From: Candidatus Nanoarchaeia archaeon
Lineage (GTDB): Archaea; Nanobdellota; Nanobdellia; Woesearchaeales; DATDTY01
Reading direction: 5' to 3'
Assembly: GCA_035290625.1 (NCBI GenBank)
Contig: DATDTY010000043.1
Span: 1-55,221 of the forward strand
DNA: 55,221 bases
Both the position numbers and the translations under genes were made by a program. Below the pieces are notes generated by a model. That model had not been told where the DNA came from. It did no database searches and saw nothing but the letters and a program-made list of their open reading frames with translations. Below are positions 1 through 55,221 of the stretch, one piece after another (position 1 is the stretch's first letter; each line of letters opens with the position of its first letter).

Positions 1-1038
1 GAGATGGGGGTCCCCTGCATTGTTGGAACAACGAATGCAACAAGTGTGTTGAAAGATGGGCAGATCATCACAGTTGCAGCTTCCCATGGCGTTGTGTTTG
101 AAGGAAAGGTGGGGCATGAGACCTCTCGGGAGATCCACGCATTCAAAGCGAGCAGGCTACGGACAAAGACGCAGGTCAAGGTAATTGCCGATCTGCCAGA
201 ATATGCAGAGAGGGCTGCAACAACAGGAGCAGACGGAGTAGGGCTCTGCAGGCTGGAGTTTATGATTGCTGACAATGGGGTGCATCCGGCATGGTATATA
301 AGAGAAGGGAAGGAGGAAGAGTATACTGCAATGCTTGTTGAGAGCCTTTCAAAGATTGCTGGAGCCTTTGAAGGAAAGCCTGTTTGGGTCAGAACTTCTG
401 ATATACGGACTGATGAGTACAGGAACCTTAAGGGAGCTGACCGGGAGCCGAAAGAAAGCAATCCGATGATAGGGTGGCATGCAATACGGAGAGGATTGGA
501 TGAGCCGAAGATTTTGAAGGCCGAGTTTCAGGCAGTCAAGGAACTGCATAAACGAGGATTTACGAATGTCGGGGTGATGATCCCTTTTGTGATACGGGCT
601 TCTGAGGTTGCTGCTGCAAAGGAGATCATGAGGGAGATCGGGATGGAGCCCCTTGAGGATGTTGAGTTTGGAGTTATGGTTGAGACGCCTGCAGCATGCT
701 GGATTATTGATGAACTGTGCAGGGAGGGGATCAGTTTTGTTTCGTTTGGTACCAATGACCTGACGCAGCTTACGTTAGGTATTGACCGCAATAACGAGAA
801 GATCGCAAAGCTGTTTGATGAGATGCATCCTGCTGTGCTTGGAGAGATCGAGATGGTGCTTTCTGTTGCAAAGAAATACGGAGTCCAGACTTCTATCTGC
901 GGCCAGGCTGGAAGCAAGCCCGAAATGGCAAGATTTTTGGTGAAGCGAGGCTGCACGTCAATCTCTGCAAACCCTGATGCTGTTGCGAAGATCAGGGAGA
1001 CGGTTGCAAAGGTTGAGAAGGAGTTAGGAGTGAAGTAA
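1..1038 (+). CDS. ppsA: phosphoenolpyruvate synthase / PEP-utilising enzyme, C-terminal part (5' end outside window)
   Basis: Frame open from base 1. End of the mobile His domain (GVPCIVGT), then PEP-utiliser TIM-barrel motifs (GVGLCRLEF, FVSFGTNDLTQ, ICGQA). Confidence 0.8.
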   Translation, partial: EMGVPCIVGTTNATSVLKDGQIITVAASHGVVFEGKVGHETSREIHAFKASRLRTKTQVKVIADLPEYAERAATTGADGVGLCRLEFMIADNGVHPAWYIREGKEEEYTAMLVESLSKIAGAFEGKPVWVRTSDIRTDEYRNLKGADREPKESNPMIGWHAIRRGLDEPKILKAEFQAVKELHKRGFTNVGVMIPFVIRASEVAAAKEIMREIGMEPLEDVEFGVMVETPAACWIIDELCREGISFVSFGTNDLTQLTLGIDRNNEKIAKLFDEMHPAVLGEIEMVLSVAKKYGVQTSICGQAGSKPEMARFLVKRGCTSISANPDAVAKIRETVAKVEKELGVK

Positions 1039-1317
1039 TTATTTGGTTGACTTCTTATTATGCTCTTTGAAATCATTAGCCAGACTTTTGAATTGAGTTT
1101 TAAGATGATTGTGATCCGATTTAAGCTGTGCAAGCATGATTCCTATCGTAAATGTGGCCCCAATATTAAATATTAACAGGCTTAGGATGATATCCTCTGT
1201 ACTCCAAGATCCTCCACTAAGCTTAATCAGAATTTGGATAATGATAAATATCCCGAATAGGATTAATAGTGCTTCAATTAGCTTTTCGATTGCTCCGGGT
1301 ATTGTAATTTTAAGCAC
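1039..1317 (-). CDS. small hydrophobic membrane protein (hypothetical)
   Basis: 92-aa ORF with two long hydrophobic stretches. GTG start. No recognisable family. Confidence 0.35.
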   Translation of the reverse strand: MLKITIPGAIEKLIEALLILFGIFIIIQILIKLSGGSWSTEDIILSLLIFNIGATFTIGIMLAQLKSDHNHLKTQFKSLANDFKEHNKKSTK

Positions 1318-1439
1318 CTAGCCGTTTCATAACCAGCCATATAACCAGGACAATGAGGACGATGAGCATGACCCATAATAGTGGGGTCAATCCTTTCTTG
1401 TTCATGATGGCTGTTGGGTATAATAGGAGCTTATATAGT

Positions 1440-2432
1440 TTACTCTTTTTGTTTAACAACCACAATCCTCCTTGTCAGGCTCTTATGGATATACATTGAG
1501 AACTCGTTTTCTATCTTTAATTTCGCATCTTTTATTAATTTTCTATAATTGAGATTATGCGGGAATATAATTACTGCTTTTTTCTGCAGGTTTCCTTTAA
1601 GAACTTTCAAGAACTCTTTATAAAAATTATTTTTTATCTTCTTGGTGTTCATTCCATACGGCAAATCTGTCACCACATAATCCACTGAGGTGTTCCATTT
1701 CAACGAGTCTCTGTTCTCCAGATTTATGTTCTTTATTTTTAGAAAATCGATATTCTTTTTGCATTTCTTCAATATTTCCCTGTCGATATCATAGCCTATT
1801 GGCTTCAATCCCATCAATGACGCCTCTATCAAGATCCCGCCAGTTCCGCAGAAGGGGTCGAGAAGAGTTCCTTTCTCTATGCCTGTGAGGTTTATTGCAG
1901 CTGCGGCCAGCTTCGGGCTCATCGCTATGGGCAATAGACCGGGGAGCTTGTTGGCTTTTCTTTCCTCAAAACTGTGCTTCGGGATTGTTTTGAGAATAGC
2001 TGCGTATGCCTTTTTTCCGAAGAAGAAGGTGAATTGCGTTTTTGGGTTTGAGAGATTGACTTTTGGGTTTTTGATTTTTTTGAGGACAAGAGGAGCGATT
2101 TCCTCGAGCTTTAGATGCGATTTTCCTTTGAGCCTTACAGCGCAGTTTTGCCTGTAGGCTTTGTTCCAATTGTATTTTTTTATTTTTTCCGGCAATGAGG
2201 GTATGCTGCATTCAAAGAGAAGCGTGTAGGCTTTTCTTGTAAAGGCAAGCCGTTTTATTAGTTTTTTGATTTTGATTGCTTCATTATTACCTTTTTTTTC
2301 ATTGATTTTTTTATTTTTTATTATTAAAAAATTATTATCTAATTTCCAATCTGGTTTTTTTATTTTTAAGAGCGCTATTGCTTCTGCCGCGGCTAATCTG
2401 ATATTCTCCTTTGAGAGCTCTAGAACAATCAT
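1440..2432 (-). CDS. THUMP-domain tRNA (guanine-N2) methyltransferase (Trm11/Trm14-like)
   Basis: SAM motif I DPFCGTGGILIEA and catalytic DLPYG after an N-terminal THUMP-sized domain. Confidence 0.7.
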   Translation of the reverse strand: MIVLELSKENIRLAAAEAIALLKIKKPDWKLDNNFLIIKNKKINEKKGNNEAIKIKKLIKRLAFTRKAYTLLFECSIPSLPEKIKKYNWNKAYRQNCAVRLKGKSHLKLEEIAPLVLKKIKNPKVNLSNPKTQFTFFFGKKAYAAILKTIPKHSFEERKANKLPGLLPIAMSPKLAAAAINLTGIEKGTLLDPFCGTGGILIEASLMGLKPIGYDIDREILKKCKKNIDFLKIKNINLENRDSLKWNTSVDYVVTDLPYGMNTKKIKNNFYKEFLKVLKGNLQKKAVIIFPHNLNYRKLIKDAKLKIENEFSMYIHKSLTRRIVVVKQKE

Positions 2433-2441
2433 AGAAGTTAT

Positions 2442-3020
2442 TTATTTCAGCTTTTTATTAAGCTTCTTGTAGGAAATCCAGATGATGATGAGGAGCTCGA
2501 TCAGGAGGATAATCGGCCTTGCGATCCTTGCCATGTCTGAATAATAACGGGCTGTGCCAATGAAGACTGAGATGATGCCGCCAAGCATGAAGCCTGTGCC
2601 GACCCATTCATTGAGGCGGTTTGCTTCTGTGGGAAGATAGACGCCAAGGAAGATTGCAATAAGGCCGAAGATGCTTGAGACGATAAATACGACCAGATTG
2701 TACTGCTTGTTTGCCTCATTGAGATTTTTCTGGCAGAAGTTGCAGCTGTATTCTGTTGGGCAGCTGTATTCGTCATAGTGGTAATCAGGGTAGCCTTCCT
2801 GAGCAGAGCAGGATTCTAATTCTTCATCAGTGGGAGCGTTGTATGGCTGGCAGCTTTCCCTTGTTCCGGTCTTTTCTGAAGTTAGAACCGGGCGCACAAA
2901 CTTCTCTTTGCAGAAGTCTTCATATCTGGGCTGGGGATAGATCGCTTCAATGGTCGCCTGGACTAATACTCCGAAGAGGATTGCGATGACGAGGATGATG
3001 GCGATCTTGCGAATGTCCAT
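2442..3020 (-). CDS. membrane protein with Cys-rich extracytoplasmic domain (hypothetical)
   Basis: N-terminal TM, Cys-rich middle (CKEKF, CQPY, CSAQ, CPTEYSCNFC), three C-terminal TM segments. TTTTTAAA box about 30 nt upstream. Confidence 0.5.
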   Translation of the reverse strand: MDIRKIAIILVIAILFGVLVQATIEAIYPQPRYEDFCKEKFVRPVLTSEKTGTRESCQPYNAPTDEELESCSAQEGYPDYHYDEYSCPTEYSCNFCQKNLNEANKQYNLVVFIVSSIFGLIAIFLGVYLPTEANRLNEWVGTGFMLGGIISVFIGTARYYSDMARIARPIILLIELLIIIWISYKKLNKKLK

Positions 3021-3273
3021 ATCCAGCCAAAAGGCAGGGGGGTTTAAAAACTTATTGTTGCAGACTTTGAGACTGATGAATCAGTTTTCTTCGACTTCGC
3101 ATGGTTGTAATGCCGGAGAAGAAGACAAGATCTCGGTTTTGTATTAAAATAGGCTATTAAACGTACTTTTATTAGGTTTAATGGTTGTTTCAATAAATCT
3201 GGAGTTCAATAAATCAGAGTGGACAATTTCTAAACGCAAAGTATTTAAAGAAGAATGTCAAAAGCAATAGAGG

Positions 3274-3858
3274 ATGACAGATTCCGAAGATAACGAAAAC
3301 CGCACTAATCCCCGAATTTTCAATAAGATTGAAATAATTCCACTAATTGTTGGATTAATTATTATATTCTTTGTAGGATATATTGTTAAACTCTTATTGC
3401 CTCCACAATATCAAATATTTTTCTATATCTTTGTTGGCTTAATAATTGTGAGTATTGGTGTAATAGTATACTTCAGTATTAAAAATCAAGAATTTCGAGA
3501 AAAGACTATTTCTGTCATTAAAAAATTGTTAGCAGAGATTAATAAATTAGGTATTAATTTTCTAAAAAATATTGGAGAAAGAGGAAGAGCGAAGAAGAAA
3601 GAGCGACTTCCTATACCTGATGACTTGAAAAATAAGGTATATGATATCGCAAGTGGTAAATGTCAAGAATGCGGAAAAAAAGGGAATCTTAAGATACATC
3701 ATATTGACGGAAACCCCTCAAATAATAGGATTACCAATTTGGTTCTCTTATGTGGAAATCATCATGATGATGCTGATAAAGGGGTAATACCTAAATGGAG
3801 GCTTAAAAATATTAGAGATAAACAAGCAACTCCCGACCACACTTCTTACTCAAAATAG
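3274..3858 (+). CDS. membrane-anchored HNH endonuclease-domain protein
   Basis: Two N-terminal TM helices. C-terminal CQECG...HHIDGNPSNNRITNLVLLCGNHH is an HNH motif. Confidence 0.7.
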   Translation: MTDSEDNENRTNPRIFNKIEIIPLIVGLIIIFFVGYIVKLLLPPQYQIFFYIFVGLIIVSIGVIVYFSIKNQEFREKTISVIKKLLAEINKLGINFLKNIGERGRAKKKERLPIPDDLKNKVYDIASGKCQECGKKGNLKIHHIDGNPSNNRITNLVLLCGNHHDDADKGVIPKWRLKNIRDKQATPDHTSYSK

Positions 3859-4027
3859 AAATTGCCCCTCGATTCTTTGACTTTATGTATCACTTCGTTC
3901 TTTTGATAGTCAAACTCCAGATTTACTCTGCGGTCGCAGGTCGCCAGAACTCCACTTCGTTCGTAACTGGCGACGAAAGTGGCCTCCTCCACCGCCCTAA
4001 AGGGCAGGGGGTTTAGACTCTAGTTCG

Positions 4028-4414
4028 CTACGCTCGCTCTAAAAATTCTTTCTGTAATTTGTCTGTGAGATAAAAATAGCAGATCATTGCATCAAATGTT
4101 ACTGCATGAATAGAAAGATCTGACTTTATCTTTATTCCCGCATTTTCCAAGAGTGCTCTCGCCATGTAAAACATGCTGTAATAACTGGCATTGACTACCC
4201 AGAGCAAGCCATTGAAGCTAGTAAAACCAAGTGATTCTTGTTTTTTAGGGTTGGTTGACAACTCAAATAATGCTTTTGCAGAATCAATTGAATCGTCAGC
4301 GTTCTTGATGAAAAAGTCTACATGTGCTGGCTTTCCTTTTGATTTTATTACGCCATCACTGATAAATTGCTTAACCCTGTTTTCTGCTTCTTTTAACTTT
4401 CTTTCATCCAACAT
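4028..4414 (-). CDS. HEPN-domain protein (toxin-like partner of the MNT gene)
   Basis: SYYSMFYMARALLENAGIKIKSDLSIH resembles the HEPN core. Start codon abuts the stop of the upstream nucleotidyltransferase gene. Confidence 0.6.
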   Translation of the reverse strand: MLDERKLKEAENRVKQFISDGVIKSKGKPAHVDFFIKNADDSIDSAKALFELSTNPKKQESLGFTSFNGLLWVVNASYYSMFYMARALLENAGIKIKSDLSIHAVTFDAMICYFYLTDKLQKEFLERA

Positions 4415-5014
4415 TTATGACCGCCCCCTCTGGATTAGTCTATAAAACAGTTCTGCACCATATAAGATTATGTGCTTGTTTAATATCTCATTCATAACAT
4501 TTTTTTCATCACGCTTGGAAAGCATTTCGTAAACACTTTCAAAGCCTATAACCCTTTCCTCAAAAGGTAAGCCATAATTTGATGCAATGTTGTGGAGGAA
4601 CTTCTCATGGAACTCAACTTTATCTGTACTGTCCACTATCAATAGGATATCTACATCTCTTGGTTTATTGGAATCCACTGCTGAACCGAACATAAGCAAA
4701 ACAAAACTATCTTGTTTGATTTTAGTGAGAACCTCTTCTACAAAAAGTTTAATATCCTTGAATTTACTCAGTAAGATATCTCTCCTTAAGTACTCAGCAA
4801 AAACAAGGGTTTCATGATGGATTTTATAATTTAGACTAAGATTTTTATGCTTATCTTGCTCAATAAGTTTAGCATCTATTAATGGATGTATTGCGCGATG
4901 TGTAAGGGATACATGCATTTTTAGTCTTCTTGCTACTTCTCTAAGAGTGAATGATTCGGTTATACGACCAGTAAATAATTGCAGTACTTTAACCGTAGAC
5001 TTATTAATGTACAT
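4415..5014 (-). CDS. minimal nucleotidyltransferase (MNT) with N-terminal wHTH
   Basis: GSAVDSNKPRDVDILLIV is the GS-x-DxD polymerase-beta NTase motif. ATG at 5014 preferred over the track's GTG at 5023 because AGGTGA lies 5 nt upstream. Confidence 0.7.
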   Translation of the reverse strand: MYINKSTVKVLQLFTGRITESFTLREVARRLKMHVSLTHRAIHPLIDAKLIEQDKHKNLSLNYKIHHETLVFAEYLRRDILLSKFKDIKLFVEEVLTKIKQDSFVLLMFGSAVDSNKPRDVDILLIVDSTDKVEFHEKFLHNIASNYGLPFEERVIGFESVYEMLSKRDEKNVMNEILNKHIILYGAELFYRLIQRGRS

Positions 5015-5030
5015 ACTGTTCACCTTTATA

Positions 5031-5044
5031 TGAACAAGTGTTCA
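5031..5044. promoter_or_regulatory. perfect palindrome TGAACAagTGTTCA between the TATA box and the MNT start; candidate operator
   Basis: Seen directly. A third GTGAACA half-site overlaps the SD/start region (5016-5024). Confidence 0.5.
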
Positions 5045-5052
5045 CTTAAAAG

Positions 5053-5060
5053 TATATAAA
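5053..5060 (-). promoter_or_regulatory. TATA box (TTTATATA on minus strand) for the MNT-HEPN operon
   Basis: Sequence match to the archaeal TATA consensus, about 40 nt upstream of ATG 5014. Confidence 0.5.
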
Positions 5061-5108
5061 TGTTTCGGTTTCACGAGGTTTTCTCGCCTATGGGCGTTGA
5101 ACAAAGGG

Positions 5109-5894
5109 TCACTCATACCTCGCCAGCAAACCCTGCTTACGGGCATTCCTGATGCTCCTTCCTAAGAAGATGCTGACAAGGACAAGAAGGACAAGACTCG
5201 CAACAAAAGAATAGATAATCCCGTTCCAGTGGATTGGAGTGTTGTTTAAGACTGCACGCATGGCCTCAAAGACATAGGTTGTTGGAAGAATGACGGCAAC
5301 ATTCTGCGCCCAGGGAGGCAAGGCGGAAACAGGATAGAACACTGCAGAGAAGGGCTGAAGTATCCAGACAACCGACCATGCAAAGACCTGGATTCTGGAG
5401 CCGTACTTGAAGAGAAAGGAGGTTATAAACAATCCTACTGCATAGCCAAACAACATCAACAGGACAACAAACAGCGCAAAGTTCATGTATCCTATAGAGA
5501 CGATGCTGAAGGAATACAGAAGATAGGCCATGGCGATAAGGAACAGGAATGCCACAGCTGCGCGCGCTGTGCTGAAGATCACCAAAGCAAGGATCATTTC
5601 TGTGACGCGCAATGGAGAGCTGAAGAGGTTATAGAGGTTCCTGCTCCAGAAATCTTCCAGAACGAAGACCGTCACATCCTGTGCTGACCTCCAGAGGAAT
5701 ATCCAGATGATTGCCCCTCCAATGAAGACGCTGAGGACATTCACGTCTGCGAGCGCTTTAATGTAATAGCTGGCAAATCCCCACAGAAAAAGGTCTATCA
5801 TTGGCCAGTAGAAGATGTCAAAAATCCTGTCCAGGCTGTTCAGGGAGATATACCAGTACTTCATCAGCATGGCGTGGATCCTGTAGAGCTTCAC
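5109..5894 (-). CDS. ABC-2 type transporter permease
   Basis: Six hydrophobic segments. 4-nt overlap with the upstream ATPase gene. Confidence 0.7.
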   Translation of the reverse strand: MKLYRIHAMLMKYWYISLNSLDRIFDIFYWPMIDLFLWGFASYYIKALADVNVLSVFIGGAIIWIFLWRSAQDVTVFVLEDFWSRNLYNLFSSPLRVTEMILALVIFSTARAAVAFLFLIAMAYLLYSFSIVSIGYMNFALFVVLLMLFGYAVGLFITSFLFKYGSRIQVFAWSVVWILQPFSAVFYPVSALPPWAQNVAVILPTTYVFEAMRAVLNNTPIHWNGIIYSFVASLVLLVLVSIFLGRSIRNARKQGLLARYE

Positions 5895-6823
5895 TTTTCC
5901 CCTCTTGATATTTTTATGAACACATCATCAAGCGAAGGCCGCTTGATTTCCATATCCTTGAGCTTATAGCCGCGCTTGAAGAGCGAGTTCATGATCTTGT
6001 AGAGATCTTCTCCAGTTGCAGAGATGTCAAATACAACATGATGCGGCGCAGGAAAGATGACGTTGATGTTTCGCTCCCTGAAAAATGCTTCCAGCTTCTT
6101 GTCTGCCACAAGGAACTTCATTGAGACACGCTGCTGCTTGATCATTTGCTTGAGATTTGATGCTGTGTCAATCTTTATGATCGTGCCTTTGGACATGAAT
6201 GCTATCCTGCTGCAGAGCTCCTCAACCTCATACATGTAATGGGAGGTAAAGAGTATGCTTGCCCCTTTTTCTCTCTGGTAGTCTTTGATCATGGTGCGGG
6301 TGGTCTCTGCAATATCGGGGTCAAGACCAACAGTAGGCTCATCGAGAAGTATAAGCTCCGGATCATTGAGGAATCCCTTGCACAGGCCAAGCCGCGTCCT
6401 TTCTCCGGAACTTAGTGTGTTGGAAAGGCTATCCTTGAGGCTGAAGATCTTAAACCTCTTCAGCAGATCGTCAATCTTGTCCTGAGGATTCTTAAGGTTG
6501 TAGAGCTTTGCATAGACCTTGAGGTTTTGGTTGACAGTAAGGACATCTGACAAACCGAAATAGGCTGAAGCAACATTCATCCTGTTCTTTACGTATTCCC
6601 AGTCTTCTTCAGGCTGCTTCCCTAAAATCCGGATTGATCCTGAATCCTTTTCCACAACTCCTGAGATCATGTTGATTGTTGTGGATTTTCCAGCCCCATT
6701 TGGGCCAAGAAGACCGAAGATTTCGCCCTTCTTTATGGAGAAGGATATTCCTTTGACTGCGTCTGTCCTGCGGCCTTTGCTGAAATAGGACTTCTGGAGG
6801 TTGGAGATTTCAAGGGCGTTCAT
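5891..6823 (-). CDS. ABC transporter ATP-binding protein
   Basis: Walker A GPNGAGKST, signature LSSGERTR, Walker B LILLDEPTVGLD. Confidence 0.85.
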   Translation of the reverse strand: MNALEISNLQKSYFSKGRRTDAVKGISFSIKKGEIFGLLGPNGAGKSTTINMISGVVEKDSGSIRILGKQPEEDWEYVKNRMNVASAYFGLSDVLTVNQNLKVYAKLYNLKNPQDKIDDLLKRFKIFSLKDSLSNTLSSGERTRLGLCKGFLNDPELILLDEPTVGLDPDIAETTRTMIKDYQREKGASILFTSHYMYEVEELCSRIAFMSKGTIIKIDTASNLKQMIKQQRVSMKFLVADKKLEAFFRERNINVIFPAPHHVVFDISATGEDLYKIMNSLFKRGYKLKDMEIKRPSLDDVFIKISRGEK

Positions 6824-6850
6824 GTCTGAAGAACTGTCGGTAGAGAAAGA

Positions 6851-6858
6851 TTTATATA
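6851..6858 (+). promoter_or_regulatory. TATA box TTTATATA upstream of the PadR-like gene
   Basis: 16 nt before ATG 6874, in a 50-nt divergent gap shared with the ABC operon. Confidence 0.45.
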
Positions 6859-6873
6859 GGTTTTCTTTTCAAT

Positions 6874-7194
6874 ATGGAAAATATGAAGAGGGGGAGACCT
6901 GTCAAGAGCCCTATCCGGCAGAACATTATCGAGCTTCTGTTCTTTATGAAGAAAGGGTATGGGTATGGCATCTATAGGAATTACAAAACGCTTTTTCCTG
7001 CTGTGACTATGAGGAGCATCTATTATCACCTGAAGAAGGGCCAGGAGACAGGAGAGTTCAAGATCCATAAGATTGAAAGGGAGAGAGGAGACTATTCCTG
7101 GGGTGTTGAGGCTGAGAAGATTTGGTACGAGCTTGGAGATGCTGCTTTTCCGATGGGAAATGAGAAGGTTAAGGAGATGTTTGAGAAGAGATGA
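6874..7194 (+). CDS. PadR-like winged-helix transcriptional regulator
   Basis: GYGYGIYRNY...MRSIYYHLKKGQETGEF resembles the PadR wHTH. Divergent from the ABC exporter. Confidence 0.5.
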   Translation: MENMKRGRPVKSPIRQNIIELLFFMKKGYGYGIYRNYKTLFPAVTMRSIYYHLKKGQETGEFKIHKIERERGDYSWGVEAEKIWYELGDAAFPMGNEKVKEMFEKR

Positions 7195-7316
7195 ATGATG
7201 CGGATAACCTATTGGGCCAGGGTTATATGACCGAGACGAAGCCGAGGCAATGAACCCTTGGGGGTTTCTGCAGAGTCGTTGACGAAGGGTGCTCTAAAGT
7301 TTAGGATCTCTATGCA

Positions 7317-7895
7317 CTATATCTTGCCTATTAAATCCAAGCTGGGCTTAAGAGTTTTTTCTCCAGGTTTCCAGCTTGCCGGGCAAACTTCTCCTTTGTG
7401 TTCTTTAACGAATATGGCCGCCTGAAGTTTACGCAAGAGTTCCTTTGCGCTTCTGCCGATACTGTTGTCATGTATTTCATACGCTTTCAGCACAGATTCA
7501 GGATCAATAATGAAACTGCCGCGCAGGGAAAGCCCTTCTTCTTCAATATATGTGCCAAATTCTCTACATAATTTTCCAGTTGGGTCAGCTACCATTGGAA
7601 ATCTGATTTTTTTGATAGCTGGAGAATGATCATGCCAGGCCTTATGAACAAAAACAGTATCTGTGCTTACGCTTAAAACTTCAGCCCCTAATTTCTTGAA
7701 TTCCTCATAATAATCAGCAGCTTCCTCTAATTCTGTAGGGCAGATAAAGGTAAAGTCAGCTGGATAAAATATCACGATTAGCCATTGACCTTTATAGTCG
7801 GAAAGTTTAAGTTTTTTTATTTCCTCCTTTTGGAATGCTTCCAATTCAAAATTTGCAATTTCAAGATCTGAAATTTTCTGATTAATCCTTATCAT
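7317..7895 (-). CDS. peroxiredoxin (AhpC/TSA family)
   Basis: PADFTFICPTE peroxidatic-Cys motif and a C-terminal EVCPASW resolving Cys. Confidence 0.85.
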   Translation of the reverse strand: MIRINQKISDLEIANFELEAFQKEEIKKLKLSDYKGQWLIVIFYPADFTFICPTELEEAADYYEEFKKLGAEVLSVSTDTVFVHKAWHDHSPAIKKIRFPMVADPTGKLCREFGTYIEEEGLSLRGSFIIDPESVLKAYEIHDNSIGRSAKELLRKLQAAIFVKEHKGEVCPASWKPGEKTLKPSLDLIGKI

Positions 7896-8020
7896 AATTT
7901 TTTACCCCCAATTATTCAGTTGATATACACGACCTTTTTATATTTTATCATTTTGGCGCCAGAAGTCAACGATTTCATATAACACCGCGCGCCGATATGT
8001 TCTCTCTAGACAGAGAAACT

Positions 8021-8395
8021 CTACCTCAAATCTGCAGCTGCATAGAGGATATTTAATTCAGGATCATATGCGAAACCTATTCCTATGGTAGAGTGGCGTT
8101 CAAGGAGATCATGATGCTTAGGCGAATCTCTCCAGCCCTTAGCTATCTTACAGAGGGCTGCCTCATCATACTCGTGTAGTGGATCATCTATGCTCACAGC
8201 TGCTATCACTTCTGCCAGTGTGGCGGACTCCAATTGGAAAAAATGGTGAAGTTCTCCATTCCTCATCATCGCTATGCTTTCCTGTGTTGCTGCATGAGCA
8301 AGGGCCAGGTCATACTCAAAGTATTTGCTGAACTCAACCTGGAGAAGATGCTGGAGCCTGGGACATAAGCTGTCAAGCCAGGGGATGATGTCCAT
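8021..8395 (-). CDS. hypothetical protein, weak CAP/SCP-like C-terminal motif
   Basis: GWRDSPKHHDLLERHSTIGIGFAY resembles the CAP-domain signature. No signal peptide. Confidence 0.3.
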   Translation of the reverse strand: MDIIPWLDSLCPRLQHLLQVEFSKYFEYDLALAHAATQESIAMMRNGELHHFFQLESATLAEVIAAVSIDDPLHEYDEAALCKIAKGWRDSPKHHDLLERHSTIGIGFAYDPELNILYAAADLR

Positions 8396-8437
8396 TACGC
8401 AGTTCAGAGGCAGTGTTGTTTAAAAGTTTTTGCACTG

Positions 8438-9070
8438 CTATTCCACCTTGCAGGAATGCACCCAGTCCATCTGGTACAGGATATTTGGCAGCTTGTTGAT
8501 GTCGTTCTTTTTGCTCTGGATAAGATAGGTAAAGATCATCACCGGAGTCTCTTTTTCAATCTCCACTGACATAACCTTGTATTTGTTGAGGTTCTGGGCC
8601 AGGAGATTCTTTAGCTCTTTCTGGGGGATCAATCGGTTTGTTTTTATGACCAGTTTCCTTTGGTAGCTGCCAATCCCCTTTTTCTCGAGGTAGGTGTCTA
8701 CCAAGATGACAAGCCAGATCAGCCCGTACATGACACCCGCCATCCAGAACTCTCCTAATCCTATGAGGAGGCCAAGGATGGAAAATGCCCATATGCTGGT
8801 TGCGGTTGTGAAGCCGTGCGTCCTGTCTCCGGACTTGATTAACGCTCCTGCGCCAAGAAAGCCGATTCCTGTCACGACGCTCCCCAATATCGATAAGGGG
8901 GTTTCAGTTCCAAGCTCAACAGAAACGATTGCAAGGCCTGTGGCGCCGATAGTCACAAAGACGAATGTCCCAAAACCAACAGGCTTATGGGATCTCTGGC
9001 GCTCAAGGCCAAAGACTACTGCAAAAATGAACGCAACGATAAACCGGAGAGCAATTTGTGTAGGGTCCAT
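8438..9070 (-). CDS. MgtC/SapB family membrane protein
   Basis: RFIVAFIFAVVFGLERQ...GFGTF...GIGFLGAG is the characteristic MgtC N-terminal domain, followed by a soluble C-terminal domain. Confidence 0.75.
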   Translation of the reverse strand: MDPTQIALRFIVAFIFAVVFGLERQRSHKPVGFGTFVFVTIGATGLAIVSVELGTETPLSILGSVVTGIGFLGAGALIKSGDRTHGFTTATSIWAFSILGLLIGLGEFWMAGVMYGLIWLVILVDTYLEKKGIGSYQRKLVIKTNRLIPQKELKNLLAQNLNKYKVMSVEIEKETPVMIFTYLIQSKKNDINKLPNILYQMDWVHSCKVE

Positions 9071-9078
9071 AACACACC

Positions 9079-9927
9079 TTATGCTGCGTTCTGCCGCTTG
9101 GTTTGATCCGGTTGGGTGTAACTTCCGGTCTCGTATAATATCGGAAGTGGAGTTCTTGTTTCAATTGTCCGACCGAGCTTCCCATCGATTTTTGCGTATT
9201 GCCTGTAAACCCCAATGATGCCGTGGGGATTCTCCGGATTTATGGCTGATCGCTCATGCATCAAGAAGAATTCTTCCTTGAGACCATCCTTGCCGAAGTG
9301 CGTCACCTTTCCCATGCCGAAATCGGTATACGGCGTATGCTTAATCTGGAATGCCTGGGCGTTGATCCCCCCATAGATTTTGGGAAGCTTTATTGCAAGG
9401 CGCGTCTTTGTGCCTATATTTCCCTGCAAGGGAACTGAGCCATCATAGGAGCAGAAATCTGCAGGCAAGTCTTCTTTTATAGTGCTCTTGGCAGATTTGC
9501 ATCCGGCAAGCGAGGCAAGATAGGATTTTGCAGTCTCAAAACTGCTTTTCTTGTCTTCATTTCCCATCTCATAGACCCTTGCAACCTTATCATCTAAGGA
9601 ATCATAGATAAATACACCATCAGTATTTGCCAGGCTATCAAAATATTCAAAGAGGCTGCCGTCTTTTCCATCCAGAGACTGAAACTCGCTCATGTGTTCA
9701 GGACTGGGTGTGACTCTTTTGTCCTTAACAAGGGCATCAAGAAGCCTGTTTCCATCTGAAACTAATAGGAATCCGGCATAGATATGATTCTCGTCAAGAC
9801 CAGGCCTATATGGCCTTTTTTTTTCTGGTGAGATTATTTTCCCATCTTCTATGAAGCCAAGACAGGCTTCAAGGTTATTCGTCACATGGTATTCTACCAT
9901 ATCCTGAAAGATGTTTCTAGGTTCCAT
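9079..9927 (-). CDS. hypothetical protein
   Basis: Long ORF with no recognised motif. Internal ATG (MEPRNIF) preferred because an AT-rich TATA-like tract lies just upstream. Confidence 0.45.
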   Translation of the reverse strand: MEPRNIFQDMVEYHVTNNLEACLGFIEDGKIISPEKKRPYRPGLDENHIYAGFLLVSDGNRLLDALVKDKRVTPSPEHMSEFQSLDGKDGSLFEYFDSLANTDGVFIYDSLDDKVARVYEMGNEDKKSSFETAKSYLASLAGCKSAKSTIKEDLPADFCSYDGSVPLQGNIGTKTRLAIKLPKIYGGINAQAFQIKHTPYTDFGMGKVTHFGKDGLKEEFFLMHERSAINPENPHGIIGVYRQYAKIDGKLGRTIETRTPLPILYETGSYTQPDQTKRQNAA

Positions 9928-10057
9928 ATACCTATTAATATACAAATTCCTATATTTATATTTAACTGCATGATATTTTTTATTTTTTGTCACTTTTAGA
10001 AAGATTTATATACATAAATAAAAAGATTGATGCCTAAAGTAGGACTAAGACGCCAGG

Positions 10058-11053
10058 ATGAAACGCTCCCAGGATGATGTGGCATTCCTGTATTCAGAGA
10101 ATGCTGCGGCTAGGATCATTACACTCAGTAAATTGCTCAAAAAGAGCCCCCAGCGCCTCAAGTACACCCTGGCAGTACTTGAAAAGCAGGCTATAGTCCA
10201 TCTTCCATTCTGTGTCTTTGATTATTCCTATTTTGGGCTGCTCCTCTTCAGGGTGTATTTCAAAGGAGCTTACATCAGCGAGCAGGACAAAAAAGTGCTG
10301 CTCGAGACCCTTGCCAACCATGACTATGTTGTTTCCCTGTACGAGCTTCATGGAGAATTTGATCTTGTCCTGGAGATTGAGACTCCGAATCCATCCAGGT
10401 TTAATAAGGAACTGAGGAACATCTTTGTTCTGCTGAAGACCCTGCCCCACTATAAAGTCATTCTCAATTTGGTTACGTATATGTATCCCCGGCTTTATCT
10501 TATCTCGAACAAAAACCTCGAATCCTGGGTCCCGTCCTATATCATTATAGGCGGTGACCGCGGAGTTGCAGAATTCAGCGACTATGACAAAGCAGTTATG
10601 AAAATCCTTCTGGCGAAGCCAAAGGCCAGAATGACAACCCTTGCAAGGGAAAGCCACGTGAATATCAAAACTGCCAGATCTGCATTTCAGCGGCTCTCTC
10701 AGAAAGGAGTGATCAAGGGGATCAAGTATGTCCTGGATAGCAACAAGCTCGGCATCAACAAATTCAGGATTTTCCTTAAGCTCCATAACATGAGCAAAGA
10801 GAGGGAGCATGAACTGATGGAGCATCTCCGCAAAACACCAGAGATTGTCCAGGCGCATAAGACTGTAGGAGATTGGGATATGGAGATGGACATGGAATCC
10901 TATGATAAGGCAGTGATACGGAGGTTAACCATTGAGCTGCGTGAGCGGTTCAAAGATATCATAGAAACGCTGAATATCATGGAGTTCTACCATTATTATA
11001 AACGCTCCTACCTTCCTCAGTACTTGTTTAGGGAGGAAGCACCAAAAATTTAG
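10058..11053 (+). CDS. Lrp/AsnC-like regulator with duplicated HTH plus ligand-domain modules
   Basis: Two consecutive HTH-like segments (ARIITLSKLLKKSPQRL; KARMTTLARESHVNIKTARSAFQRLSQKGVI), each followed by an about 80-aa beta-alpha domain. Confidence 0.5.
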   Translation: MKRSQDDVAFLYSENAAARIITLSKLLKKSPQRLKYTLAVLEKQAIVHLPFCVFDYSYFGLLLFRVYFKGAYISEQDKKVLLETLANHDYVVSLYELHGEFDLVLEIETPNPSRFNKELRNIFVLLKTLPHYKVILNLVTYMYPRLYLISNKNLESWVPSYIIIGGDRGVAEFSDYDKAVMKILLAKPKARMTTLARESHVNIKTARSAFQRLSQKGVIKGIKYVLDSNKLGINKFRIFLKLHNMSKEREHELMEHLRKTPEIVQAHKTVGDWDMEMDMESYDKAVIRRLTIELRERFKDIIETLNIMEFYHYYKRSYLPQYLFREEAPKI

Positions 11054-11751
11054 CGGCTTCTCCTGATTTTTTCAAAAAACCCCATAAGGGTATGGCCTTC
11101 CCGCCTTGTGGGCAGTGATTTCCCGATAAGGCGTTTCCAGACTGAGCGCTGAGTGTTCCTGCGGCGATCTGAGGTGAACGGCAAGGCATCTATCGTTGCA
11201 TTGATCTTTCTGAGGAGATGCGTTTTCTCGTTTCTTGGCAAGGGAATGATATGCTGCCCAATCTTCTTTTTTTTGGAAGCCTTGAATATTTCATAGAGCA
11301 GGATGGCAAGCGCATGAGAGATATTCAAAGAGCTATACTTTGGGGATGTTGCGATGGTTACTGTGAAGTCACATTGCGCAATCTCTGCATTGGTGAGCCC
11401 GTTTCCCTCCCTGCCAAGAATCAAGGCAACTTTGGATTTGACAAGGGAGCACATCTTCTCTCCAAGCTGCTCAGGCGTCATCGGCGAGCGGAGGATATTG
11501 TAGGAAGAGCCAATGTTTCCTGTTGTTCCAATGAGGTAATCCCAGGATTTCAGGTCATTGAAGGATCTGAGTAGTTTGGCTTTTTTGAGAAGGGTTTTTG
11601 CCCGCTTTGCCCTTTGCACCGCTTCGCCGGAGAGATGATCGCATTTTGGATTGACAAGAACAAGATTATTGAAGCTGAAGTTTGCCATGGCGCGGCCAAC
11701 AGCGCCAATGTTTCCGGGAGTTTCCGGCTCGATGAGGACTATAGAGAGCAT
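11050..11751 (-). CDS. SpoU/TrmH-family RNA 2'-O-methyltransferase (TrmJ-like)
   Basis: N-terminal VLIEPETPGNIGAVGRAMANF, then LILGREGNGL and SLNISHALAILLYE SPOUT motifs. Confidence 0.75.
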   Translation of the reverse strand: MLSIVLIEPETPGNIGAVGRAMANFSFNNLVLVNPKCDHLSGEAVQRAKRAKTLLKKAKLLRSFNDLKSWDYLIGTTGNIGSSYNILRSPMTPEQLGEKMCSLVKSKVALILGREGNGLTNAEIAQCDFTVTIATSPKYSSLNISHALAILLYEIFKASKKKKIGQHIIPLPRNEKTHLLRKINATIDALPFTSDRRRNTQRSVWKRLIGKSLPTRREGHTLMGFFEKIRRSR

Positions 11752-11842
11752 CTTGATGAACTTTTTAATTGTTTTGGACTATCTTGGGGTTTGTTTAATT
11801 GAGTTTATTGACGTTCTTTTTATTTTTGATCAATCTTTGTCA

Positions 11843-12403
11843 TCAGTTTGGATTTCCAGCTCTTAGCACTTTTTCGACAACTACTACGATCTCAGGAAAC
11901 TCCTTTTTGTCTGCGTCTTCTCCAAAATGCCCTTCATCTTTATATTCGTGATATTCTGCATTAAGCTTTTCTTTTATCAAGCGCGGCTCAGAGACCGGAA
12001 TAAAAGGATCATCTTGAGATGCGAATATCACTATTTTTCGAGCGTTTCTTCTGATTTGATCCCATTTCCATGGCTCATCAAAATAGCCGCTTTTCTTCTC
12101 AATCTCATTATCCAAATCTGAATGGTAGACTCCAACGAGGATTGCAAGCTTACATTTATTTTCTTCGAGATATTTCAGTATTGCTATAGCTCCAGATGAG
12201 TGCCCAATCAAAATGGAGCCCTCATCCTTGGATAATTTTTCATTAATAAACGGAATCCATATATCTTTTCTTGCCAGTTCCGGATCAGGCATATTTTCAG
12301 CGATTACCTCCAGCCCGGTCTTTTCTAATTCGCCCTTAACGTATTGATACCAATTGCTTGTTATCGGGGTGTTGCCGTTGCCTGGAATGATGAGGGTTTT
12401 CAT
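11843..12403 (-). CDS. alpha/beta serine hydrolase (YdeN/RBBP9-like)
   Basis: GHSSGA nucleophile elbow and a C-terminal GHF. About 185 aa. Confidence 0.6.
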   Translation of the reverse strand: MKTLIIPGNGNTPITSNWYQYVKGELEKTGLEVIAENMPDPELARKDIWIPFINEKLSKDEGSILIGHSSGAIAILKYLEENKCKLAILVGVYHSDLDNEIEKKSGYFDEPWKWDQIRRNARKIVIFASQDDPFIPVSEPRLIKEKLNAEYHEYKDEGHFGEDADKKEFPEIVVVVEKVLRAGNPN

Positions 12404-12427
12404 ATTTTAATTGGCAATTAAAAATAA

Positions 12428-14647
12428 TTATTTCTTTTTCGCTCGGTATTGAGTAGTATTGCCCAGTTTTTCAGTATACCTGCACTTCGGGAATTTGGAA
12501 CAGCCCAGGAACTTGCCATAGATCGATTTCCTTAAGACAAGTTTTCCATCCTTGCATTTGCTGCAGGCAGCGCCTTCCCTTTCTGAGACTATCTTATCCT
12601 CTTCCTTTTGCTGGGCTTCATCTGCTTTTTTTGACGGGCAATCCTTGTTGATGCAGATCTCCTGGGGCCGTTTCGCCTTCTTAATGAGCATGATCATGGG
12701 ATGGCTGCAGTGCTCGCAGATCTTTTCTGAGTTTTTTACGAGAGCGTTTGATGGAAGAGAAAAAGTGGTTTTGCAATCAGGATACTTGTCGCAGGCTACA
12801 AACCTGCCGAATTTTCCTCGGCGCATCATCAGCGTTCCTTCGCTGCAGGTTGGGCATTTTCCGATGGTATTCTGGATGTCACGGCTCTCCTTGTTTGCCT
12901 GGCCAAGCTCTTCTCCAATGGATTTTTCTTTTTGCTTGAATTCCTTGAAGAGCGCTGTCAAGACCTCTTTTGCCTCTCTCAGGACTTCGTCTTCCTTCTT
13001 TGCCCTGCTCCGGATCTCCTCCATCTCCATCTCAAAATGGCGGGTGAGGTCTTCATCAAGAATTGAGGGAACGTTTTTTTGCAGGGTTGCGACAGTCCGT
13101 ATTCCAAGCTCTGTTGCCTGAATCTGATTTCCATGGACATAGCCCCGCTCAAAGAGGGTATCTACGATTTGGGCCCGAGTTGCTTTTGTCCCGAGATTTT
13201 TCCGCTCAAGCTCTTTGATGATTGAAGCAGGAGTATAGCGCTTTGGAGGCTGGGTTTCCCGGTCATGCATGGAGATCTTTACAACTTCGACTCTATCCCC
13301 CTTGTCCAATGAAGGAAGGGTCTCCTCCTCCAAGGAAAGATAAGGCTCATAGAAGACATGCCAGCCTTTCTCTTTCGTATGGGTTCCCTTGGCAACAAAG
13401 AGCTCCTTGTTTACGTCGATACTTATCTTTTGCGTCTCCCGCACTGCAGGATCCCCAAAACATGAGAGGAATCTTCTCACAACCAGATCGTACAGCTTCA
13501 TAGCCTTTTCATCAACTGCTTTTGGGGCAAGCCCTGTCGGATAGATAGCTGGATGGGCAGGGTCTGTCTTTTTTCCCTCGTTCGGCTTGAGGCCCTGGAA
13601 TCTGCTTATAAGAGATGCATACGGGGGCTGCTTTGAAAGCATGTCCATGATTTTTCCATACTCTAATTCCTTTGGCAGCTTTTGGGAGGATGTTCTTGGA
13701 TAGGAGATGAACCCTCCGGTATAAAGATCCTGGGCAAGGCTCAGGGTTTTCTTCGGCTGGAGCCGCAGGGCACGGTAAGCCTCAGTCTGGAGCGATGTGA
13801 GGTCAAAAGGAAACGGAGGCTGCTGGAGGAACTCTTTTTTTTGGCTATCAGCAACTGCCCCTTCTTTTTTTCCCTTGACATGCTGCATCACAAGCTCTGC
13901 CTCTGCTCTCTCCCAGAACTTCTCCTTGATATGATTTGCATTGAATTTTTCGCCTTTGGCTTTTGCATTAAGGAGCACATCCCAGTAAGGAGCTGGCTTG
14001 AAGCTCTGGATTTCCTTCTCCCTCTCAACGATGATCTTGAGCGCGGGCCCCTGGACCCTGCCAGTCGACATAATCTTGAACATGCCTGAGGTCTTGATGG
14101 CTGCCGTCAATGCCCTGCTTGTATTGATCCCATACATCCAGTCAAGGAAATGGCGCGTCTCTCCTGCATAGGCCTGGCCCCAGTCGAGGCTTTTTGACTT
14201 GTGGTCATAGGCCTTGAGCAAGTCTGGCTTGGTTAAGGTAGAGAATTTCATCCTTCCTGCGTCTTTTTGATTGCAGAGAAAGCGGATAACATTAAGGCCG
14301 ATCACCTCTCCTTCAATGTCGTAATCGCAGGCTACGGTGAACTCGTCTGCCTGCTTGGCAAGCTTTTTGATCACCTGCGCGTACTTTTGTGTATAGGCTG
14401 ACTGCTTTCTTTCTGAGGATGCTGTCCATTGGATATCAAAAACAGGATATGCCCAGCCGTTTTTCTGCTTTTCATCAACCGTGAAGAGATGGCCGACTGC
14501 ACAGCTGACAATGATGTCCTTCTTGCCATGCGTAATCTTGTAATAAGGAACTCCTTTTTCTGATTCCTTGATCGGTTTGCCGTCGGCAAGAGCTTCTGCT
14601 ATCTTGCTTGCTGCGCTTGGCTTTTCTGTGATGATCAGCTCGGTCAT
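12428..14647 (-). CDS. topA: DNA topoisomerase I (type IA) with C-terminal zinc ribbons
   Basis: TOPRIM start LIITEKPS...ACDYDIEGE, active-site region GFISYPRTSS, three CxxC...CxxC ribbons at the C-terminus. Confidence 0.9.
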   Translation of the reverse strand: MTELIITEKPSAASKIAEALADGKPIKESEKGVPYYKITHGKKDIIVSCAVGHLFTVDEKQKNGWAYPVFDIQWTASSERKQSAYTQKYAQVIKKLAKQADEFTVACDYDIEGEVIGLNVIRFLCNQKDAGRMKFSTLTKPDLLKAYDHKSKSLDWGQAYAGETRHFLDWMYGINTSRALTAAIKTSGMFKIMSTGRVQGPALKIIVEREKEIQSFKPAPYWDVLLNAKAKGEKFNANHIKEKFWERAEAELVMQHVKGKKEGAVADSQKKEFLQQPPFPFDLTSLQTEAYRALRLQPKKTLSLAQDLYTGGFISYPRTSSQKLPKELEYGKIMDMLSKQPPYASLISRFQGLKPNEGKKTDPAHPAIYPTGLAPKAVDEKAMKLYDLVVRRFLSCFGDPAVRETQKISIDVNKELFVAKGTHTKEKGWHVFYEPYLSLEEETLPSLDKGDRVEVVKISMHDRETQPPKRYTPASIIKELERKNLGTKATRAQIVDTLFERGYVHGNQIQATELGIRTVATLQKNVPSILDEDLTRHFEMEMEEIRSRAKKEDEVLREAKEVLTALFKEFKQKEKSIGEELGQANKESRDIQNTIGKCPTCSEGTLMMRRGKFGRFVACDKYPDCKTTFSLPSNALVKNSEKICEHCSHPMIMLIKKAKRPQEICINKDCPSKKADEAQQKEEDKIVSEREGAACSKCKDGKLVLRKSIYGKFLGCSKFPKCRYTEKLGNTTQYRAKKK

Positions 14648-14738
14648 TGCCTAGAAAAATGGAATATGTTTTAAAAAGGTTTGTATTGGCAGTAAAAAAG
14701 ATTATTAAGCCGGAAATGTTGCAGTCGTCTGAGTCCTC

Positions 14739-15404
14739 ATGAATAAAGCACGATCAATCTACAAAATGCTTCTGAAGAAGTATGGATATCAGGGCTGGTG
14801 GCCTCTGCTGGAGCTGGAAGAGAAGGATCCAAACTCCAGAGGATACCATCCCGGAGACTATGGGTATCCAAAGAATGACGCCCAGAGATTTGAAATCTGC
14901 TGCGGGGCAATCCTGACCCAGAACACTGCCTGGAAGAACGTTGAAGCTGCATTAAGGAATCTGAGGGATGCAAAAGCCCTCCAAGCTGAGCAGTTGCTGA
15001 GAGTACGATTGCCTCAGTTGAGAGTATTGATACGGCCGGCAGGCTACTTTAACCAGAAATCTGCGTATCTGCGGACATTTGCGGCATTTTTCAGAAAGCT
15101 GGATGAGAGGATTCCGGGAAGAGATGAACTGCTTGGGCTGAAAGGCATCGGGCCGGAGACTGCCGACAGCATGCTACTGTATGCGTTTAAGCAGCCGAAG
15201 TTTGTGGTGGACGCGTATACGAAAAGGATGTGCTCTCAGCTTGGATTGATTGAGAGTTCAAAATATGATGACGTGAAGGGGTTTTTTGAGAGGCAATTGC
15301 CGAGAGAAGTTCCATTATACCAGGAATATCACGCACTCATTGTGGAGTATGCGAAGAGAAATTATACAAAGAAGATTACGTGCCCGATTGATGAGTCTTT
15401 ATAA
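14739..15404 (+). CDS. HhH-GPD superfamily DNA glycosylase (endonuclease III-like / MagIII-like)
   Basis: Helix-hairpin-helix LLGLKGIGPETADSMLLYAF followed by VDAYTKR. No Fe-S Cys cluster visible. Confidence 0.65.
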   Translation: MNKARSIYKMLLKKYGYQGWWPLLELEEKDPNSRGYHPGDYGYPKNDAQRFEICCGAILTQNTAWKNVEAALRNLRDAKALQAEQLLRVRLPQLRVLIRPAGYFNQKSAYLRTFAAFFRKLDERIPGRDELLGLKGIGPETADSMLLYAFKQPKFVVDAYTKRMCSQLGLIESSKYDDVKGFFERQLPREVPLYQEYHALIVEYAKRNYTKKITCPIDESL

Positions 15405-15439
15405 GAAGGTGATGCCCGGCTGTTTTGCATCGAGAGAAA

Positions 15440-16303
15440 TCATTCAGGAGGGAGTAATCTCAACTTGTTGAGGTAAGGCTCGGTAAAAGAGGGATTCTTT
15501 ATTTGGAGCGCCCACTGGATAGACTCATTCAGGATAGTGTTGAATGACTTCAATGACGGCTCCAGGTAATCCTTGCTGAGATCAATACTCAATGCTTTTG
15601 CTTTTCTGGCTGTTAGGATTATTGATAGATATGCGTCTGTTGCTGCATCCCAAAAACCAAATGCTTGGTTGAGATTTCCCTGGCTGCACTGGTAGTTTCC
15701 TTGAGAAAAAAAGCCATCTGCAAAGCTCTGCTCAGCAGCAAGGATTTCGTTAACTGCCTTGCCGGCTTTGCTTTCGTAATCCTTTAACATATCACTCCTT
15801 CGATCTGCATTCTTCACAACATGAATAAGATTTAAGTATCTATCTGCTGCTTGTGTCCAGAGATTAAGTGCTTCTTTGTAGGCTTTATTATTTGCGCTTT
15901 CATTTGCCCTCGTATGGAATGAAGCTGCGTGATTATGCAAGACTACTCCTTTTTGTTCAGGAGTGTATCCGTTTATTGTTATAATCTGATCTGCTATGTT
16001 ACGCATTGCGGTATCGAAGTCTGAAGGAGGCATAGAATCTTTAAACTCGGTATATGCGTTTTTTGCTTGAGCAAGTTTCTCTAAGGATTCATTAAAAAGT
16101 CCGCTAGCATCGAGTCTCTGAGCTTCCTTAACATGGCTTTCAGCTAATGAGATATTTACAGTATGGACTAGTTCTTCTAATCCTGGAGTTTCCATCGCGT
16201 CCGTTTTTGCATCAATAAGGTGTTGTCTCCCCCTACCAAAATTACCTTGTAAGAGATAAAGATGCGCAGTCTCGATTTCGAGCTGGATGATATTCTTGTC
16301 CAT
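15440..16303 (-). CDS. hypothetical helical-repeat protein
   Basis: Long ORF with an ATTTATAAAC box about 28 nt upstream of the ATG. No recognised motif. Confidence 0.45.
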   Translation of the reverse strand: MDKNIIQLEIETAHLYLLQGNFGRGRQHLIDAKTDAMETPGLEELVHTVNISLAESHVKEAQRLDASGLFNESLEKLAQAKNAYTEFKDSMPPSDFDTAMRNIADQIITINGYTPEQKGVVLHNHAASFHTRANESANNKAYKEALNLWTQAADRYLNLIHVVKNADRRSDMLKDYESKAGKAVNEILAAEQSFADGFFSQGNYQCSQGNLNQAFGFWDAATDAYLSIILTARKAKALSIDLSKDYLEPSLKSFNTILNESIQWALQIKNPSFTEPYLNKLRLLPPE

Positions 16304-16366
16304 AGAGCGAGGGGGCGAAGGAGCGTTTATAAATCTTTCTGATATTACTACTCTTAGATAGATAAT

Positions 16367-17521
16367 TTATTCCAGCAGAGTTCTGATGGCTGCATAGGCT
16401 TCCTTTGTGTATGTACTCTTAAATCGCTGCGCTGCTTTGAGAAACTCTTTATTATGCAGTTTTCTGCTGAGGTACTGGCAGAACTGCGTCACATTCTTTG
16501 GGTGTTCTGTATAATGGCAGCGCTCAAAGTCGATGAGGACGGGCTTACTGTTTCTCACTATCACGTGCTTTGTTGGGCGAGTGAACTCTTCTTTGCCTAT
16601 CTTTAGCTTATCTAAAGTATAGCATTGATCCAATATTCCTGACAGGATTTCTTTTGACGGGTTTTTTATTTTTCCCAGAGGGGTGCCTTCAATAAATTGC
16701 ATGGTATCATAATTGGAGGTTGAATTGATTAGTTTCGGGCCAATGCTGTGTTTGTTTAGTATCTTCAGGAAGCTTGACTCAATTGCAATGCGGTTTGCTA
16801 TGTTTGGATCTTGTTTTGCAACCTTGATCGCTACGTTTTTCTTGTTTTGTGTTGCTTCGTAGACGATTGAGCGATGCCCTTTTGCAAGGAAGTTAATGTT
16901 TCTGAGGCCTTTCGCTTCCAATTCCTTCAGCAGAGGGCTCTTTTCTATCTTGTAGCAATAGAGAGTTTCAAATGCGATCTTTTTTGCATCCAGCTCTGTT
17001 ACGTCTAATAGATTAGCTTTAATGATCTCATCAACTTTCCCCTTGTTGGATAATGAAGAGAAGACGATTAAGATGATTCCGTCGGATTTAAGATAGTGAG
17101 ATGCCTGGCTGAGGAATGTTTCCAGGACTTCATATCCTTTCTTGCCTCCGTCTAAAGCTGGATCCGGGTTTTTTTGGTCTGAAGGAAGATACGGAGGATT
17201 GAAGATGATGGTGTCGAACTTATTTCTTATATTGGAGAAAAGATTGCTTTCAATGAAGGCGATGTTTCTCATAGGCTTGCCGTTGTTTTTTAAACTATTA
17301 TTTTTTACGCTGTGCTTATTTCTTGATTTTTTTTCATTGAAGGTATTTTTTAATTTTTTTATAGCTGAGACGTCACTATCCACTGCAACAACCCTGCACC
17401 CTTTCTCTGCTGCTGTCTCTGCCTGAATGCCCGAGCCTGTTCCGACATCAAGGACGCTTCCCTTTGCAAGCATCCTGACATACTTCTGCAGGAGATAGGA
17501 GTCTTCAGCTGGCTCATACAT
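16367..17521 (-). CDS. fusion protein: HemK/Mtq2-like NPPY methyltransferase plus protein-kinase-like (Bud32/RIO-type) domain
   Basis: VLDVGTGSGIQA and IIFNPPYLPS in the N-terminal half. KGHRSIVYEA...VAIKVAK and LIDFE in the C-terminal half. Confidence 0.65.
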   Translation of the reverse strand: MYEPAEDSYLLQKYVRMLAKGSVLDVGTGSGIQAETAAEKGCRVVAVDSDVSAIKKLKNTFNEKKSRNKHSVKNNSLKNNGKPMRNIAFIESNLFSNIRNKFDTIIFNPPYLPSDQKNPDPALDGGKKGYEVLETFLSQASHYLKSDGIILIVFSSLSNKGKVDEIIKANLLDVTELDAKKIAFETLYCYKIEKSPLLKELEAKGLRNINFLAKGHRSIVYEATQNKKNVAIKVAKQDPNIANRIAIESSFLKILNKHSIGPKLINSTSNYDTMQFIEGTPLGKIKNPSKEILSGILDQCYTLDKLKIGKEEFTRPTKHVIVRNSKPVLIDFERCHYTEHPKNVTQFCQYLSRKLHNKEFLKAAQRFKSTYTKEAYAAIRTLLE

Positions 17522-17566
17522 AGATGAGAAGAAGTGCTTTGTGTTTTTATTCGTTGCCCTTCATCG

Positions 17567-17723
17567 GGCTTCCCTGAAAATCTCTTCGAGGTTGCCGTCG
17601 GCTCGGCTGCAAAGGTTACAGGGATGACCGACATTCCCCGTAAGGGACGTCCCCCTTGTCAGTTTCATGTCTGTAGTTTAAGAGCCTCGCATACTTGACG
17701 GCAACACCATTTTCAGGGAAGCC
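17567..17723 (+). mobile_element. structured MITE-like element, copy 1 (157 bp)
   Basis: TIR GGCTTCCCTGAAAA / TTTTCAGGGAAGCC. Perfect 9-bp direct repeats CCTTCATCG at 17558-17566 and 17724-17732. Shares its architecture with seven other copies. Confidence 0.8.
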
Positions 17724-18165
17724 CCTTCATCGCCTGCGCGTACTCCCTGACACGGGAAAGGATCGAAGTGAGGTAATACTTATGAATCCGCTCTTCAAAT
17801 ATCCTTTCGAGAGTGTCGCCTTCTGCAATCCTGTAATTGCCGTCAACCTTTTCTATCAGGAATATGTCCTTCAGGCGCTTGAGCTGGCGGCGGATATTTG
17901 AGGCTGCCACACCATGCATGGGAATGTTGAGCTCCTTCCTGCGCAGCCTGAGCTGCCCCTCAAGATCTGCGGCTGAGATCCCTTTTTGGCATTCCAGGAT
18001 GAGATGGAAGATGTCAATGATGCTGTCCCTGGAATCTCCAGGAGAAAGCAGGCCAAGGGAAAGGAGAAATTTTTTTGTAAGCTCTCTCTTGTCGGCATTC
18101 TGCTGCGGCTTTTCGTATTTCCGGAGCGTGATCTCTGCAAGGGGTATTTCCTTAGAGACTCTCAT
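17713..18165 (-). CDS. winged-helix transcriptional regulator (hypothetical family)
   Basis: 150-aa ORF with wHTH-like IPMHGVAASNIRRQLKRLKDIFLIEKV. The last codons and the stop lie inside element copy 1. Confidence 0.5.
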   Translation of the reverse strand: MRVSKEIPLAEITLRKYEKPQQNADKRELTKKFLLSLGLLSPGDSRDSIIDIFHLILECQKGISAADLEGQLRLRRKELNIPMHGVAASNIRRQLKRLKDIFLIEKVDGNYRIAEGDTLERIFEERIHKYYLTSILSRVREYAQAMKGLP

Positions 18166-18213
18166 AGGTGTTTTGGATGGAATATCTTATTTAAATGTTT
18201 GGGAGTTTTGAGC

Positions 18214-18358
18214 GGCTCAGTAGCAAGTCAATAGGCATCAGGCTCGCTTGTGCTTGCATCTGTGATTGCTGACACCCCCGAAGGGACCTACCCTCTGTCA
18301 GCACTGCTCATGACTGCGAAGAAGCTCGCAGAAAAGATGCTGGACTTGCTACTGCGCC
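18214..18358 (+). mobile_element. structured MITE-like element, copy 2 (145 bp)
   Basis: TIR GGCTCAGTAGCAAGTC / GACTTGCTACTGCGCC. Flanking 9-mers GTTTTGAGC / AGCTTGAGC match 6/9. By-eye alignment shows it is collinear with copy 8 over the full 145 bp. Confidence 0.75.
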
Positions 18359-19557
18359 AGCTTGAGCGCGACCTTCTTCCCAAGAAGCGATCTCACCATC
18401 TCCTCAATCTCCTCTTTATGCCTGAGAAGGTCTATGCGCTTGAGCTCATGTTCAAGCCTGGCAATCTCAGCTTGGGAACCGGCTGTCTGCTGCTCCTGAT
18501 CATGAAGGGCTTTCTGAAGTTGCCTGCGAGCTGCCTCGAATGTGCTTCTGTTGAGCCTGGATGCTGTTGCATCATGCAGCTCACGTGCCTGCTGCAGCAT
18601 ATCCTGATAATGCCTGAGGCGCCCTCTGCTGGTTGCATCTATAGCTTGGGATGCCTTTTCAATTTTCTTTTGGAGCTGGAGTGAGGGGAGCATTATCTTG
18701 AGGCTGGAGAGCGCTCCAAGGATTTCCAGCTTTTGGTCATTCATGAGCGCTTCAACGGGGTCCATGATGTACGCTGAAATCATATCTGGGTGTTCTGCAA
18801 GCCTTGAATACTTCCGAAGGGGCTTGTCGAGCGGAAGGAATAGATCGCGTATTTCTGCCTGGCCGCTTTTTACTGCAGCATCAGCCTCATGGAGCTGATC
18901 CTGCAAGGCTGCGTATTCTTTGCGGGCATCGCTCGAGTCAAGATCTTTTAACTGCTGATGCAATTTCAGGCTCTGAGCCCGCTGCTGTTCAAGGGAAGCA
19001 TTCTCTCTCTGGATAGCTAATGTAATCTCCTTTTTTCTTTGCAGAGCATTGAGAAGCTGGCTGGTATGCTTCATGATTTGCTGAGCAAGCTGCTGCGGGC
19101 TTTTGCTTGAGATCTCACCAGACTCTTTTACAAGAAGACTGATATCATGAAGCTTTTCAGTTATGGCCCGGGTTTCATGGCTGAAGAATTCCTGGAGGAT
19201 ATGGTAGGATCGTTGCGTTGCCTTTCCGAATTGGTCAAGGCTTTCATCGCTCGGGCTTGATTCAAGCTGGCTAATAAGCTGAAGGGCTGCGCGGACGTAC
19301 TGCTGCCGGTTTCCTGCCATGAACTGCTTTTCCTTTGGCGATACGGAGGGGTTGCTGAGCTGGGCATCTCTCAGCTCAGTTACAAGCTGCTTTACTTCTC
19401 TGCATGCGAATCGGATTTCCCTGGCTTTTTTGGCAAGCTTGGCATCTGATTCTCTCTGAAGCGAAGCTACCTGTGCTTGAAGCCAGGCATCGAGGCCATC
19501 AAGGGCAATATCAGGGCTGGCTTCCGGCTTCTTCCTGAAGATATCAAAGAGCCCCAT
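18349..19557 (-). CDS. long coiled-coil protein, N-terminus MGLFDIF (PspA/ESCRT-III-like start)
   Basis: About 400 aa, Q/E/L/K-rich heptad-like sequence. Internal ATG chosen to give a 14-nt overlap with the upstream gene. The stop TAG lies inside element copy 2. Confidence 0.5.
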   Translation of the reverse strand: MGLFDIFRKKPEASPDIALDGLDAWLQAQVASLQRESDAKLAKKAREIRFACREVKQLVTELRDAQLSNPSVSPKEKQFMAGNRQQYVRAALQLISQLESSPSDESLDQFGKATQRSYHILQEFFSHETRAITEKLHDISLLVKESGEISSKSPQQLAQQIMKHTSQLLNALQRKKEITLAIQRENASLEQQRAQSLKLHQQLKDLDSSDARKEYAALQDQLHEADAAVKSGQAEIRDLFLPLDKPLRKYSRLAEHPDMISAYIMDPVEALMNDQKLEILGALSSLKIMLPSLQLQKKIEKASQAIDATSRGRLRHYQDMLQQARELHDATASRLNRSTFEAARRQLQKALHDQEQQTAGSQAEIARLEHELKRIDLLRHKEEIEEMVRSLLGKKVALKLAQ

Positions 19558-21076
19558 GGACCTTCCCAACGACACTGCGAAGCATGTGATCTGTGATGCT
19601 AATGTCATAAAAAGACCCGAGCTGCAAGCGCTGCGGCACCCCCACTACCAGAGGATAGGTTCCGATCTGGCGGCCAAACGTCGTGTTGCCGTCATAGACT
19701 TCCATCCTGACCTTCCTGAGCACGGTTCCTTTTGGAACCACCTGATTTAGCATAGGGGCGTCCACCTCATTCCTGATCTGGTTTCTCCATTTCCAGTAAT
19801 GCTTCTTGTTTTTTCTCAGCGACTTTCTTGCATCGGGGTCTTGGTACAACGGAGTCCCTTCAAAGAGGGCAACCTGGCGGATGTTCAGCCTGCGGAACAT
19901 TAAGTTCTCTGCAAGGATCTGCTTCAGAAATTTCATGTTTTCCTCGTGGGTTGATTTTGTCTCGCCTTTCAGGCCGAACAGAAGATTGATTCCAGGGAGA
20001 TAGGTTGGAAGGCCCGAGGGACCGCGATGCGCCCCCCATTTGTTTATGATGCGAACGGCTTTCAGGATCGCTTCGGGCGGCACGATCAGGTTATTCTCCT
20101 TAATGACGGTCTTGTCGAAGGATTCAACACCAAAGGCAGCGATGTTGCCAGATGTGCAGTAGGTTGCGACTGCTTTTGTAATCTCCTCGCCACGCCTGCT
20201 GAGCACATGCAGCGGGTCTACATTGTCAATGTGCAGGACTTCAAGATTTGGGCATTCCTTCCGAATCGTCCTGAGGATTTCGATAATGCCGGGATGCGAA
20301 TACAGGCTGCTTTGCTTTCCAAGCCGGAAGTACCGGACACCGTTTCTGTAAAGCTCTTTTGCCTCATTGATAATGGATTCCTTGCCTCTGTGCTCATACC
20401 TGTTTTTTATCGGCTCGGTGCAGAACGCACACCCCTTCCAGCGGGTGCACCCCCTGCTGGTTTCAAGCTCAACAATACGGAGGTCGGGGATATGATGGAC
20501 GATTGAAGCCCCTTTTATGAAAAGCTCGTCCAGCTCGGAATAAGGGAACGTGAAGTGCTTAAGCCTGAAGCCTTCAAGAGGCATGGCTTCAAAGGATTTT
20601 CCTCCTTCAAGCCTAGTTCCATAAACAGCGGGACCTGTCAGAATCTTTTCTGCATCAAAAAGCCTTGAGAGGGTGTTGATTTCAAACAGGGTTCCTGGGA
20701 GGGCGCTCAGGTAGGTTCCTGGAGTATGAACTCCGCCCACAACAATAAGCTCGTCGGTTTTTTGGATGATGCCCTGGATTTCGTTTGGCTGCTTCGTGAG
20801 GTTCTTGATTCTGATATCGGTTTTGAGCTCCTTGTTTTTGGACTGGAGGTCCAGCCGGTTGAGCTTTCTGTTATGCTTTCGGATGTCGGTATCTGGCAAA
20901 GCGACGTTCTGGAGCATTGCGTGGTATCTCAGGTCGTCTATCGTGAGGTATTCTGCCTTGCCGTCGAGGTAGCCATAGAGATACCGTGGATATGTCCCCA
21001 GATACGGAGGCACGCCTAAGCCGGAAGGCTCGTCTGTGTAGCAGTCAAGGATTGTGGTGACCATACAGGCAGTCAA
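19544..21076 (-). CDS. radical SAM-like protein with N-terminal Rossmann/B12-like domain
   Basis: ETSRGCTRWKGCAFCTE Cys cluster (C-x5-C-x2-C spacing, not the canonical C-x3-C-x2-C), followed by a TIM-barrel-sized region. Confidence 0.55.
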   Translation of the reverse strand: MTACMVTTILDCYTDEPSGLGVPPYLGTYPRYLYGYLDGKAEYLTIDDLRYHAMLQNVALPDTDIRKHNRKLNRLDLQSKNKELKTDIRIKNLTKQPNEIQGIIQKTDELIVVGGVHTPGTYLSALPGTLFEINTLSRLFDAEKILTGPAVYGTRLEGGKSFEAMPLEGFRLKHFTFPYSELDELFIKGASIVHHIPDLRIVELETSRGCTRWKGCAFCTEPIKNRYEHRGKESIINEAKELYRNGVRYFRLGKQSSLYSHPGIIEILRTIRKECPNLEVLHIDNVDPLHVLSRRGEEITKAVATYCTSGNIAAFGVESFDKTVIKENNLIVPPEAILKAVRIINKWGAHRGPSGLPTYLPGINLLFGLKGETKSTHEENMKFLKQILAENLMFRRLNIRQVALFEGTPLYQDPDARKSLRKNKKHYWKWRNQIRNEVDAPMLNQVVPKGTVLRKVRMEVYDGNTTFGRQIGTYPLVVGVPQRLQLGSFYDISITDHMLRSVVGKVHGAL

Positions 21077-21124
21077 TTGCCGGGCGTTTAAAAGAGTTGT
21101 GGGGGGGCTCAGGGGAACACCATT

Positions 21125-21565
21125 TTAGAAGAACCCGAGCAGGGCAGCTATGCAGAAAAATGAGAGTGAAGGGGTGAGCCATGCCTTTATGGATCTGCCT
21201 GCAAGGCTTCCTGCGATGATGCCTGCCAAGAAGATAAGGCTTGCGGCAGCAAGGAATAAAGGAGTTTTTGAAGCAGCGTAGAAGAGCGCGCCAAAGAGCG
21301 GAAAGGCCATCCTCATATAGAGGCTTTCTGCAATGGGGATAAAAGAAGTTGCGAGAGACGCTGCGGCCAGCATTATGCCTGATGGAAAAGAGTTAGTCGC
21401 AGCATAGATGGCAAGGCCGAAAATCAGTGATGTAATGAGCCTGAGGAAGAGGAAAAGATGGCGCCTTCCTGACTCAATTTCCTCTTTTGTGTAGAGGGAG
21501 ATAATTGAGCCGAGAGAGATGCTGAGAGAGACTGCCACAAGCGAAATAGGGTATACAATGTTCAT
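21125..21565 (-). CDS. polytopic membrane protein (hypothetical)
   Basis: 146 aa, almost entirely hydrophobic segments. Confidence 0.45.
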   Translation of the reverse strand: MNIVYPISLVAVSLSISLGSIISLYTKEEIESGRRHLFLFLRLITSLIFGLAIYAATNSFPSGIMLAAASLATSFIPIAESLYMRMAFPLFGALFYAASKTPLFLAAASLIFLAGIIAGSLAGRSIKAWLTPSLSFFCIAALLGFF

Positions 21566-21630
21566 TCTCTGAATAGGGAGTGAGTTATTATATAAGTATT
21601 ACGATAGACAATGTTGATTAAATAAACAGA

Positions 21631-21963
21631 TTATTGCAGAAGGATTGACTCGATGCCTTGTCCTGAATCGTAATCTTGGAACTGCTGGCTATAGGATGGC
21701 TGCTCTGATTTCTCGTATTGCTCAGCCTGGTACAGGAAAATTGAGCCTGCCATGAAGCTCAGGGCAATAACATAGGCCGCAAACGAACTTATGAATGGGT
21801 GTTCTTGGAATGCCTTCTTTATTGGGGCTGCAATGTTGTACTGGAGTTCATCCTTAATACTGTATCCTATCCTTGCCAGCAGAGAAGGTGCCTCTCCTCG
21901 CGGACCCTCCGGATTTTCTTGCCGGGGTTCTGCAGGCCTTGGGTCAAGTCCGATAATGCTCAT
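21631..21963 (-). CDS. hypothetical protein with one TM segment
   Basis: 110-aa ORF with a central hydrophobic helix. Confidence 0.35.
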   Translation of the reverse strand: MSIIGLDPRPAEPRQENPEGPRGEAPSLLARIGYSIKDELQYNIAAPIKKAFQEHPFISSFAAYVIALSFMAGSIFLYQAEQYEKSEQPSYSQQFQDYDSGQGIESILLQ

Positions 21964-21994
21964 TGTGAGAGAATATTTGTGTCAGGTATTTAAG

Positions 21995-22153
21995 CTATTC
22001 TTCGGTCGTGTTGAAAAGGTCGTCCATCTCTTTCCTGCTGAGCTTTGTTTTATTGAGGGCGCTCATCACTGGCTTTTTGGATCTTGCTCCGGTAATCTCA
22101 TCCAAAAGATATTCTTCCTCTTCTTGAGGTAACTTGAAGTCTTCATAGCTCAT
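21995..22153 (-). CDS. small acidic hypothetical protein
   Basis: 52-aa ORF from an internal ATG (MSYEDFKL...). Weak support. Confidence 0.25.
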   Translation of the reverse strand: MSYEDFKLPQEEEEYLLDEITGARSKKPVMSALNKTKLSRKEMDDLFNTTEE

Positions 22154-22363
22154 TGTTGGATAATAAAGAAACCTATGGGCTTGTGAGGGGGAAGACAGAA
22201 GTCTTCGACCCATAGGCCTTTATTATTACTATTGAGTAGAAATAGGTTATATATAAACTTTTCGGTTATATACCACTAAAGAGTAGGTATACGATAGGAT
22301 GCTGAGTTTATTGTTACTGAGTTACTGTAATGGCTCTTGGCGGAGATAGCGGCGATTTTGCGC

Positions 22364-22711
22364 TTATCGCCTGGGTTTGTATGGATAACGGCGTATATGC
22401 CTGCATTCCCTGCAGAAGTAGACGACATGGCCTTTCCTTGTGCGGATTGATACATTGGAGCCCGGCATAAGAAAGGAGATGCAGTTGCGGCAATACTGGC
22501 GGTTGTAAGGGGCAGGAATCTTAAACTTATGCTTCATTGCCAAGCGCCTTGCTTTCTTCACAAGACGATGGGATACTGAAGGGTTTTGATGGAATGCTTC
22601 CCTGGCTTTCTGGAAGCATCCAATAAGCTGCTCTTTTGCCTGCCTCTTTGAGGCTGCTTTTTTTCTGTGGAACTTGAGAGTGTTCATCCTTTGGGGCATA
22701 TACGGCTGCAT
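22364..22711 (-). CDS. rnp4: RNase P protein component 4 (Rpp21/Rpr2 family)
   Basis: Basic N-terminal helices, then the zinc ribbon CRNCISFLMPG...YFCRECRHIRRYPY. Confidence 0.8.
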   Translation of the reverse strand: MQPYMPQRMNTLKFHRKKAASKRQAKEQLIGCFQKAREAFHQNPSVSHRLVKKARRLAMKHKFKIPAPYNRQYCRNCISFLMPGSNVSIRTRKGHVVYFCRECRHIRRYPYKPRR

Positions 22712-22734
22712 TATTTAATGTTTGCTGAAGATGC

Positions 22735-23211
22735 TTAGAAGTGGTTGTTGGAGGATTTGATTTTAGGCGTAAATATCTGTGGATCTTTTTCTGGCTGCTT
22801 GCTTTGCAGATGCTGCTCTGCTGCTAAGACTCCGGTAAGGTATGCTGAGACCATGCCAACATTATCCAATCCTTTGTTGTATGCCCAATATACAAAACCA
22901 TCGGGATCGGCTATTGCATAGAGCAGGGCTGCAGCCGGGATTCCAAACTCACATGCCCTCTCGAAGATGGGAAGCGCGTTTTTGTCGAATCCGGGAATGA
23001 TTCTATCTACAATATTTTTAGAAGCCAATTGGAGCGCCCAGGTTAAACCATACCCTCCTAAACCTGCATAGAGCATGACTTCTATCGGAATATTTTGGAG
23101 TTGTTCTGGAACAAATTGGTGAATGCTGTCGAACAGTGTTTGGGTTAGCCTATAGATGCCTTGATCCGGCACAAGCTCGTTTAGCTTTTCTGCGAGAGTT
23201 TCCATAGACAT
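22735..23211 (-). CDS. hypothetical membrane-associated protein
   Basis: 158-aa ORF with two hydrophobic segments. No motif recognised. Confidence 0.4.
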   Translation of the reverse strand: MSMETLAEKLNELVPDQGIYRLTQTLFDSIHQFVPEQLQNIPIEVMLYAGLGGYGLTWALQLASKNIVDRIIPGFDKNALPIFERACEFGIPAAALLYAIADPDGFVYWAYNKGLDNVGMVSAYLTGVLAAEQHLQSKQPEKDPQIFTPKIKSSNNHF

Positions 23212-23435
23212 TGGGGTGGAGTTTGCCGTTTATAAACCTTCCTATTTTAATTACTTGTGAGTAAGTACTTTTCTCTTGGCTTTCCATTTACTTTTCCATT
23301 AAGTATCTTATTTGAGGGTTGGCAGAGAACAAGTACGGCATAGGCAACCAACATGATGAAGAGGTAATCCTCAAGAGGGCAATTAGAAAGAAAGCATGAG
23401 TTCAATAATGAGATAGTCCCTAAATCTGCATATAC

Positions 23436-23633
23436 GGCACAGTAGAAAGTCTCGCTGTGGCTTGCGAGTGATCTCCTTCTCACTCGCTCACAAGCCACCG
23501 GTTGCCACTAGGTTCGACTCGAAATGGTTACCTGTAAACCGACATATCCCCGATGGGGCATCCCCCTTGTCGGTGCTCATCAGATGAGCTAAAAGTCTCA
23601 CAAAGGGTGGCAACGACGACTTTCTACCGTGCC
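23436..23633 (+). mobile_element. structured MITE-like element, copy 3 (198 bp)
   Basis: TIR GGCACAGTAGAAAGTC / GACTTTCTACCGTGCC. Extra hairpin at 23457-23498. Direct repeat TGCATATAC (23427-23435) / TGCTTATAC (23637-23645), the latter displaced by 3 nt. Confidence 0.75.
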
Positions 23634-23652
23634 ACCTGCTTATACAAATACT

Positions 23653-23660
23653 TTTATATA
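23653..23660 (+). promoter_or_regulatory. TATA box TTTATATA for the M64-like peptidase gene
   Basis: 23 nt upstream of ATG 23684. Confidence 0.5.
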
Positions 23661-23683
23661 AGGATTTTCTTCTAGAGAAAGGT

Positions 23684-24796
23684 ATGCGAGCCCAGGCGTC
23701 TATTCCTACGGTGTTTATTTTCGTGATTGTTGTTTTGGTAGGGGCATTGCTGCTGTGGGTTGGATTAAGCAGGAGCAAGGAATTGCAGGCAGAGAAAGAC
23801 AAGGTGCAAATCAATGATTTCGTGAACAGCATGAATAATCTCATCAGGATGTATGATATCAAGGCTCCGGGAAGCTTTCAAAAGCAGGTCTTCTCGGTTC
23901 CTGGGGAGTATGTATGCTTCTATGACAAGGAGAAAGAGATTAATCAACCTGAGTTAGGGGTATGGACCGAGAGATTTTCTGACGCCAATGTGTTTATGGC
24001 TCCTTTTGATACCTATGTTCCTAGACATGCTGAGCAGTTTAGCCTGAACAGCAGTAATAACCCGAGCTGTACGGCTTCCCAGAATGGGAAGATATCCCTC
24101 ATGTTTGTGAGCTTGGGGAATAGAACCTTAGTTGTTCCTGAGAGTGCTGCAGAGATCAGCGATTGTGTCACTCTCTCTTATTCTGGAAGCCCTGATACGA
24201 AAATAGATATGGTGTTTGTTGGAGGGTATGAGGGGTTTGAGAAGGATGTTGGGGAGTACATTGAGGAGTTGCGGGCTATAGCTCCTTTCCGAGAGAACAA
24301 TCGGCTCAATTTTTACAGGATTGATAGGCCTTTTTCGTGCAAGATAGTGGAGATCATAGAGTGCGATGAGTATGAGCTGAAAAAGCTTGCGAGCGAATGC
24401 CCTCATGACGGGATTGTTGTTTTGGCAGAACGATCAAAGATAGCAGAGTTTATCAATCCTGTCCGGTCAAGCTCGATAGGGGGCATCATAAAAGTAAATA
24501 CAGCAGATAATCCTCGGGTGTTTAGCCATGAGTTCGGGCATTTCTTCGGGAATCTGGCAGATGAATATGTGGATGAGGGTTATTATGCAGGGTTTGAGGC
24601 TGATCAATTTCCGAATTGCGATGTCATGCCCTGCGAGAAGTGGAGCCATGTGAGCTCAGGCTGCATTAGAGGGTGCTCTTTGCAGAAGTATTTCAGGTCA
24701 AGCAGTGTTTCACTCATGCGGGATTATATAACGTCGGATTCATTTGGTGTTGTTAATGAAGAGATTTTAAAAGAGAAGCTGAGGAACTACAGGTAG
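23684..24796 (+). CDS. secreted/anchored zinc metallopeptidase, M64 (IgA-peptidase)-like
   Basis: N-terminal TM/signal. HEFGHFFGNLADEY matches the M64 HExxH...L-x-DEY signature. Confidence 0.6.
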   Translation: MRAQASIPTVFIFVIVVLVGALLLWVGLSRSKELQAEKDKVQINDFVNSMNNLIRMYDIKAPGSFQKQVFSVPGEYVCFYDKEKEINQPELGVWTERFSDANVFMAPFDTYVPRHAEQFSLNSSNNPSCTASQNGKISLMFVSLGNRTLVVPESAAEISDCVTLSYSGSPDTKIDMVFVGGYEGFEKDVGEYIEELRAIAPFRENNRLNFYRIDRPFSCKIVEIIECDEYELKKLASECPHDGIVVLAERSKIAEFINPVRSSSIGGIIKVNTADNPRVFSHEFGHFFGNLADEYVDEGYYAGFEADQFPNCDVMPCEKWSHVSSGCIRGCSLQKYFRSSSVSLMRDYITSDSFGVVNEEILKEKLRNYR

Positions 24797-25297
24797 ATGG
24801 CATTGAAAAAAACCATCATGCTCTTGATGATGATTATGGTCATGCAGACAGCGGCAGCTGAGGTGTTCGTGTTCAAGATCCATTATAAGGATGGAGGGGC
24901 TGAGGTTGTTGACCGGCTTGTCAAGGATGGCTTTGCTCCTGACAGGAATATTGATGAAGGGGATGCGAGCTTTGAGATGTTTGACACGAATGGGAATATC
25001 CTTGAGGGCTTTCGGTTTGCGCTGCCATTACGGGAGTTTGTTGATTTCTCTGAGGAGGGGATTGTTAAGGGGGGTGTGATTGTGTATACTGAAAGGGATT
25101 TCGGGATTGTTGTTCCGTATCATGCTGATGCTGGAGGAATCAGGATAACCCATAGCTCTGAGATTATTCTGTATGAGGATATGAGGGAGAAATTCGGGAT
25201 GAGAGGCATGGGTTTGGGAATCTTCCTGGGGATTGCATTTGGGTTGATTGCGGGAGCTATTGGAGTTTTCCTTATCAAACGTATGCGGAAAAATTAA
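24797..25297 (+). CDS. secreted protein with C-terminal TM anchor (hypothetical)
   Basis: Signal peptide, C-terminal hydrophobic helix plus KRMRKN. ATG directly follows the upstream stop. Confidence 0.5.
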   Translation: MALKKTIMLLMMIMVMQTAAAEVFVFKIHYKDGGAEVVDRLVKDGFAPDRNIDEGDASFEMFDTNGNILEGFRFALPLREFVDFSEEGIVKGGVIVYTERDFGIVVPYHADAGGIRITHSSEIILYEDMREKFGMRGMGLGIFLGIAFGLIAGAIGVFLIKRMRKN

Positions 25298-25318
25298 GTT
25301 GGTGCAAACCTTGACCGG

Positions 25319-26215
25319 TCATGCGCCGTGGTTGGCCAGACGGTTTGAGATGCAATCCGTGATAAATCCGGTGTTCTCATCGCAAAACCTCCAGATACGG
25401 ATATAATCCTGGACCAATCCTTCAAGGGTCCCAGAGATGCCAGGATATGCTGCCGACAGTGCTTTTAATGTGGTTACCCGATCTTCAAACTTAGGTCTTT
25501 GAAAATCCCAAGAATGCTGAATCACAAGAAGACCTAGACCTAACGAGTTTACGTAATTAGCGAATTCGCAATAGTTCCTAGGCTTGCACTGTTCTACAAG
25601 GCTTGCTACTTTCTTTGTCGTTGGAAATTGTTTTCCTTCAGCCTCATAACCGCGCACAGAGCACGGCCAATAATGGATAAATTGTCTCTCCGTGATATCC
25701 GTATCGCATGATACTGCCAATTCAGGTTTGCCATTCTCTTTGCATCTCACATTTTCAACCATTTGCCTATCAACGCTTTTTATCCCGTAGAGATGAAGTC
25801 CATGCCCGGTATGGATGAGATTATCACTGTTCGTGAAATAGCATCTTAAAGATTTAGCCAGATATCCCAGATAGACGCACTCAGCCTCTGGCAAACCCAT
25901 CACGTTGAGGTCATTTTTCTCGCGCGAAGTTGAATAGAAACCGTCGATGTCTCTGGGGCCTAAAACGAATGTACTGATTGCATCGACATCTCCTTTAGCA
26001 TTGGTGAACACCAGCTCAGCGAAGGAGGGCTTATGAGGATCATAGTTATCCTTCTCCTCCTTCAGCATTATTGTCCTTTCACCAACCTGTTCAGTATGGC
26101 CCCCAGAGAAGCAAAAGAGCGGCAAGATCCTGAACGAATCCTTGTACTGGCCCTGCCCTCCATCGACTGCTTCCAGCCTAATGCATGGGTATTCAATTCC
26201 AATGTCGAGTTTCAT
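25319..26215 (-). CDS. hypothetical protein
   Basis: Long ORF. Internal ATG (MKLDIGIEY) preferred because GGAGGA lies 8 nt upstream. Confidence 0.5.
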   Translation of the reverse strand: MKLDIGIEYPCIRLEAVDGGQGQYKDSFRILPLFCFSGGHTEQVGERTIMLKEEKDNYDPHKPSFAELVFTNAKGDVDAISTFVLGPRDIDGFYSTSREKNDLNVMGLPEAECVYLGYLAKSLRCYFTNSDNLIHTGHGLHLYGIKSVDRQMVENVRCKENGKPELAVSCDTDITERQFIHYWPCSVRGYEAEGKQFPTTKKVASLVEQCKPRNYCEFANYVNSLGLGLLVIQHSWDFQRPKFEDRVTTLKALSAAYPGISGTLEGLVQDYIRIWRFCDENTGFITDCISNRLANHGA

Positions 26216-26286
26216 CTTACGTTCCTCCAAGATGTAAATGATTACTTTGTAGTAATGATAATAAGCATTTAAATTAATAGTTATGC

Positions 26287-26302
26287 TGTGGAAAATTCCA
26301 CA
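26287..26302. promoter_or_regulatory. palindrome TGTGGAAaaTTCCACA in the divergent region next to the TrmB-family gene; candidate operator
   Basis: Perfect 7+7 inverted repeat, 33 nt upstream of ATG 26335. Confidence 0.4.
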
Positions 26303-26334
26303 ACATTTATTAATCACGGGCACTTCTCAGGAGC

Positions 26335-27081
26335 ATGGACATCATGGAACTCAGCAAAATCGGCCTAAAGGAGAAAGAAGCCAAAGTCTATGTAGCCCTG
26401 CTCAAGGAAGGCTCTTGCCTTGCAAACCAGCTCGCCAGGAAAACAAACGTACTGCGCTCCTCCATCTATGACTATCTGGAGATCCTGCTCGAGAAGGGCT
26501 TTATAACCTACACCATACAATCCGGAAAGAAGTACTTCCAAGCTATCGGCCCGCAGAAGATACTTGACAACTTCGAAGAGAAAAAGCTTGCCGAGGAAGA
26601 GGCGCTCCGGAAAATCGTCCCTGAGCTCATAAAACTCCAGAATATCTCCGAAAAGATATCCAAGGCGGAAGTCTTTGAGGGTAAAGAAGGGATGAAATCC
26701 GTAATGTCCTATATCTTGAAAAGAGATCCCAAAGAGATACTTATCTACGGCTCATCGGGCGTAAGCTACAAGCTGCTGCCTTTTTTCATGGAGCATTGGC
26801 ACAAGCAGAGGATTAAGCAAAGGATATACCTCAGGATTATCTATAACAACACCCCCGGAGCCAAGCTAAGGATCAGGGAAGGGCCTACACTAAAAAACGC
26901 AGAAGTCAGATTTCTTTCCTTAAAAGATGCTTCGCTGACAGGAACAATAATCTATAACGATGTTGTGGTTTTAACAGTATGGGACATGGAAAACCCTTTT
27001 GCAGTATCTGTCGAAAACAAAAAAATCGCACAAACTTACAAGGAAAACTTTGAAATCCTCTGGAAATATTCAAAGAAATGA
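26335..27081 (+). CDS. TrmB-family transcriptional regulator
   Basis: LSKIGLKEKEAKVYVALLKEGSCLANQLARKTNVLRSSIYDYLEILLEKGFI is a typical TrmB wHTH, followed by a C-terminal effector-sized domain. Confidence 0.8.
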   Translation: MDIMELSKIGLKEKEAKVYVALLKEGSCLANQLARKTNVLRSSIYDYLEILLEKGFITYTIQSGKKYFQAIGPQKILDNFEEKKLAEEEALRKIVPELIKLQNISEKISKAEVFEGKEGMKSVMSYILKRDPKEILIYGSSGVSYKLLPFFMEHWHKQRIKQRIYLRIIYNNTPGAKLRIREGPTLKNAEVRFLSLKDASLTGTIIYNDVVVLTVWDMENPFAVSVENKKIAQTYKENFEILWKYSKK

Positions 27082-27146
27082 GTAGAAGCACCTGAATTGC
27101 TTGCGGCGTTGCTGCTGCAATCGTTTTTGTTCTTAGAAAAAGAAGG

Positions 27147-27923
27147 TTATTGTAAGAATTTTATGGCCTGAGCAGGAGTCTTGTTCTGGGATATGATCGC
27201 CTTCAATGCCTGTGCCATCTTCAAGGGAGTTGGATGCTGCCAGACATTTCTGCCGATAGCGAGGCCTGCTGCTCCTGACTTCATGACATCGGAGACCTCT
27301 TTGAGGAATCTTGAAGGCTCTACTTGGGTTCCTCCTGCTATAACAACTTTTGTCTTTCCTGCTGATTTGATGATCCACCTTAAGTCGTTGGGGTTGCCAT
27401 TGTATTTCATCTTAACAATGTCTGCTCCCAGCTCTAAGGAAACGCGGGCTGCATACGCCAATGTTTCCCTGCTTAATTCATTCTTGATTGACTTGCCTCT
27501 TGGGTACATCCAGACGATGACCGGAAGGCCTTTGTTATGGGCTTCCCGCTCGATCTGCTCAAAATCAGAGAACATCTTCGCTTCGTAGGCAGAGCCGATA
27601 TAGATGGTGTAGCCTACTGCTGATGCCCCTAATTTGACTGCTTCGTTTACCGTGCATAAGATCGGGGAATATGGCTCTCCTTTGACAAGCCTTGTCTTTC
27701 CATTGAGCTTGAGTATCAGCGGGACTTTTCCAACAGGATATTTTTCAGCAATGCCTTTTTGGACTGCTAAAGCATTGAATTTTCCCTTCTTTGCGATATC
27801 GATGATGTATTGGGGATCAACATTCTTGTCATTGAAATCTGTCGGGCCATGCTCAAGGCCCTGGTCATAGGCAAGGATCAAGGTCTTTCCTGAAGTAAAT
27901 ATCCTGCTCAGCTTGGGTTTCAT
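27147..27923 (-). CDS. class I aldolase, DhnA/FbaB family
   Basis: LILAYDQGLEHGP, LILKLNG, GADIVKMKY (Schiff-base Lys region), VVIAGG. Start moved to an internal ATG to avoid overlapping the upstream kinase gene. Confidence 0.65.
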   Translation of the reverse strand: MKPKLSRIFTSGKTLILAYDQGLEHGPTDFNDKNVDPQYIIDIAKKGKFNALAVQKGIAEKYPVGKVPLILKLNGKTRLVKGEPYSPILCTVNEAVKLGASAVGYTIYIGSAYEAKMFSDFEQIEREAHNKGLPVIVWMYPRGKSIKNELSRETLAYAARVSLELGADIVKMKYNGNPNDLRWIIKSAGKTKVVIAGGTQVEPSRFLKEVSDVMKSGAAGLAIGRNVWQHPTPLKMAQALKAIISQNKTPAQAIKFLQ

Positions 27924-27930
27924 TGCGGCC

Positions 27931-28905
27931 TCATATTGGAGCAAGCCTCTTTTTGATGATGTGCGCACGCTCAGCATCGATTCGGTCAAGGAGAGTCCTC
28001 CAGTGAAGCAAGCCTTCCTTTGCGCCGATGTGCTCCACGACCGATCCCGCATTTGCCATGCCAGCCCGAATCGCGAATTCGACGTCTTCTTTCTTTATGA
28101 GGACGCCGAGGAAGGTTGAGGCAAAGGCATCTCCTGCCCCGGTTGTTTCAACTGCATTATTCTTTCTTGGAATGCCGGTGAAGAACTCCTCTCCGTCGTA
28201 TACATAGGCTCCTTTTCTTCCATCGGTGATAATTGCGATTCCCCTGCACAGCTGGTAGAGTTTTTGGAGCTGCCGCGGCAGCTGCCCATTTCCGACGAGC
28301 AGCCCTGCCTCTTCTTTGTTCATCACCAGTATCGAAGACGCGGCAAGGATATTGCCCAGAAACGCTTTTCCTCTCCTTGCAAGGTAGGAACTCGGGTTGA
28401 AGAGGACATCGCTTCCCTGGAGCTTTGCGTGGGAGCTGAGCTGTTCGAGGCACGCAAAGGATTTCCCGACCATTGAGCTCAGATAGAACCACTTTGCCTT
28501 CAGCTTCGATGGCCTGAGATCAGCATAGGAGATCGTATCATTGCCTCCACGGAAGGTCAGGATAATCCTGTCTTTTTTTTTAAAATCAAGAATGAGGCTA
28601 TAGCCAGTCCTGCAGTTTTTCCTGCAAATACACGATATGTCAACGCCCTCGTTCTTGAGCATGCTGATGACGCGCTGAGAATTATACCCCCTGCCTACCT
28701 TGCCCACAAAGCCTGCCCTGCAGCCGATGCGGCCGAGCGAGACTGCCGCGTTTGTCCCCCCGCCTCCAACGGCAAAAGTGATGTTTTTCACAAGCAGCTT
28801 TTCTCCGAAAGGAATCCGAATTTCGTTGGCCGATGAATAGGCTTGAGTTCCCGGGTCCACAAATGCATCGATGAGCGCAGAACCAAAGCAAACAACATCT
28901 TTCAT
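27931..28905 (-). CDS. PfkB-family sugar/nucleoside kinase
   Basis: GGGGTNAAV near the N-terminus and TTGAGDAFAS near the C-terminus. Confidence 0.75.
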   Translation of the reverse strand: MKDVVCFGSALIDAFVDPGTQAYSSANEIRIPFGEKLLVKNITFAVGGGGTNAAVSLGRIGCRAGFVGKVGRGYNSQRVISMLKNEGVDISCICRKNCRTGYSLILDFKKKDRIILTFRGGNDTISYADLRPSKLKAKWFYLSSMVGKSFACLEQLSSHAKLQGSDVLFNPSSYLARRGKAFLGNILAASSILVMNKEEAGLLVGNGQLPRQLQKLYQLCRGIAIITDGRKGAYVYDGEEFFTGIPRKNNAVETTGAGDAFASTFLGVLIKKEDVEFAIRAGMANAGSVVEHIGAKEGLLHWRTLLDRIDAERAHIIKKRLAPI

Positions 28906-28930
28906 AGAGAGTTATTGAGGTGCTGACTAT

Positions 28931-29752
28931 TTAAAGGTTACGAGCTGTGTCCAGAATTGTGTGGGCATTTTTTGAATTGAGATGGAATTGCAGCGATGAT
29001 TCGTCTTTTCCAAGCAAGACGCGAATCTTCATCTGAAGGAGGCTTGCTTCGGCGTTTGGGATTCTTGCCTGCTGGTCCGCAACAATGAGGCCATAGGGAT
29101 AGCCAAGGAATGCCGGGTCTGAGCAATGGCTCAGGATGAGGGATAGGGTTTCTGGATGAAGCGTGTCGACACGGAAAAGATATTTTGCTTTCGGGTGGAA
29201 TTTAACGAGGTAGGAATGATTGCCGAGGCTGGAGTAGCAGGCAGAACCGCAGCTGAGCAAATCTTTTGCTGCAGGAATTTTGCCGGATGTCTTGCTTACT
29301 GCAATGAGCCCTGGATCATTGAGCTCCAGGATGCGGCCGTGATCAATTCCGGTTGCTGCATCCAAGCTTCCGTCGATAATTGTGGTTTGAGGTTTGTTTC
29401 GGAGAGCGCAGGCTAGCTCTGCTTCCCTTCGGAGAGCATCGATTGAGGTGAATGGGATCTCGGAAGGGAAGCTGCAGGCCCCTTGTAGGGGGTATATGGA
29501 TGCCGTATCTCCCCGGACAAGGGCAAAAAAATCTGAGATGCTGGTGGAGACCCGCTTTTCCCTCCAAAGCACTGATGCGGTCCTGATCAGGTGAAGCGAG
29601 AAGGCTGCCGATGACAAGATTTCTGCATTTCCTCCGTCTATGAAACAGAGATCGCTTCGGGAGGGAGTTGCCTTGATTGGTTGGATGCCCGAGGATGCGG
29701 ACTCTAGCCGGATCGTGCTGCGAAGCTCATGGAGAAGGGCTGGATTGATCAT
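28931..29752 (-). CDS. hypothetical protein, possible NurA-like nuclease fold
   Basis: FIDGGN ... REAE ... IIDGSLD ... NAHTILD resemble the NurA D/E/D/H motifs. Weak by-eye call. Confidence 0.3.
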   Translation of the reverse strand: MINPALLHELRSTIRLESASSGIQPIKATPSRSDLCFIDGGNAEILSSAAFSLHLIRTASVLWREKRVSTSISDFFALVRGDTASIYPLQGACSFPSEIPFTSIDALRREAELACALRNKPQTTIIDGSLDAATGIDHGRILELNDPGLIAVSKTSGKIPAAKDLLSCGSACYSSLGNHSYLVKFHPKAKYLFRVDTLHPETLSLILSHCSDPAFLGYPYGLIVADQQARIPNAEASLLQMKIRVLLGKDESSLQFHLNSKNAHTILDTARNL

Positions 29753-29840
29753 TGATGGGGAAAAAGATTGCAGGTATTATAAGGTTGCGCTCGGAAGGGT
29801 GATGAGTTGCCTGTTCTCTTATTATAAAGCCTCGTTTTCC

Positions 29841-29994
29841 AGCCACGTTCAGAATCTTCCAGGTGAGCGCCAGGTTCGGTTCCGAGTGTTTTGCGAATAT
29901 ATCGACATATCCCTGTGAGGGACGACCCCCTTGTCGATGCTCATTCTTTGGAATATTGACCTCACAAATGGGCGCTCACCTTCTGAATGCCGTC
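29841..29994 (+). mobile_element. structured MITE-like element, copy 4 (about 154 bp)
   Basis: Helices 29848-29853/29982-29987 and 29861-29871/29971-29981. Core ATCGACA..CCCTGTGAGGGACGACCCCC..TGTCGAT. Flanked by TCGTTTTCC / GCCTTTTCC (7/9). Outer boundaries are least certain in this copy. Confidence 0.65.
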
Positions 29995-30003
29995 GCCTTT
30001 TCC

Positions 30004-30222
30004 GGTGGCATTGAAAAGTCATGCAATGCCCTTTGTGAGCCTTCTATTCAAAGTACAGAACAGCGACAAAGGGGGTGCTCAACCAAAACGCCTTCTGGCG
30101 GTTTGGTGTGCCAAAAGAGCATGGCTCTTTTTAGCACCATACGGGAAATGTCGCTTCCCATGAGAGTATGCGCAAGGCGAAGTCGGCATTGCCGAACGAA
30201 GTGAGCAACTTTTCAATGCGAC
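30004..30222 (-). mobile_element. structured MITE-like element, copy 5 (219 bp, opposite orientation)
   Basis: TIR GGCATTGAAAAGT / ACTTTTCAATGC. Flanked by GCCTTTTCC (29995-30003) / CCCTTTTCC (30223-30231). The core loop carries an insert of about 50 nt with two extra hairpins. Confidence 0.75.
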
Positions 30223-30237
30223 CCCTTTTCCACAACA

Positions 30238-30245
30238 TTTATATA
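30238..30245 (+). promoter_or_regulatory. TATA box TTTATATA
   Basis: About 45 nt upstream of the small zinc-ribbon ORF. Lies directly after the right flank of copy 5. Confidence 0.4.
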
Positions 30246-30289
30246 GTTCCGTGGGAACGCATTTTTATAGATAGATTTGTAAAGATGAG

Positions 30290-30418
30290 GTGATTTCTAT
30301 CTATACAGACGATGGACCTGATACCTGTGCCTATTGCGGAACGTTAATCGACCCTGAAGAGCGCCAGTGCCCGAATTGCGGAGAAAATGTTTCTGAAGGG
30401 AACATGGATCTCTATTAG
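30290..30418 (+). CDS. small zinc-ribbon protein (42 aa, GTG start; not in the ORF track)
   Basis: Hand translation VISIYTDDGPDTCAYCGTLIDPEERQCPNCGENVSEGNMDLY with a CxxC-x10-CxxC pattern. Confidence 0.35.
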   Translation: MISIYTDDGPDTCAYCGTLIDPEERQCPNCGENVSEGNMDLY

Positions 30419-30460
30419 GGGTTAAAAGTTGTTAAAAGCATCAAGGAGGGAATAGGGCGT

Positions 30461-30847
30461 ATGGCACTATTTCATAAAAGAGTCACTGCCGCTTCGCCAG
30501 ATCTGCCTCAAATTTCTGAGGTGGTAGTGAGTATGAGGAAGCGCATCCAAGCATTGCACGATCTGGAGCGTACATTGACGTCGCATATGCAGGCCCGCGC
30601 TGCCTCGGTTGAAATCCAGCTTAACCAGGATTTGTCAGATGCCCAGCTTCTTGAAGAGGAGTTTGCCTTGCTTAGGCAGGAGACTCATCAAAAGGCAGAA
30701 TTAGTGAATCAACTTATTGCCAAACTCAAGCAGTGCGTTTTGGAGGAGGAGTTCCAGGAGATTAAGAAGCTGCTGGAGAAGCTGGATCCTGCTGAGATGA
30801 TTACACAAAAAGAATTCGTTGGCATGCTCCAAGAGCGTGAATCATAA
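30461..30847 (+). CDS. coiled-coil hypothetical protein
   Basis: 128-aa ORF rich in E/L/Q. No motif recognised. Confidence 0.4.
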   Translation: MALFHKRVTAASPDLPQISEVVVSMRKRIQALHDLERTLTSHMQARAASVEIQLNQDLSDAQLLEEEFALLRQETHQKAELVNQLIAKLKQCVLEEEFQEIKKLLEKLDPAEMITQKEFVGMLQERES

Positions 30848-32131
30848 GAGAGTGATAGAACGAACACAATTCTTTACATAGGGATGTTTCAGCAACAGCA
30901 TCACTGCTTCTCGCGGAAGAGTTGACTGCCGCCTTTGTCTTGCAAATATTCTTTTTGATCGGATAAAAGTCGATTTGTGCTTTCTTTTGAACTTGGCTAC
31001 ATGCTGTTTCAGGGAGATCGGAGGCCCGGGCATTTCTCTCACAGGGCTAAGAGGCCTTGGGTCAACGACAATCCAAGCGAGAGCCTCGTCTTCATAGTCG
31101 GCATTCCAGTCATAGACACTATACCCTTGCGATTTGAGGGATGCTGCCATAAATTCGAGCGCTTTTTGCAGTTTGGAGGCGGCGATGTCTCTCTTTCGAT
31201 CGAGGAGCTTAGCCTTCATGCTAAGGATAGTGATCTTTGCATCAGGAGGGCTCCTGACAATACATGGGAAGACCTTCCGATATTCAGCGATGGTCGAAGC
31301 CTTAAGATCTGCTGGCACAATCTTCTTCCTCACGAAAAAGTCTAGGGAGGGGCTGCTTAGAAATTCTCCGCACCGCTGCTGAAGTGCCAGGAATTGATCC
31401 CTGCCAAGGGCTGCAGCAGCGTTGCGTTCCTTTTGGAGCGGGTCAAGAACGATAAGAGGGGAAAGCTTGCTGCGATTCAGGAAGCGATAGGCGTCATTCT
31501 GCGTCTTGAACCATTTGGAAATGTCGATAACTGTGCCTTCCTTCAGCTTTGGGAACCCTGAAAGAAATGCCAGAAACGAGCCGAAATGAACTGTGAGTAT
31601 CTCTGCAACATAGCCAGAGTAACCCTTAATGTAACTTTCAGCGCCGTAGACCCGAGCTGATTTCATAAATGCCTTGACGAGACGGGTTTCATTCCGGAGC
31701 TTCCGGTGCTTCTGCACCCATTTGACGTGCAGAGGGGAGATATCAGTAAGATTCTGGGCCTGGTCTGGCCGTGAAATCTTTAGTATAGGAATTATTTCGT
31801 ACAGCTGGCCTTTGATGCGGTATTCGAAGTAGTCCCTGCTTCCGTGGACCCTTTTCACACGGATAAATTTTTTCAGCTGCGGCTCAAGGAGGTCAGCGAG
31901 TTCAGCTGATCGGCTGGCATATTGGGAGTCAAACCGAGCAAATACATCCACATCGAATTCGCCCCTGAGCCATGTGCCTTTTGCTCCTGAGCCGCCGAGG
32001 ATAAAGGTGCATATCTTTATCTTACTGAGATTTTGAAGAAACTGGCTAACCGTCTTGCTGAAGGATAATTCTTCCTTGGCTGAGGGAATGATTGACTCCA
32101 TTACCTTGGCAATACTGTCATTAGGATTCAT
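30842..32131 (-). CDS. cca: archaeal class I CCA-adding tRNA nucleotidyltransferase
   Basis: ILGGSGAKGTWLRGEFDVDVFARF (G-S...DxD) and overall length typical of archaeal CCA enzymes. Confidence 0.8.
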   Translation of the reverse strand: MNPNDSIAKVMESIIPSAKEELSFSKTVSQFLQNLSKIKICTFILGGSGAKGTWLRGEFDVDVFARFDSQYASRSAELADLLEPQLKKFIRVKRVHGSRDYFEYRIKGQLYEIIPILKISRPDQAQNLTDISPLHVKWVQKHRKLRNETRLVKAFMKSARVYGAESYIKGYSGYVAEILTVHFGSFLAFLSGFPKLKEGTVIDISKWFKTQNDAYRFLNRSKLSPLIVLDPLQKERNAAAALGRDQFLALQQRCGEFLSSPSLDFFVRKKIVPADLKASTIAEYRKVFPCIVRSPPDAKITILSMKAKLLDRKRDIAASKLQKALEFMAASLKSQGYSVYDWNADYEDEALAWIVVDPRPLSPVREMPGPPISLKQHVAKFKRKHKSTFIRSKRIFARQRRQSTLPREAVMLLLKHPYVKNCVRSITLL

Positions 32132-32218
32132 GCCCGGAGAGAGGAAGTTTGAGTATTTATAGGTTCTTGTTCCTGGTTGTGTAATTGCGTTGAGGAACTA
32201 TTGGGTTTGCTGGGTTTC

Positions 32219-32382
32219 TGGCTCCGGTGAAAATCTTGCTTCGCAGCTGCCGCCGGCTCGGCTTGCGCCGTCTTTCTGTATGTATCGTTGAAGCCCCGTA
32301 AGGGACAACCCCCTCAACTCAGTCTATGGCAATCCTTAAGAGCCTCGCAGAGAGGCAGCTGCACTGATTTTCACCGTAGCCT
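32219..32382 (+). mobile_element. structured MITE-like element, copy 6 (164 bp)
   Basis: TIR GGCTCCGGTGAAAATC / GATTTTCACCGTAGCC. Flanking CTGGGTTTC (32210-32218) / TTGGGTTTC (32383-32391). Core stem is GTTGA/TCAAC instead of CGACA/TGTCG. Confidence 0.8.
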
Positions 32383-32434
32383 TTGGGTTTCGAAACATTT
32401 AAAATGATGAGAGGCTTTCTGTTTCTGGGGGGAA

Positions 32435-33244
32435 ATGGATAGAATCGTTTTTCTGGGAACTGGAAGCCAGTCTGTTGTTCGGGCAAAGGTTGCTCGGCTC
32501 ACTGGAGGGATTGTAGTGAAAACCGGTGATAACCAGCTTGTCATCGATCCTGGTCCAGGATGCCTGCAGGCTGCGCAATTAGCCGGAATCAATATCCGTG
32601 AGACTACAGCATTGCTTGTTTCGCACTGCCACATTGGGCATTGCAATGATGTCAATGCGGTTATCGATGCGATGACATACTCCGGATTGGACCGACAGGG
32701 AGTTCTCATCTGCAGTGCAGCACTTGTGCAAGGAGCTGAAGATATCAAACCGTATGTCACAGAGTTCCACATGAATTGCGTGGAGAAGGTGCTTGTGCTG
32801 AGGCCTGAGCAGCGTGTCGGAGTAAATGATATTGAAGTCCAGGCTTTGGCAACGCGGCATCATGATAGCCATGCGCTCGGGTTTAAGATCATGACTGATT
32901 CTTACACATTGTCGTACACAGGAGATACGGCCTTTTTCAGCGGAATGGACCAGATGTATAAGGGTTCTGATGTGATGATCCTGAATGTTGTAAGCCCTAA
33001 GGGAGTCCAGTCCAGGGGCAATTTGAACGCAGAGGATGCAGTGAATATTATTAATAAAGTAAATCCAAAGCTGGCGATTCTCACCCATTTTGGAGCAAAG
33101 ATGCTTGAGGCAGATCCGATCTATGAAGCGCGGGAGATCCAGAAACAGACAAATAGCCAGATTATAGCTGCAAAGGATGGAATGTCCATCGCACCTGCAT
33201 CTTATTCCGCACTTATGAAGCAGAAGAGGCTTGGGGGCTTTTAG
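32435..33244 (+). CDS. metallo-beta-lactamase-fold hydrolase
   Basis: LVSHCHIGHCNDV (HxHxxH-type metal motif) plus later H and D residues at typical spacing. Confidence 0.55.
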   Translation: MDRIVFLGTGSQSVVRAKVARLTGGIVVKTGDNQLVIDPGPGCLQAAQLAGINIRETTALLVSHCHIGHCNDVNAVIDAMTYSGLDRQGVLICSAALVQGAEDIKPYVTEFHMNCVEKVLVLRPEQRVGVNDIEVQALATRHHDSHALGFKIMTDSYTLSYTGDTAFFSGMDQMYKGSDVMILNVVSPKGVQSRGNLNAEDAVNIINKVNPKLAILTHFGAKMLEADPIYEAREIQKQTNSQIIAAKDGMSIAPASYSALMKQKRLGGF

Positions 33245-33837
33245 ACAGAGATATGCCTTTTCTTTAATTCTTTCTTCAGCTGAAAAATGCCCCTGAACTG
33301 GATCGAATCGATGCCTGCTTTTCTGGCACCACGTACGTTTATGGCCAAGTTATCGATAAAGATGGACTCTCTTGCCAGGCATCCTATCTTTCTGAGGCAG
33401 TAAGAAAAGATACTCAGATCAGGCTTTCGGAAGTGAGCCTTGCAGGAAAGAATCACAGGGTTGAATAAAGCATATCTCCTGCTGTTCAGGCTGGCAATCG
33501 GCAGTGTGACGTTTGAAAGGAGGGCTACTTGGTAATTCCTTTTCAGCTTCCTGACAAGAGAGTATGATGATGCCCACCCTTTTGGATGACCATATGCTTT
33601 GGCCCATAAGCCGGTAAAGCGCTTGGGATCCTCCTTTATCTTTAATTTTTTTAAGAGTCTCCCCCAATATCCATACTCATTGAGTTTTCCCTTTTCAAAT
33701 TGATGGTATACCGAAGTATTCGCAGCTCTGAAGGCTGAGAGGGACACATTCAGATGCTTTGCCAGGGCTGTATACATCTTCGGGTCATAATCCGGCTCCA
33801 TTACCCCGCCGAAGTCAAAGATAATTGCCTTGATCAT
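33241..33837 (-). CDS. HAD-superfamily hydrolase
   Basis: N-terminal IIFDFGGVM (DxD motif I), LLSNV (motif II), FIDN (motif IV). Confidence 0.7.
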   Translation of the reverse strand: MIKAIIFDFGGVMEPDYDPKMYTALAKHLNVSLSAFRAANTSVYHQFEKGKLNEYGYWGRLLKKLKIKEDPKRFTGLWAKAYGHPKGWASSYSLVRKLKRNYQVALLSNVTLPIASLNSRRYALFNPVILSCKAHFRKPDLSIFSYCLRKIGCLARESIFIDNLAINVRGARKAGIDSIQFRGIFQLKKELKKRHISV

Positions 33838-34779
33838 CTAGATCGCTGCCTGGGCTGCCAATAAGATTACATAACCTATGAAACAGCCTATTGTGAGGAA
33901 AGGCATTGCGGGATAAAATCTGTCATTCCTTCCATAATAGAGAAGGAGAAAGAGCGCAGCGGTTGCGGCAAGAGGAATAATGAGGGATAAGAGGAATCCT
34001 GCTGACTCGCTATAGAGGCGCATCAATTGCGTCATAACCACTCCAGAGAACAGCAGAGGGAAGCCGAGATCTCCTCCTCCTACAACTGCATTCCTGACGA
34101 GATGCCTTGGCACTTTTTCGCCGCCAAGGTGGCTTTGCAGGATCTTCTTTTTTATGCTGACTCTTGGAGCTGAAGTGTAAGGGATAACAACACCAGCAAA
34201 TACATTTGCCTGCGCCTGGAATTTTGCCATCTTGACCATGTGTTTAGAATGCCATACTGCGTACATATCATAGAAGGAGATAATGATGAGGAGCAGAGAA
34301 ACGCCCATCAACGAGAGGATTGGGACAAAAATTGCTGCAAGGCCGCCATACATGAAAATCTCTGTGAGATTATGGATATAGATATTCGGCCTTAGGATTT
34401 TCCAGAGGGCAAGGATGAGCGCCAAGAAGAACGCTGCTGCGTCAGATATGAATGCGCCAAATGCAATGCCAAGTGTGATGAATGCGCTGAGGAAAAACCA
34501 TACCTTCCAGAGGAAAAATTTCTGGATCCTTATGATGAACAGGATGAGGATTGTACCAACAAGTATTGCTGCTAAGATATAGTACACCGATGCACTTTCT
34601 TCTACATCCGGCCTTTCTATATCATACGGAAGCGCGGTGAAGGTAACGTTTTCAACAGGGCCGGGCACAGTATGGTCTATATAGAGATTGACTACAGTAA
34701 GCCCCATCAGCTGGGAGAGAAAGAAGATCACGGCAAGGAGGATGATGACACGAAGGTCGTGCTTCATTGGGTATTGCAC
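33838..34779 (-). CDS. presenilin/signal-peptide-peptidase homologue (A22 GxGD intramembrane protease)
   Basis: Polytopic membrane protein with SFYDMYAVW (YD) and VVGGGDLGFPL (GxGD). Confidence 0.7.
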   Translation of the reverse strand: MQYPMKHDLRVIILLAVIFFLSQLMGLTVVNLYIDHTVPGPVENVTFTALPYDIERPDVEESASVYYILAAILVGTILILFIIRIQKFFLWKVWFFLSAFITLGIAFGAFISDAAAFFLALILALWKILRPNIYIHNLTEIFMYGGLAAIFVPILSLMGVSLLLIIISFYDMYAVWHSKHMVKMAKFQAQANVFAGVVIPYTSAPRVSIKKKILQSHLGGEKVPRHLVRNAVVGGGDLGFPLLFSGVVMTQLMRLYSESAGFLLSLIIPLAATAALFLLLYYGRNDRFYPAMPFLTIGCFIGYVILLAAQAAI

Positions 34780-35156
34780 AGCCCATTATTATATAAAGGT
34801 TTGTTTTATAACGTAGGACATAAGTGATTAATAAAAAATTGTTATGTCCTACGAATATAATAGAGGCAAAATAATATTAATAAGTTATGACCTCTATTAT
34901 AGGTCAAGAATAGAGGATACTTCTCGTCGACAAGATGAAAAAGAAAAGGTATATATACTTCAGCATATTCTTAATCCTTATCATGAAACTCCGAGTTGGT
35001 TATCGGTGGCACTTGTAAATTGTTTGTTCTAGATAGCATTATTTTTAGGGTATCAAATGGTATGTGGCCATAGCCATTCTTCTTGCATGATTTGAATTGG
35101 GTTTAACGGAAAGTTGGTTTACGCTCTATCAAAAATTCGAGGTAGTTATCAAACCT

Positions 35157-36647
35157 ATGGAGGCCAAAATGAAACTTCAAATAGCTGAGAAAGAGATTCC
35201 CTATCAGAGTGCTTTTGAATACTATAAATCGATAACAGACAATGGAAGAATCCCGGGGCTGTTGATGGAATCAAGGACCAGGAACCTTGCATATGGAAAA
35301 CAGAGCATTGTTGCAGCGAATCTTGCGCTTAAGGTAAGCGGGAAGAATGAAGATGTGCATGTTGAAGCGCTGAATGGACAAGGTGTTGCTTTGCTGGAAG
35401 AGTTCTCGAGCGGGGATTTTCCATTTGCTGAGTCGTATACGCAGGGAGGGGGCTCTTTAGAAGTTCGGTTGAGGAAGGACCAGAATAAAAATCTATCAGA
35501 AGGAGGGCGAGTAAGGAAGACAAGCCAAGCTACTTTCCTGCGGCAGATTCTTGGCAAGTTCTCAACTGACAATAGATATGCGGGGGTGTATGGAGCATTT
35601 GCCTATGACTTTGTACGGAACTTTGAAGATATAGGCCATATGCATGATGGAGAGCCAGGAGATGACTTTACTCTTTATCTGCCCGGGGATATTTATGTCT
35701 TTAATGACATCAACGAAAGCGCGGTTCGGTATGGGGTGCAGATTGGAGGAAGCAAGGAGCCTTTCCACATTAATGACGTGAAGCCTGATGAAGGCGGAGG
35801 GTTTAGGGCAAGCATGGGCAGAGAAGAATATATGGAAAAGGCTGCGGTGATTGTGGATTATGTAAGGAACGGGAAATTTATGCAGTGTGTGTTGTCAAGA
35901 TCTGTTTCCTTTCCTTTGATTGAGCATCCTATTGAGGGGTATGCGACGCTTAGGGAAAGCAATCCATCTCCCTATTGTTTTTTCTTCAGTTTTGGGGATG
36001 AGTTTCTTTACGGATCTTCTCCTGAAATCCATGCTGTTGTTGAGAATAGGAAGTTAAGGGTACGGCCACTGGCCGGGACAGTGCGGCGTTTTGAAAATCC
36101 ACTGGAAGATGCATTAGAGAGGATAAGACTCCAGACTGATAGTAAGGAGCTGAGCGAGCATACCATGCTTGTTGACTTGGCAAGGAATGAAGCTTACCGT
36201 CTTTGCACTCACGATACTGTTGTGGTGACTGATATGTATACTGTTGAGGAATATCCTAACTTGTATCATCTCGCAAGCGGAGTAGAAGGAGATCTTAGAC
36301 AGGGCATGGATTGCCTTGATGTGTTAGTAACAACTATTCCTGCAGGAACATTAAGCGGAGCTCCTAAGCTTGAGGCAATGAGGGTGATAGAGGAATTAGA
36401 GCCAGAGAGAAGGCAGTATTATGGAGGCGCGGTCGGATATGTGACCTTCAATGGGGAGTTGAATACAGGGATTGCAATACGGTTTGTCCATGCAAAGGAT
36501 GGTTATTCCCGAGTGCAAGGCGGAGCTGGCATTGTTGCTGATTCAATACCTGAAAAGGAGTTTCAGGAAACCTGCACAAAGATGATGATGCCAAGCCGCG
36601 CCCAAGGTTATCCTATTGACGTAATACGGAAGGTGTTGGAAAAATGA
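35157..36647 (+). CDS. trpE: anthranilate synthase component I-like (TrpE/PabB chorismate-binding enzyme)
   Basis: SPSPYCFFF, GSSPE, RPLAGT, TMLVDLARN, GAPK, YGGAVGY chorismate-binding motifs. Cannot be distinguished from PabB by eye. Confidence 0.7.
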   Translation: MEAKMKLQIAEKEIPYQSAFEYYKSITDNGRIPGLLMESRTRNLAYGKQSIVAANLALKVSGKNEDVHVEALNGQGVALLEEFSSGDFPFAESYTQGGGSLEVRLRKDQNKNLSEGGRVRKTSQATFLRQILGKFSTDNRYAGVYGAFAYDFVRNFEDIGHMHDGEPGDDFTLYLPGDIYVFNDINESAVRYGVQIGGSKEPFHINDVKPDEGGGFRASMGREEYMEKAAVIVDYVRNGKFMQCVLSRSVSFPLIEHPIEGYATLRESNPSPYCFFFSFGDEFLYGSSPEIHAVVENRKLRVRPLAGTVRRFENPLEDALERIRLQTDSKELSEHTMLVDLARNEAYRLCTHDTVVVTDMYTVEEYPNLYHLASGVEGDLRQGMDCLDVLVTTIPAGTLSGAPKLEAMRVIEELEPERRQYYGGAVGYVTFNGELNTGIAIRFVHAKDGYSRVQGGAGIVADSIPEKEFQETCTKMMMPSRAQGYPIDVIRKVLEK

Positions 36648-37228
36648 GAATAAACTATATCGACAACTATGACTCGTTTGCAAATACTATAGCTGCGTAT
36701 TTCAGGAATGCCGGAGCCGAGGTAGAGATATATAAAAGTGATTGCGATCTTGAGACTGCTGTTAAGGGAGAACCAGATATGATACTTCTCGGTCCTGGCC
36801 CCAACAGCCCAAAGGAGTCCGGGAACTATCTGGAGGTACTGGATAAGTATTGCAAAAGGTATCCGATGTTTGGGATCTGCCTGGGGTTTCAGGCGATGAT
36901 GGAGTACTTCGGACAGGAAGTAGTTCCTTTGGAGAATGTCGTCCATGGAGCTGCTGTAGGCGTCCAACATACAGGCAAAGGTATCTTTGAAGGGATTCCT
37001 CATCCTGCAAAATTTGGCAGGTACAATTCTCTTGGCGTGCATGCTGTTCCTGCATCGTTTGAGATCAGCGCAGCATCAGATGGGATTGTTATGGCTGCCC
37101 GACATAAGGATATTCCTTTAGAAGGGGTGCAGTTCCATCCGGAATCTGTGCTTTCTACCTACAATGAATCTGGAGCCAGGCTGATTCGGAATTTGATTAA
37201 GATGCTCAAAGAGAGGAAGGTGATGTAA
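36644..37228 (+). CDS. trpG: glutamine amidotransferase component II (TrpG/PabA)
   Basis: GPGPNSP, GICLGFQAM (catalytic Cys), GVQFHPES. 4-nt overlap with the component I gene. Confidence 0.8.
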   Translation: MRINYIDNYDSFANTIAAYFRNAGAEVEIYKSDCDLETAVKGEPDMILLGPGPNSPKESGNYLEVLDKYCKRYPMFGICLGFQAMMEYFGQEVVPLENVVHGAAVGVQHTGKGIFEGIPHPAKFGRYNSLGVHAVPASFEISAASDGIVMAARHKDIPLEGVQFHPESVLSTYNESGARLIRNLIKMLKERKVM

Positions 37229-38330
37229 TGGCCTCAACAACTTTTTTTGCTCTTTCCCTTTTGGATTTATGCTCTTTCAGGAATTGGGTGAGCTTATCAA
37301 TTGCTATTTGCTTTAATTCTCCTGTTAAAAGGTCTCCTGACTTGTAGTCATTGCAGAGCTTTTGCAGTTTTTTGTCATCCTGCTCCAAGCCGTATTTCAG
37401 CATCTGGAAGGAGACGTCAATATCGGGATTTCCTCCTTTTTTCCGGTGCTCTTCTATGGTGTCTTTGCCTCCTGAGAATGCATATTTTTTTATTTTTCTG
37501 GCTGCTTCTTCTGGAGTGTCTGTTAAGGCTATGTAGGAAGCCGGGTCAGAGGAGGACATCTTGTCTCCCTTCAGGCCTGGCAGGAATTTGTGGTAGGTTG
37601 AGGAGAGCTGCGTGAAGGTGTATTCTTTGATTCTTTGGGATATATCCCTTGCTAATCGCAAGTGAGGATCCTGATCGATGCCTACGGGAACAATTGTGGG
37701 GAACGGTTTTCCTTCGAATTCCTTTAATTGAGGGTGAAGCATATCAGCTGCCTGGAGGAGGGCTGAGGCAAGCTTTCCGGGTGTAAGATGGCCATAGATT
37801 GCCTTTACCTCATTGAAGGTAGCGTGCCTTGCCAGAAGGCTTGCCAATCTGTAGTAGGCTGATGCCTTTTTTCCGTCTTTGCTCCTCTCTGACTGGAAAT
37901 AGAAATCACACTTCCTGATATCTAAGCCTAGTGCAATGTAGTTTGTGAGGTATTCTGTTATTGCTGTTTCTCTTAATTCTTTTAAAGACTGGTTTCTTGA
38001 ATTGTATGCTTCGATGTCTGCAACAGCAATGTAGACCTTTGCTCCCAGAGATTGGTAGAAGATGATCTGGTCTGCCACTAATTTGTGGCCAAAATGAAAT
38101 CTTCCTGAAGGCATCAATCCGGTCATCATGACAAATGGCTGCTTGTTTTCTATGGACTCTGCTATCTGTTTGAAATCGCGCTGAGCAAAAACAATTCCTC
38201 TCCGAAAGAGATAGAAATCTTCGAACTTCTTTGGAAGATGGCTTAATGGCTGCAAGCCGAAGTCTTTGATCAGCTTATAGTAATCCACCTTTCCCTTTAC
38301 TTCCCAGGGCGTGACTTTTGCTTCCTGCAT
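37206..38330 (-). CDS. trpS: tryptophanyl-tRNA synthetase (archaeal/eukaryotic type)
   Basis: VTPWEVKGKVDYYKLIKDFG, HIGH-type HFGH, KMSKS-type KMSSS. Confidence 0.8.
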   Translation of the reverse strand: MQEAKVTPWEVKGKVDYYKLIKDFGLQPLSHLPKKFEDFYLFRRGIVFAQRDFKQIAESIENKQPFVMMTGLMPSGRFHFGHKLVADQIIFYQSLGAKVYIAVADIEAYNSRNQSLKELRETAITEYLTNYIALGLDIRKCDFYFQSERSKDGKKASAYYRLASLLARHATFNEVKAIYGHLTPGKLASALLQAADMLHPQLKEFEGKPFPTIVPVGIDQDPHLRLARDISQRIKEYTFTQLSSTYHKFLPGLKGDKMSSSDPASYIALTDTPEEAARKIKKYAFSGGKDTIEEHRKKGGNPDIDVSFQMLKYGLEQDDKKLQKLCNDYKSGDLLTGELKQIAIDKLTQFLKEHKSKRERAKKVVEAITSPSSL

Positions 38331-38748
38331 GTTCGGGATTACTTGAGGAGGGTATAAAAAGATTTGGATTTAGCGTAGCAATGTATTCTTCTGTGTTGTA
38401 TAACAGATATTGAAAAGAAACGAAGAGGATTACTGCGCCAGAGAAAAAGGATATTGCCAGGGCAAGGTGATGCTTGAATAAAAAGACGAATCCCAGAAAC
38501 AGGGATACTGCGGATCCTATGAAGAGAAATGATGCAACTGGGTCAGACCAATACGGATCCTCTTTCGTCCTTAACTCAAAGTCTTCACAGCTTTTGAAGG
38601 ATTTTAGCTCCTGCCGGAAGCTGTTGCAGAAGAAATATTTTGTTATTGTGTTGTCTTTACTCAACCTTTTCTTAAGAGCGCAGTTATCACATTCATAACA
38701 GGAGTAGTCTTTTGGATCGTATTCTTCAGGGGCTTCGATCTTTCTCAT
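38275..38748 (-). CDS. membrane protein with N-terminal Cys-rich segment (hypothetical)
   Basis: CYECDNC...FFCNSF then two TM helices. The 3' end overlaps the trpS start by 56 nt. Confidence 0.4.
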   Translation of the reverse strand: MRKIEAPEEYDPKDYSCYECDNCALKKRLSKDNTITKYFFCNSFRQELKSFKSCEDFELRTKEDPYWSDPVASFLFIGSAVSLFLGFVFLFKHHLALAISFFSGAVILFVSFQYLLYNTEEYIATLNPNLFIPSSSNPEHAGSKSHALGSKGKGGLL

Positions 38749-38817
38749 GGTTAAATCTTGGCCTCAGCCAGATGCATGCATGGCGGGCTTTTTTGCAATA
38801 AGGAGAGATGATTACTT

Positions 38818-39312
38818 TCATTTTATTTCTCCTATCTCCGTCAAAGCTACATTCAGCATGAGAAAGGAGAGGGGCGCCTCATGGAAATACTTGTATAACC
38901 TTGGATGCCTTTTGAGTTTTTCAAAGAAAGCTTCAACGCCTTGATGGATTTCACAGCAGTATAATTCCTGCGCCTCACGCTTGCTGATGAGGCTTTGGAT
39001 TCTTTTTATAACATGAGCGTACTCCTTAAGAAAATACTTTCTGTCTGCGGCAGGATTATGGCTTTTTTCAAGAAAATAAACACCCCTGGCCTTTCCAAAA
39101 AGTTCCTGCTCTTCTGCAGACAGGAGGCAGTTCCAGCAGTAATCTCCGTCTGGAAGGCTTTGTTCCTCGCAGAGCTTGTCCACAGGTATGTCACTGTATC
39201 TCTTTCCGCAGATATCGCAATAGAGGCAGAAATATCGTGTTATCCATTCTTTATTTATGCATTGAGTTTCGCTTGATGTGTACTTTGATTTGTTTTTGAC
39301 GTAGCGTTTCAT
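38818..39312 (-). CDS. Cys-rich (zinc-ribbon-like) hypothetical protein
   Basis: CLYCDICG...CWNC. The N-terminal 50 aa are paralogous to the short ORF at 41088-41249. Confidence 0.45.
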   Translation of the reverse strand: MKRYVKNKSKYTSSETQCINKEWITRYFCLYCDICGKRYSDIPVDKLCEEQSLPDGDYCWNCLLSAEEQELFGKARGVYFLEKSHNPAADRKYFLKEYAHVIKRIQSLISKREAQELYCCEIHQGVEAFFEKLKRHPRLYKYFHEAPLSFLMLNVALTEIGEIK

Positions 39313-39429
39313 TCCAGATCATGCCTCCATGAAGAATTCGGCTTTAATCATTAAATACCTAACGCCCTTCTTAGTGATATATTCCTGATTTTTGCGTAAA
39401 CTATTAATATATGTTCCTTTCAGGAATAT

Positions 39430-40056
39430 ATGATGGGAAGATTAGCTGAGCTTGTGAAGAATACTGAGGGGCTGAAGATAGCAATCATGAGCTATGAGGA
39501 TACAAATCTAGAGATTATCTGCATGTCCAACAAGTATTATTCAGAGCATTTGCAGTTGCTTAAAAGGCCTAAGGAAAGGAAGAAAATCTCAGAACGTGAG
39601 TTTCATGAAAGGCTGTGGGGTTATCTCTGGAACGAGAAGGTGAGCCAGCTTTTGATTATTTTATATCTTGAGGAGTTACGGGGGGTTAATCCAACAATCT
39701 GGGAATTGAACAAGCTGCTCAAGAGGACTTCAAAGCAATACTCAGCAACATTCAAACAGGTGTCTAAGTTGGAGAAGCTAGATATTGTGCATACGAAGGA
39801 TGTTGCGTCTTCTCCAAGAAAGGAAAAAGAAGTTTTTATAAACAAAAAGATTGTTACGGTTTACGGCGATGATGAGTTTCGGAAGATGATGCTTGAGGAT
39901 TGGGATGGCGATGCGAAAGCTTACATTGAGATGAAATTGAGGGGGCTGCTGGAAGAGAAAGAAGAGTTTGAGAGGAAGATTGAGAGGGTAAGGGAGGGGA
40001 AACGGGGGAAAAACAAGAAGGGGGCGATGAAAGATGGAAGAGTCAGAGGTACTTAG
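39430..40056 (+). CDS. wHTH-containing hypothetical regulator with basic C-terminal tail
   Basis: LIILYLEELRGVNPTIWELNKLLKRTSKQYSATFKQVSKLEKLDIV is ArsR-like. The start is overlapped by a 12-bp inverted repeat (39375-39386 / 39419-39430). Confidence 0.45.
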   Translation: MMGRLAELVKNTEGLKIAIMSYEDTNLEIICMSNKYYSEHLQLLKRPKERKKISEREFHERLWGYLWNEKVSQLLIILYLEELRGVNPTIWELNKLLKRTSKQYSATFKQVSKLEKLDIVHTKDVASSPRKEKEVFINKKIVTVYGDDEFRKMMLEDWDGDAKAYIEMKLRGLLEEKEEFERKIERVREGKRGKNKKGAMKDGRVRGT

Positions 40057-41038
40057 CTATGTGCAGATATGCATAGAAAAGTTATGCAACAAGTTTAGGA
40101 AAAATCCAGAATATTTCATTAGTATGGAGCAAGATTTAGTTGCTTACCTTTATCATTTGATTGCTATGAATCCTTTCTTCCTCGATGAAATAGAGTATAC
40201 TACTGAAGATGGCGAAAAGATTAAAACAAAATTAATAGAAACCCAAACGCGTACGTTTGCTCTAGTGAATACTAAGGTTGGCAGATTTGATTTAACTGTC
40301 CTCAACCCTAAACAAGAGGTGGGCGAAAAAGAGAATTTGATAGCTATAGAATTTAAATGGATTGGTAGATTATACGAGAGGGATGTTTTAGATATTAAAA
40401 AGGATTTGGATAAATTAAATAATAAAGAAAATGAGGTTAAGTGGGGATATCAGCTAATATTTTCTTCTGATAAGAGGCTTACCGAAGAAGGTAAGTCTGA
40501 AATTCTAACCTACAATAAGAATCAATCCACGAAGATATTGTTTATAGAAAGAGGAAAACCTTTGGAGGGAAAAATGACAGGAATGAAACCTAAAGTATTG
40601 TTGTTTAAGTATAATAAGGACAGATGGGGAGAAATTGAGGATATAAAAAGAGTATTTGAAGCTGATGAATATGATTATCAGCCCAATAAGTTAGCAAGTT
40701 ATGGAATAGAACCAGAAGATAAGGACAGATGTTTGGGTATATTGAAGGACACAATGGAAATATGTTTTATTTGCAGGATTAGAAAACCATCGCAGGACGA
40801 AAATGGAGAATTTGATTTTGTTGATCCCTTATTCTTTGAGAATCCGTTAGATTTCAAAACTATGTCTACTGAGCCACTTTACAAATTGTTCAGGCCAAGC
40901 GGAACAGGAGAATTAACGAGAGCTGTTTTATTTAATCTCTCTGAATTTAGCGAACATTTAGAGGAGATTAAGGAGAAGTTGATCCAGTTAAATCCAAGCC
41001 AGTCAGGAGAAATCAGAAAATATTTTGTGGAGAATTAA
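40034..41038 (+). CDS. PD-(D/E)xK nuclease-fold protein with unknown C-terminal domain
   Basis: GRFDLTVL...LIAIEFKW gives a D...E-x-K arrangement. Overlaps the upstream gene by 23 nt. Confidence 0.4.
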   Translation: MEESEVLSYVQICIEKLCNKFRKNPEYFISMEQDLVAYLYHLIAMNPFFLDEIEYTTEDGEKIKTKLIETQTRTFALVNTKVGRFDLTVLNPKQEVGEKENLIAIEFKWIGRLYERDVLDIKKDLDKLNNKENEVKWGYQLIFSSDKRLTEEGKSEILTYNKNQSTKILFIERGKPLEGKMTGMKPKVLLFKYNKDRWGEIEDIKRVFEADEYDYQPNKLASYGIEPEDKDRCLGILKDTMEICFICRIRKPSQDENGEFDFVDPLFFENPLDFKTMSTEPLYKLFRPSGTGELTRAVLFNLSEFSEHLEEIKEKLIQLNPSQSGEIRKYFVEN

Positions 41039-41087
41039 TTATAACAATAAGCGATAACTGGATATTTTTATACCACCCCATACACCC

Positions 41088-41249
41088 TCAATCTTCCTCG
41101 CAAAGTTCATGGACTGCAATATCTCTATCCCCATACCTCAATCCGCAAATATCACAATATAAGTAAAAAAATTTGTCTTTCCATTTGCCATTTATGTATT
41201 TGGATTCTGTTGCAGTATTCTTAGATTTATCTTTGACATATTTTTTCAT
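41088..41249 (-). CDS. short zinc-ribbon ORF (53 aa), truncated paralogue of the 38818-39312 N-terminus
   Basis: Hand translation MKKYVKDKSKNTATESKYINGKWKDKFFYLYCDICGLRYGDRDIAVHELCEED, compare MKRYVKNKSKYTSSETQCINKEWITRYFCLYCDICGKRYSD. ATGA overlap with the upstream ORF. Confidence 0.4.
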   Translation of the reverse strand: MKKYVKDKSKNTATESKYINGKWKDKFFYLYCDICGLRYGDRDIAVHELCEED

Positions 41250-41707
41250 TCCCAGTTAATGCCCTCTTTATGATAAAAAACCATTAGATAAATATCCTTA
41301 TTCCTAATAGGTTTAGTGCCGTATCTGTTTATCAAAGCGGTGTTTATACATAATTCCTCGTTATAAACACAGCTTTTATCAAGCAAAACATCAAAAGCGA
41401 ATCTTTCTATGCTTTTTTGCTGGACTAATCTTTTCTGAGTATACTGCCTGATGAAAGGAAAGAATACGATTATGCCATTATATTTCCATCCATTAGATAC
41501 ATCTTTTGCCCCCCTCATTATAATTTTGGCAGTTGTTTCAAACTCAGGGGTATTGTATTCTTCTTTTGTAATCTTCTTATGATATACTTTGTAGCCAGAT
41601 TCCTCAAAAGCCTCGATTGATTTTTTGACCAAATCAAATCTGTTTAAAGCAATATATCTCATAATAAACTCGCCAAAAAAATTAACCGGCGTTGGAGTTG
41701 GGCACAT
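41246..41707 (-). CDS. hypothetical protein
   Basis: 153-aa ORF. No motif recognised. Confidence 0.4.
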   Translation of the reverse strand: MCPTPTPVNFFGEFIMRYIALNRFDLVKKSIEAFEESGYKVYHKKITKEEYNTPEFETTAKIIMRGAKDVSNGWKYNGIIVFFPFIRQYTQKRLVQQKSIERFAFDVLLDKSCVYNEELCINTALINRYGTKPIRNKDIYLMVFYHKEGINWE

Positions 41708-41716
41708 AAAAGAGCC

Positions 41717-41947
41717 TCATTCTCCTTTTTGCAGTTTGCGCCATCTTGGTGTCTTCCTGTTATAAACTAAATCATTTATCTTTTCCAGCGCCAGTGCGTA
41801 AACATAGAGATTGCGCTCCATCCTCTTCTTTTCTTTTCTTGGAGAAAGCAGGATAAGGCCAGCTCTGCCGTCTTTCAATGGCTCCCACTTGATCGGAATA
41901 AATTCCTTCCCTGCTTTGTCAATAATCCTTTTTATTTTTGCTTGCAT
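41717..41947 (-). CDS. small basic hypothetical protein
   Basis: 76-aa ORF, 9 nt upstream of the next ORF. Confidence 0.35.
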   Translation of the reverse strand: MQAKIKRIIDKAGKEFIPIKWEPLKDGRAGLILLSPRKEKKRMERNLYVYALALEKINDLVYNRKTPRWRKLQKGE

Positions 41948-42319
41948 TTTATTAGACCTCTCAAGAAAGGATCGCTCAAATCAACAGCTTTCCTTCTCTT
42001 TCGTTTAATCTTTCGTTTAATGAATCCTAATTCTTCCAAATCCTTAAATAACTGCATTTCGACCATTATACAAATATTAAGACAGGATCCTTATCGGTGG
42101 TGTAGCCTGCCTCAAACCTAATTTTTTCAATATTTTCATTTTTCATCACCTTTAATGGCTTGGAAAACTCTCTTATTTAAATATCTTTCTATTTAATAGT
42201 ATAAATTCTACTAAATAATAGAAAAATATAAATAACGGCTGCGTTTACTATCGCTTATGGATAAATTTATTAATGATACGCCTCTTCTACTGCCTTATAT
42301 AGCAACAAGAGGGGTGGAA

Positions 42320-42916
42320 ATGAAGAAAGTCCTTATCGCTACACTCTACAAGCCAGAGCCTGTGCTTTTGGCTTCAAACAGGCTTGGACCTGACAGATTG
42401 ATTCTTTTGCTTGATAAAGAGCCGAATAAAGAGCAGGAGGCTTCGTTTAAGCTGATCAAGGAGTCGCTTGGAAAGGTGATTGATGTCAAGGCTGCCAAGA
42501 CAGAGGTGTATGATATTGTGGCTATAGCCAAGCAGTGCGTTGAAATCATTGATATGCAGCCTTCTGAGGATCATATTTATATCAATATTACATCAGGAAG
42601 GAAGACCAAGGCTTTTGGCGTGTTGCTTGGAGCCTATGCCAGAGCTGACAAGGTAAAGAAGATAGCCTATAACCCGGAGGATTCGAAGACTGTCGTGTAT
42701 TTGCCCAAGCTTTCTTTTAAATTAAATGAATCACAGAAGAAGGTTCTTGAGGTCGTTGAGAAGCACACTTCATTGTCTCTTGCAGAAATGGCTGAGAAGA
42801 GCTCCTTGAGCCCTGCGATGTTCTACAGGAGTGTGAATGAATTAAGGGATATGGATCTCCTTATCACTGAGCCTGAGATCTCATTAACTGATGCAGGAAG
42901 GATAGCGAGGCTGTAA
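42320..42916 (+). CDS. Csa3-like protein: CARF-type Rossmann domain plus C-terminal wHTH
   Basis: N-terminal beta-alpha pattern ending in INITSGRKTKAFGVLLG (compare Csa3 DLTMGMR...LLG), then wHTH LSLAEMAEKSSLSPAMFYRSVNELRDMDLL. GAGGGGTGG SD before ATG 42320. Confidence 0.45.
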   Translation: MKKVLIATLYKPEPVLLASNRLGPDRLILLLDKEPNKEQEASFKLIKESLGKVIDVKAAKTEVYDIVAIAKQCVEIIDMQPSEDHIYINITSGRKTKAFGVLLGAYARADKVKKIAYNPEDSKTVVYLPKLSFKLNESQKKVLEVVEKHTSLSLAEMAEKSSLSPAMFYRSVNELRDMDLLITEPEISLTDAGRIARL

Positions 42917-42942
42917 AAAAGCAACAAATTAAAACACAAAAA

Positions 42943-43809
42943 ATGAAAAAAGAAATCATCCAACGGCTGCAGAAATCATTTGAGGACTACTCCCAGAAAG
43001 CAGAGGATATTGAATTCTGGTTTGCGAGAGACTTGCAGGCATTGCTCGATTATAATGACTGGAGAAATTTTGTGAATGTGATAGAAAAAGCAGAAATTGC
43101 CTGCAAAAGTTCAGGGCAGGAAGTCCAAGACCATTTCGTTGATATCACCAAAAAGGTCAAGATAGGCTCTGAAGCAGAGAGAGAAATTGAAGATATAATG
43201 CTGACAAGATACGCCTGCTATCTTATTGCGCAGAACGGCGACCCAAGAAAAGAGCAAATAGCATTCGCGCAGAGCTATTTTGCCGTCCAGACAAGAAAGC
43301 AGGAATTGATTGAGCAAAGGATAGATTTGATAGAAAGAATGAACGCGAGGCAGAAGCTTGCCGCATCAGAAACAGAGCTATCAAAGCTGATTTATGAAAG
43401 AGGGGTAGATGAAGATGGCTTTGCAAGGATAAGAAGCAAGGGAGATAAGGCCTTATTTGGTGGGTTTACTACTTCGCAAATGAAAAGCAGGCTAAGGATC
43501 CCGAAAAGCAGACCGTTGGCAGATTTCCTCCCAACTATTACAATAACGGCAAAAAATCTTGCAACTGAAATAACCAACTTTAATGCCAAGAAAGAGGATT
43601 TAAAGGGAGAAAACAATATAACTTATGAGCACATAAAGAACAACACAGATGTCAGAAGACTTCTTGCAAAGAGTGGCATAAAGCCCGAAGAGCTTGCGCC
43701 TGAAGAAGATATAAAGAAGCTTGAAAGAAGGGTAAAGAAAGACGAAGAATTGATTGGGAAGAAATCCAAGAAGATATCCAGAGATAAGGGAAAGATTGCG
43801 AGGCTGTGA
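42943..43809 (+). CDS. dinD: DNA damage-inducible protein D (DinD)-like
   Basis: EFWFARDLQALLDYNDWRNFVNVIEKAEIACKSSG...DHF...LTRYACYLIAQNGDPRKEQIAFAQSYFAVQTRKQE matches my recollection of DinD-family sequence. Confidence 0.65.
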   Translation: MKKEIIQRLQKSFEDYSQKAEDIEFWFARDLQALLDYNDWRNFVNVIEKAEIACKSSGQEVQDHFVDITKKVKIGSEAEREIEDIMLTRYACYLIAQNGDPRKEQIAFAQSYFAVQTRKQELIEQRIDLIERMNARQKLAASETELSKLIYERGVDEDGFARIRSKGDKALFGGFTTSQMKSRLRIPKSRPLADFLPTITITAKNLATEITNFNAKKEDLKGENNITYEHIKNNTDVRRLLAKSGIKPEELAPEEDIKKLERRVKKDEELIGKKSKKISRDKGKIARL

Positions 43810-44045
43810 AGGCTTCTGTGAGATCATACGATAAACTGAAGTTTCCTGGGAAGAATGAGCCGGCAAGGGAAGAGTTGGATACGCTGATAAAGAAGCTTGG
43901 ATTATGGGACGAGCTGGCTGTTTTGGACACCTATGAACTTGCCAAGAGAATCAATAACAGAGGATTGCATGATGATTTTTTGAAGCTGATTCAGAAGTTT
44001 ACTGTTAAGGAGATTATGGATGTTGTGAGGTTGGAGAGGAAGTGA
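43806..44045 (+). CDS. small hypothetical protein
   Basis: 79-aa ORF. GTG start overlaps the dinD-like stop (GTGA). Confidence 0.35.
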   Translation: MKASVRSYDKLKFPGKNEPAREELDTLIKKLGLWDELAVLDTYELAKRINNRGLHDDFLKLIQKFTVKEIMDVVRLERK

Positions 44046-44136
44046 AGAACGAGCTTCAAAACTTGATTTCTTGTGAATGAAAACAACAAGCTTTTTAAAT
44101 CTCAACCCCTCTGGTCACAAAAAAGAGGTGAATCCT

Positions 44137-44394
44137 ATGGTATTCCAGAAATTCAAGATCGCGCCGTTGCCTTCAACATTTATGCTGACGAGCATTATCG
44201 GATTTCTTGTCTCAGTGATTTGGGTTGGAAAGTACGATACGAGCTATGGATTTGCCTTCGGTTTGGTGTTTGGAATTATGTTTATAGCGTCGCTTGTATC
44301 AATGACCTATGCGCCAGTAGGGGATGAATTGCAGATTGATATGGGGCGCGTAAAAGCCGGCAAAGATAGGAGGAATAGGGCTGCAAAGAGGTAG
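44137..44394 (+). CDS. small two-TM membrane protein
   Basis: Internal ATG preceded by GAGGTGA at 5 nt. Two hydrophobic helices and a basic tail. Confidence 0.45.
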   Translation: MVFQKFKIAPLPSTFMLTSIIGFLVSVIWVGKYDTSYGFAFGLVFGIMFIASLVSMTYAPVGDELQIDMGRVKAGKDRRNRAAKR

Positions 44395-44417
44395 ATTCTG
44401 AGGTTATGGCTCGATTC

Positions 44418-44623
44418 GGCTTCCCTGAAAATCTCGTAAACGCCCGGGTTGCCGCCAGTACTCAAAAATGCTCCACATTTTTGGTCGCTCCTTCGGAGCA
44501 GTTCGATTGCGCTGTTTCTCCTGTGGACCGACATTCCCCGCAGGGGGCAACTCCCTTGTCGGTACTGATGTCTTGATTTTAAGCCTCACAAAAAGGGCGG
44601 CAACCTTCACTTTCAGGGAAGCC
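44418..44623 (+). mobile_element. structured MITE-like element, copy 7 (206 bp)
   Basis: TIR GGCTTCCCTGAAAA / CTTTCAGGGAAGCC. Perfect 9-bp direct repeats GCTCGATTC at 44409-44417 and 44624-44632. Two extra hairpins between P2 and the core. Confidence 0.8.
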
Positions 44624-44668
44624 GCTCGATTCGCAAAGGTTTTATAGTCAGGCGGATTTGCCTTTTGC

Positions 44669-46399
44669 ATGAGGTTTCAGCTGATTGTTCTTCTTGCTCT
44701 GGTTCTGCTTCCGACGGCAGATGCTGCGAAACAGGGACGCATTAAGCTGCTGGCTGCAAAAGAAGGCCTGAATGGAACGTTTGTTGGAAGCACTGCAGAC
44801 CTTTTTCTTGAGATACAAGAGGGGAGCGGCAGGGTCTTTCTGGATACCTTTCCGCTCACAAAGGTTGACACACAGATCTCCACGCGATTTGCCAAGGAGG
44901 TTGCCTGCAACTACCTGGATTATGCCTGCGATGGCTATGACTTCATCTATACCATCAGGGCAGATTCCTCTATCATTGGAGGCCCAAGCGCAGGAGCTGC
45001 AGCAGCAGCCTTAACTGTTGCCTTGCTGGATGGTATCACCATTAATCAGGACATCGCCATAACAGGAACGATAAACTCTGGAGGGGTCATAGGGCCTGTA
45101 GGCGGGATACTGGCAAAGATAGATGCCGCCAAGGAAGGCGGGGCCGCAGTAGTGCTGGTTCCAAAGGGAGAGGGAGGCCAAAAAAGCGGAAACAGCAGCA
45201 TTGATGCCAGGGAATATGGGGAAAATCTCAATATCACAGTTATTGAGGTCTCAAGCCTGGATGAAGTGCTATCCTATTACACCGGGGCCAGCATTCCGGA
45301 GATTGATAATGTGAGCGCTGACCAGGGCTATCAGGAAGCGATGCGGCAAATCTCTGAGAGATTCTGCAACCGGAGCAGCCAATTGGGAAAGAATCTTGAT
45401 GAGAAGGATCAATCTGTGAGCAGGGGGAGAAACCTTACATTGAGAGGAGAGGAGGCTATGAAGCTGGGAGACTTTTATTCTGCAGCATCGTATTGTTTTG
45501 GGGCTAATGTGCAGTTTACAGCAGCTTCACTCCTAGGGCAAAACCTTTCAGCAGGAGAATTGCTGGATCTTGTAAAGCAGGGAGAGAAAAGTGTGCGGGA
45601 CTTCGGCAGCAGGATCAGCAAGGAAGAGAAGAAAACACTAACGGATCTCCAGAGCTCTATGATTATTCGAGAGCGTCTTGATGAGTCTCGTGATGTATTT
45701 ACAAAGGCGAGATTGCAGCTCTTGAACGGAACTCAACCCTATCAGGACATTGCCTATGGATTCGAGCGGATCTACACTGCTTCTGCGTGGAGCGTATTTT
45801 TTAACCATCAAGGGAGAGCCTATGATCTGGATCCGGACAAGATTAAGGATGCCTGCATTAATAAGCTGCTCGAGGTTGAGGAACGGATGCAGTATATCAG
45901 CTTGGTGTTCCCCGTTCAGCAGGAAAATGATGACTTGAAGTATGCCAATGCGGATTATGAGAAAAAGGATTATGAGATGTGCCTGTTCCGGGCTTCAAAG
46001 GCAAAGGCATCTGCAGACATTATCATGGCTGTTTTGGGGCTGGAGGATGGTCCTGCGGTGGATGATGTGATTGAGCAAAAGCTGCGCGCCGCAAAGAAGA
46101 GCCTGGCAAGGCAGGCAAAGAAGGGAATTTTTCCGATTCTGGCATACTCCTATTATGAATATGCAAACTCCTTAAAAACCCAGGACAGATATTCGAGCTT
46201 GCTGTTCGCAGAATATAGCCTGGAGCTTTCGCAGCTTGATGCCTATTTTAAGGAAAAGAAGGCTTATGCCGGGTTTTCGCTGGATACTGAAAAAGTAGAG
46301 ATATTCCTCCTTGGGCTCGCAGTTGGCATTGGATCGTTGAGCCTTGGACGCATTATCGCAGAAAGAAAAAGGAAACATGTGGAGCGGCGTTTTTTATAG
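44669..46399 (+). CDS. secreted/anchored S16 (Lon-type) serine protease domain protein with helical C-terminal region and TM anchor
   Basis: Signal peptide, Lon catalytic GGPSAGAAAA and GGILAKIDAAKEGG (Ser-Lys dyad context), C-terminal TM plus RKRKH. Confidence 0.7.
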   Translation: MRFQLIVLLALVLLPTADAAKQGRIKLLAAKEGLNGTFVGSTADLFLEIQEGSGRVFLDTFPLTKVDTQISTRFAKEVACNYLDYACDGYDFIYTIRADSSIIGGPSAGAAAAALTVALLDGITINQDIAITGTINSGGVIGPVGGILAKIDAAKEGGAAVVLVPKGEGGQKSGNSSIDAREYGENLNITVIEVSSLDEVLSYYTGASIPEIDNVSADQGYQEAMRQISERFCNRSSQLGKNLDEKDQSVSRGRNLTLRGEEAMKLGDFYSAASYCFGANVQFTAASLLGQNLSAGELLDLVKQGEKSVRDFGSRISKEEKKTLTDLQSSMIIRERLDESRDVFTKARLQLLNGTQPYQDIAYGFERIYTASAWSVFFNHQGRAYDLDPDKIKDACINKLLEVEERMQYISLVFPVQQENDDLKYANADYEKKDYEMCLFRASKAKASADIIMAVLGLEDGPAVDDVIEQKLRAAKKSLARQAKKGIFPILAYSYYEYANSLKTQDRYSSLLFAEYSLELSQLDAYFKEKKAYAGFSLDTEKVEIFLLGLAVGIGSLSLGRIIAERKRKHVERRFL

Positions 46400-46537
46400 A
46401 GAATTTTGATTAACCTCTTATTTGCCAAAATTCTCTAAGAGAACTTTGAATAAGACTGATGGGAGCCATGGGTTATTCAAAGTCCTCTATAGAACTTTTG
46501 TTGTTTAAAACCCAGAAAAGGCCTTCTTGCGAAGGCC
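46397..46537. repeat. five alternating copies of an 11-12 nt motif (TAGAGAAYTTTG) forming two stem-loops, plus a GC hairpin
   Basis: 46397-46408(+), 46426-46437(-), 46438-46452(+), 46474-46489(-), 46490-46500(+). Hairpin GGCCTTC-TTGC-GAAGGCC at 46520-46537. Confidence 0.6.
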
Positions 46538-46701
46538 CTTAATGGGAAAAAGAGGTGATCTTGAAATCCCCCAACATTGATACTACAATTAGATAGATAA
46601 GCTTATATTTAAATCTTTCTATTATAATCTATTGCTAAGTAGTTACAAAATACTGTCTTTGTGCGAGAAAGCTTATAAATGCCAAATTTAACCCTTATAG
46701 G

Positions 46702-47706
46702 ATGAAAGGCATTGCAATGTGTTTTGGGCTGGTTATCATTCTTGCGGCAATAATGGCCTGGCTGGCGGAGCCGGAGGCTGCGATTACTGGAATGGCTATA
46801 GAGCCTGCAGAGGCAGAGTTCCTCTATAAGCTTTATTTCTGCCCGAGGGATGATTGCTATGCGGCTATCGTGACGCTGGTGAACAGCTCAGAACGATTTG
46901 TTCACTGCGGCCTCTTTGACCTGAGGCTGGAAGGCCTGATTGGTCTCCTTGATGCAAAGTCTAAGGAAGTAGAGGTCAAGGTCGTAGTGGATGATACGAA
47001 CTACAAGCATGTGGAAAAGAGAAGATGGGCAAAAAAGGACACAAGCAGCCAGCTTTCCCATAACAAATTCTGTGTCATTGACGGAAAAATGGTCTCCACA
47101 GGATCCATGAACCCAACGGAAAATGATGCTGCGAGGAACAATAATAACCTTATTGTGATTGAATCAATGCTTCTGGCAGAGAACTATGAGGATGAGTTCC
47201 AGGAGCTCTGGAGCGGCGAGTTTGGCAGCGGCAGAAGGGTGAAGAATCCTGTGGTTTCTCTGGGAGGGACCAGGATTGAGAATTATTTTTGCCCTGAAGA
47301 TTCCTGCGCAAAGCATGTTGAGGAAGTGATTTCGCGAGCCAATGAATCTGTTTTGTTCATGGCTTTCTCCTTTACAAAGGAGTCTATTGCTGATGCCTTG
47401 CTGTTTTCTAACGCTTCTGTTAAAGGAGTTGTTGAGAAACGGGGCTCTGGCTCGGAGTATTCCCAGTTTAACCGCTTAAAGGGATTCGGAGTCGATGTTG
47501 TCACTGATACCAATCCTTATACGATGCACCACAAAGTCTTTATTATCGATGAAAAGATTGTTGTGACTGGATCATTCAACCCGACGGGGTCAGGAGATTA
47601 CAGAAATGATGAGAATATCCTTATACTCCATAATGAAGAGATCGCGAAGAGGTTTACAGAGGAATTTGGGTATGTGCGGCCAGAAAGCCCTGCCAATACG
47701 CAATAA
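46702..47706 (+). CDS. phospholipase D-superfamily protein (two HKD motifs), N-terminal TM
   Basis: HNKFCVIDGKMVSTGSMNPT and HHKVFIIDEKIVVTGSFNPT. Confidence 0.8.
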   Translation: MKGIAMCFGLVIILAAIMAWLAEPEAAITGMAIEPAEAEFLYKLYFCPRDDCYAAIVTLVNSSERFVHCGLFDLRLEGLIGLLDAKSKEVEVKVVVDDTNYKHVEKRRWAKKDTSSQLSHNKFCVIDGKMVSTGSMNPTENDAARNNNNLIVIESMLLAENYEDEFQELWSGEFGSGRRVKNPVVSLGGTRIENYFCPEDSCAKHVEEVISRANESVLFMAFSFTKESIADALLFSNASVKGVVEKRGSGSEYSQFNRLKGFGVDVVTDTNPYTMHHKVFIIDEKIVVTGSFNPTGSGDYRNDENILILHNEEIAKRFTEEFGYVRPESPANTQ

Positions 47707-47709
47707 AAC

Positions 47710-47854
47710 AGCTCAGTAGAAAGTCAGTCGGCATCGGGCTCGCTTGCGCTTCCTTCACTGTTTGCTGACACCCCCGAAGGGGCCTACCCTCTGTCAGCAG
47801 TGGTTATGGGCGTGAAGAAGCTCGCAGAAAGGATGCCGGACTTTCTACTGATCC
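47710..47854 (+). mobile_element. structured MITE-like element, copy 8 (145 bp)
   Basis: TIR AGCTCAGTAGAAAGTC / GACTTTCTACTGATCC. Perfect 9-bp direct repeats CAATAAAAC at 47701-47709 and 47855-47863. The left repeat contains the PLD gene stop codon. Confidence 0.8.
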
Positions 47855-47898
47855 CAATAAAACGCAATGCATAAAAGATACATCCAATTTCTCTCCTT

Positions 47899-48798
47899 AT
47901 GGTTGACGCAATTATTCTTGGGAGTATAGGGCTTGACGATGTCAGGACGCCTTTCGGAGAGGTCAAAGGCGCGTTAGGGGGGAGCGCCAGCTATGCAAGC
48001 CTTGCCTGCTCTTTTTTTGTAAAGCCGGGAGTTGTCTCTATTGTCGGAGATGATTTCCCTAAAGAGTATGAGGATTTGTTTGCTTCAAGAGGGATATCCT
48101 TAGAAGGGGTTGAAAGGAAGGAGAAAACGTTCAGGTGGAGTGGAGCCTATGAGCACGACATGAATGAGGCAAAAACGCTTAGGACAGAGCTTAATAGCCT
48201 TCAGGCGTTCAGTCCTTTGCTTCCTAAAGAATACCAGGAGGCGAAATATGTCTTTCTGGCAAATACTGATCCTGATATCCAGCTCTCTGTCCTGGAACAG
48301 GTCAGGAATCCGAAGCTGGTTATCCTGGATACAATGAATTTCTGGATTGAATCAAAAAAGGATCGCCTGCTTGAAGCCATACGCAGGTCTGATATATTGC
48401 TGCTGAATGATGGCGAGGCGCGGCAGCTGTTTGGGACTGTTAATCTTATGAAGGCTGCAAAAGAGGCCTTGAAGATTGGTCCAAAGCATGTCATCATCAA
48501 GAAAGGAGAGCATGGCGCCTTGTATTTTACTGATACAGAGCATTTCAATGCTCCGGGCTATCCTTTGGAGTTTCTGAAGGACCCTACAGGCTGCGGGGAT
48601 AGTTTTGGAGGAGGCTTATTGGGATATCTTGCAAAGACGGGGGATGCTTCAGAGAGCAATGTCAGGAGGGCAATCATTTACGGGTCTGTCATTGCAAGCC
48701 ATAATGCAGAGGATTTTTCTTTGAATAGGGTGAGAGCTATCTCGCTTGAGGATGTTGAGAAGAGGTTTGCTGCGTTTGGGAAGATGAGGGAGTTCTAA
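47899..48798 (+). CDS. PfkB-family kinase (candidate nucleoside/adenosine or sugar kinase)
   Basis: DPTGCGDSFGGG anion-hole motif and overall PfkB layout. Confidence 0.7.
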   Translation: MVDAIILGSIGLDDVRTPFGEVKGALGGSASYASLACSFFVKPGVVSIVGDDFPKEYEDLFASRGISLEGVERKEKTFRWSGAYEHDMNEAKTLRTELNSLQAFSPLLPKEYQEAKYVFLANTDPDIQLSVLEQVRNPKLVILDTMNFWIESKKDRLLEAIRRSDILLLNDGEARQLFGTVNLMKAAKEALKIGPKHVIIKKGEHGALYFTDTEHFNAPGYPLEFLKDPTGCGDSFGGGLLGYLAKTGDASESNVRRAIIYGSVIASHNAEDFSLNRVRAISLEDVEKRFAAFGKMREF

Positions 48799-48816
48799 TC
48801 CGGCGCTCTAGGAGAT

Positions 48817-49248
48817 TTAGAGCTGCTCTTTGATATTGGTGGTTGCTATCATCGTCAATGTCTTGGTAATGCCTGGCTGGTTTCTGAAGGAGATTATAAA
48901 GTCGTTGAAGCTTTCAACATTTTTGAACTTGACCTTCAAGAGCAGGTCATATTCTCCGGTGACACCAAATACCTCCTTAATCTCTTTTCTCTGGAGGAAG
49001 GCATTTGGGAGGTGTTTTGAAGCAGCAATAAGAACAAAAGCGATAAAGCCTTCTCCAACCTGCGCATTATTGAGCTTGAGCGTGAATTGCTCAATCACCT
49101 TTTCCTTGATCAGCCGCTGGAGGCGCTGGTGAACTGTGGATGGCCGGATATGAGTCTGAGATGCGATGTCGCGGATCGAAGCTCTGCTATTACCTCGGAG
49201 AATCTCAATAATCCTGTGGTCTTTGTCATCTGGGGAGGGGGGATGCAT
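48817..49248 (-). CDS. Lrp/AsnC-family transcriptional regulator
   Basis: DHRIIEILRGNSRASIRDIASQTHIRPSTVHQRLQRL HTH plus a C-terminal RAM-like domain. Confidence 0.8.
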   Translation of the reverse strand: MHPPSPDDKDHRIIEILRGNSRASIRDIASQTHIRPSTVHQRLQRLIKEKVIEQFTLKLNNAQVGEGFIAFVLIAASKHLPNAFLQRKEIKEVFGVTGEYDLLLKVKFKNVESFNDFIISFRNQPGITKTLTMIATTNIKEQL

Positions 49249-49257
49249 AATAAAAAA

Positions 49258-49342
49258 GGCTCCTTGAATGAGAAGACATTCTCAAACGCCGTGAAAGCTT
49301 GTTGGGGGTCGCTTCAAGGAGCCCTCCTTTGTGCGGCGTTTG
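49258..49342. promoter_or_regulatory. structured segment in the lrp/ahcY divergent region: 11-bp helix, nested 6-bp hairpin and a crossing 9-bp helix
   Basis: GGCTCCTTGAA (49258-49268) / TTCAAGGAGCC (49313-49323). TGAGAA/TTCTCA (49269-49284). CAAACGCCG (49283-49291) / CGGCGTTTG (49334-49342). On the minus strand the outer helix is followed by TTTTTTATT and then ATG. Confidence 0.4.
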
Positions 49343-49477
49343 TTGCTTTTATCGTTCAATAAGTATTTAAATCTTTTGTTTTTTGTCTATTTTTATAGTG
49401 ATTTATTGGACATTGTCTATATTTTCCTGCTTAAAGTATATTAATATCCATTCATTGCCTGAGCTTGGGGTGATTCC

Positions 49478-50743
49478 ATGGATTCAGGCAAGAATTTTGA
49501 GGTCAAGGATTTGCAATTGGCGGAGCAGGGCAGGAAGAACATCGAATGGGCGGAGTCCCAGATGGGCGCCTTGATGAGGGTGAAGGAGAGGTTCCAGAGG
49601 GAGAAGCCATTATCCGGGATGAGGATTGGGATGGCATTGCACCCAACAAAAGAGACTGCTGTGCTTGTGCGGACTTTGCTGGCTGGAGGAGCTGATGTTG
49701 CTTTGTGCGCATGCAATCCTTTGTCAACTCAGGATGATGTTGCTGCGGCATTGGCAAAAGAGGGTGTGAAGATCTGGGCATACAAGGGAGAGACAAAAGA
49801 GGATTACTACAGATATCTTACTCAGGTGATCAAGACCAAGCCAAATTATACATTGGATGACGGTTGCGACCTTGTTACTGAGATCCATACAAAGTATCCT
49901 GAATTGGTTAAAGAGATTGTTGCAGGAGCTGAGGAGACCACGACAGGGATCATACGGCTGAAGGCGATGGAGAAGGGAGGTATATTGAAATATCCCATGC
50001 TGGCTGTGAATGATCTTAAGACAAAACATCTTTTTGATAATTTTTTGGGAACCGGACAATCAACAATTGATGGCATTCTTCGGGCAACAAGCATATTGAT
50101 AGCGGGCAGGACTTTTGTTGTGGCAGGATACGGCCCTTGCGGCAAGGGGGTTGCAAGAAGGGCCCAGGGCATGGGCGCCAATGTTATTGTTGTTGAGGTG
50201 GATGCTGTCAGGGCGTTGCAGGCAGTCCATGATGGGTGCAGGGTAATGCCTATCGCTGAGGCTGCAAAAGAGGGAGAGGTCTTTGTAACAGTCACCGGGA
50301 ATAAGCACATCATACGAGCTGAGCATATCGAAGCTATGAAGGACGGGGCCATACTTGCAAATTCAGGCCATTTTGACCTTGAGATTGATGTAAAGGGGCT
50401 GGAGGGGATCTCTAAAGGAAAAGAGAGGATACGGCCCCAATTGGACAGATATACGCTGAAAAACGGAAAGAATCTGTATCTTATTGGAGAAGGGAGGTTA
50501 TGCAATCTGGCAGCTGCCGAGGGCCATCCTTCTGTTGTTATGGCGCAGAGCTTCTGTGGACAAGCGCTTGCAGCTGAATATGCGGCAAAGAACAAGGGAA
50601 AACTTGCTGCCAAGGTTATCAAGCTGCCTGACGAGATTGATACCACGATTGCAGAACTTCAGCTTTCTGCATTAGGCGTTTCGTTTGATCAGCTTACAGA
50701 AGAGCAGAAAGTGTATTTATCAAGTTGGCAGGAAGGGACTTGA
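49478..50743 (+). CDS. ahcY: S-adenosyl-L-homocysteine hydrolase
   Basis: KDLQLAEQGRKNIEWAESQMGAL, CNPLSTQDDVAAAL, EETTTG, NAD fold VAGYGPCGKG, GHFDLEID. GGGGTGA SD before the ATG. Confidence 0.9.
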   Translation: MDSGKNFEVKDLQLAEQGRKNIEWAESQMGALMRVKERFQREKPLSGMRIGMALHPTKETAVLVRTLLAGGADVALCACNPLSTQDDVAAALAKEGVKIWAYKGETKEDYYRYLTQVIKTKPNYTLDDGCDLVTEIHTKYPELVKEIVAGAEETTTGIIRLKAMEKGGILKYPMLAVNDLKTKHLFDNFLGTGQSTIDGILRATSILIAGRTFVVAGYGPCGKGVARRAQGMGANVIVVEVDAVRALQAVHDGCRVMPIAEAAKEGEVFVTVTGNKHIIRAEHIEAMKDGAILANSGHFDLEIDVKGLEGISKGKERIRPQLDRYTLKNGKNLYLIGEGRLCNLAAAEGHPSVVMAQSFCGQALAAEYAAKNKGKLAAKVIKLPDEIDTTIAELQLSALGVSFDQLTEEQKVYLSSWQEGT

Positions 50744-50753
50744 GGTTATTGAG

Positions 50754-51926
50754 TTACTTTTTTCTCTTTTTCTTGTAAGCCAGCAGCCCGACAATCACGA
50801 TTGCCAAGATGATGATTATCCCTATGAGAACTGACGGTTGCAGCTTTCCTGGAGGAGTTGGTGGAGCTTCCTCTTTCTTGATTTCTGGAAGAGCTACCTC
50901 TGGCTGGGCTTCTGGAGCTTCCACTGCCACTCCAGCAGCAACAGTTGAGGAGGTTATTTCAGTCAACTGCTTCTTTACAATATAATCAAAGGTTGCTGTT
51001 TGGCCTTTCTTAAGGACATCTACAGCAAATTCAAGGACAGGATCCTTCTGAAGAATTCTGGGCTTTATTCCTGGGAAAATCAAGTCATCTGATGATGCTG
51101 CCACATCTTTTAAGATAACCTCAATGACCTTGACATCTTTCATATCTTCGGGGGCTGTAAATACCACTATAATCTGGCTTCTGTAGAGCTCTTCGCCTGT
51201 TTCCTTATTCTGAACCTTGAAGACTGCCAATGTCTTTGTAACAGTGACTCCTACTGCTTCTTTGGACTGCAATTGGTTAAGGACGGATTGTAAGGCTGCA
51301 ATGGCTTCTGGGCTGGTAACTTTCTGCAGCGCGCTTTCAACTGCTGCAGCTGCTGGCGTTGTTGTCACAGTAGCTGTTTCACCAACCTGGTCAATGCGGA
51401 CATTTGTCCAGTCTGGAGGGATGGTTGCTGTGATTCTACTTATGGTTGCTGAATCGGTTACTGGTGTTGTGGCTCCTGTTGCTCCTGCCCCGCCACCTCC
51501 TCCGCCACCTCCGCCACCTGTGCTTGAAGTTGCAGCTGCGGTTGTTGAATAGTTGATATTAAGCCGGGTTGTGTTTCCTGGCTGATAGGGATAGGAACTA
51601 GGGGATAAGCTACTTCCTGAGCCTGCTGAGAAGGTTATTGTATTGCCTGCGGTTGCGCCTGATTGATAGACTATCAGCTGATGGCATTCTGCTCCATTTG
51701 CGCAGCCATACTGGCCTGCTGCTGTTGTTGTGAGCGAGCCTGCTGTTGCGCCATTAAGCGTTGCTATTATTGTCACTCCTGCAGACGCTCCGGTAAGGTC
51801 TCCGTAGAATATGTGAGGGTCGTTTAGGCTAGGAATTTGCGCATGTACGAAAGGAAATGCTAGTAGTATTGTTGCAATGAATATTAAACTTGTTAAACAG
51901 AAAGGTAGCTTGTTTCTCATCTTCAA
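50754..51926 (-). CDS. secreted surface protein with poly-Gly linker and C-terminal TM anchor
   Basis: Signal peptide, a glycine run (GGGGGGGGG), a Thr/Ala-rich region, C-terminal hydrophobic helix plus KKKRKK. Confidence 0.6.
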   Translation of the reverse strand: MKMRNKLPFCLTSLIFIATILLAFPFVHAQIPSLNDPHIFYGDLTGASAGVTIIATLNGATAGSLTTTAAGQYGCANGAECHQLIVYQSGATAGNTITFSAGSGSSLSPSSYPYQPGNTTRLNINYSTTAAATSSTGGGGGGGGGGAGATGATTPVTDSATISRITATIPPDWTNVRIDQVGETATVTTTPAAAAVESALQKVTSPEAIAALQSVLNQLQSKEAVGVTVTKTLAVFKVQNKETGEELYRSQIIVVFTAPEDMKDVKVIEVILKDVAASSDDLIFPGIKPRILQKDPVLEFAVDVLKKGQTATFDYIVKKQLTEITSSTVAAGVAVEAPEAQPEVALPEIKKEEAPPTPPGKLQPSVLIGIIIILAIVIVGLLAYKKKRKK

Positions 51927-51959
51927 GTTGGTTTTGCCCCCATGGTAGTAAAGAAAGTT

Positions 51960-51979
51960 AAAATAAAATAAAATAAAAA
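51960..51979 (-). terminator. T-rich tract ((ATTTT)n on minus strand) after the large surface-protein gene; may also hold the promoter of the next gene
   Basis: (AAAAT)3AAAAA on the plus strand, beginning 8 nt beyond the stop at 51987. Archaeal termination uses oligo-T. Confidence 0.4.
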
Positions 51980-51986
51980 GTTTGCT

Positions 51987-54900
51987 TTACTGCGCCCCCA
52001 TGCCTGAAAAGTCATGGATTCCTGTTGCGCTGGTACTAAGCCATACCCAGTATGCACGATATGGACGGATGCTATCGGTGGTTGCGGCTGTTGAGCTTGC
52101 CTCTGTTGTCAAATCTGCAGTATCGTACAAGGTTGTTGCATCAGTCACAGAGTCAAGCCAGTTTCCATCGGCTTCGAGGTTTGTCTGGGCATTGTTGTCG
52201 AGGTAGCCATCAACACCAAGCAGTATCCATCCGCTTCCTACAGTAATGCTCGTCGGGACGCTATCTGCGCCAGGTTGCTCAGTTGATTGGATAGGTATGT
52301 CAACGCTCTGGTTTACCCGGATTAGGTATCCTCTTCTTGGGACTAATTGAGATGCTGTCGCTGTTATGAATGTATCCGAGGTTCTTGATCCGTTGTAGGT
52401 GTAAATCGTGTTTGTTGTTCCTGATAGAGCGTTTGAAAGCCGTGTTGTATTGATTGCGTAAGGAATGCTGAATCCAGTCCATGCATTTGCAGAAGTTATT
52501 TCAATCACAGTGTCATAGACATCTACAATTCCAGTATGGTTGACAAGCGGGTTTCCTGCAAGATCTGTGATTCCTGTAGTCCCATTTTGAGGGATGATTC
52601 CCGATGTTTTGCCTGTGGTATTGTATGGACCTCGAACATCGAATCTTGCACTGAGGTTTAGTTGTACCCTTATCTTGTGGAGATCTCCCTGCATCACATA
52701 GGAGTTGCCAGTAAAGTTCGCAAGGAAAACTTCAGTTGAACTTGTTCCGTTTGCATAGTATAAGATACTCGTACTGTTTGAAGTATTCTGGCGGTACCCT
52801 GTAGAGACTGGCCCCATGGTTACATTCTCATTGAACTTCAAAACGAGATAGTCTCTGCCAGTATCTTCAGACAGGCTTCCTGGCTCTCCTGTTGATACAT
52901 TGTAATCATGGCCTGTGTCGTTGTGCCACGCCATTATCAAGCTTGGGGGTGCTGTGTCGATTGTGATGTTTTCTGTGTTGTTCTCTGTCATGGCAAGCAT
53001 ATTTCCGTCATTTGCAACACCGAATTTTAGGGGTGCGGTTCCGTCTCCTGATGAATCGAGGACAAGGAATCTAGCTGTCAAGACCGTATAATTCAACCAG
53101 CTAAGAGTATGGACTGTTAGGTTTCCGCTTGAGTTTGTTGTAAAGTTAAAGGTAGGGATTACACTTGTGTTCATATACTCGCTAAATGTAAAGTTCAGTG
53201 AGTAATTCCCAACTTTTACAAATAGGTTGTCCCATGTTTCGTTTATGTCGATTGAAATGATCCAAGGAGACAGGGAGTCGTTTGTGTAGGTTCCTAAGGC
53301 CTTGCTGATATTTGAGGATCCAGACAGATTAGAGATGTTCTGCAGGCCGTTTCCATTCATGTCCCTTATTGTGTCATTTGATGCAGATAAATAGATAGTG
53401 TCTGTTCTCCAGGTTGAAATGTTGTAGACCTTCACATCAGGAAGTGCTATAATTAAAGTTGATCGTCCTGCAACAGTATCATTTGTTAAGCTTACTATAG
53501 CGGCATTATCTCCGGTCCCATTAAGGGCGAGAGTGACACCTCCTGCTGAATTGTTTCCTTCTGCCGTGATATTCTGCTTATTGCTCAAAAGAACAGTTGA
53601 GGAGTTTAGATCAAGAGATCGAAGGTCTACAATCTCACTGAATACGAATGTTAAGTTCCTGGTCTGATGGTTATAGGTTGTGTTAAGGAGCGTGGGGATT
53701 GTTGTGTCCATTGTCATGGTAACAATTGTGTCGTTATCTGCTATAATGTCATATACTGCGTTGTTACTGGAATCGTTGTAGGTTGTCTTGTTCACTGATA
53801 TATTTAGGCCTGTTGTCTTCCAACCATTGATTATTGCTGCGTATTCCTGCGACAGACTTATAACTGATTGGTTTGAGGCGGATTTGTCTTGTGTTGTCGT
53901 ACAATTTGCCTGATTAAGGGTGAGGGTGTTTCCTGTAGTCACATTATCCAGCAAGACTATACCTGAACAGTTGAGGAGTGTCACTGGCTCGTTAAATGTA
54001 AGGGTAAGGTTTCTTGAGGTGGTGTTTGCGTCATAGGTGAGCCCTGTGATTAGCATGTTTGGCCGGATGCGGTCAGGTGCTGTTGCATTCAGCGAGTCGT
54101 TCCGCACTTGGAGTGGATTAAGCTGGTTTCCAGCAAGGTCTGTGATGTTTAGTGCGCTTAGACTACTAATGTTAATCGCAACAACTGGAGTTGCATTGGC
54201 AGGGAATACTTGATCGGCAGTGAAATTGAGTGAAAGCTTAGATGAATTTTGGCCAACCCCTATTATAGTTACAGGATTGTGTTCTGCTCCGTCAAATACG
54301 ATATAAATAGAGTTATTCAGGAATGTTCCGTTAACTATTGCTTCGCTAAACGTCACATTTATTGTTCTTGCGGTTGATGTAAATATATGCGCAAAAGCAT
54401 CAGAGGTGGATGTTTGCGCTAATGCTAAAGTAGGATAAGAGTTATCTATTGTAAAGTTGGTGGTGTTGGTTGCTATGGTGGAACTATTGATAGAATGTTC
54501 CAAGTCACCCAGTTCACCCGGACCACTTATTTTTAGGATTACAGAAGCGTTAACATCTGTAGCATCGCTGGAGTTAGGCAATGCGAGGGTTGCATTGAAA
54601 GCAAACCATCTGGAAGCGTTGGATGGTATAACGTGTGAATCTGTTGTAGTCGCATTTACCCATTGAAGAACGCGCTTTGATGCATTACCACTTTCAGTTT
54701 CAGTTATTGTAAAGTTTATAACAATGCCTGCATCGGTGTTGTTTGAACCATCTACGTAGGTAAACCCATTTGGCATAATGATTGTGACATTTGTAACATT
54801 CTGTGTACGATTTTCATTGCCTATGGTGAAATTAAATATATAGGTTGCGTTGTTGAGGTACCATATGCCTGCCACCCTATTAACATTTGAAGTGTCTTTT

Positions 54901-55028
54901 CCAGGATTTACCTTCCTGACATTAGTGAGTGTGAAATTTGCCTCTTCGTTCGCAAACACAGAAACAGCTGCCATGCTTGCAACCATCGTCAATAATAGTA
55001 CCATCAAGAACGCTTTGTTAAACCTCAT
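51987..55028 (-). CDS. large secreted surface (S-layer-like) glycoprotein candidate
   Basis: Signal peptide MRFNKAFLMVLLLTMVASMAAVSVFA. 1013 aa, Asn/Thr/Ser-rich with very frequent N-x-S/T sequons (for example NFTIGNENRTQNVTNVTI). GGAGGT SD 7 nt upstream. Confidence 0.65.
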   Translation of the reverse strand: MRFNKAFLMVLLLTMVASMAAVSVFANEEANFTLTNVRKVNPGKDTSNVNRVAGIWYLNNATYIFNFTIGNENRTQNVTNVTIIMPNGFTYVDGSNNTDAGIVINFTITETESGNASKRVLQWVNATTTDSHVIPSNASRWFAFNATLALPNSSDATDVNASVILKISGPGELGDLEHSINSSTIATNTTNFTIDNSYPTLALAQTSTSDAFAHIFTSTARTINVTFSEAIVNGTFLNNSIYIVFDGAEHNPVTIIGVGQNSSKLSLNFTADQVFPANATPVVAINISSLSALNITDLAGNQLNPLQVRNDSLNATAPDRIRPNMLITGLTYDANTTSRNLTLTFNEPVTLLNCSGIVLLDNVTTGNTLTLNQANCTTTQDKSASNQSVISLSQEYAAIINGWKTTGLNISVNKTTYNDSSNNAVYDIIADNDTIVTMTMDTTIPTLLNTTYNHQTRNLTFVFSEIVDLRSLDLNSSTVLLSNKQNITAEGNNSAGGVTLALNGTGDNAAIVSLTNDTVAGRSTLIIALPDVKVYNISTWRTDTIYLSASNDTIRDMNGNGLQNISNLSGSSNISKALGTYTNDSLSPWIISIDINETWDNLFVKVGNYSLNFTFSEYMNTSVIPTFNFTTNSSGNLTVHTLSWLNYTVLTARFLVLDSSGDGTAPLKFGVANDGNMLAMTENNTENITIDTAPPSLIMAWHNDTGHDYNVSTGEPGSLSEDTGRDYLVLKFNENVTMGPVSTGYRQNTSNSTSILYYANGTSSTEVFLANFTGNSYVMQGDLHKIRVQLNLSARFDVRGPYNTTGKTSGIIPQNGTTGITDLAGNPLVNHTGIVDVYDTVIEITSANAWTGFSIPYAINTTRLSNALSGTTNTIYTYNGSRTSDTFITATASQLVPRRGYLIRVNQSVDIPIQSTEQPGADSVPTSITVGSGWILLGVDGYLDNNAQTNLEADGNWLDSVTDATTLYDTADLTTEASSTAATTDSIRPYRAYWVWLSTSATGIHDFSGMGAQ

Positions 55029-55221
55029 TTTAGAACCTCCTTTTTTTGATCTTTTTTGGATGCTTGATCAGAAAGAACTGAATACGCAGAATACGCTCTA
55101 GGAAGAGTAGAGGAGAATCTCATACACAACCTCCTTTGATCACCCTTTTTTTCAAAATCGTTCCCTCACTTAACACTTAACTCAATGAATTGCTTCTCCC
55201 TCAACCAAATTTTCAACAACC

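Follow-up and report, generated by a model that had tools for sequence, protein, structure and literature searches.

Eight related elements in the window

The window, i.e. the whole stretch of 55,221 nucleotides that was analysed, contains eight related elements of 145-219 bp, all of them intergenic, each with terminal repeats (TIRs), flanking direct repeats and a structured interior, and each next to the promoter of a neighbouring gene (Table 1). A preliminary description, made from the letters alone, had named the same eight copies; an nhmmer profile and an unfiltered search with a covariance model both returned exactly these over the full 55 kb, and neither found a ninth. The core pattern matches 6 of the copies, while shuffles lead one to expect 0. 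With eight copies in 55 kb the density is indeed very high, as had been remarked, and corresponds to about 145 per Mb. A census of MITEs in archaeal genomes places a woesearchaeal one, with 105 per Mb, among the densest (Nadal-Molero et al. 2024, PMC11602168); that work is a bulk catalogue, and it is not known to describe the structure, the partner insertion sequence or the promoter register of the present family.

Table 1. Elements c1-c8 (putative MITEs), their flanking repeats and the adjoining promoter elements
Feature	Position	Strand	Remarks
c1 element	17567..17723	+	TIR GGCTTCCCTGAAAATC
c1 duplication CCTTCATCG	17558-17566 and 17724-17732		perfect 9-bp
BRE/TATA faced by c1 left end	about 17543-17557	minus	promoter of gene 16367-17521(-)
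c2 element	18214..18358	+	TIR GGCTCAGTAGCAAGTC, partner-IS type; flanking 9-mers 6/9
TATA TTTAAATA faced by c2 left end	about 18188-18195	minus	gene 17713-18165(-); 3 bp off usual register
c3 element	23436..23636	+	TIR GGCACAGTAGAAAGTC; additional hairpin between TIR and P2
c3 duplication TGCATATAC / TGCTTATAC	23427-23435 / 23637-23645		8/9 if ACC (23634-23636) is counted as element; profile/model match 23436-23633(6)
TATA TTTTATATA downstream of c3	23652-23660	+	preceded by AAATAC; gene starting 23684(+)
c4 element	29841..29994	+	degenerate TIRs; direct repeats 7/9
TATA TTTATAAT faced by c4 left end	about 29822-29829	minus	gene 28931-29752(-)
9-mer common to c4 and c5	29995-30003		between the abutting c4 and c5
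c5 element	30004..30222	-	end-to-end with c4; direct repeats 8/9
c5 apex insertion	30081-30137		57 bp, two hairpins; missing in one strain (L002)
c5 flank	30223-30231		followed by ACAACA
TATA TTTATATAG beyond c5	30238-30246	+
c6 element	32219..32382	+	core stem changed to GTTGA/TCAAC
c6 duplication	32210-32218 and 32383-32391		8/9
TATA TTTAAAAT downstream of c6	32398-32405	+	preceded by GAAACA; gene starting 32435(+)
c7 element	44418..44623	+	additional hairpin; TIR type as c1 (GGCTTCCCTGAAAATC)
c7 duplication GCTCGATTC	44409-44417 and 44624-44632		perfect
TATA GTTTTATAG downstream of c7	44639-44647	+	preceded by GCAAAG; gene starting 44669(+)
c8 element	47710..47854	+	TIR AGCTCAGTAGAAAGTC, partner-IS type
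c8 duplication CAATAAAAC	47701-47709 and 47855-47863		perfect
Weak TATA CATAAAAGA downstream of c8	47870-47878	+	preceded by GCAATG; gene starting 47899(+)

The flanking repeats had been given as perfect in three copies, which are c1, c7 and c8, and as 7-8/9 in most others. The latter is true of c4, c5 and c6, it is true of c3 only if ACC is counted as part of the element, and it fails for c2 with just 6/9. The conclusion that this is a non-autonomous mobile element is upheld by the TIRs and the 9-bp duplications.

The partner insertion sequence and the family at large

The copies had been recognised neither as an Rfam family nor as IS-derived MITEs. The first part stands, since the proposed scan with Rfam 15 gave 0 matches at the gathering score over the whole window, and at E<=10 the segment 17400-18500 gave chance-level matches only. 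The second part does not: the preliminary description had suggested looking for an autonomous partner and held that a match to an IS end would speak against its reading, and an IS5-family insertion sequence (IS) of 888-912 bp (790 bp in one copy) shares both TIRs and duplication length with the elements. We found 41 IS loci in related Woesearchaeota/Nanoarchaeota MAGs and Rifle aquifer metagenomes; some are from JGI 3300025323 (Ga0209542), a metagenome that also contains the genome of the window, others from Rifle C687J samples. ISs and MITEs have common 16-bp terminal repeats, GGCTC[T/A]GTAG[A/C]AAGTC, the ISs ending GGC...GTAGAAAGTC as the MITEs do, and the duplication is 9 bp long in both, with perfect copies among the ISs. 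In one MAG a 165-bp MITE (L017) and a 901-bp IS with a DDE_Tnp_1 ORF (L062) have identical TIRs. Within the window, the TIRs of c2, c3 and c8 are of the same type as those of the 888-912 bp ISs, that of c8 being identical to the IS in L150 at 15 of 16 bases and those of c2 and c3 differing at 1-2 bases; for the TIR types of c1/c7, c4, c5 and c6 no matching IS was found among the 41 loci.

The best NCBIfam match of the transposase is NF033579 (IS5 family) with 93 bits, below the 140-bit cutoff. Among its best 12 of 106 plasmid matches are haloarchaeal IS5 elements (22-30% identity) and no IS903-type or enterobacterial records. No transposase had been seen in the window, and tblastn with the partner-IS transposase, the sole query used, likewise finds no relative there. 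The MITE core is absent from the IS copies, so the interior of the MITEs is not derived from the IS. The TIRs also require a different reading of one earlier observation. The paired change that distinguishes c2 (C) from c8 (A), which can be read directly in the copies, had been taken as compensatory, but the same change occurs at both ends of different IS copies. It reflects the matching transposase; TIR "covariation" therefore tracks transposase lineage and not RNA pairing.

Altogether, 119 distinct copies were collected from 100 sources, and the family occurs widely in Woesearchaeota/Nanoarchaeota MAGs. The canonical length is 163-169 bp, with ends GGC...GCC, and 26 copies have 9-bp flanks that are perfect or have one mismatch. 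Since the core motif served as bait for most loci, its invariance among them is partly by construction; copies recovered without the core pattern mostly retain it. The proposed check for empty sites found none: c1-c7 are carried by all strains sampled, and comparison with as many as 24 contigs of other samples showed no presence/absence polymorphism (for c8 a usable contig was lacking). Indirectly, insertions that arose independently at numerous different sites across many MAGs suggest that the family is mobile. Taking these results together, we consider it likely that the eight elements are MITEs, i.e. short non-coding passengers that an IS5-family IS mobilises in trans through its DDE transposase.

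Position of the insertions relative to promoters

The order found at the insertions is element end, 9-bp duplication, about 6 nt (nnAAnn, BRE-like) and an outward-pointing TATA box. A TATA-like 8-mer begins 16 nt beyond the element end in 29 of 42 MITEs (positional peak 0.30-0.36 versus a background of about 0.05), and the same register is found in 19 of 25 parent ISs. All eight copies in the window adjoin such a promoter, exactly or within 3 bp, and in six of them the start codon is 45-53 bp from the element end. ISs and MITEs have a common target, a 9-bp site at the BRE's upstream edge, ~6 bp ahead of the TATA box. The target also has a symmetric component, which relative to the duplication consists of TT at -4/-3 and AA at +3/+4, where TT(T) spans -4..-2.

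This fixed BRE/TATA register is the most unusual feature of the family, and it was absent from the preliminary description.

An insertion of this kind would leave the core promoter intact every time, which may provide a safe landing site in a tightly packed genome. The duplicated 9-mer beside the TATA box would presumably stay a valid target, and this would explain tandem copies with one common 9-mer such as c4 and c5.

The interior fold

The interior is a rod-like quasi-palindrome with the conserved apex CCCCG-N3-GGGRC-N2-CCCCC, and the copies have folding energies of -55 to -85 kcal/mol (family z-score about -7.7). The modular plan with compensatory helix changes that had been reported can be read directly in the inner helix P2 of c1, c5, c6 and c8 and in the core stem of c6. 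Pairing is kept even in very divergent copies: 94.7% of the cells are paired versus 76.5% in shuffles, and 261 cells are changed on both sides versus 78, a number reached by 0 of 500 shuffles. For the variable arms, pairing is strongest with the arm's own partner (-11.9 versus -8.1 kcal/mol, p=2e-13). Stems change at a rate of 2-12% and the rest at 18-33%, the changes in stems often being double Watson-Crick ones.

Strand-specific signs do exist, and they are on the strand complementary to the orientation chosen earlier. There the conserved mismatches are tandem G.A and the small loops are GNA/GNNA (GAA, GAAA, GTGA and similar on the minus strand). Tandem GA/GA loops number 55 on the minus strand and 1 on the plus strand, an excess that represents two homologous sites inherited among related copies and not 55 independent events. 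With DNA parameters the minus strand is 1.2 kcal/mol more stable (p=1e-6), whereas RNA parameters give no folding difference between the strands. Pairing is almost purely Watson-Crick, G.U being not enriched over A.C on either strand. The few wobbles, together with the minus-strand G.A pairs and GNA/GNNA loops, fit folding of one strand that is more DNA-like than RNA-like; of the two earlier proposals, RNA or single-stranded DNA, the former is not favoured. We infer that the complementarity of this ~130-nt rod with its conserved apex is actively maintained, and that the rod most likely works as DNA, either in the form of a folded single strand or extruded as a cruciform. The strand with the tandem G.A pairs would be the likelier acting strand, and the rod could join the two element ends or otherwise help propagation.

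An unlikely alternative is that the fold has no function, that template switching at inverted repeats (quasipalindrome correction) restores the complementarity and that the motifs reflect common descent only. The nearly exclusive Watson-Crick pairing, single mismatches without wobble preference and the roughly equal folding of both strands would suit this explanation, and many bacterial and plant MITEs are full-length palindromes with no known function. However, subfamilies with helices that diverged at most positions still share asymmetric features of a kind that template switching should erase, i.e. a 17-nt 5' junction with a mini-hairpin, 2x2 TC/TC (= GA/GA) loops and the C5 bulge. Moreover, other MITE families of the same TIR type have unrelated interiors, so that the repeat mechanism can do without the module, which is nonetheless retained across many different TIR types.

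The interior is probably not a discrete RNA gene either. We regard it as quite improbable that the MITE carries a strand-specific structured ncRNA which acts as a regulator or RNP component and is made from a promoter of its own, by divergent transcription at the adjoining TATA box or within neighbouring transcripts. All of its conserved unpaired motifs, namely the C5/G5 tract, tandem G.A loops and G...A mini-loops, occur commonly in RNAs, the helices covary strongly, and MITEs are oriented 23:7 with respect to the adjacent promoter, a bias that the ISs do not show. Against this, the same ratio is 4:4 among the window copies, no reversed BRE was seen beyond the TATA box, and the G.A strand, in the favoured orientation, is not the one read through from neighbouring genes. 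The lack of G.U excess, the equal strand energies under RNA parameters and the lack of an Rfam match point the same way. In addition, mini-hairpins of the d(GCGAAGC) type are reportedly a hallmark of DNA (Hirao et al.).

Adoption by the host as promoter-upstream modules, i.e. insulators or terminators against read-through or carriers of regulator sites, is similarly improbable: it would explain the fixation of copies in the population and agrees with the place of every window copy directly upstream of a core promoter, with a long hairpin on both strands whose descending arm has a T4-T6 run (from TIR sequences) and with the apex TCCCC-N4-GGGGA being palindromic in duplex DNA, but the parent IS is placed identically, so targeting alone explains the position, and orthologous conservation of any copy across species was not found.

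Comparison with known systems

The partner IS resembles the IS903/IS5 family in its DDE_Tnp_1 transposase, its length of ~0.9 kb, its ~16-18 bp TIRs starting from GGC and its 9-bp duplications. The TIR of one copy starts with GGCTTTGTTGAAA, like the IS903 end, and the partner IS has both the 9-bp duplication and the GGC ends by which ISfinder defines the IS903 subgroup. The palindromic target TT-N2-[9 bp]-N2-AA is comparable to the target motif published for IS903, WTTYA-N9-TRAAW, also with a 9-bp duplication (PMC2577343), the remaining positions of that motif having no clear match. There are differences too. Firstly, the transposase is very distant, being below the NCBIfam cutoff with haloarchaeal IS5 among its best plasmid matches. 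Secondly, the host is a DPANN archaeon, and the target has an extra, one-sided TATA at fixed register. Thirdly, unlike MITE derivatives of the IS5 family, the elements have a conserved structured module, unrelated to the IS, as interior.

Single-strand elements of the IS200/IS605 or REP/RAYT type make no duplication, have subterminal hairpins instead of TIRs and have an orientation tied to the replication strand. This assignment was rejected, given the TIRs and 9-bp duplications and an orientation that is independent of GC skew (50 versus 59 across 109 copies). A replication-strand effect behind the 7 of 8 window copies on the same strand was rejected on the same 109 copies.

Correia elements of Neisseria and ERIC/IRU are imperfect palindromes of 100-200 bp with TIRs and many intergenic, gene-near copies. 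Conserved internal motifs and discrete length variants are further features in common with our elements. The duplication made by Correia elements is TA and the identity of their partner uncertain, in contrast to the clear partner IS and 9-bp duplication of the present family. No Correia or ERIC/IRU element is known to lie at a fixed distance from a promoter element.

Ty3 and other retrotransposons integrate beside Pol III promoters via TFIIIB (TBP and the TFB homologue Brf1). The likeness lies in the fixed short distance from a TBP-bound promoter element, which keeps the gene intact and makes the site a "safe haven" in a compact genome. Ty3-type elements are eukaryotic integrase retroelements with demonstrated protein tethering, in contrast to the DDE DNA transposon found here, for which tethering by TBP/TFB is hypothetical. 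We put forward only tentatively, as a rather doubtful idea, that the IS/MITE family recognises the archaeal pre-initiation complex (TBP/TFB on BRE-TATA) or its DNA bend and inserts at a fixed distance upstream, the rod with its tandem G.A and C5/G5 apex being an adaptation at the level of the element. The rod might then be an end-joining cruciform or single-strand fold, or a transcript that the captured TATA box starts in the reverse direction. Alternatively, the TATA register could come from a direct sequence preference or from survival after insertion. For IS231A, direct reading of A/T-rich, bendable DNA has reportedly been proposed, and by analogy this could be enough for targeting here.

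Significance

Promoter recognition, if true, would give the promoter-tethered integration of Ty3-type elements a counterpart among prokaryotic DNA transposons. The fold, being conserved and strand-marked, is a test case for whether the palindromy of MITEs is selected or merely mechanical, and the TIRs teach that "covariation" in MITE ends should not be taken for RNA structure. In unculturable organisms the elements pinpoint promoters with base-pair accuracy, which is an aid to annotation, and the transposase could be turned into a tool that directs insertions to promoters in archaea. Provided that the register reflects genuine targeting, the family would be, to judge from the literature searched, the first among archaeal transposons to home to core promoters, and it would illustrate how mobile DNA survives in the tiny, gene-dense genomes of DPANN archaea.

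Identity of the elements and their autonomous partner

The eight segments c1-c8 are MITEs with terminal inverted repeats (TIRs), 9-bp flanking duplications and an identifiable autonomous partner, an insertion sequence (IS) of the IS5 family, so the preliminary description was right to call them non-autonomous mobile elements. Its count of eight copies on one plan also stands, as a profile built from the claimed segments recovers those eight with none extra in the window, and a covariance-model check at every window position returns the identical set and no additional copy. Only c5 is on the minus strand, the other seven being plus-strand copies; all eight are intergenic, though c1 contributes the end of an ORF (17713-18165, minus strand). 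The flanking repeats are largely as had been described, i.e. perfect in three copies and 7/9-8/9 in c3-c6, with c2 lower at 6/9 (see the table). Across the family, the 9-bp flanks are perfect or differ by one base in 26 copies at different sites. In c3 (23634-23636, ACC) and c4 (29992-29994, GTC) three extra bases separate the GCC end from the right duplication.

Coordinates of the window copies and of MITEs from other MAGs or metagenome contigs (L-numbers) that have the GGC...AAA TIR type with an unrelated or coreless interior
Element	Position	Strand	Flanking 9-mers	Promoter-facing end	Register
c1	17567-17723	+	perfect	left	exact
c2	18214-18358	+	6/9	left	within 3 bp
c3	23436-23633 (23636)	+	8/9, if three extra right-end bases are counted	right	exact
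c4	29841-29994	+	7/9	left	within 3 bp
c5	30004-30222	-	8/9	left	exact
c6	32219-32382	+	8/9	right	exact
c7	44418-44623	+	perfect	right	exact
c8	47710-47854	+	perfect	right	weak TATA
L126	2768-2880
L126	4892-5070
L102	462-595
L011	3457-3613
L079	7010-7151
L048	997-1141
L088	4173-4316

The partner was recognised in locus L062, where a 901-bp element with TIRs GGCTCTTTAGCAAATGG and a perfect 9-bp duplication encodes a 269-aa DDE_Tnp_1 ORF, and the same MAG carries a 165-bp family member with the same TIRs. A metagenome search with this transposase, whose best match is the IS5 family, but a distant one, gave 41 loci. The ISs are mostly 888-912 bp long (790 bp in a single case), with one ORF each, for a transposase of 263-269 aa, and with perfect 9-bp duplications and TIRs of the form GGCTC[T/A]GTAG[A/C]AAGTC; c2, c3 and c8 have TIRs of this type. 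Several of these ISs come from JGI sample 3300025323, in which the window's genome is present as well, and others from Rifle C687J samples. The MITE core was absent from the IS copies searched for it. For five of the eight window TIR variants, among them the types GGCTTCCCTGAAAATC and GGCTCCGGTGAAAATC, the search gave no partner IS. One earlier claim has to be withdrawn: the paired change in the TIRs of c2 and c8, taken as helix covariation, is a C/A difference that different IS copies likewise have at both of their ends, and therefore mirrors the match to the transposase lineage. Other MITE families combine the same TIR type and 9-bp duplications with unrelated interiors, and one subfamily of 142-157 bp is without the CCCC core. 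A search for empty sites with five neighbouring genes across samples found none.

IS5-family MITEs are known as a kind, and so are structured intergenic repeats such as Correia and ERIC. The literature covered, which is incomplete, contained no account of the present MITE family or of its conserved module, and no report of an archaeal IS homing to BRE/TATA. An Rfam scan gave no match at the gathering threshold over the whole window, nor one above chance level at a relaxed threshold over 17400-18500; a tRNA/tmRNA search gave none either. Integron attC sites were dropped, since the copies lie outside cassette arrays and have TIRs and duplications. A census has already recorded a Woesearchaeal genome with a high density of MITEs (PMC11602168).

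Distribution of the family

The window is archaeal, encoding NurA and an archaeal CCA-adding enzyme; its genes are similar to those of Woesearchaeota MAGs, and nearly identical contigs are present in Rifle aquifer metagenomes. The whole analysis is based on MAGs and metagenome contigs, with most loci fetched by the core motif. A scan for this motif with one genome per species yielded at least 120 loci, nearly all in Woesearchaeota or Nanoarchaeota MAGs, and the covariance model counts at least 119 distinct copies from at least 100 sources. The canonical member is 163-169 bp long, starts with GGC and ends with GCC. Spread across phyla, as hits in 'uncultured Methanosarcinales archaeon' MAGs would imply (L010, L020, L026, L034, L037, L046, L053, L056, L100, L108 and others), was rejected: the contigs share syntenic proteins of 50-77% identity with Woesearchaeota contigs, so that the label is doubtful and, judged from these sequences, looks wrong. 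The 'Thaumarchaeota' label of L013 may be wrong likewise.

Two further observations concern the surroundings of single copies. Metagenome contig L132 (1-1307) matches the window at 99.5% identity as far as the right end of c2 (18358) and is unrelated past that point; either the MITE was the site of a rearrangement or the assembly broke at the repeat. Next to c7, on its upstream side, a Bro-N domain protein is encoded, with small ORFs after it, and G+C falls to 0.35-0.40 at about 40000-44400; this region may be what is left of an integrated mobile element or virus.

A fixed register at BRE/TATA promoters

When the flanks were oriented by the element and examined outward past the duplication, MITEs and ISs were found to share one register at the promoter edge. 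The 9-mer is separated by a spacer of some six bases, whose positions 3-4 are AA, from a TATA box (TTTAAATA or TTTATATA) that starts 16 nt from the element end. Among 41 copies, a strict TATA pattern has exactly this offset in 16 right and 5 left flanks and is nearly absent at other positions; by a looser criterion it is present on one side in 29 of 42 copies, the positional peak reaching 0.30-0.36 where the background is about 0.05. Autonomous ISs take the same register, on either side, in 19 of 25 cases. All eight window copies adjoin a BRE/TATA directed outward to the neighbouring gene, and in six of them the distance from element end to start codon is 45-53 bp, which is in line with archaeal promoters that have short leaders. 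The end at the promoter is the right one in 23 MITEs and the left one in 7, whereas the ISs have no orientation bias and the window copies divide 4 to 4.

The target also has a symmetric part, TT(T) immediately upstream of the duplication and AA immediately downstream. These bases agree with the motif published for IS903, WTTYA-N9-TRAAW (PMC2577343), whose other positions are not clearly matched; the one-sided TATA comes on top of this symmetric part. The TATA-proximal 9-mer would still be a valid target after an insertion, so that repeated hits are expected. Tandems do occur, as elements abutting each other or an IS abutting a MITE with one 9-mer in common (c4/c5 at 29995-30003; similarly L017 2809-3210, L062 4637-4645 and L145 ~1400-1425), and the shared single 9-mers suggest repeated insertion at the same promoter-proximal target.

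At 17713-17732 the minus-strand ORF 17713-18165 has its stop and final codons inside the right TIR of c1. In the reconstructed empty site this ORF would terminate within AATAAAAA, a TATA-like sequence belonging to the next gene, so that the insertion altered its last three residues from GNE to GLP. The interval from c5 to the gene at 30461 contains an unlisted ORF of 42 aa (30290-30418), zinc-ribbon-like with two CxxC pairs, about 20 bp 3' of a second TATA-like box (30263-30271).

A predicted rod with maintained pairing

The helix variants quoted in the preliminary description are legible directly in the copies, and its view that helices change while staying complementary is borne out, as several unrelated sequences are found in P2 and likewise in P5, the outer stem of the core. 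When 37 diverse copies are aligned by MAFFT, an alignment on which RNAalifold was also run, 94.7% of cells are paired, against 76.5% in shuffles and 35-46% with partners slid, and cells changed on both sides number 261 against 78 in shuffles. Copies not fetched by the motif have the stem variants GGTCA/TGACC, GTTGA/TCAAC and GCGC/GCGC, one of them has the apical change TCCC/GGGA to TGCC/GGCA, and the CCCCC tract is retained in each of these variants. Within TIR subfamilies stems change by 2-12%, often as double Watson-Crick changes, against 18-33% elsewhere, a figure inflated by poor alignment of the variable arms. A cloverleaf of three hairpins on a stem was rejected, as minimum-energy folds join the two variable arms, each of which pairs best with its own partner, into a single rod. 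The folding energy is -55 to -85 kcal/mol per window copy and the family-wide z-score against shuffles about -7.7.

Length differences are discrete extra hairpins, as had been claimed, carried by longer copies such as c3, c5 and c7. The apical loop of c5 has a 57-bp insertion of two perfect hairpins (30081-30137), which most strains have and one is without (L002 4880-5095); its sequence was not found elsewhere in the window.

The mismatches that do occur are strand-marked. Conserved internal loops, TC/TC on the strand as originally read, are tandem GA/GA on the opposite strand, and in the predicted folds GA/GA loops number 55 on the opposite strand versus 1 on the other; the loops counted belong to two homologous sites and therefore stand for two conserved features, not 55 events. 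At the 5' junction the opposite strand has a small hairpin, C-GA-xy-[GAA, GAAA, GTGA, GTA...]-y'x'-GA-G, whose inner pairs covary and whose commonest form contains GCGAAGC. Tandem sheared G.A is stable in DNA as well as RNA when the context is Y-GA-R, and so are GNA/GNNA mini-loops with a closing C-G pair; among DNA mini-hairpins, d(GCGAAGC) stands out for its stability. The folded molecule might be an RNA transcribed from the G.A strand, but the mismatches have no wobble preference in P1 (50 G.T, 39 A.C, 87 other) or P2 (13 G.T, 11 A.C, 30 other), and RNA parameters make the two strands alike (-64.6 vs -65.5 kcal/mol, p=0.12). DNA parameters favour the opposite strand by 1.2 kcal/mol (66 vs 29 copies, p=1e-6). 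Replication-strand bias, an idea from the 7/8 copies on one strand, was rejected, as GC skew does not predict orientation.

Probable mechanism

Probably the transposase or its complex reads one side of the target, either as A/T-rich, bendable BRE-TATA DNA or as a promoter bound by TBP/TFB. Insertion at the promoter edge would be tolerated because the core promoter is left untouched. The rod itself might result from purely mechanical correction of palindromes by template switching, or be used by the host as an insulator or regulator. We favour the reading that the element benefits from keeping it. Cruciform extrusion, or folding of single-stranded DNA, is one possible way, as it would bring both ends side by side; a 130-bp duplex does not easily loop to this effect.
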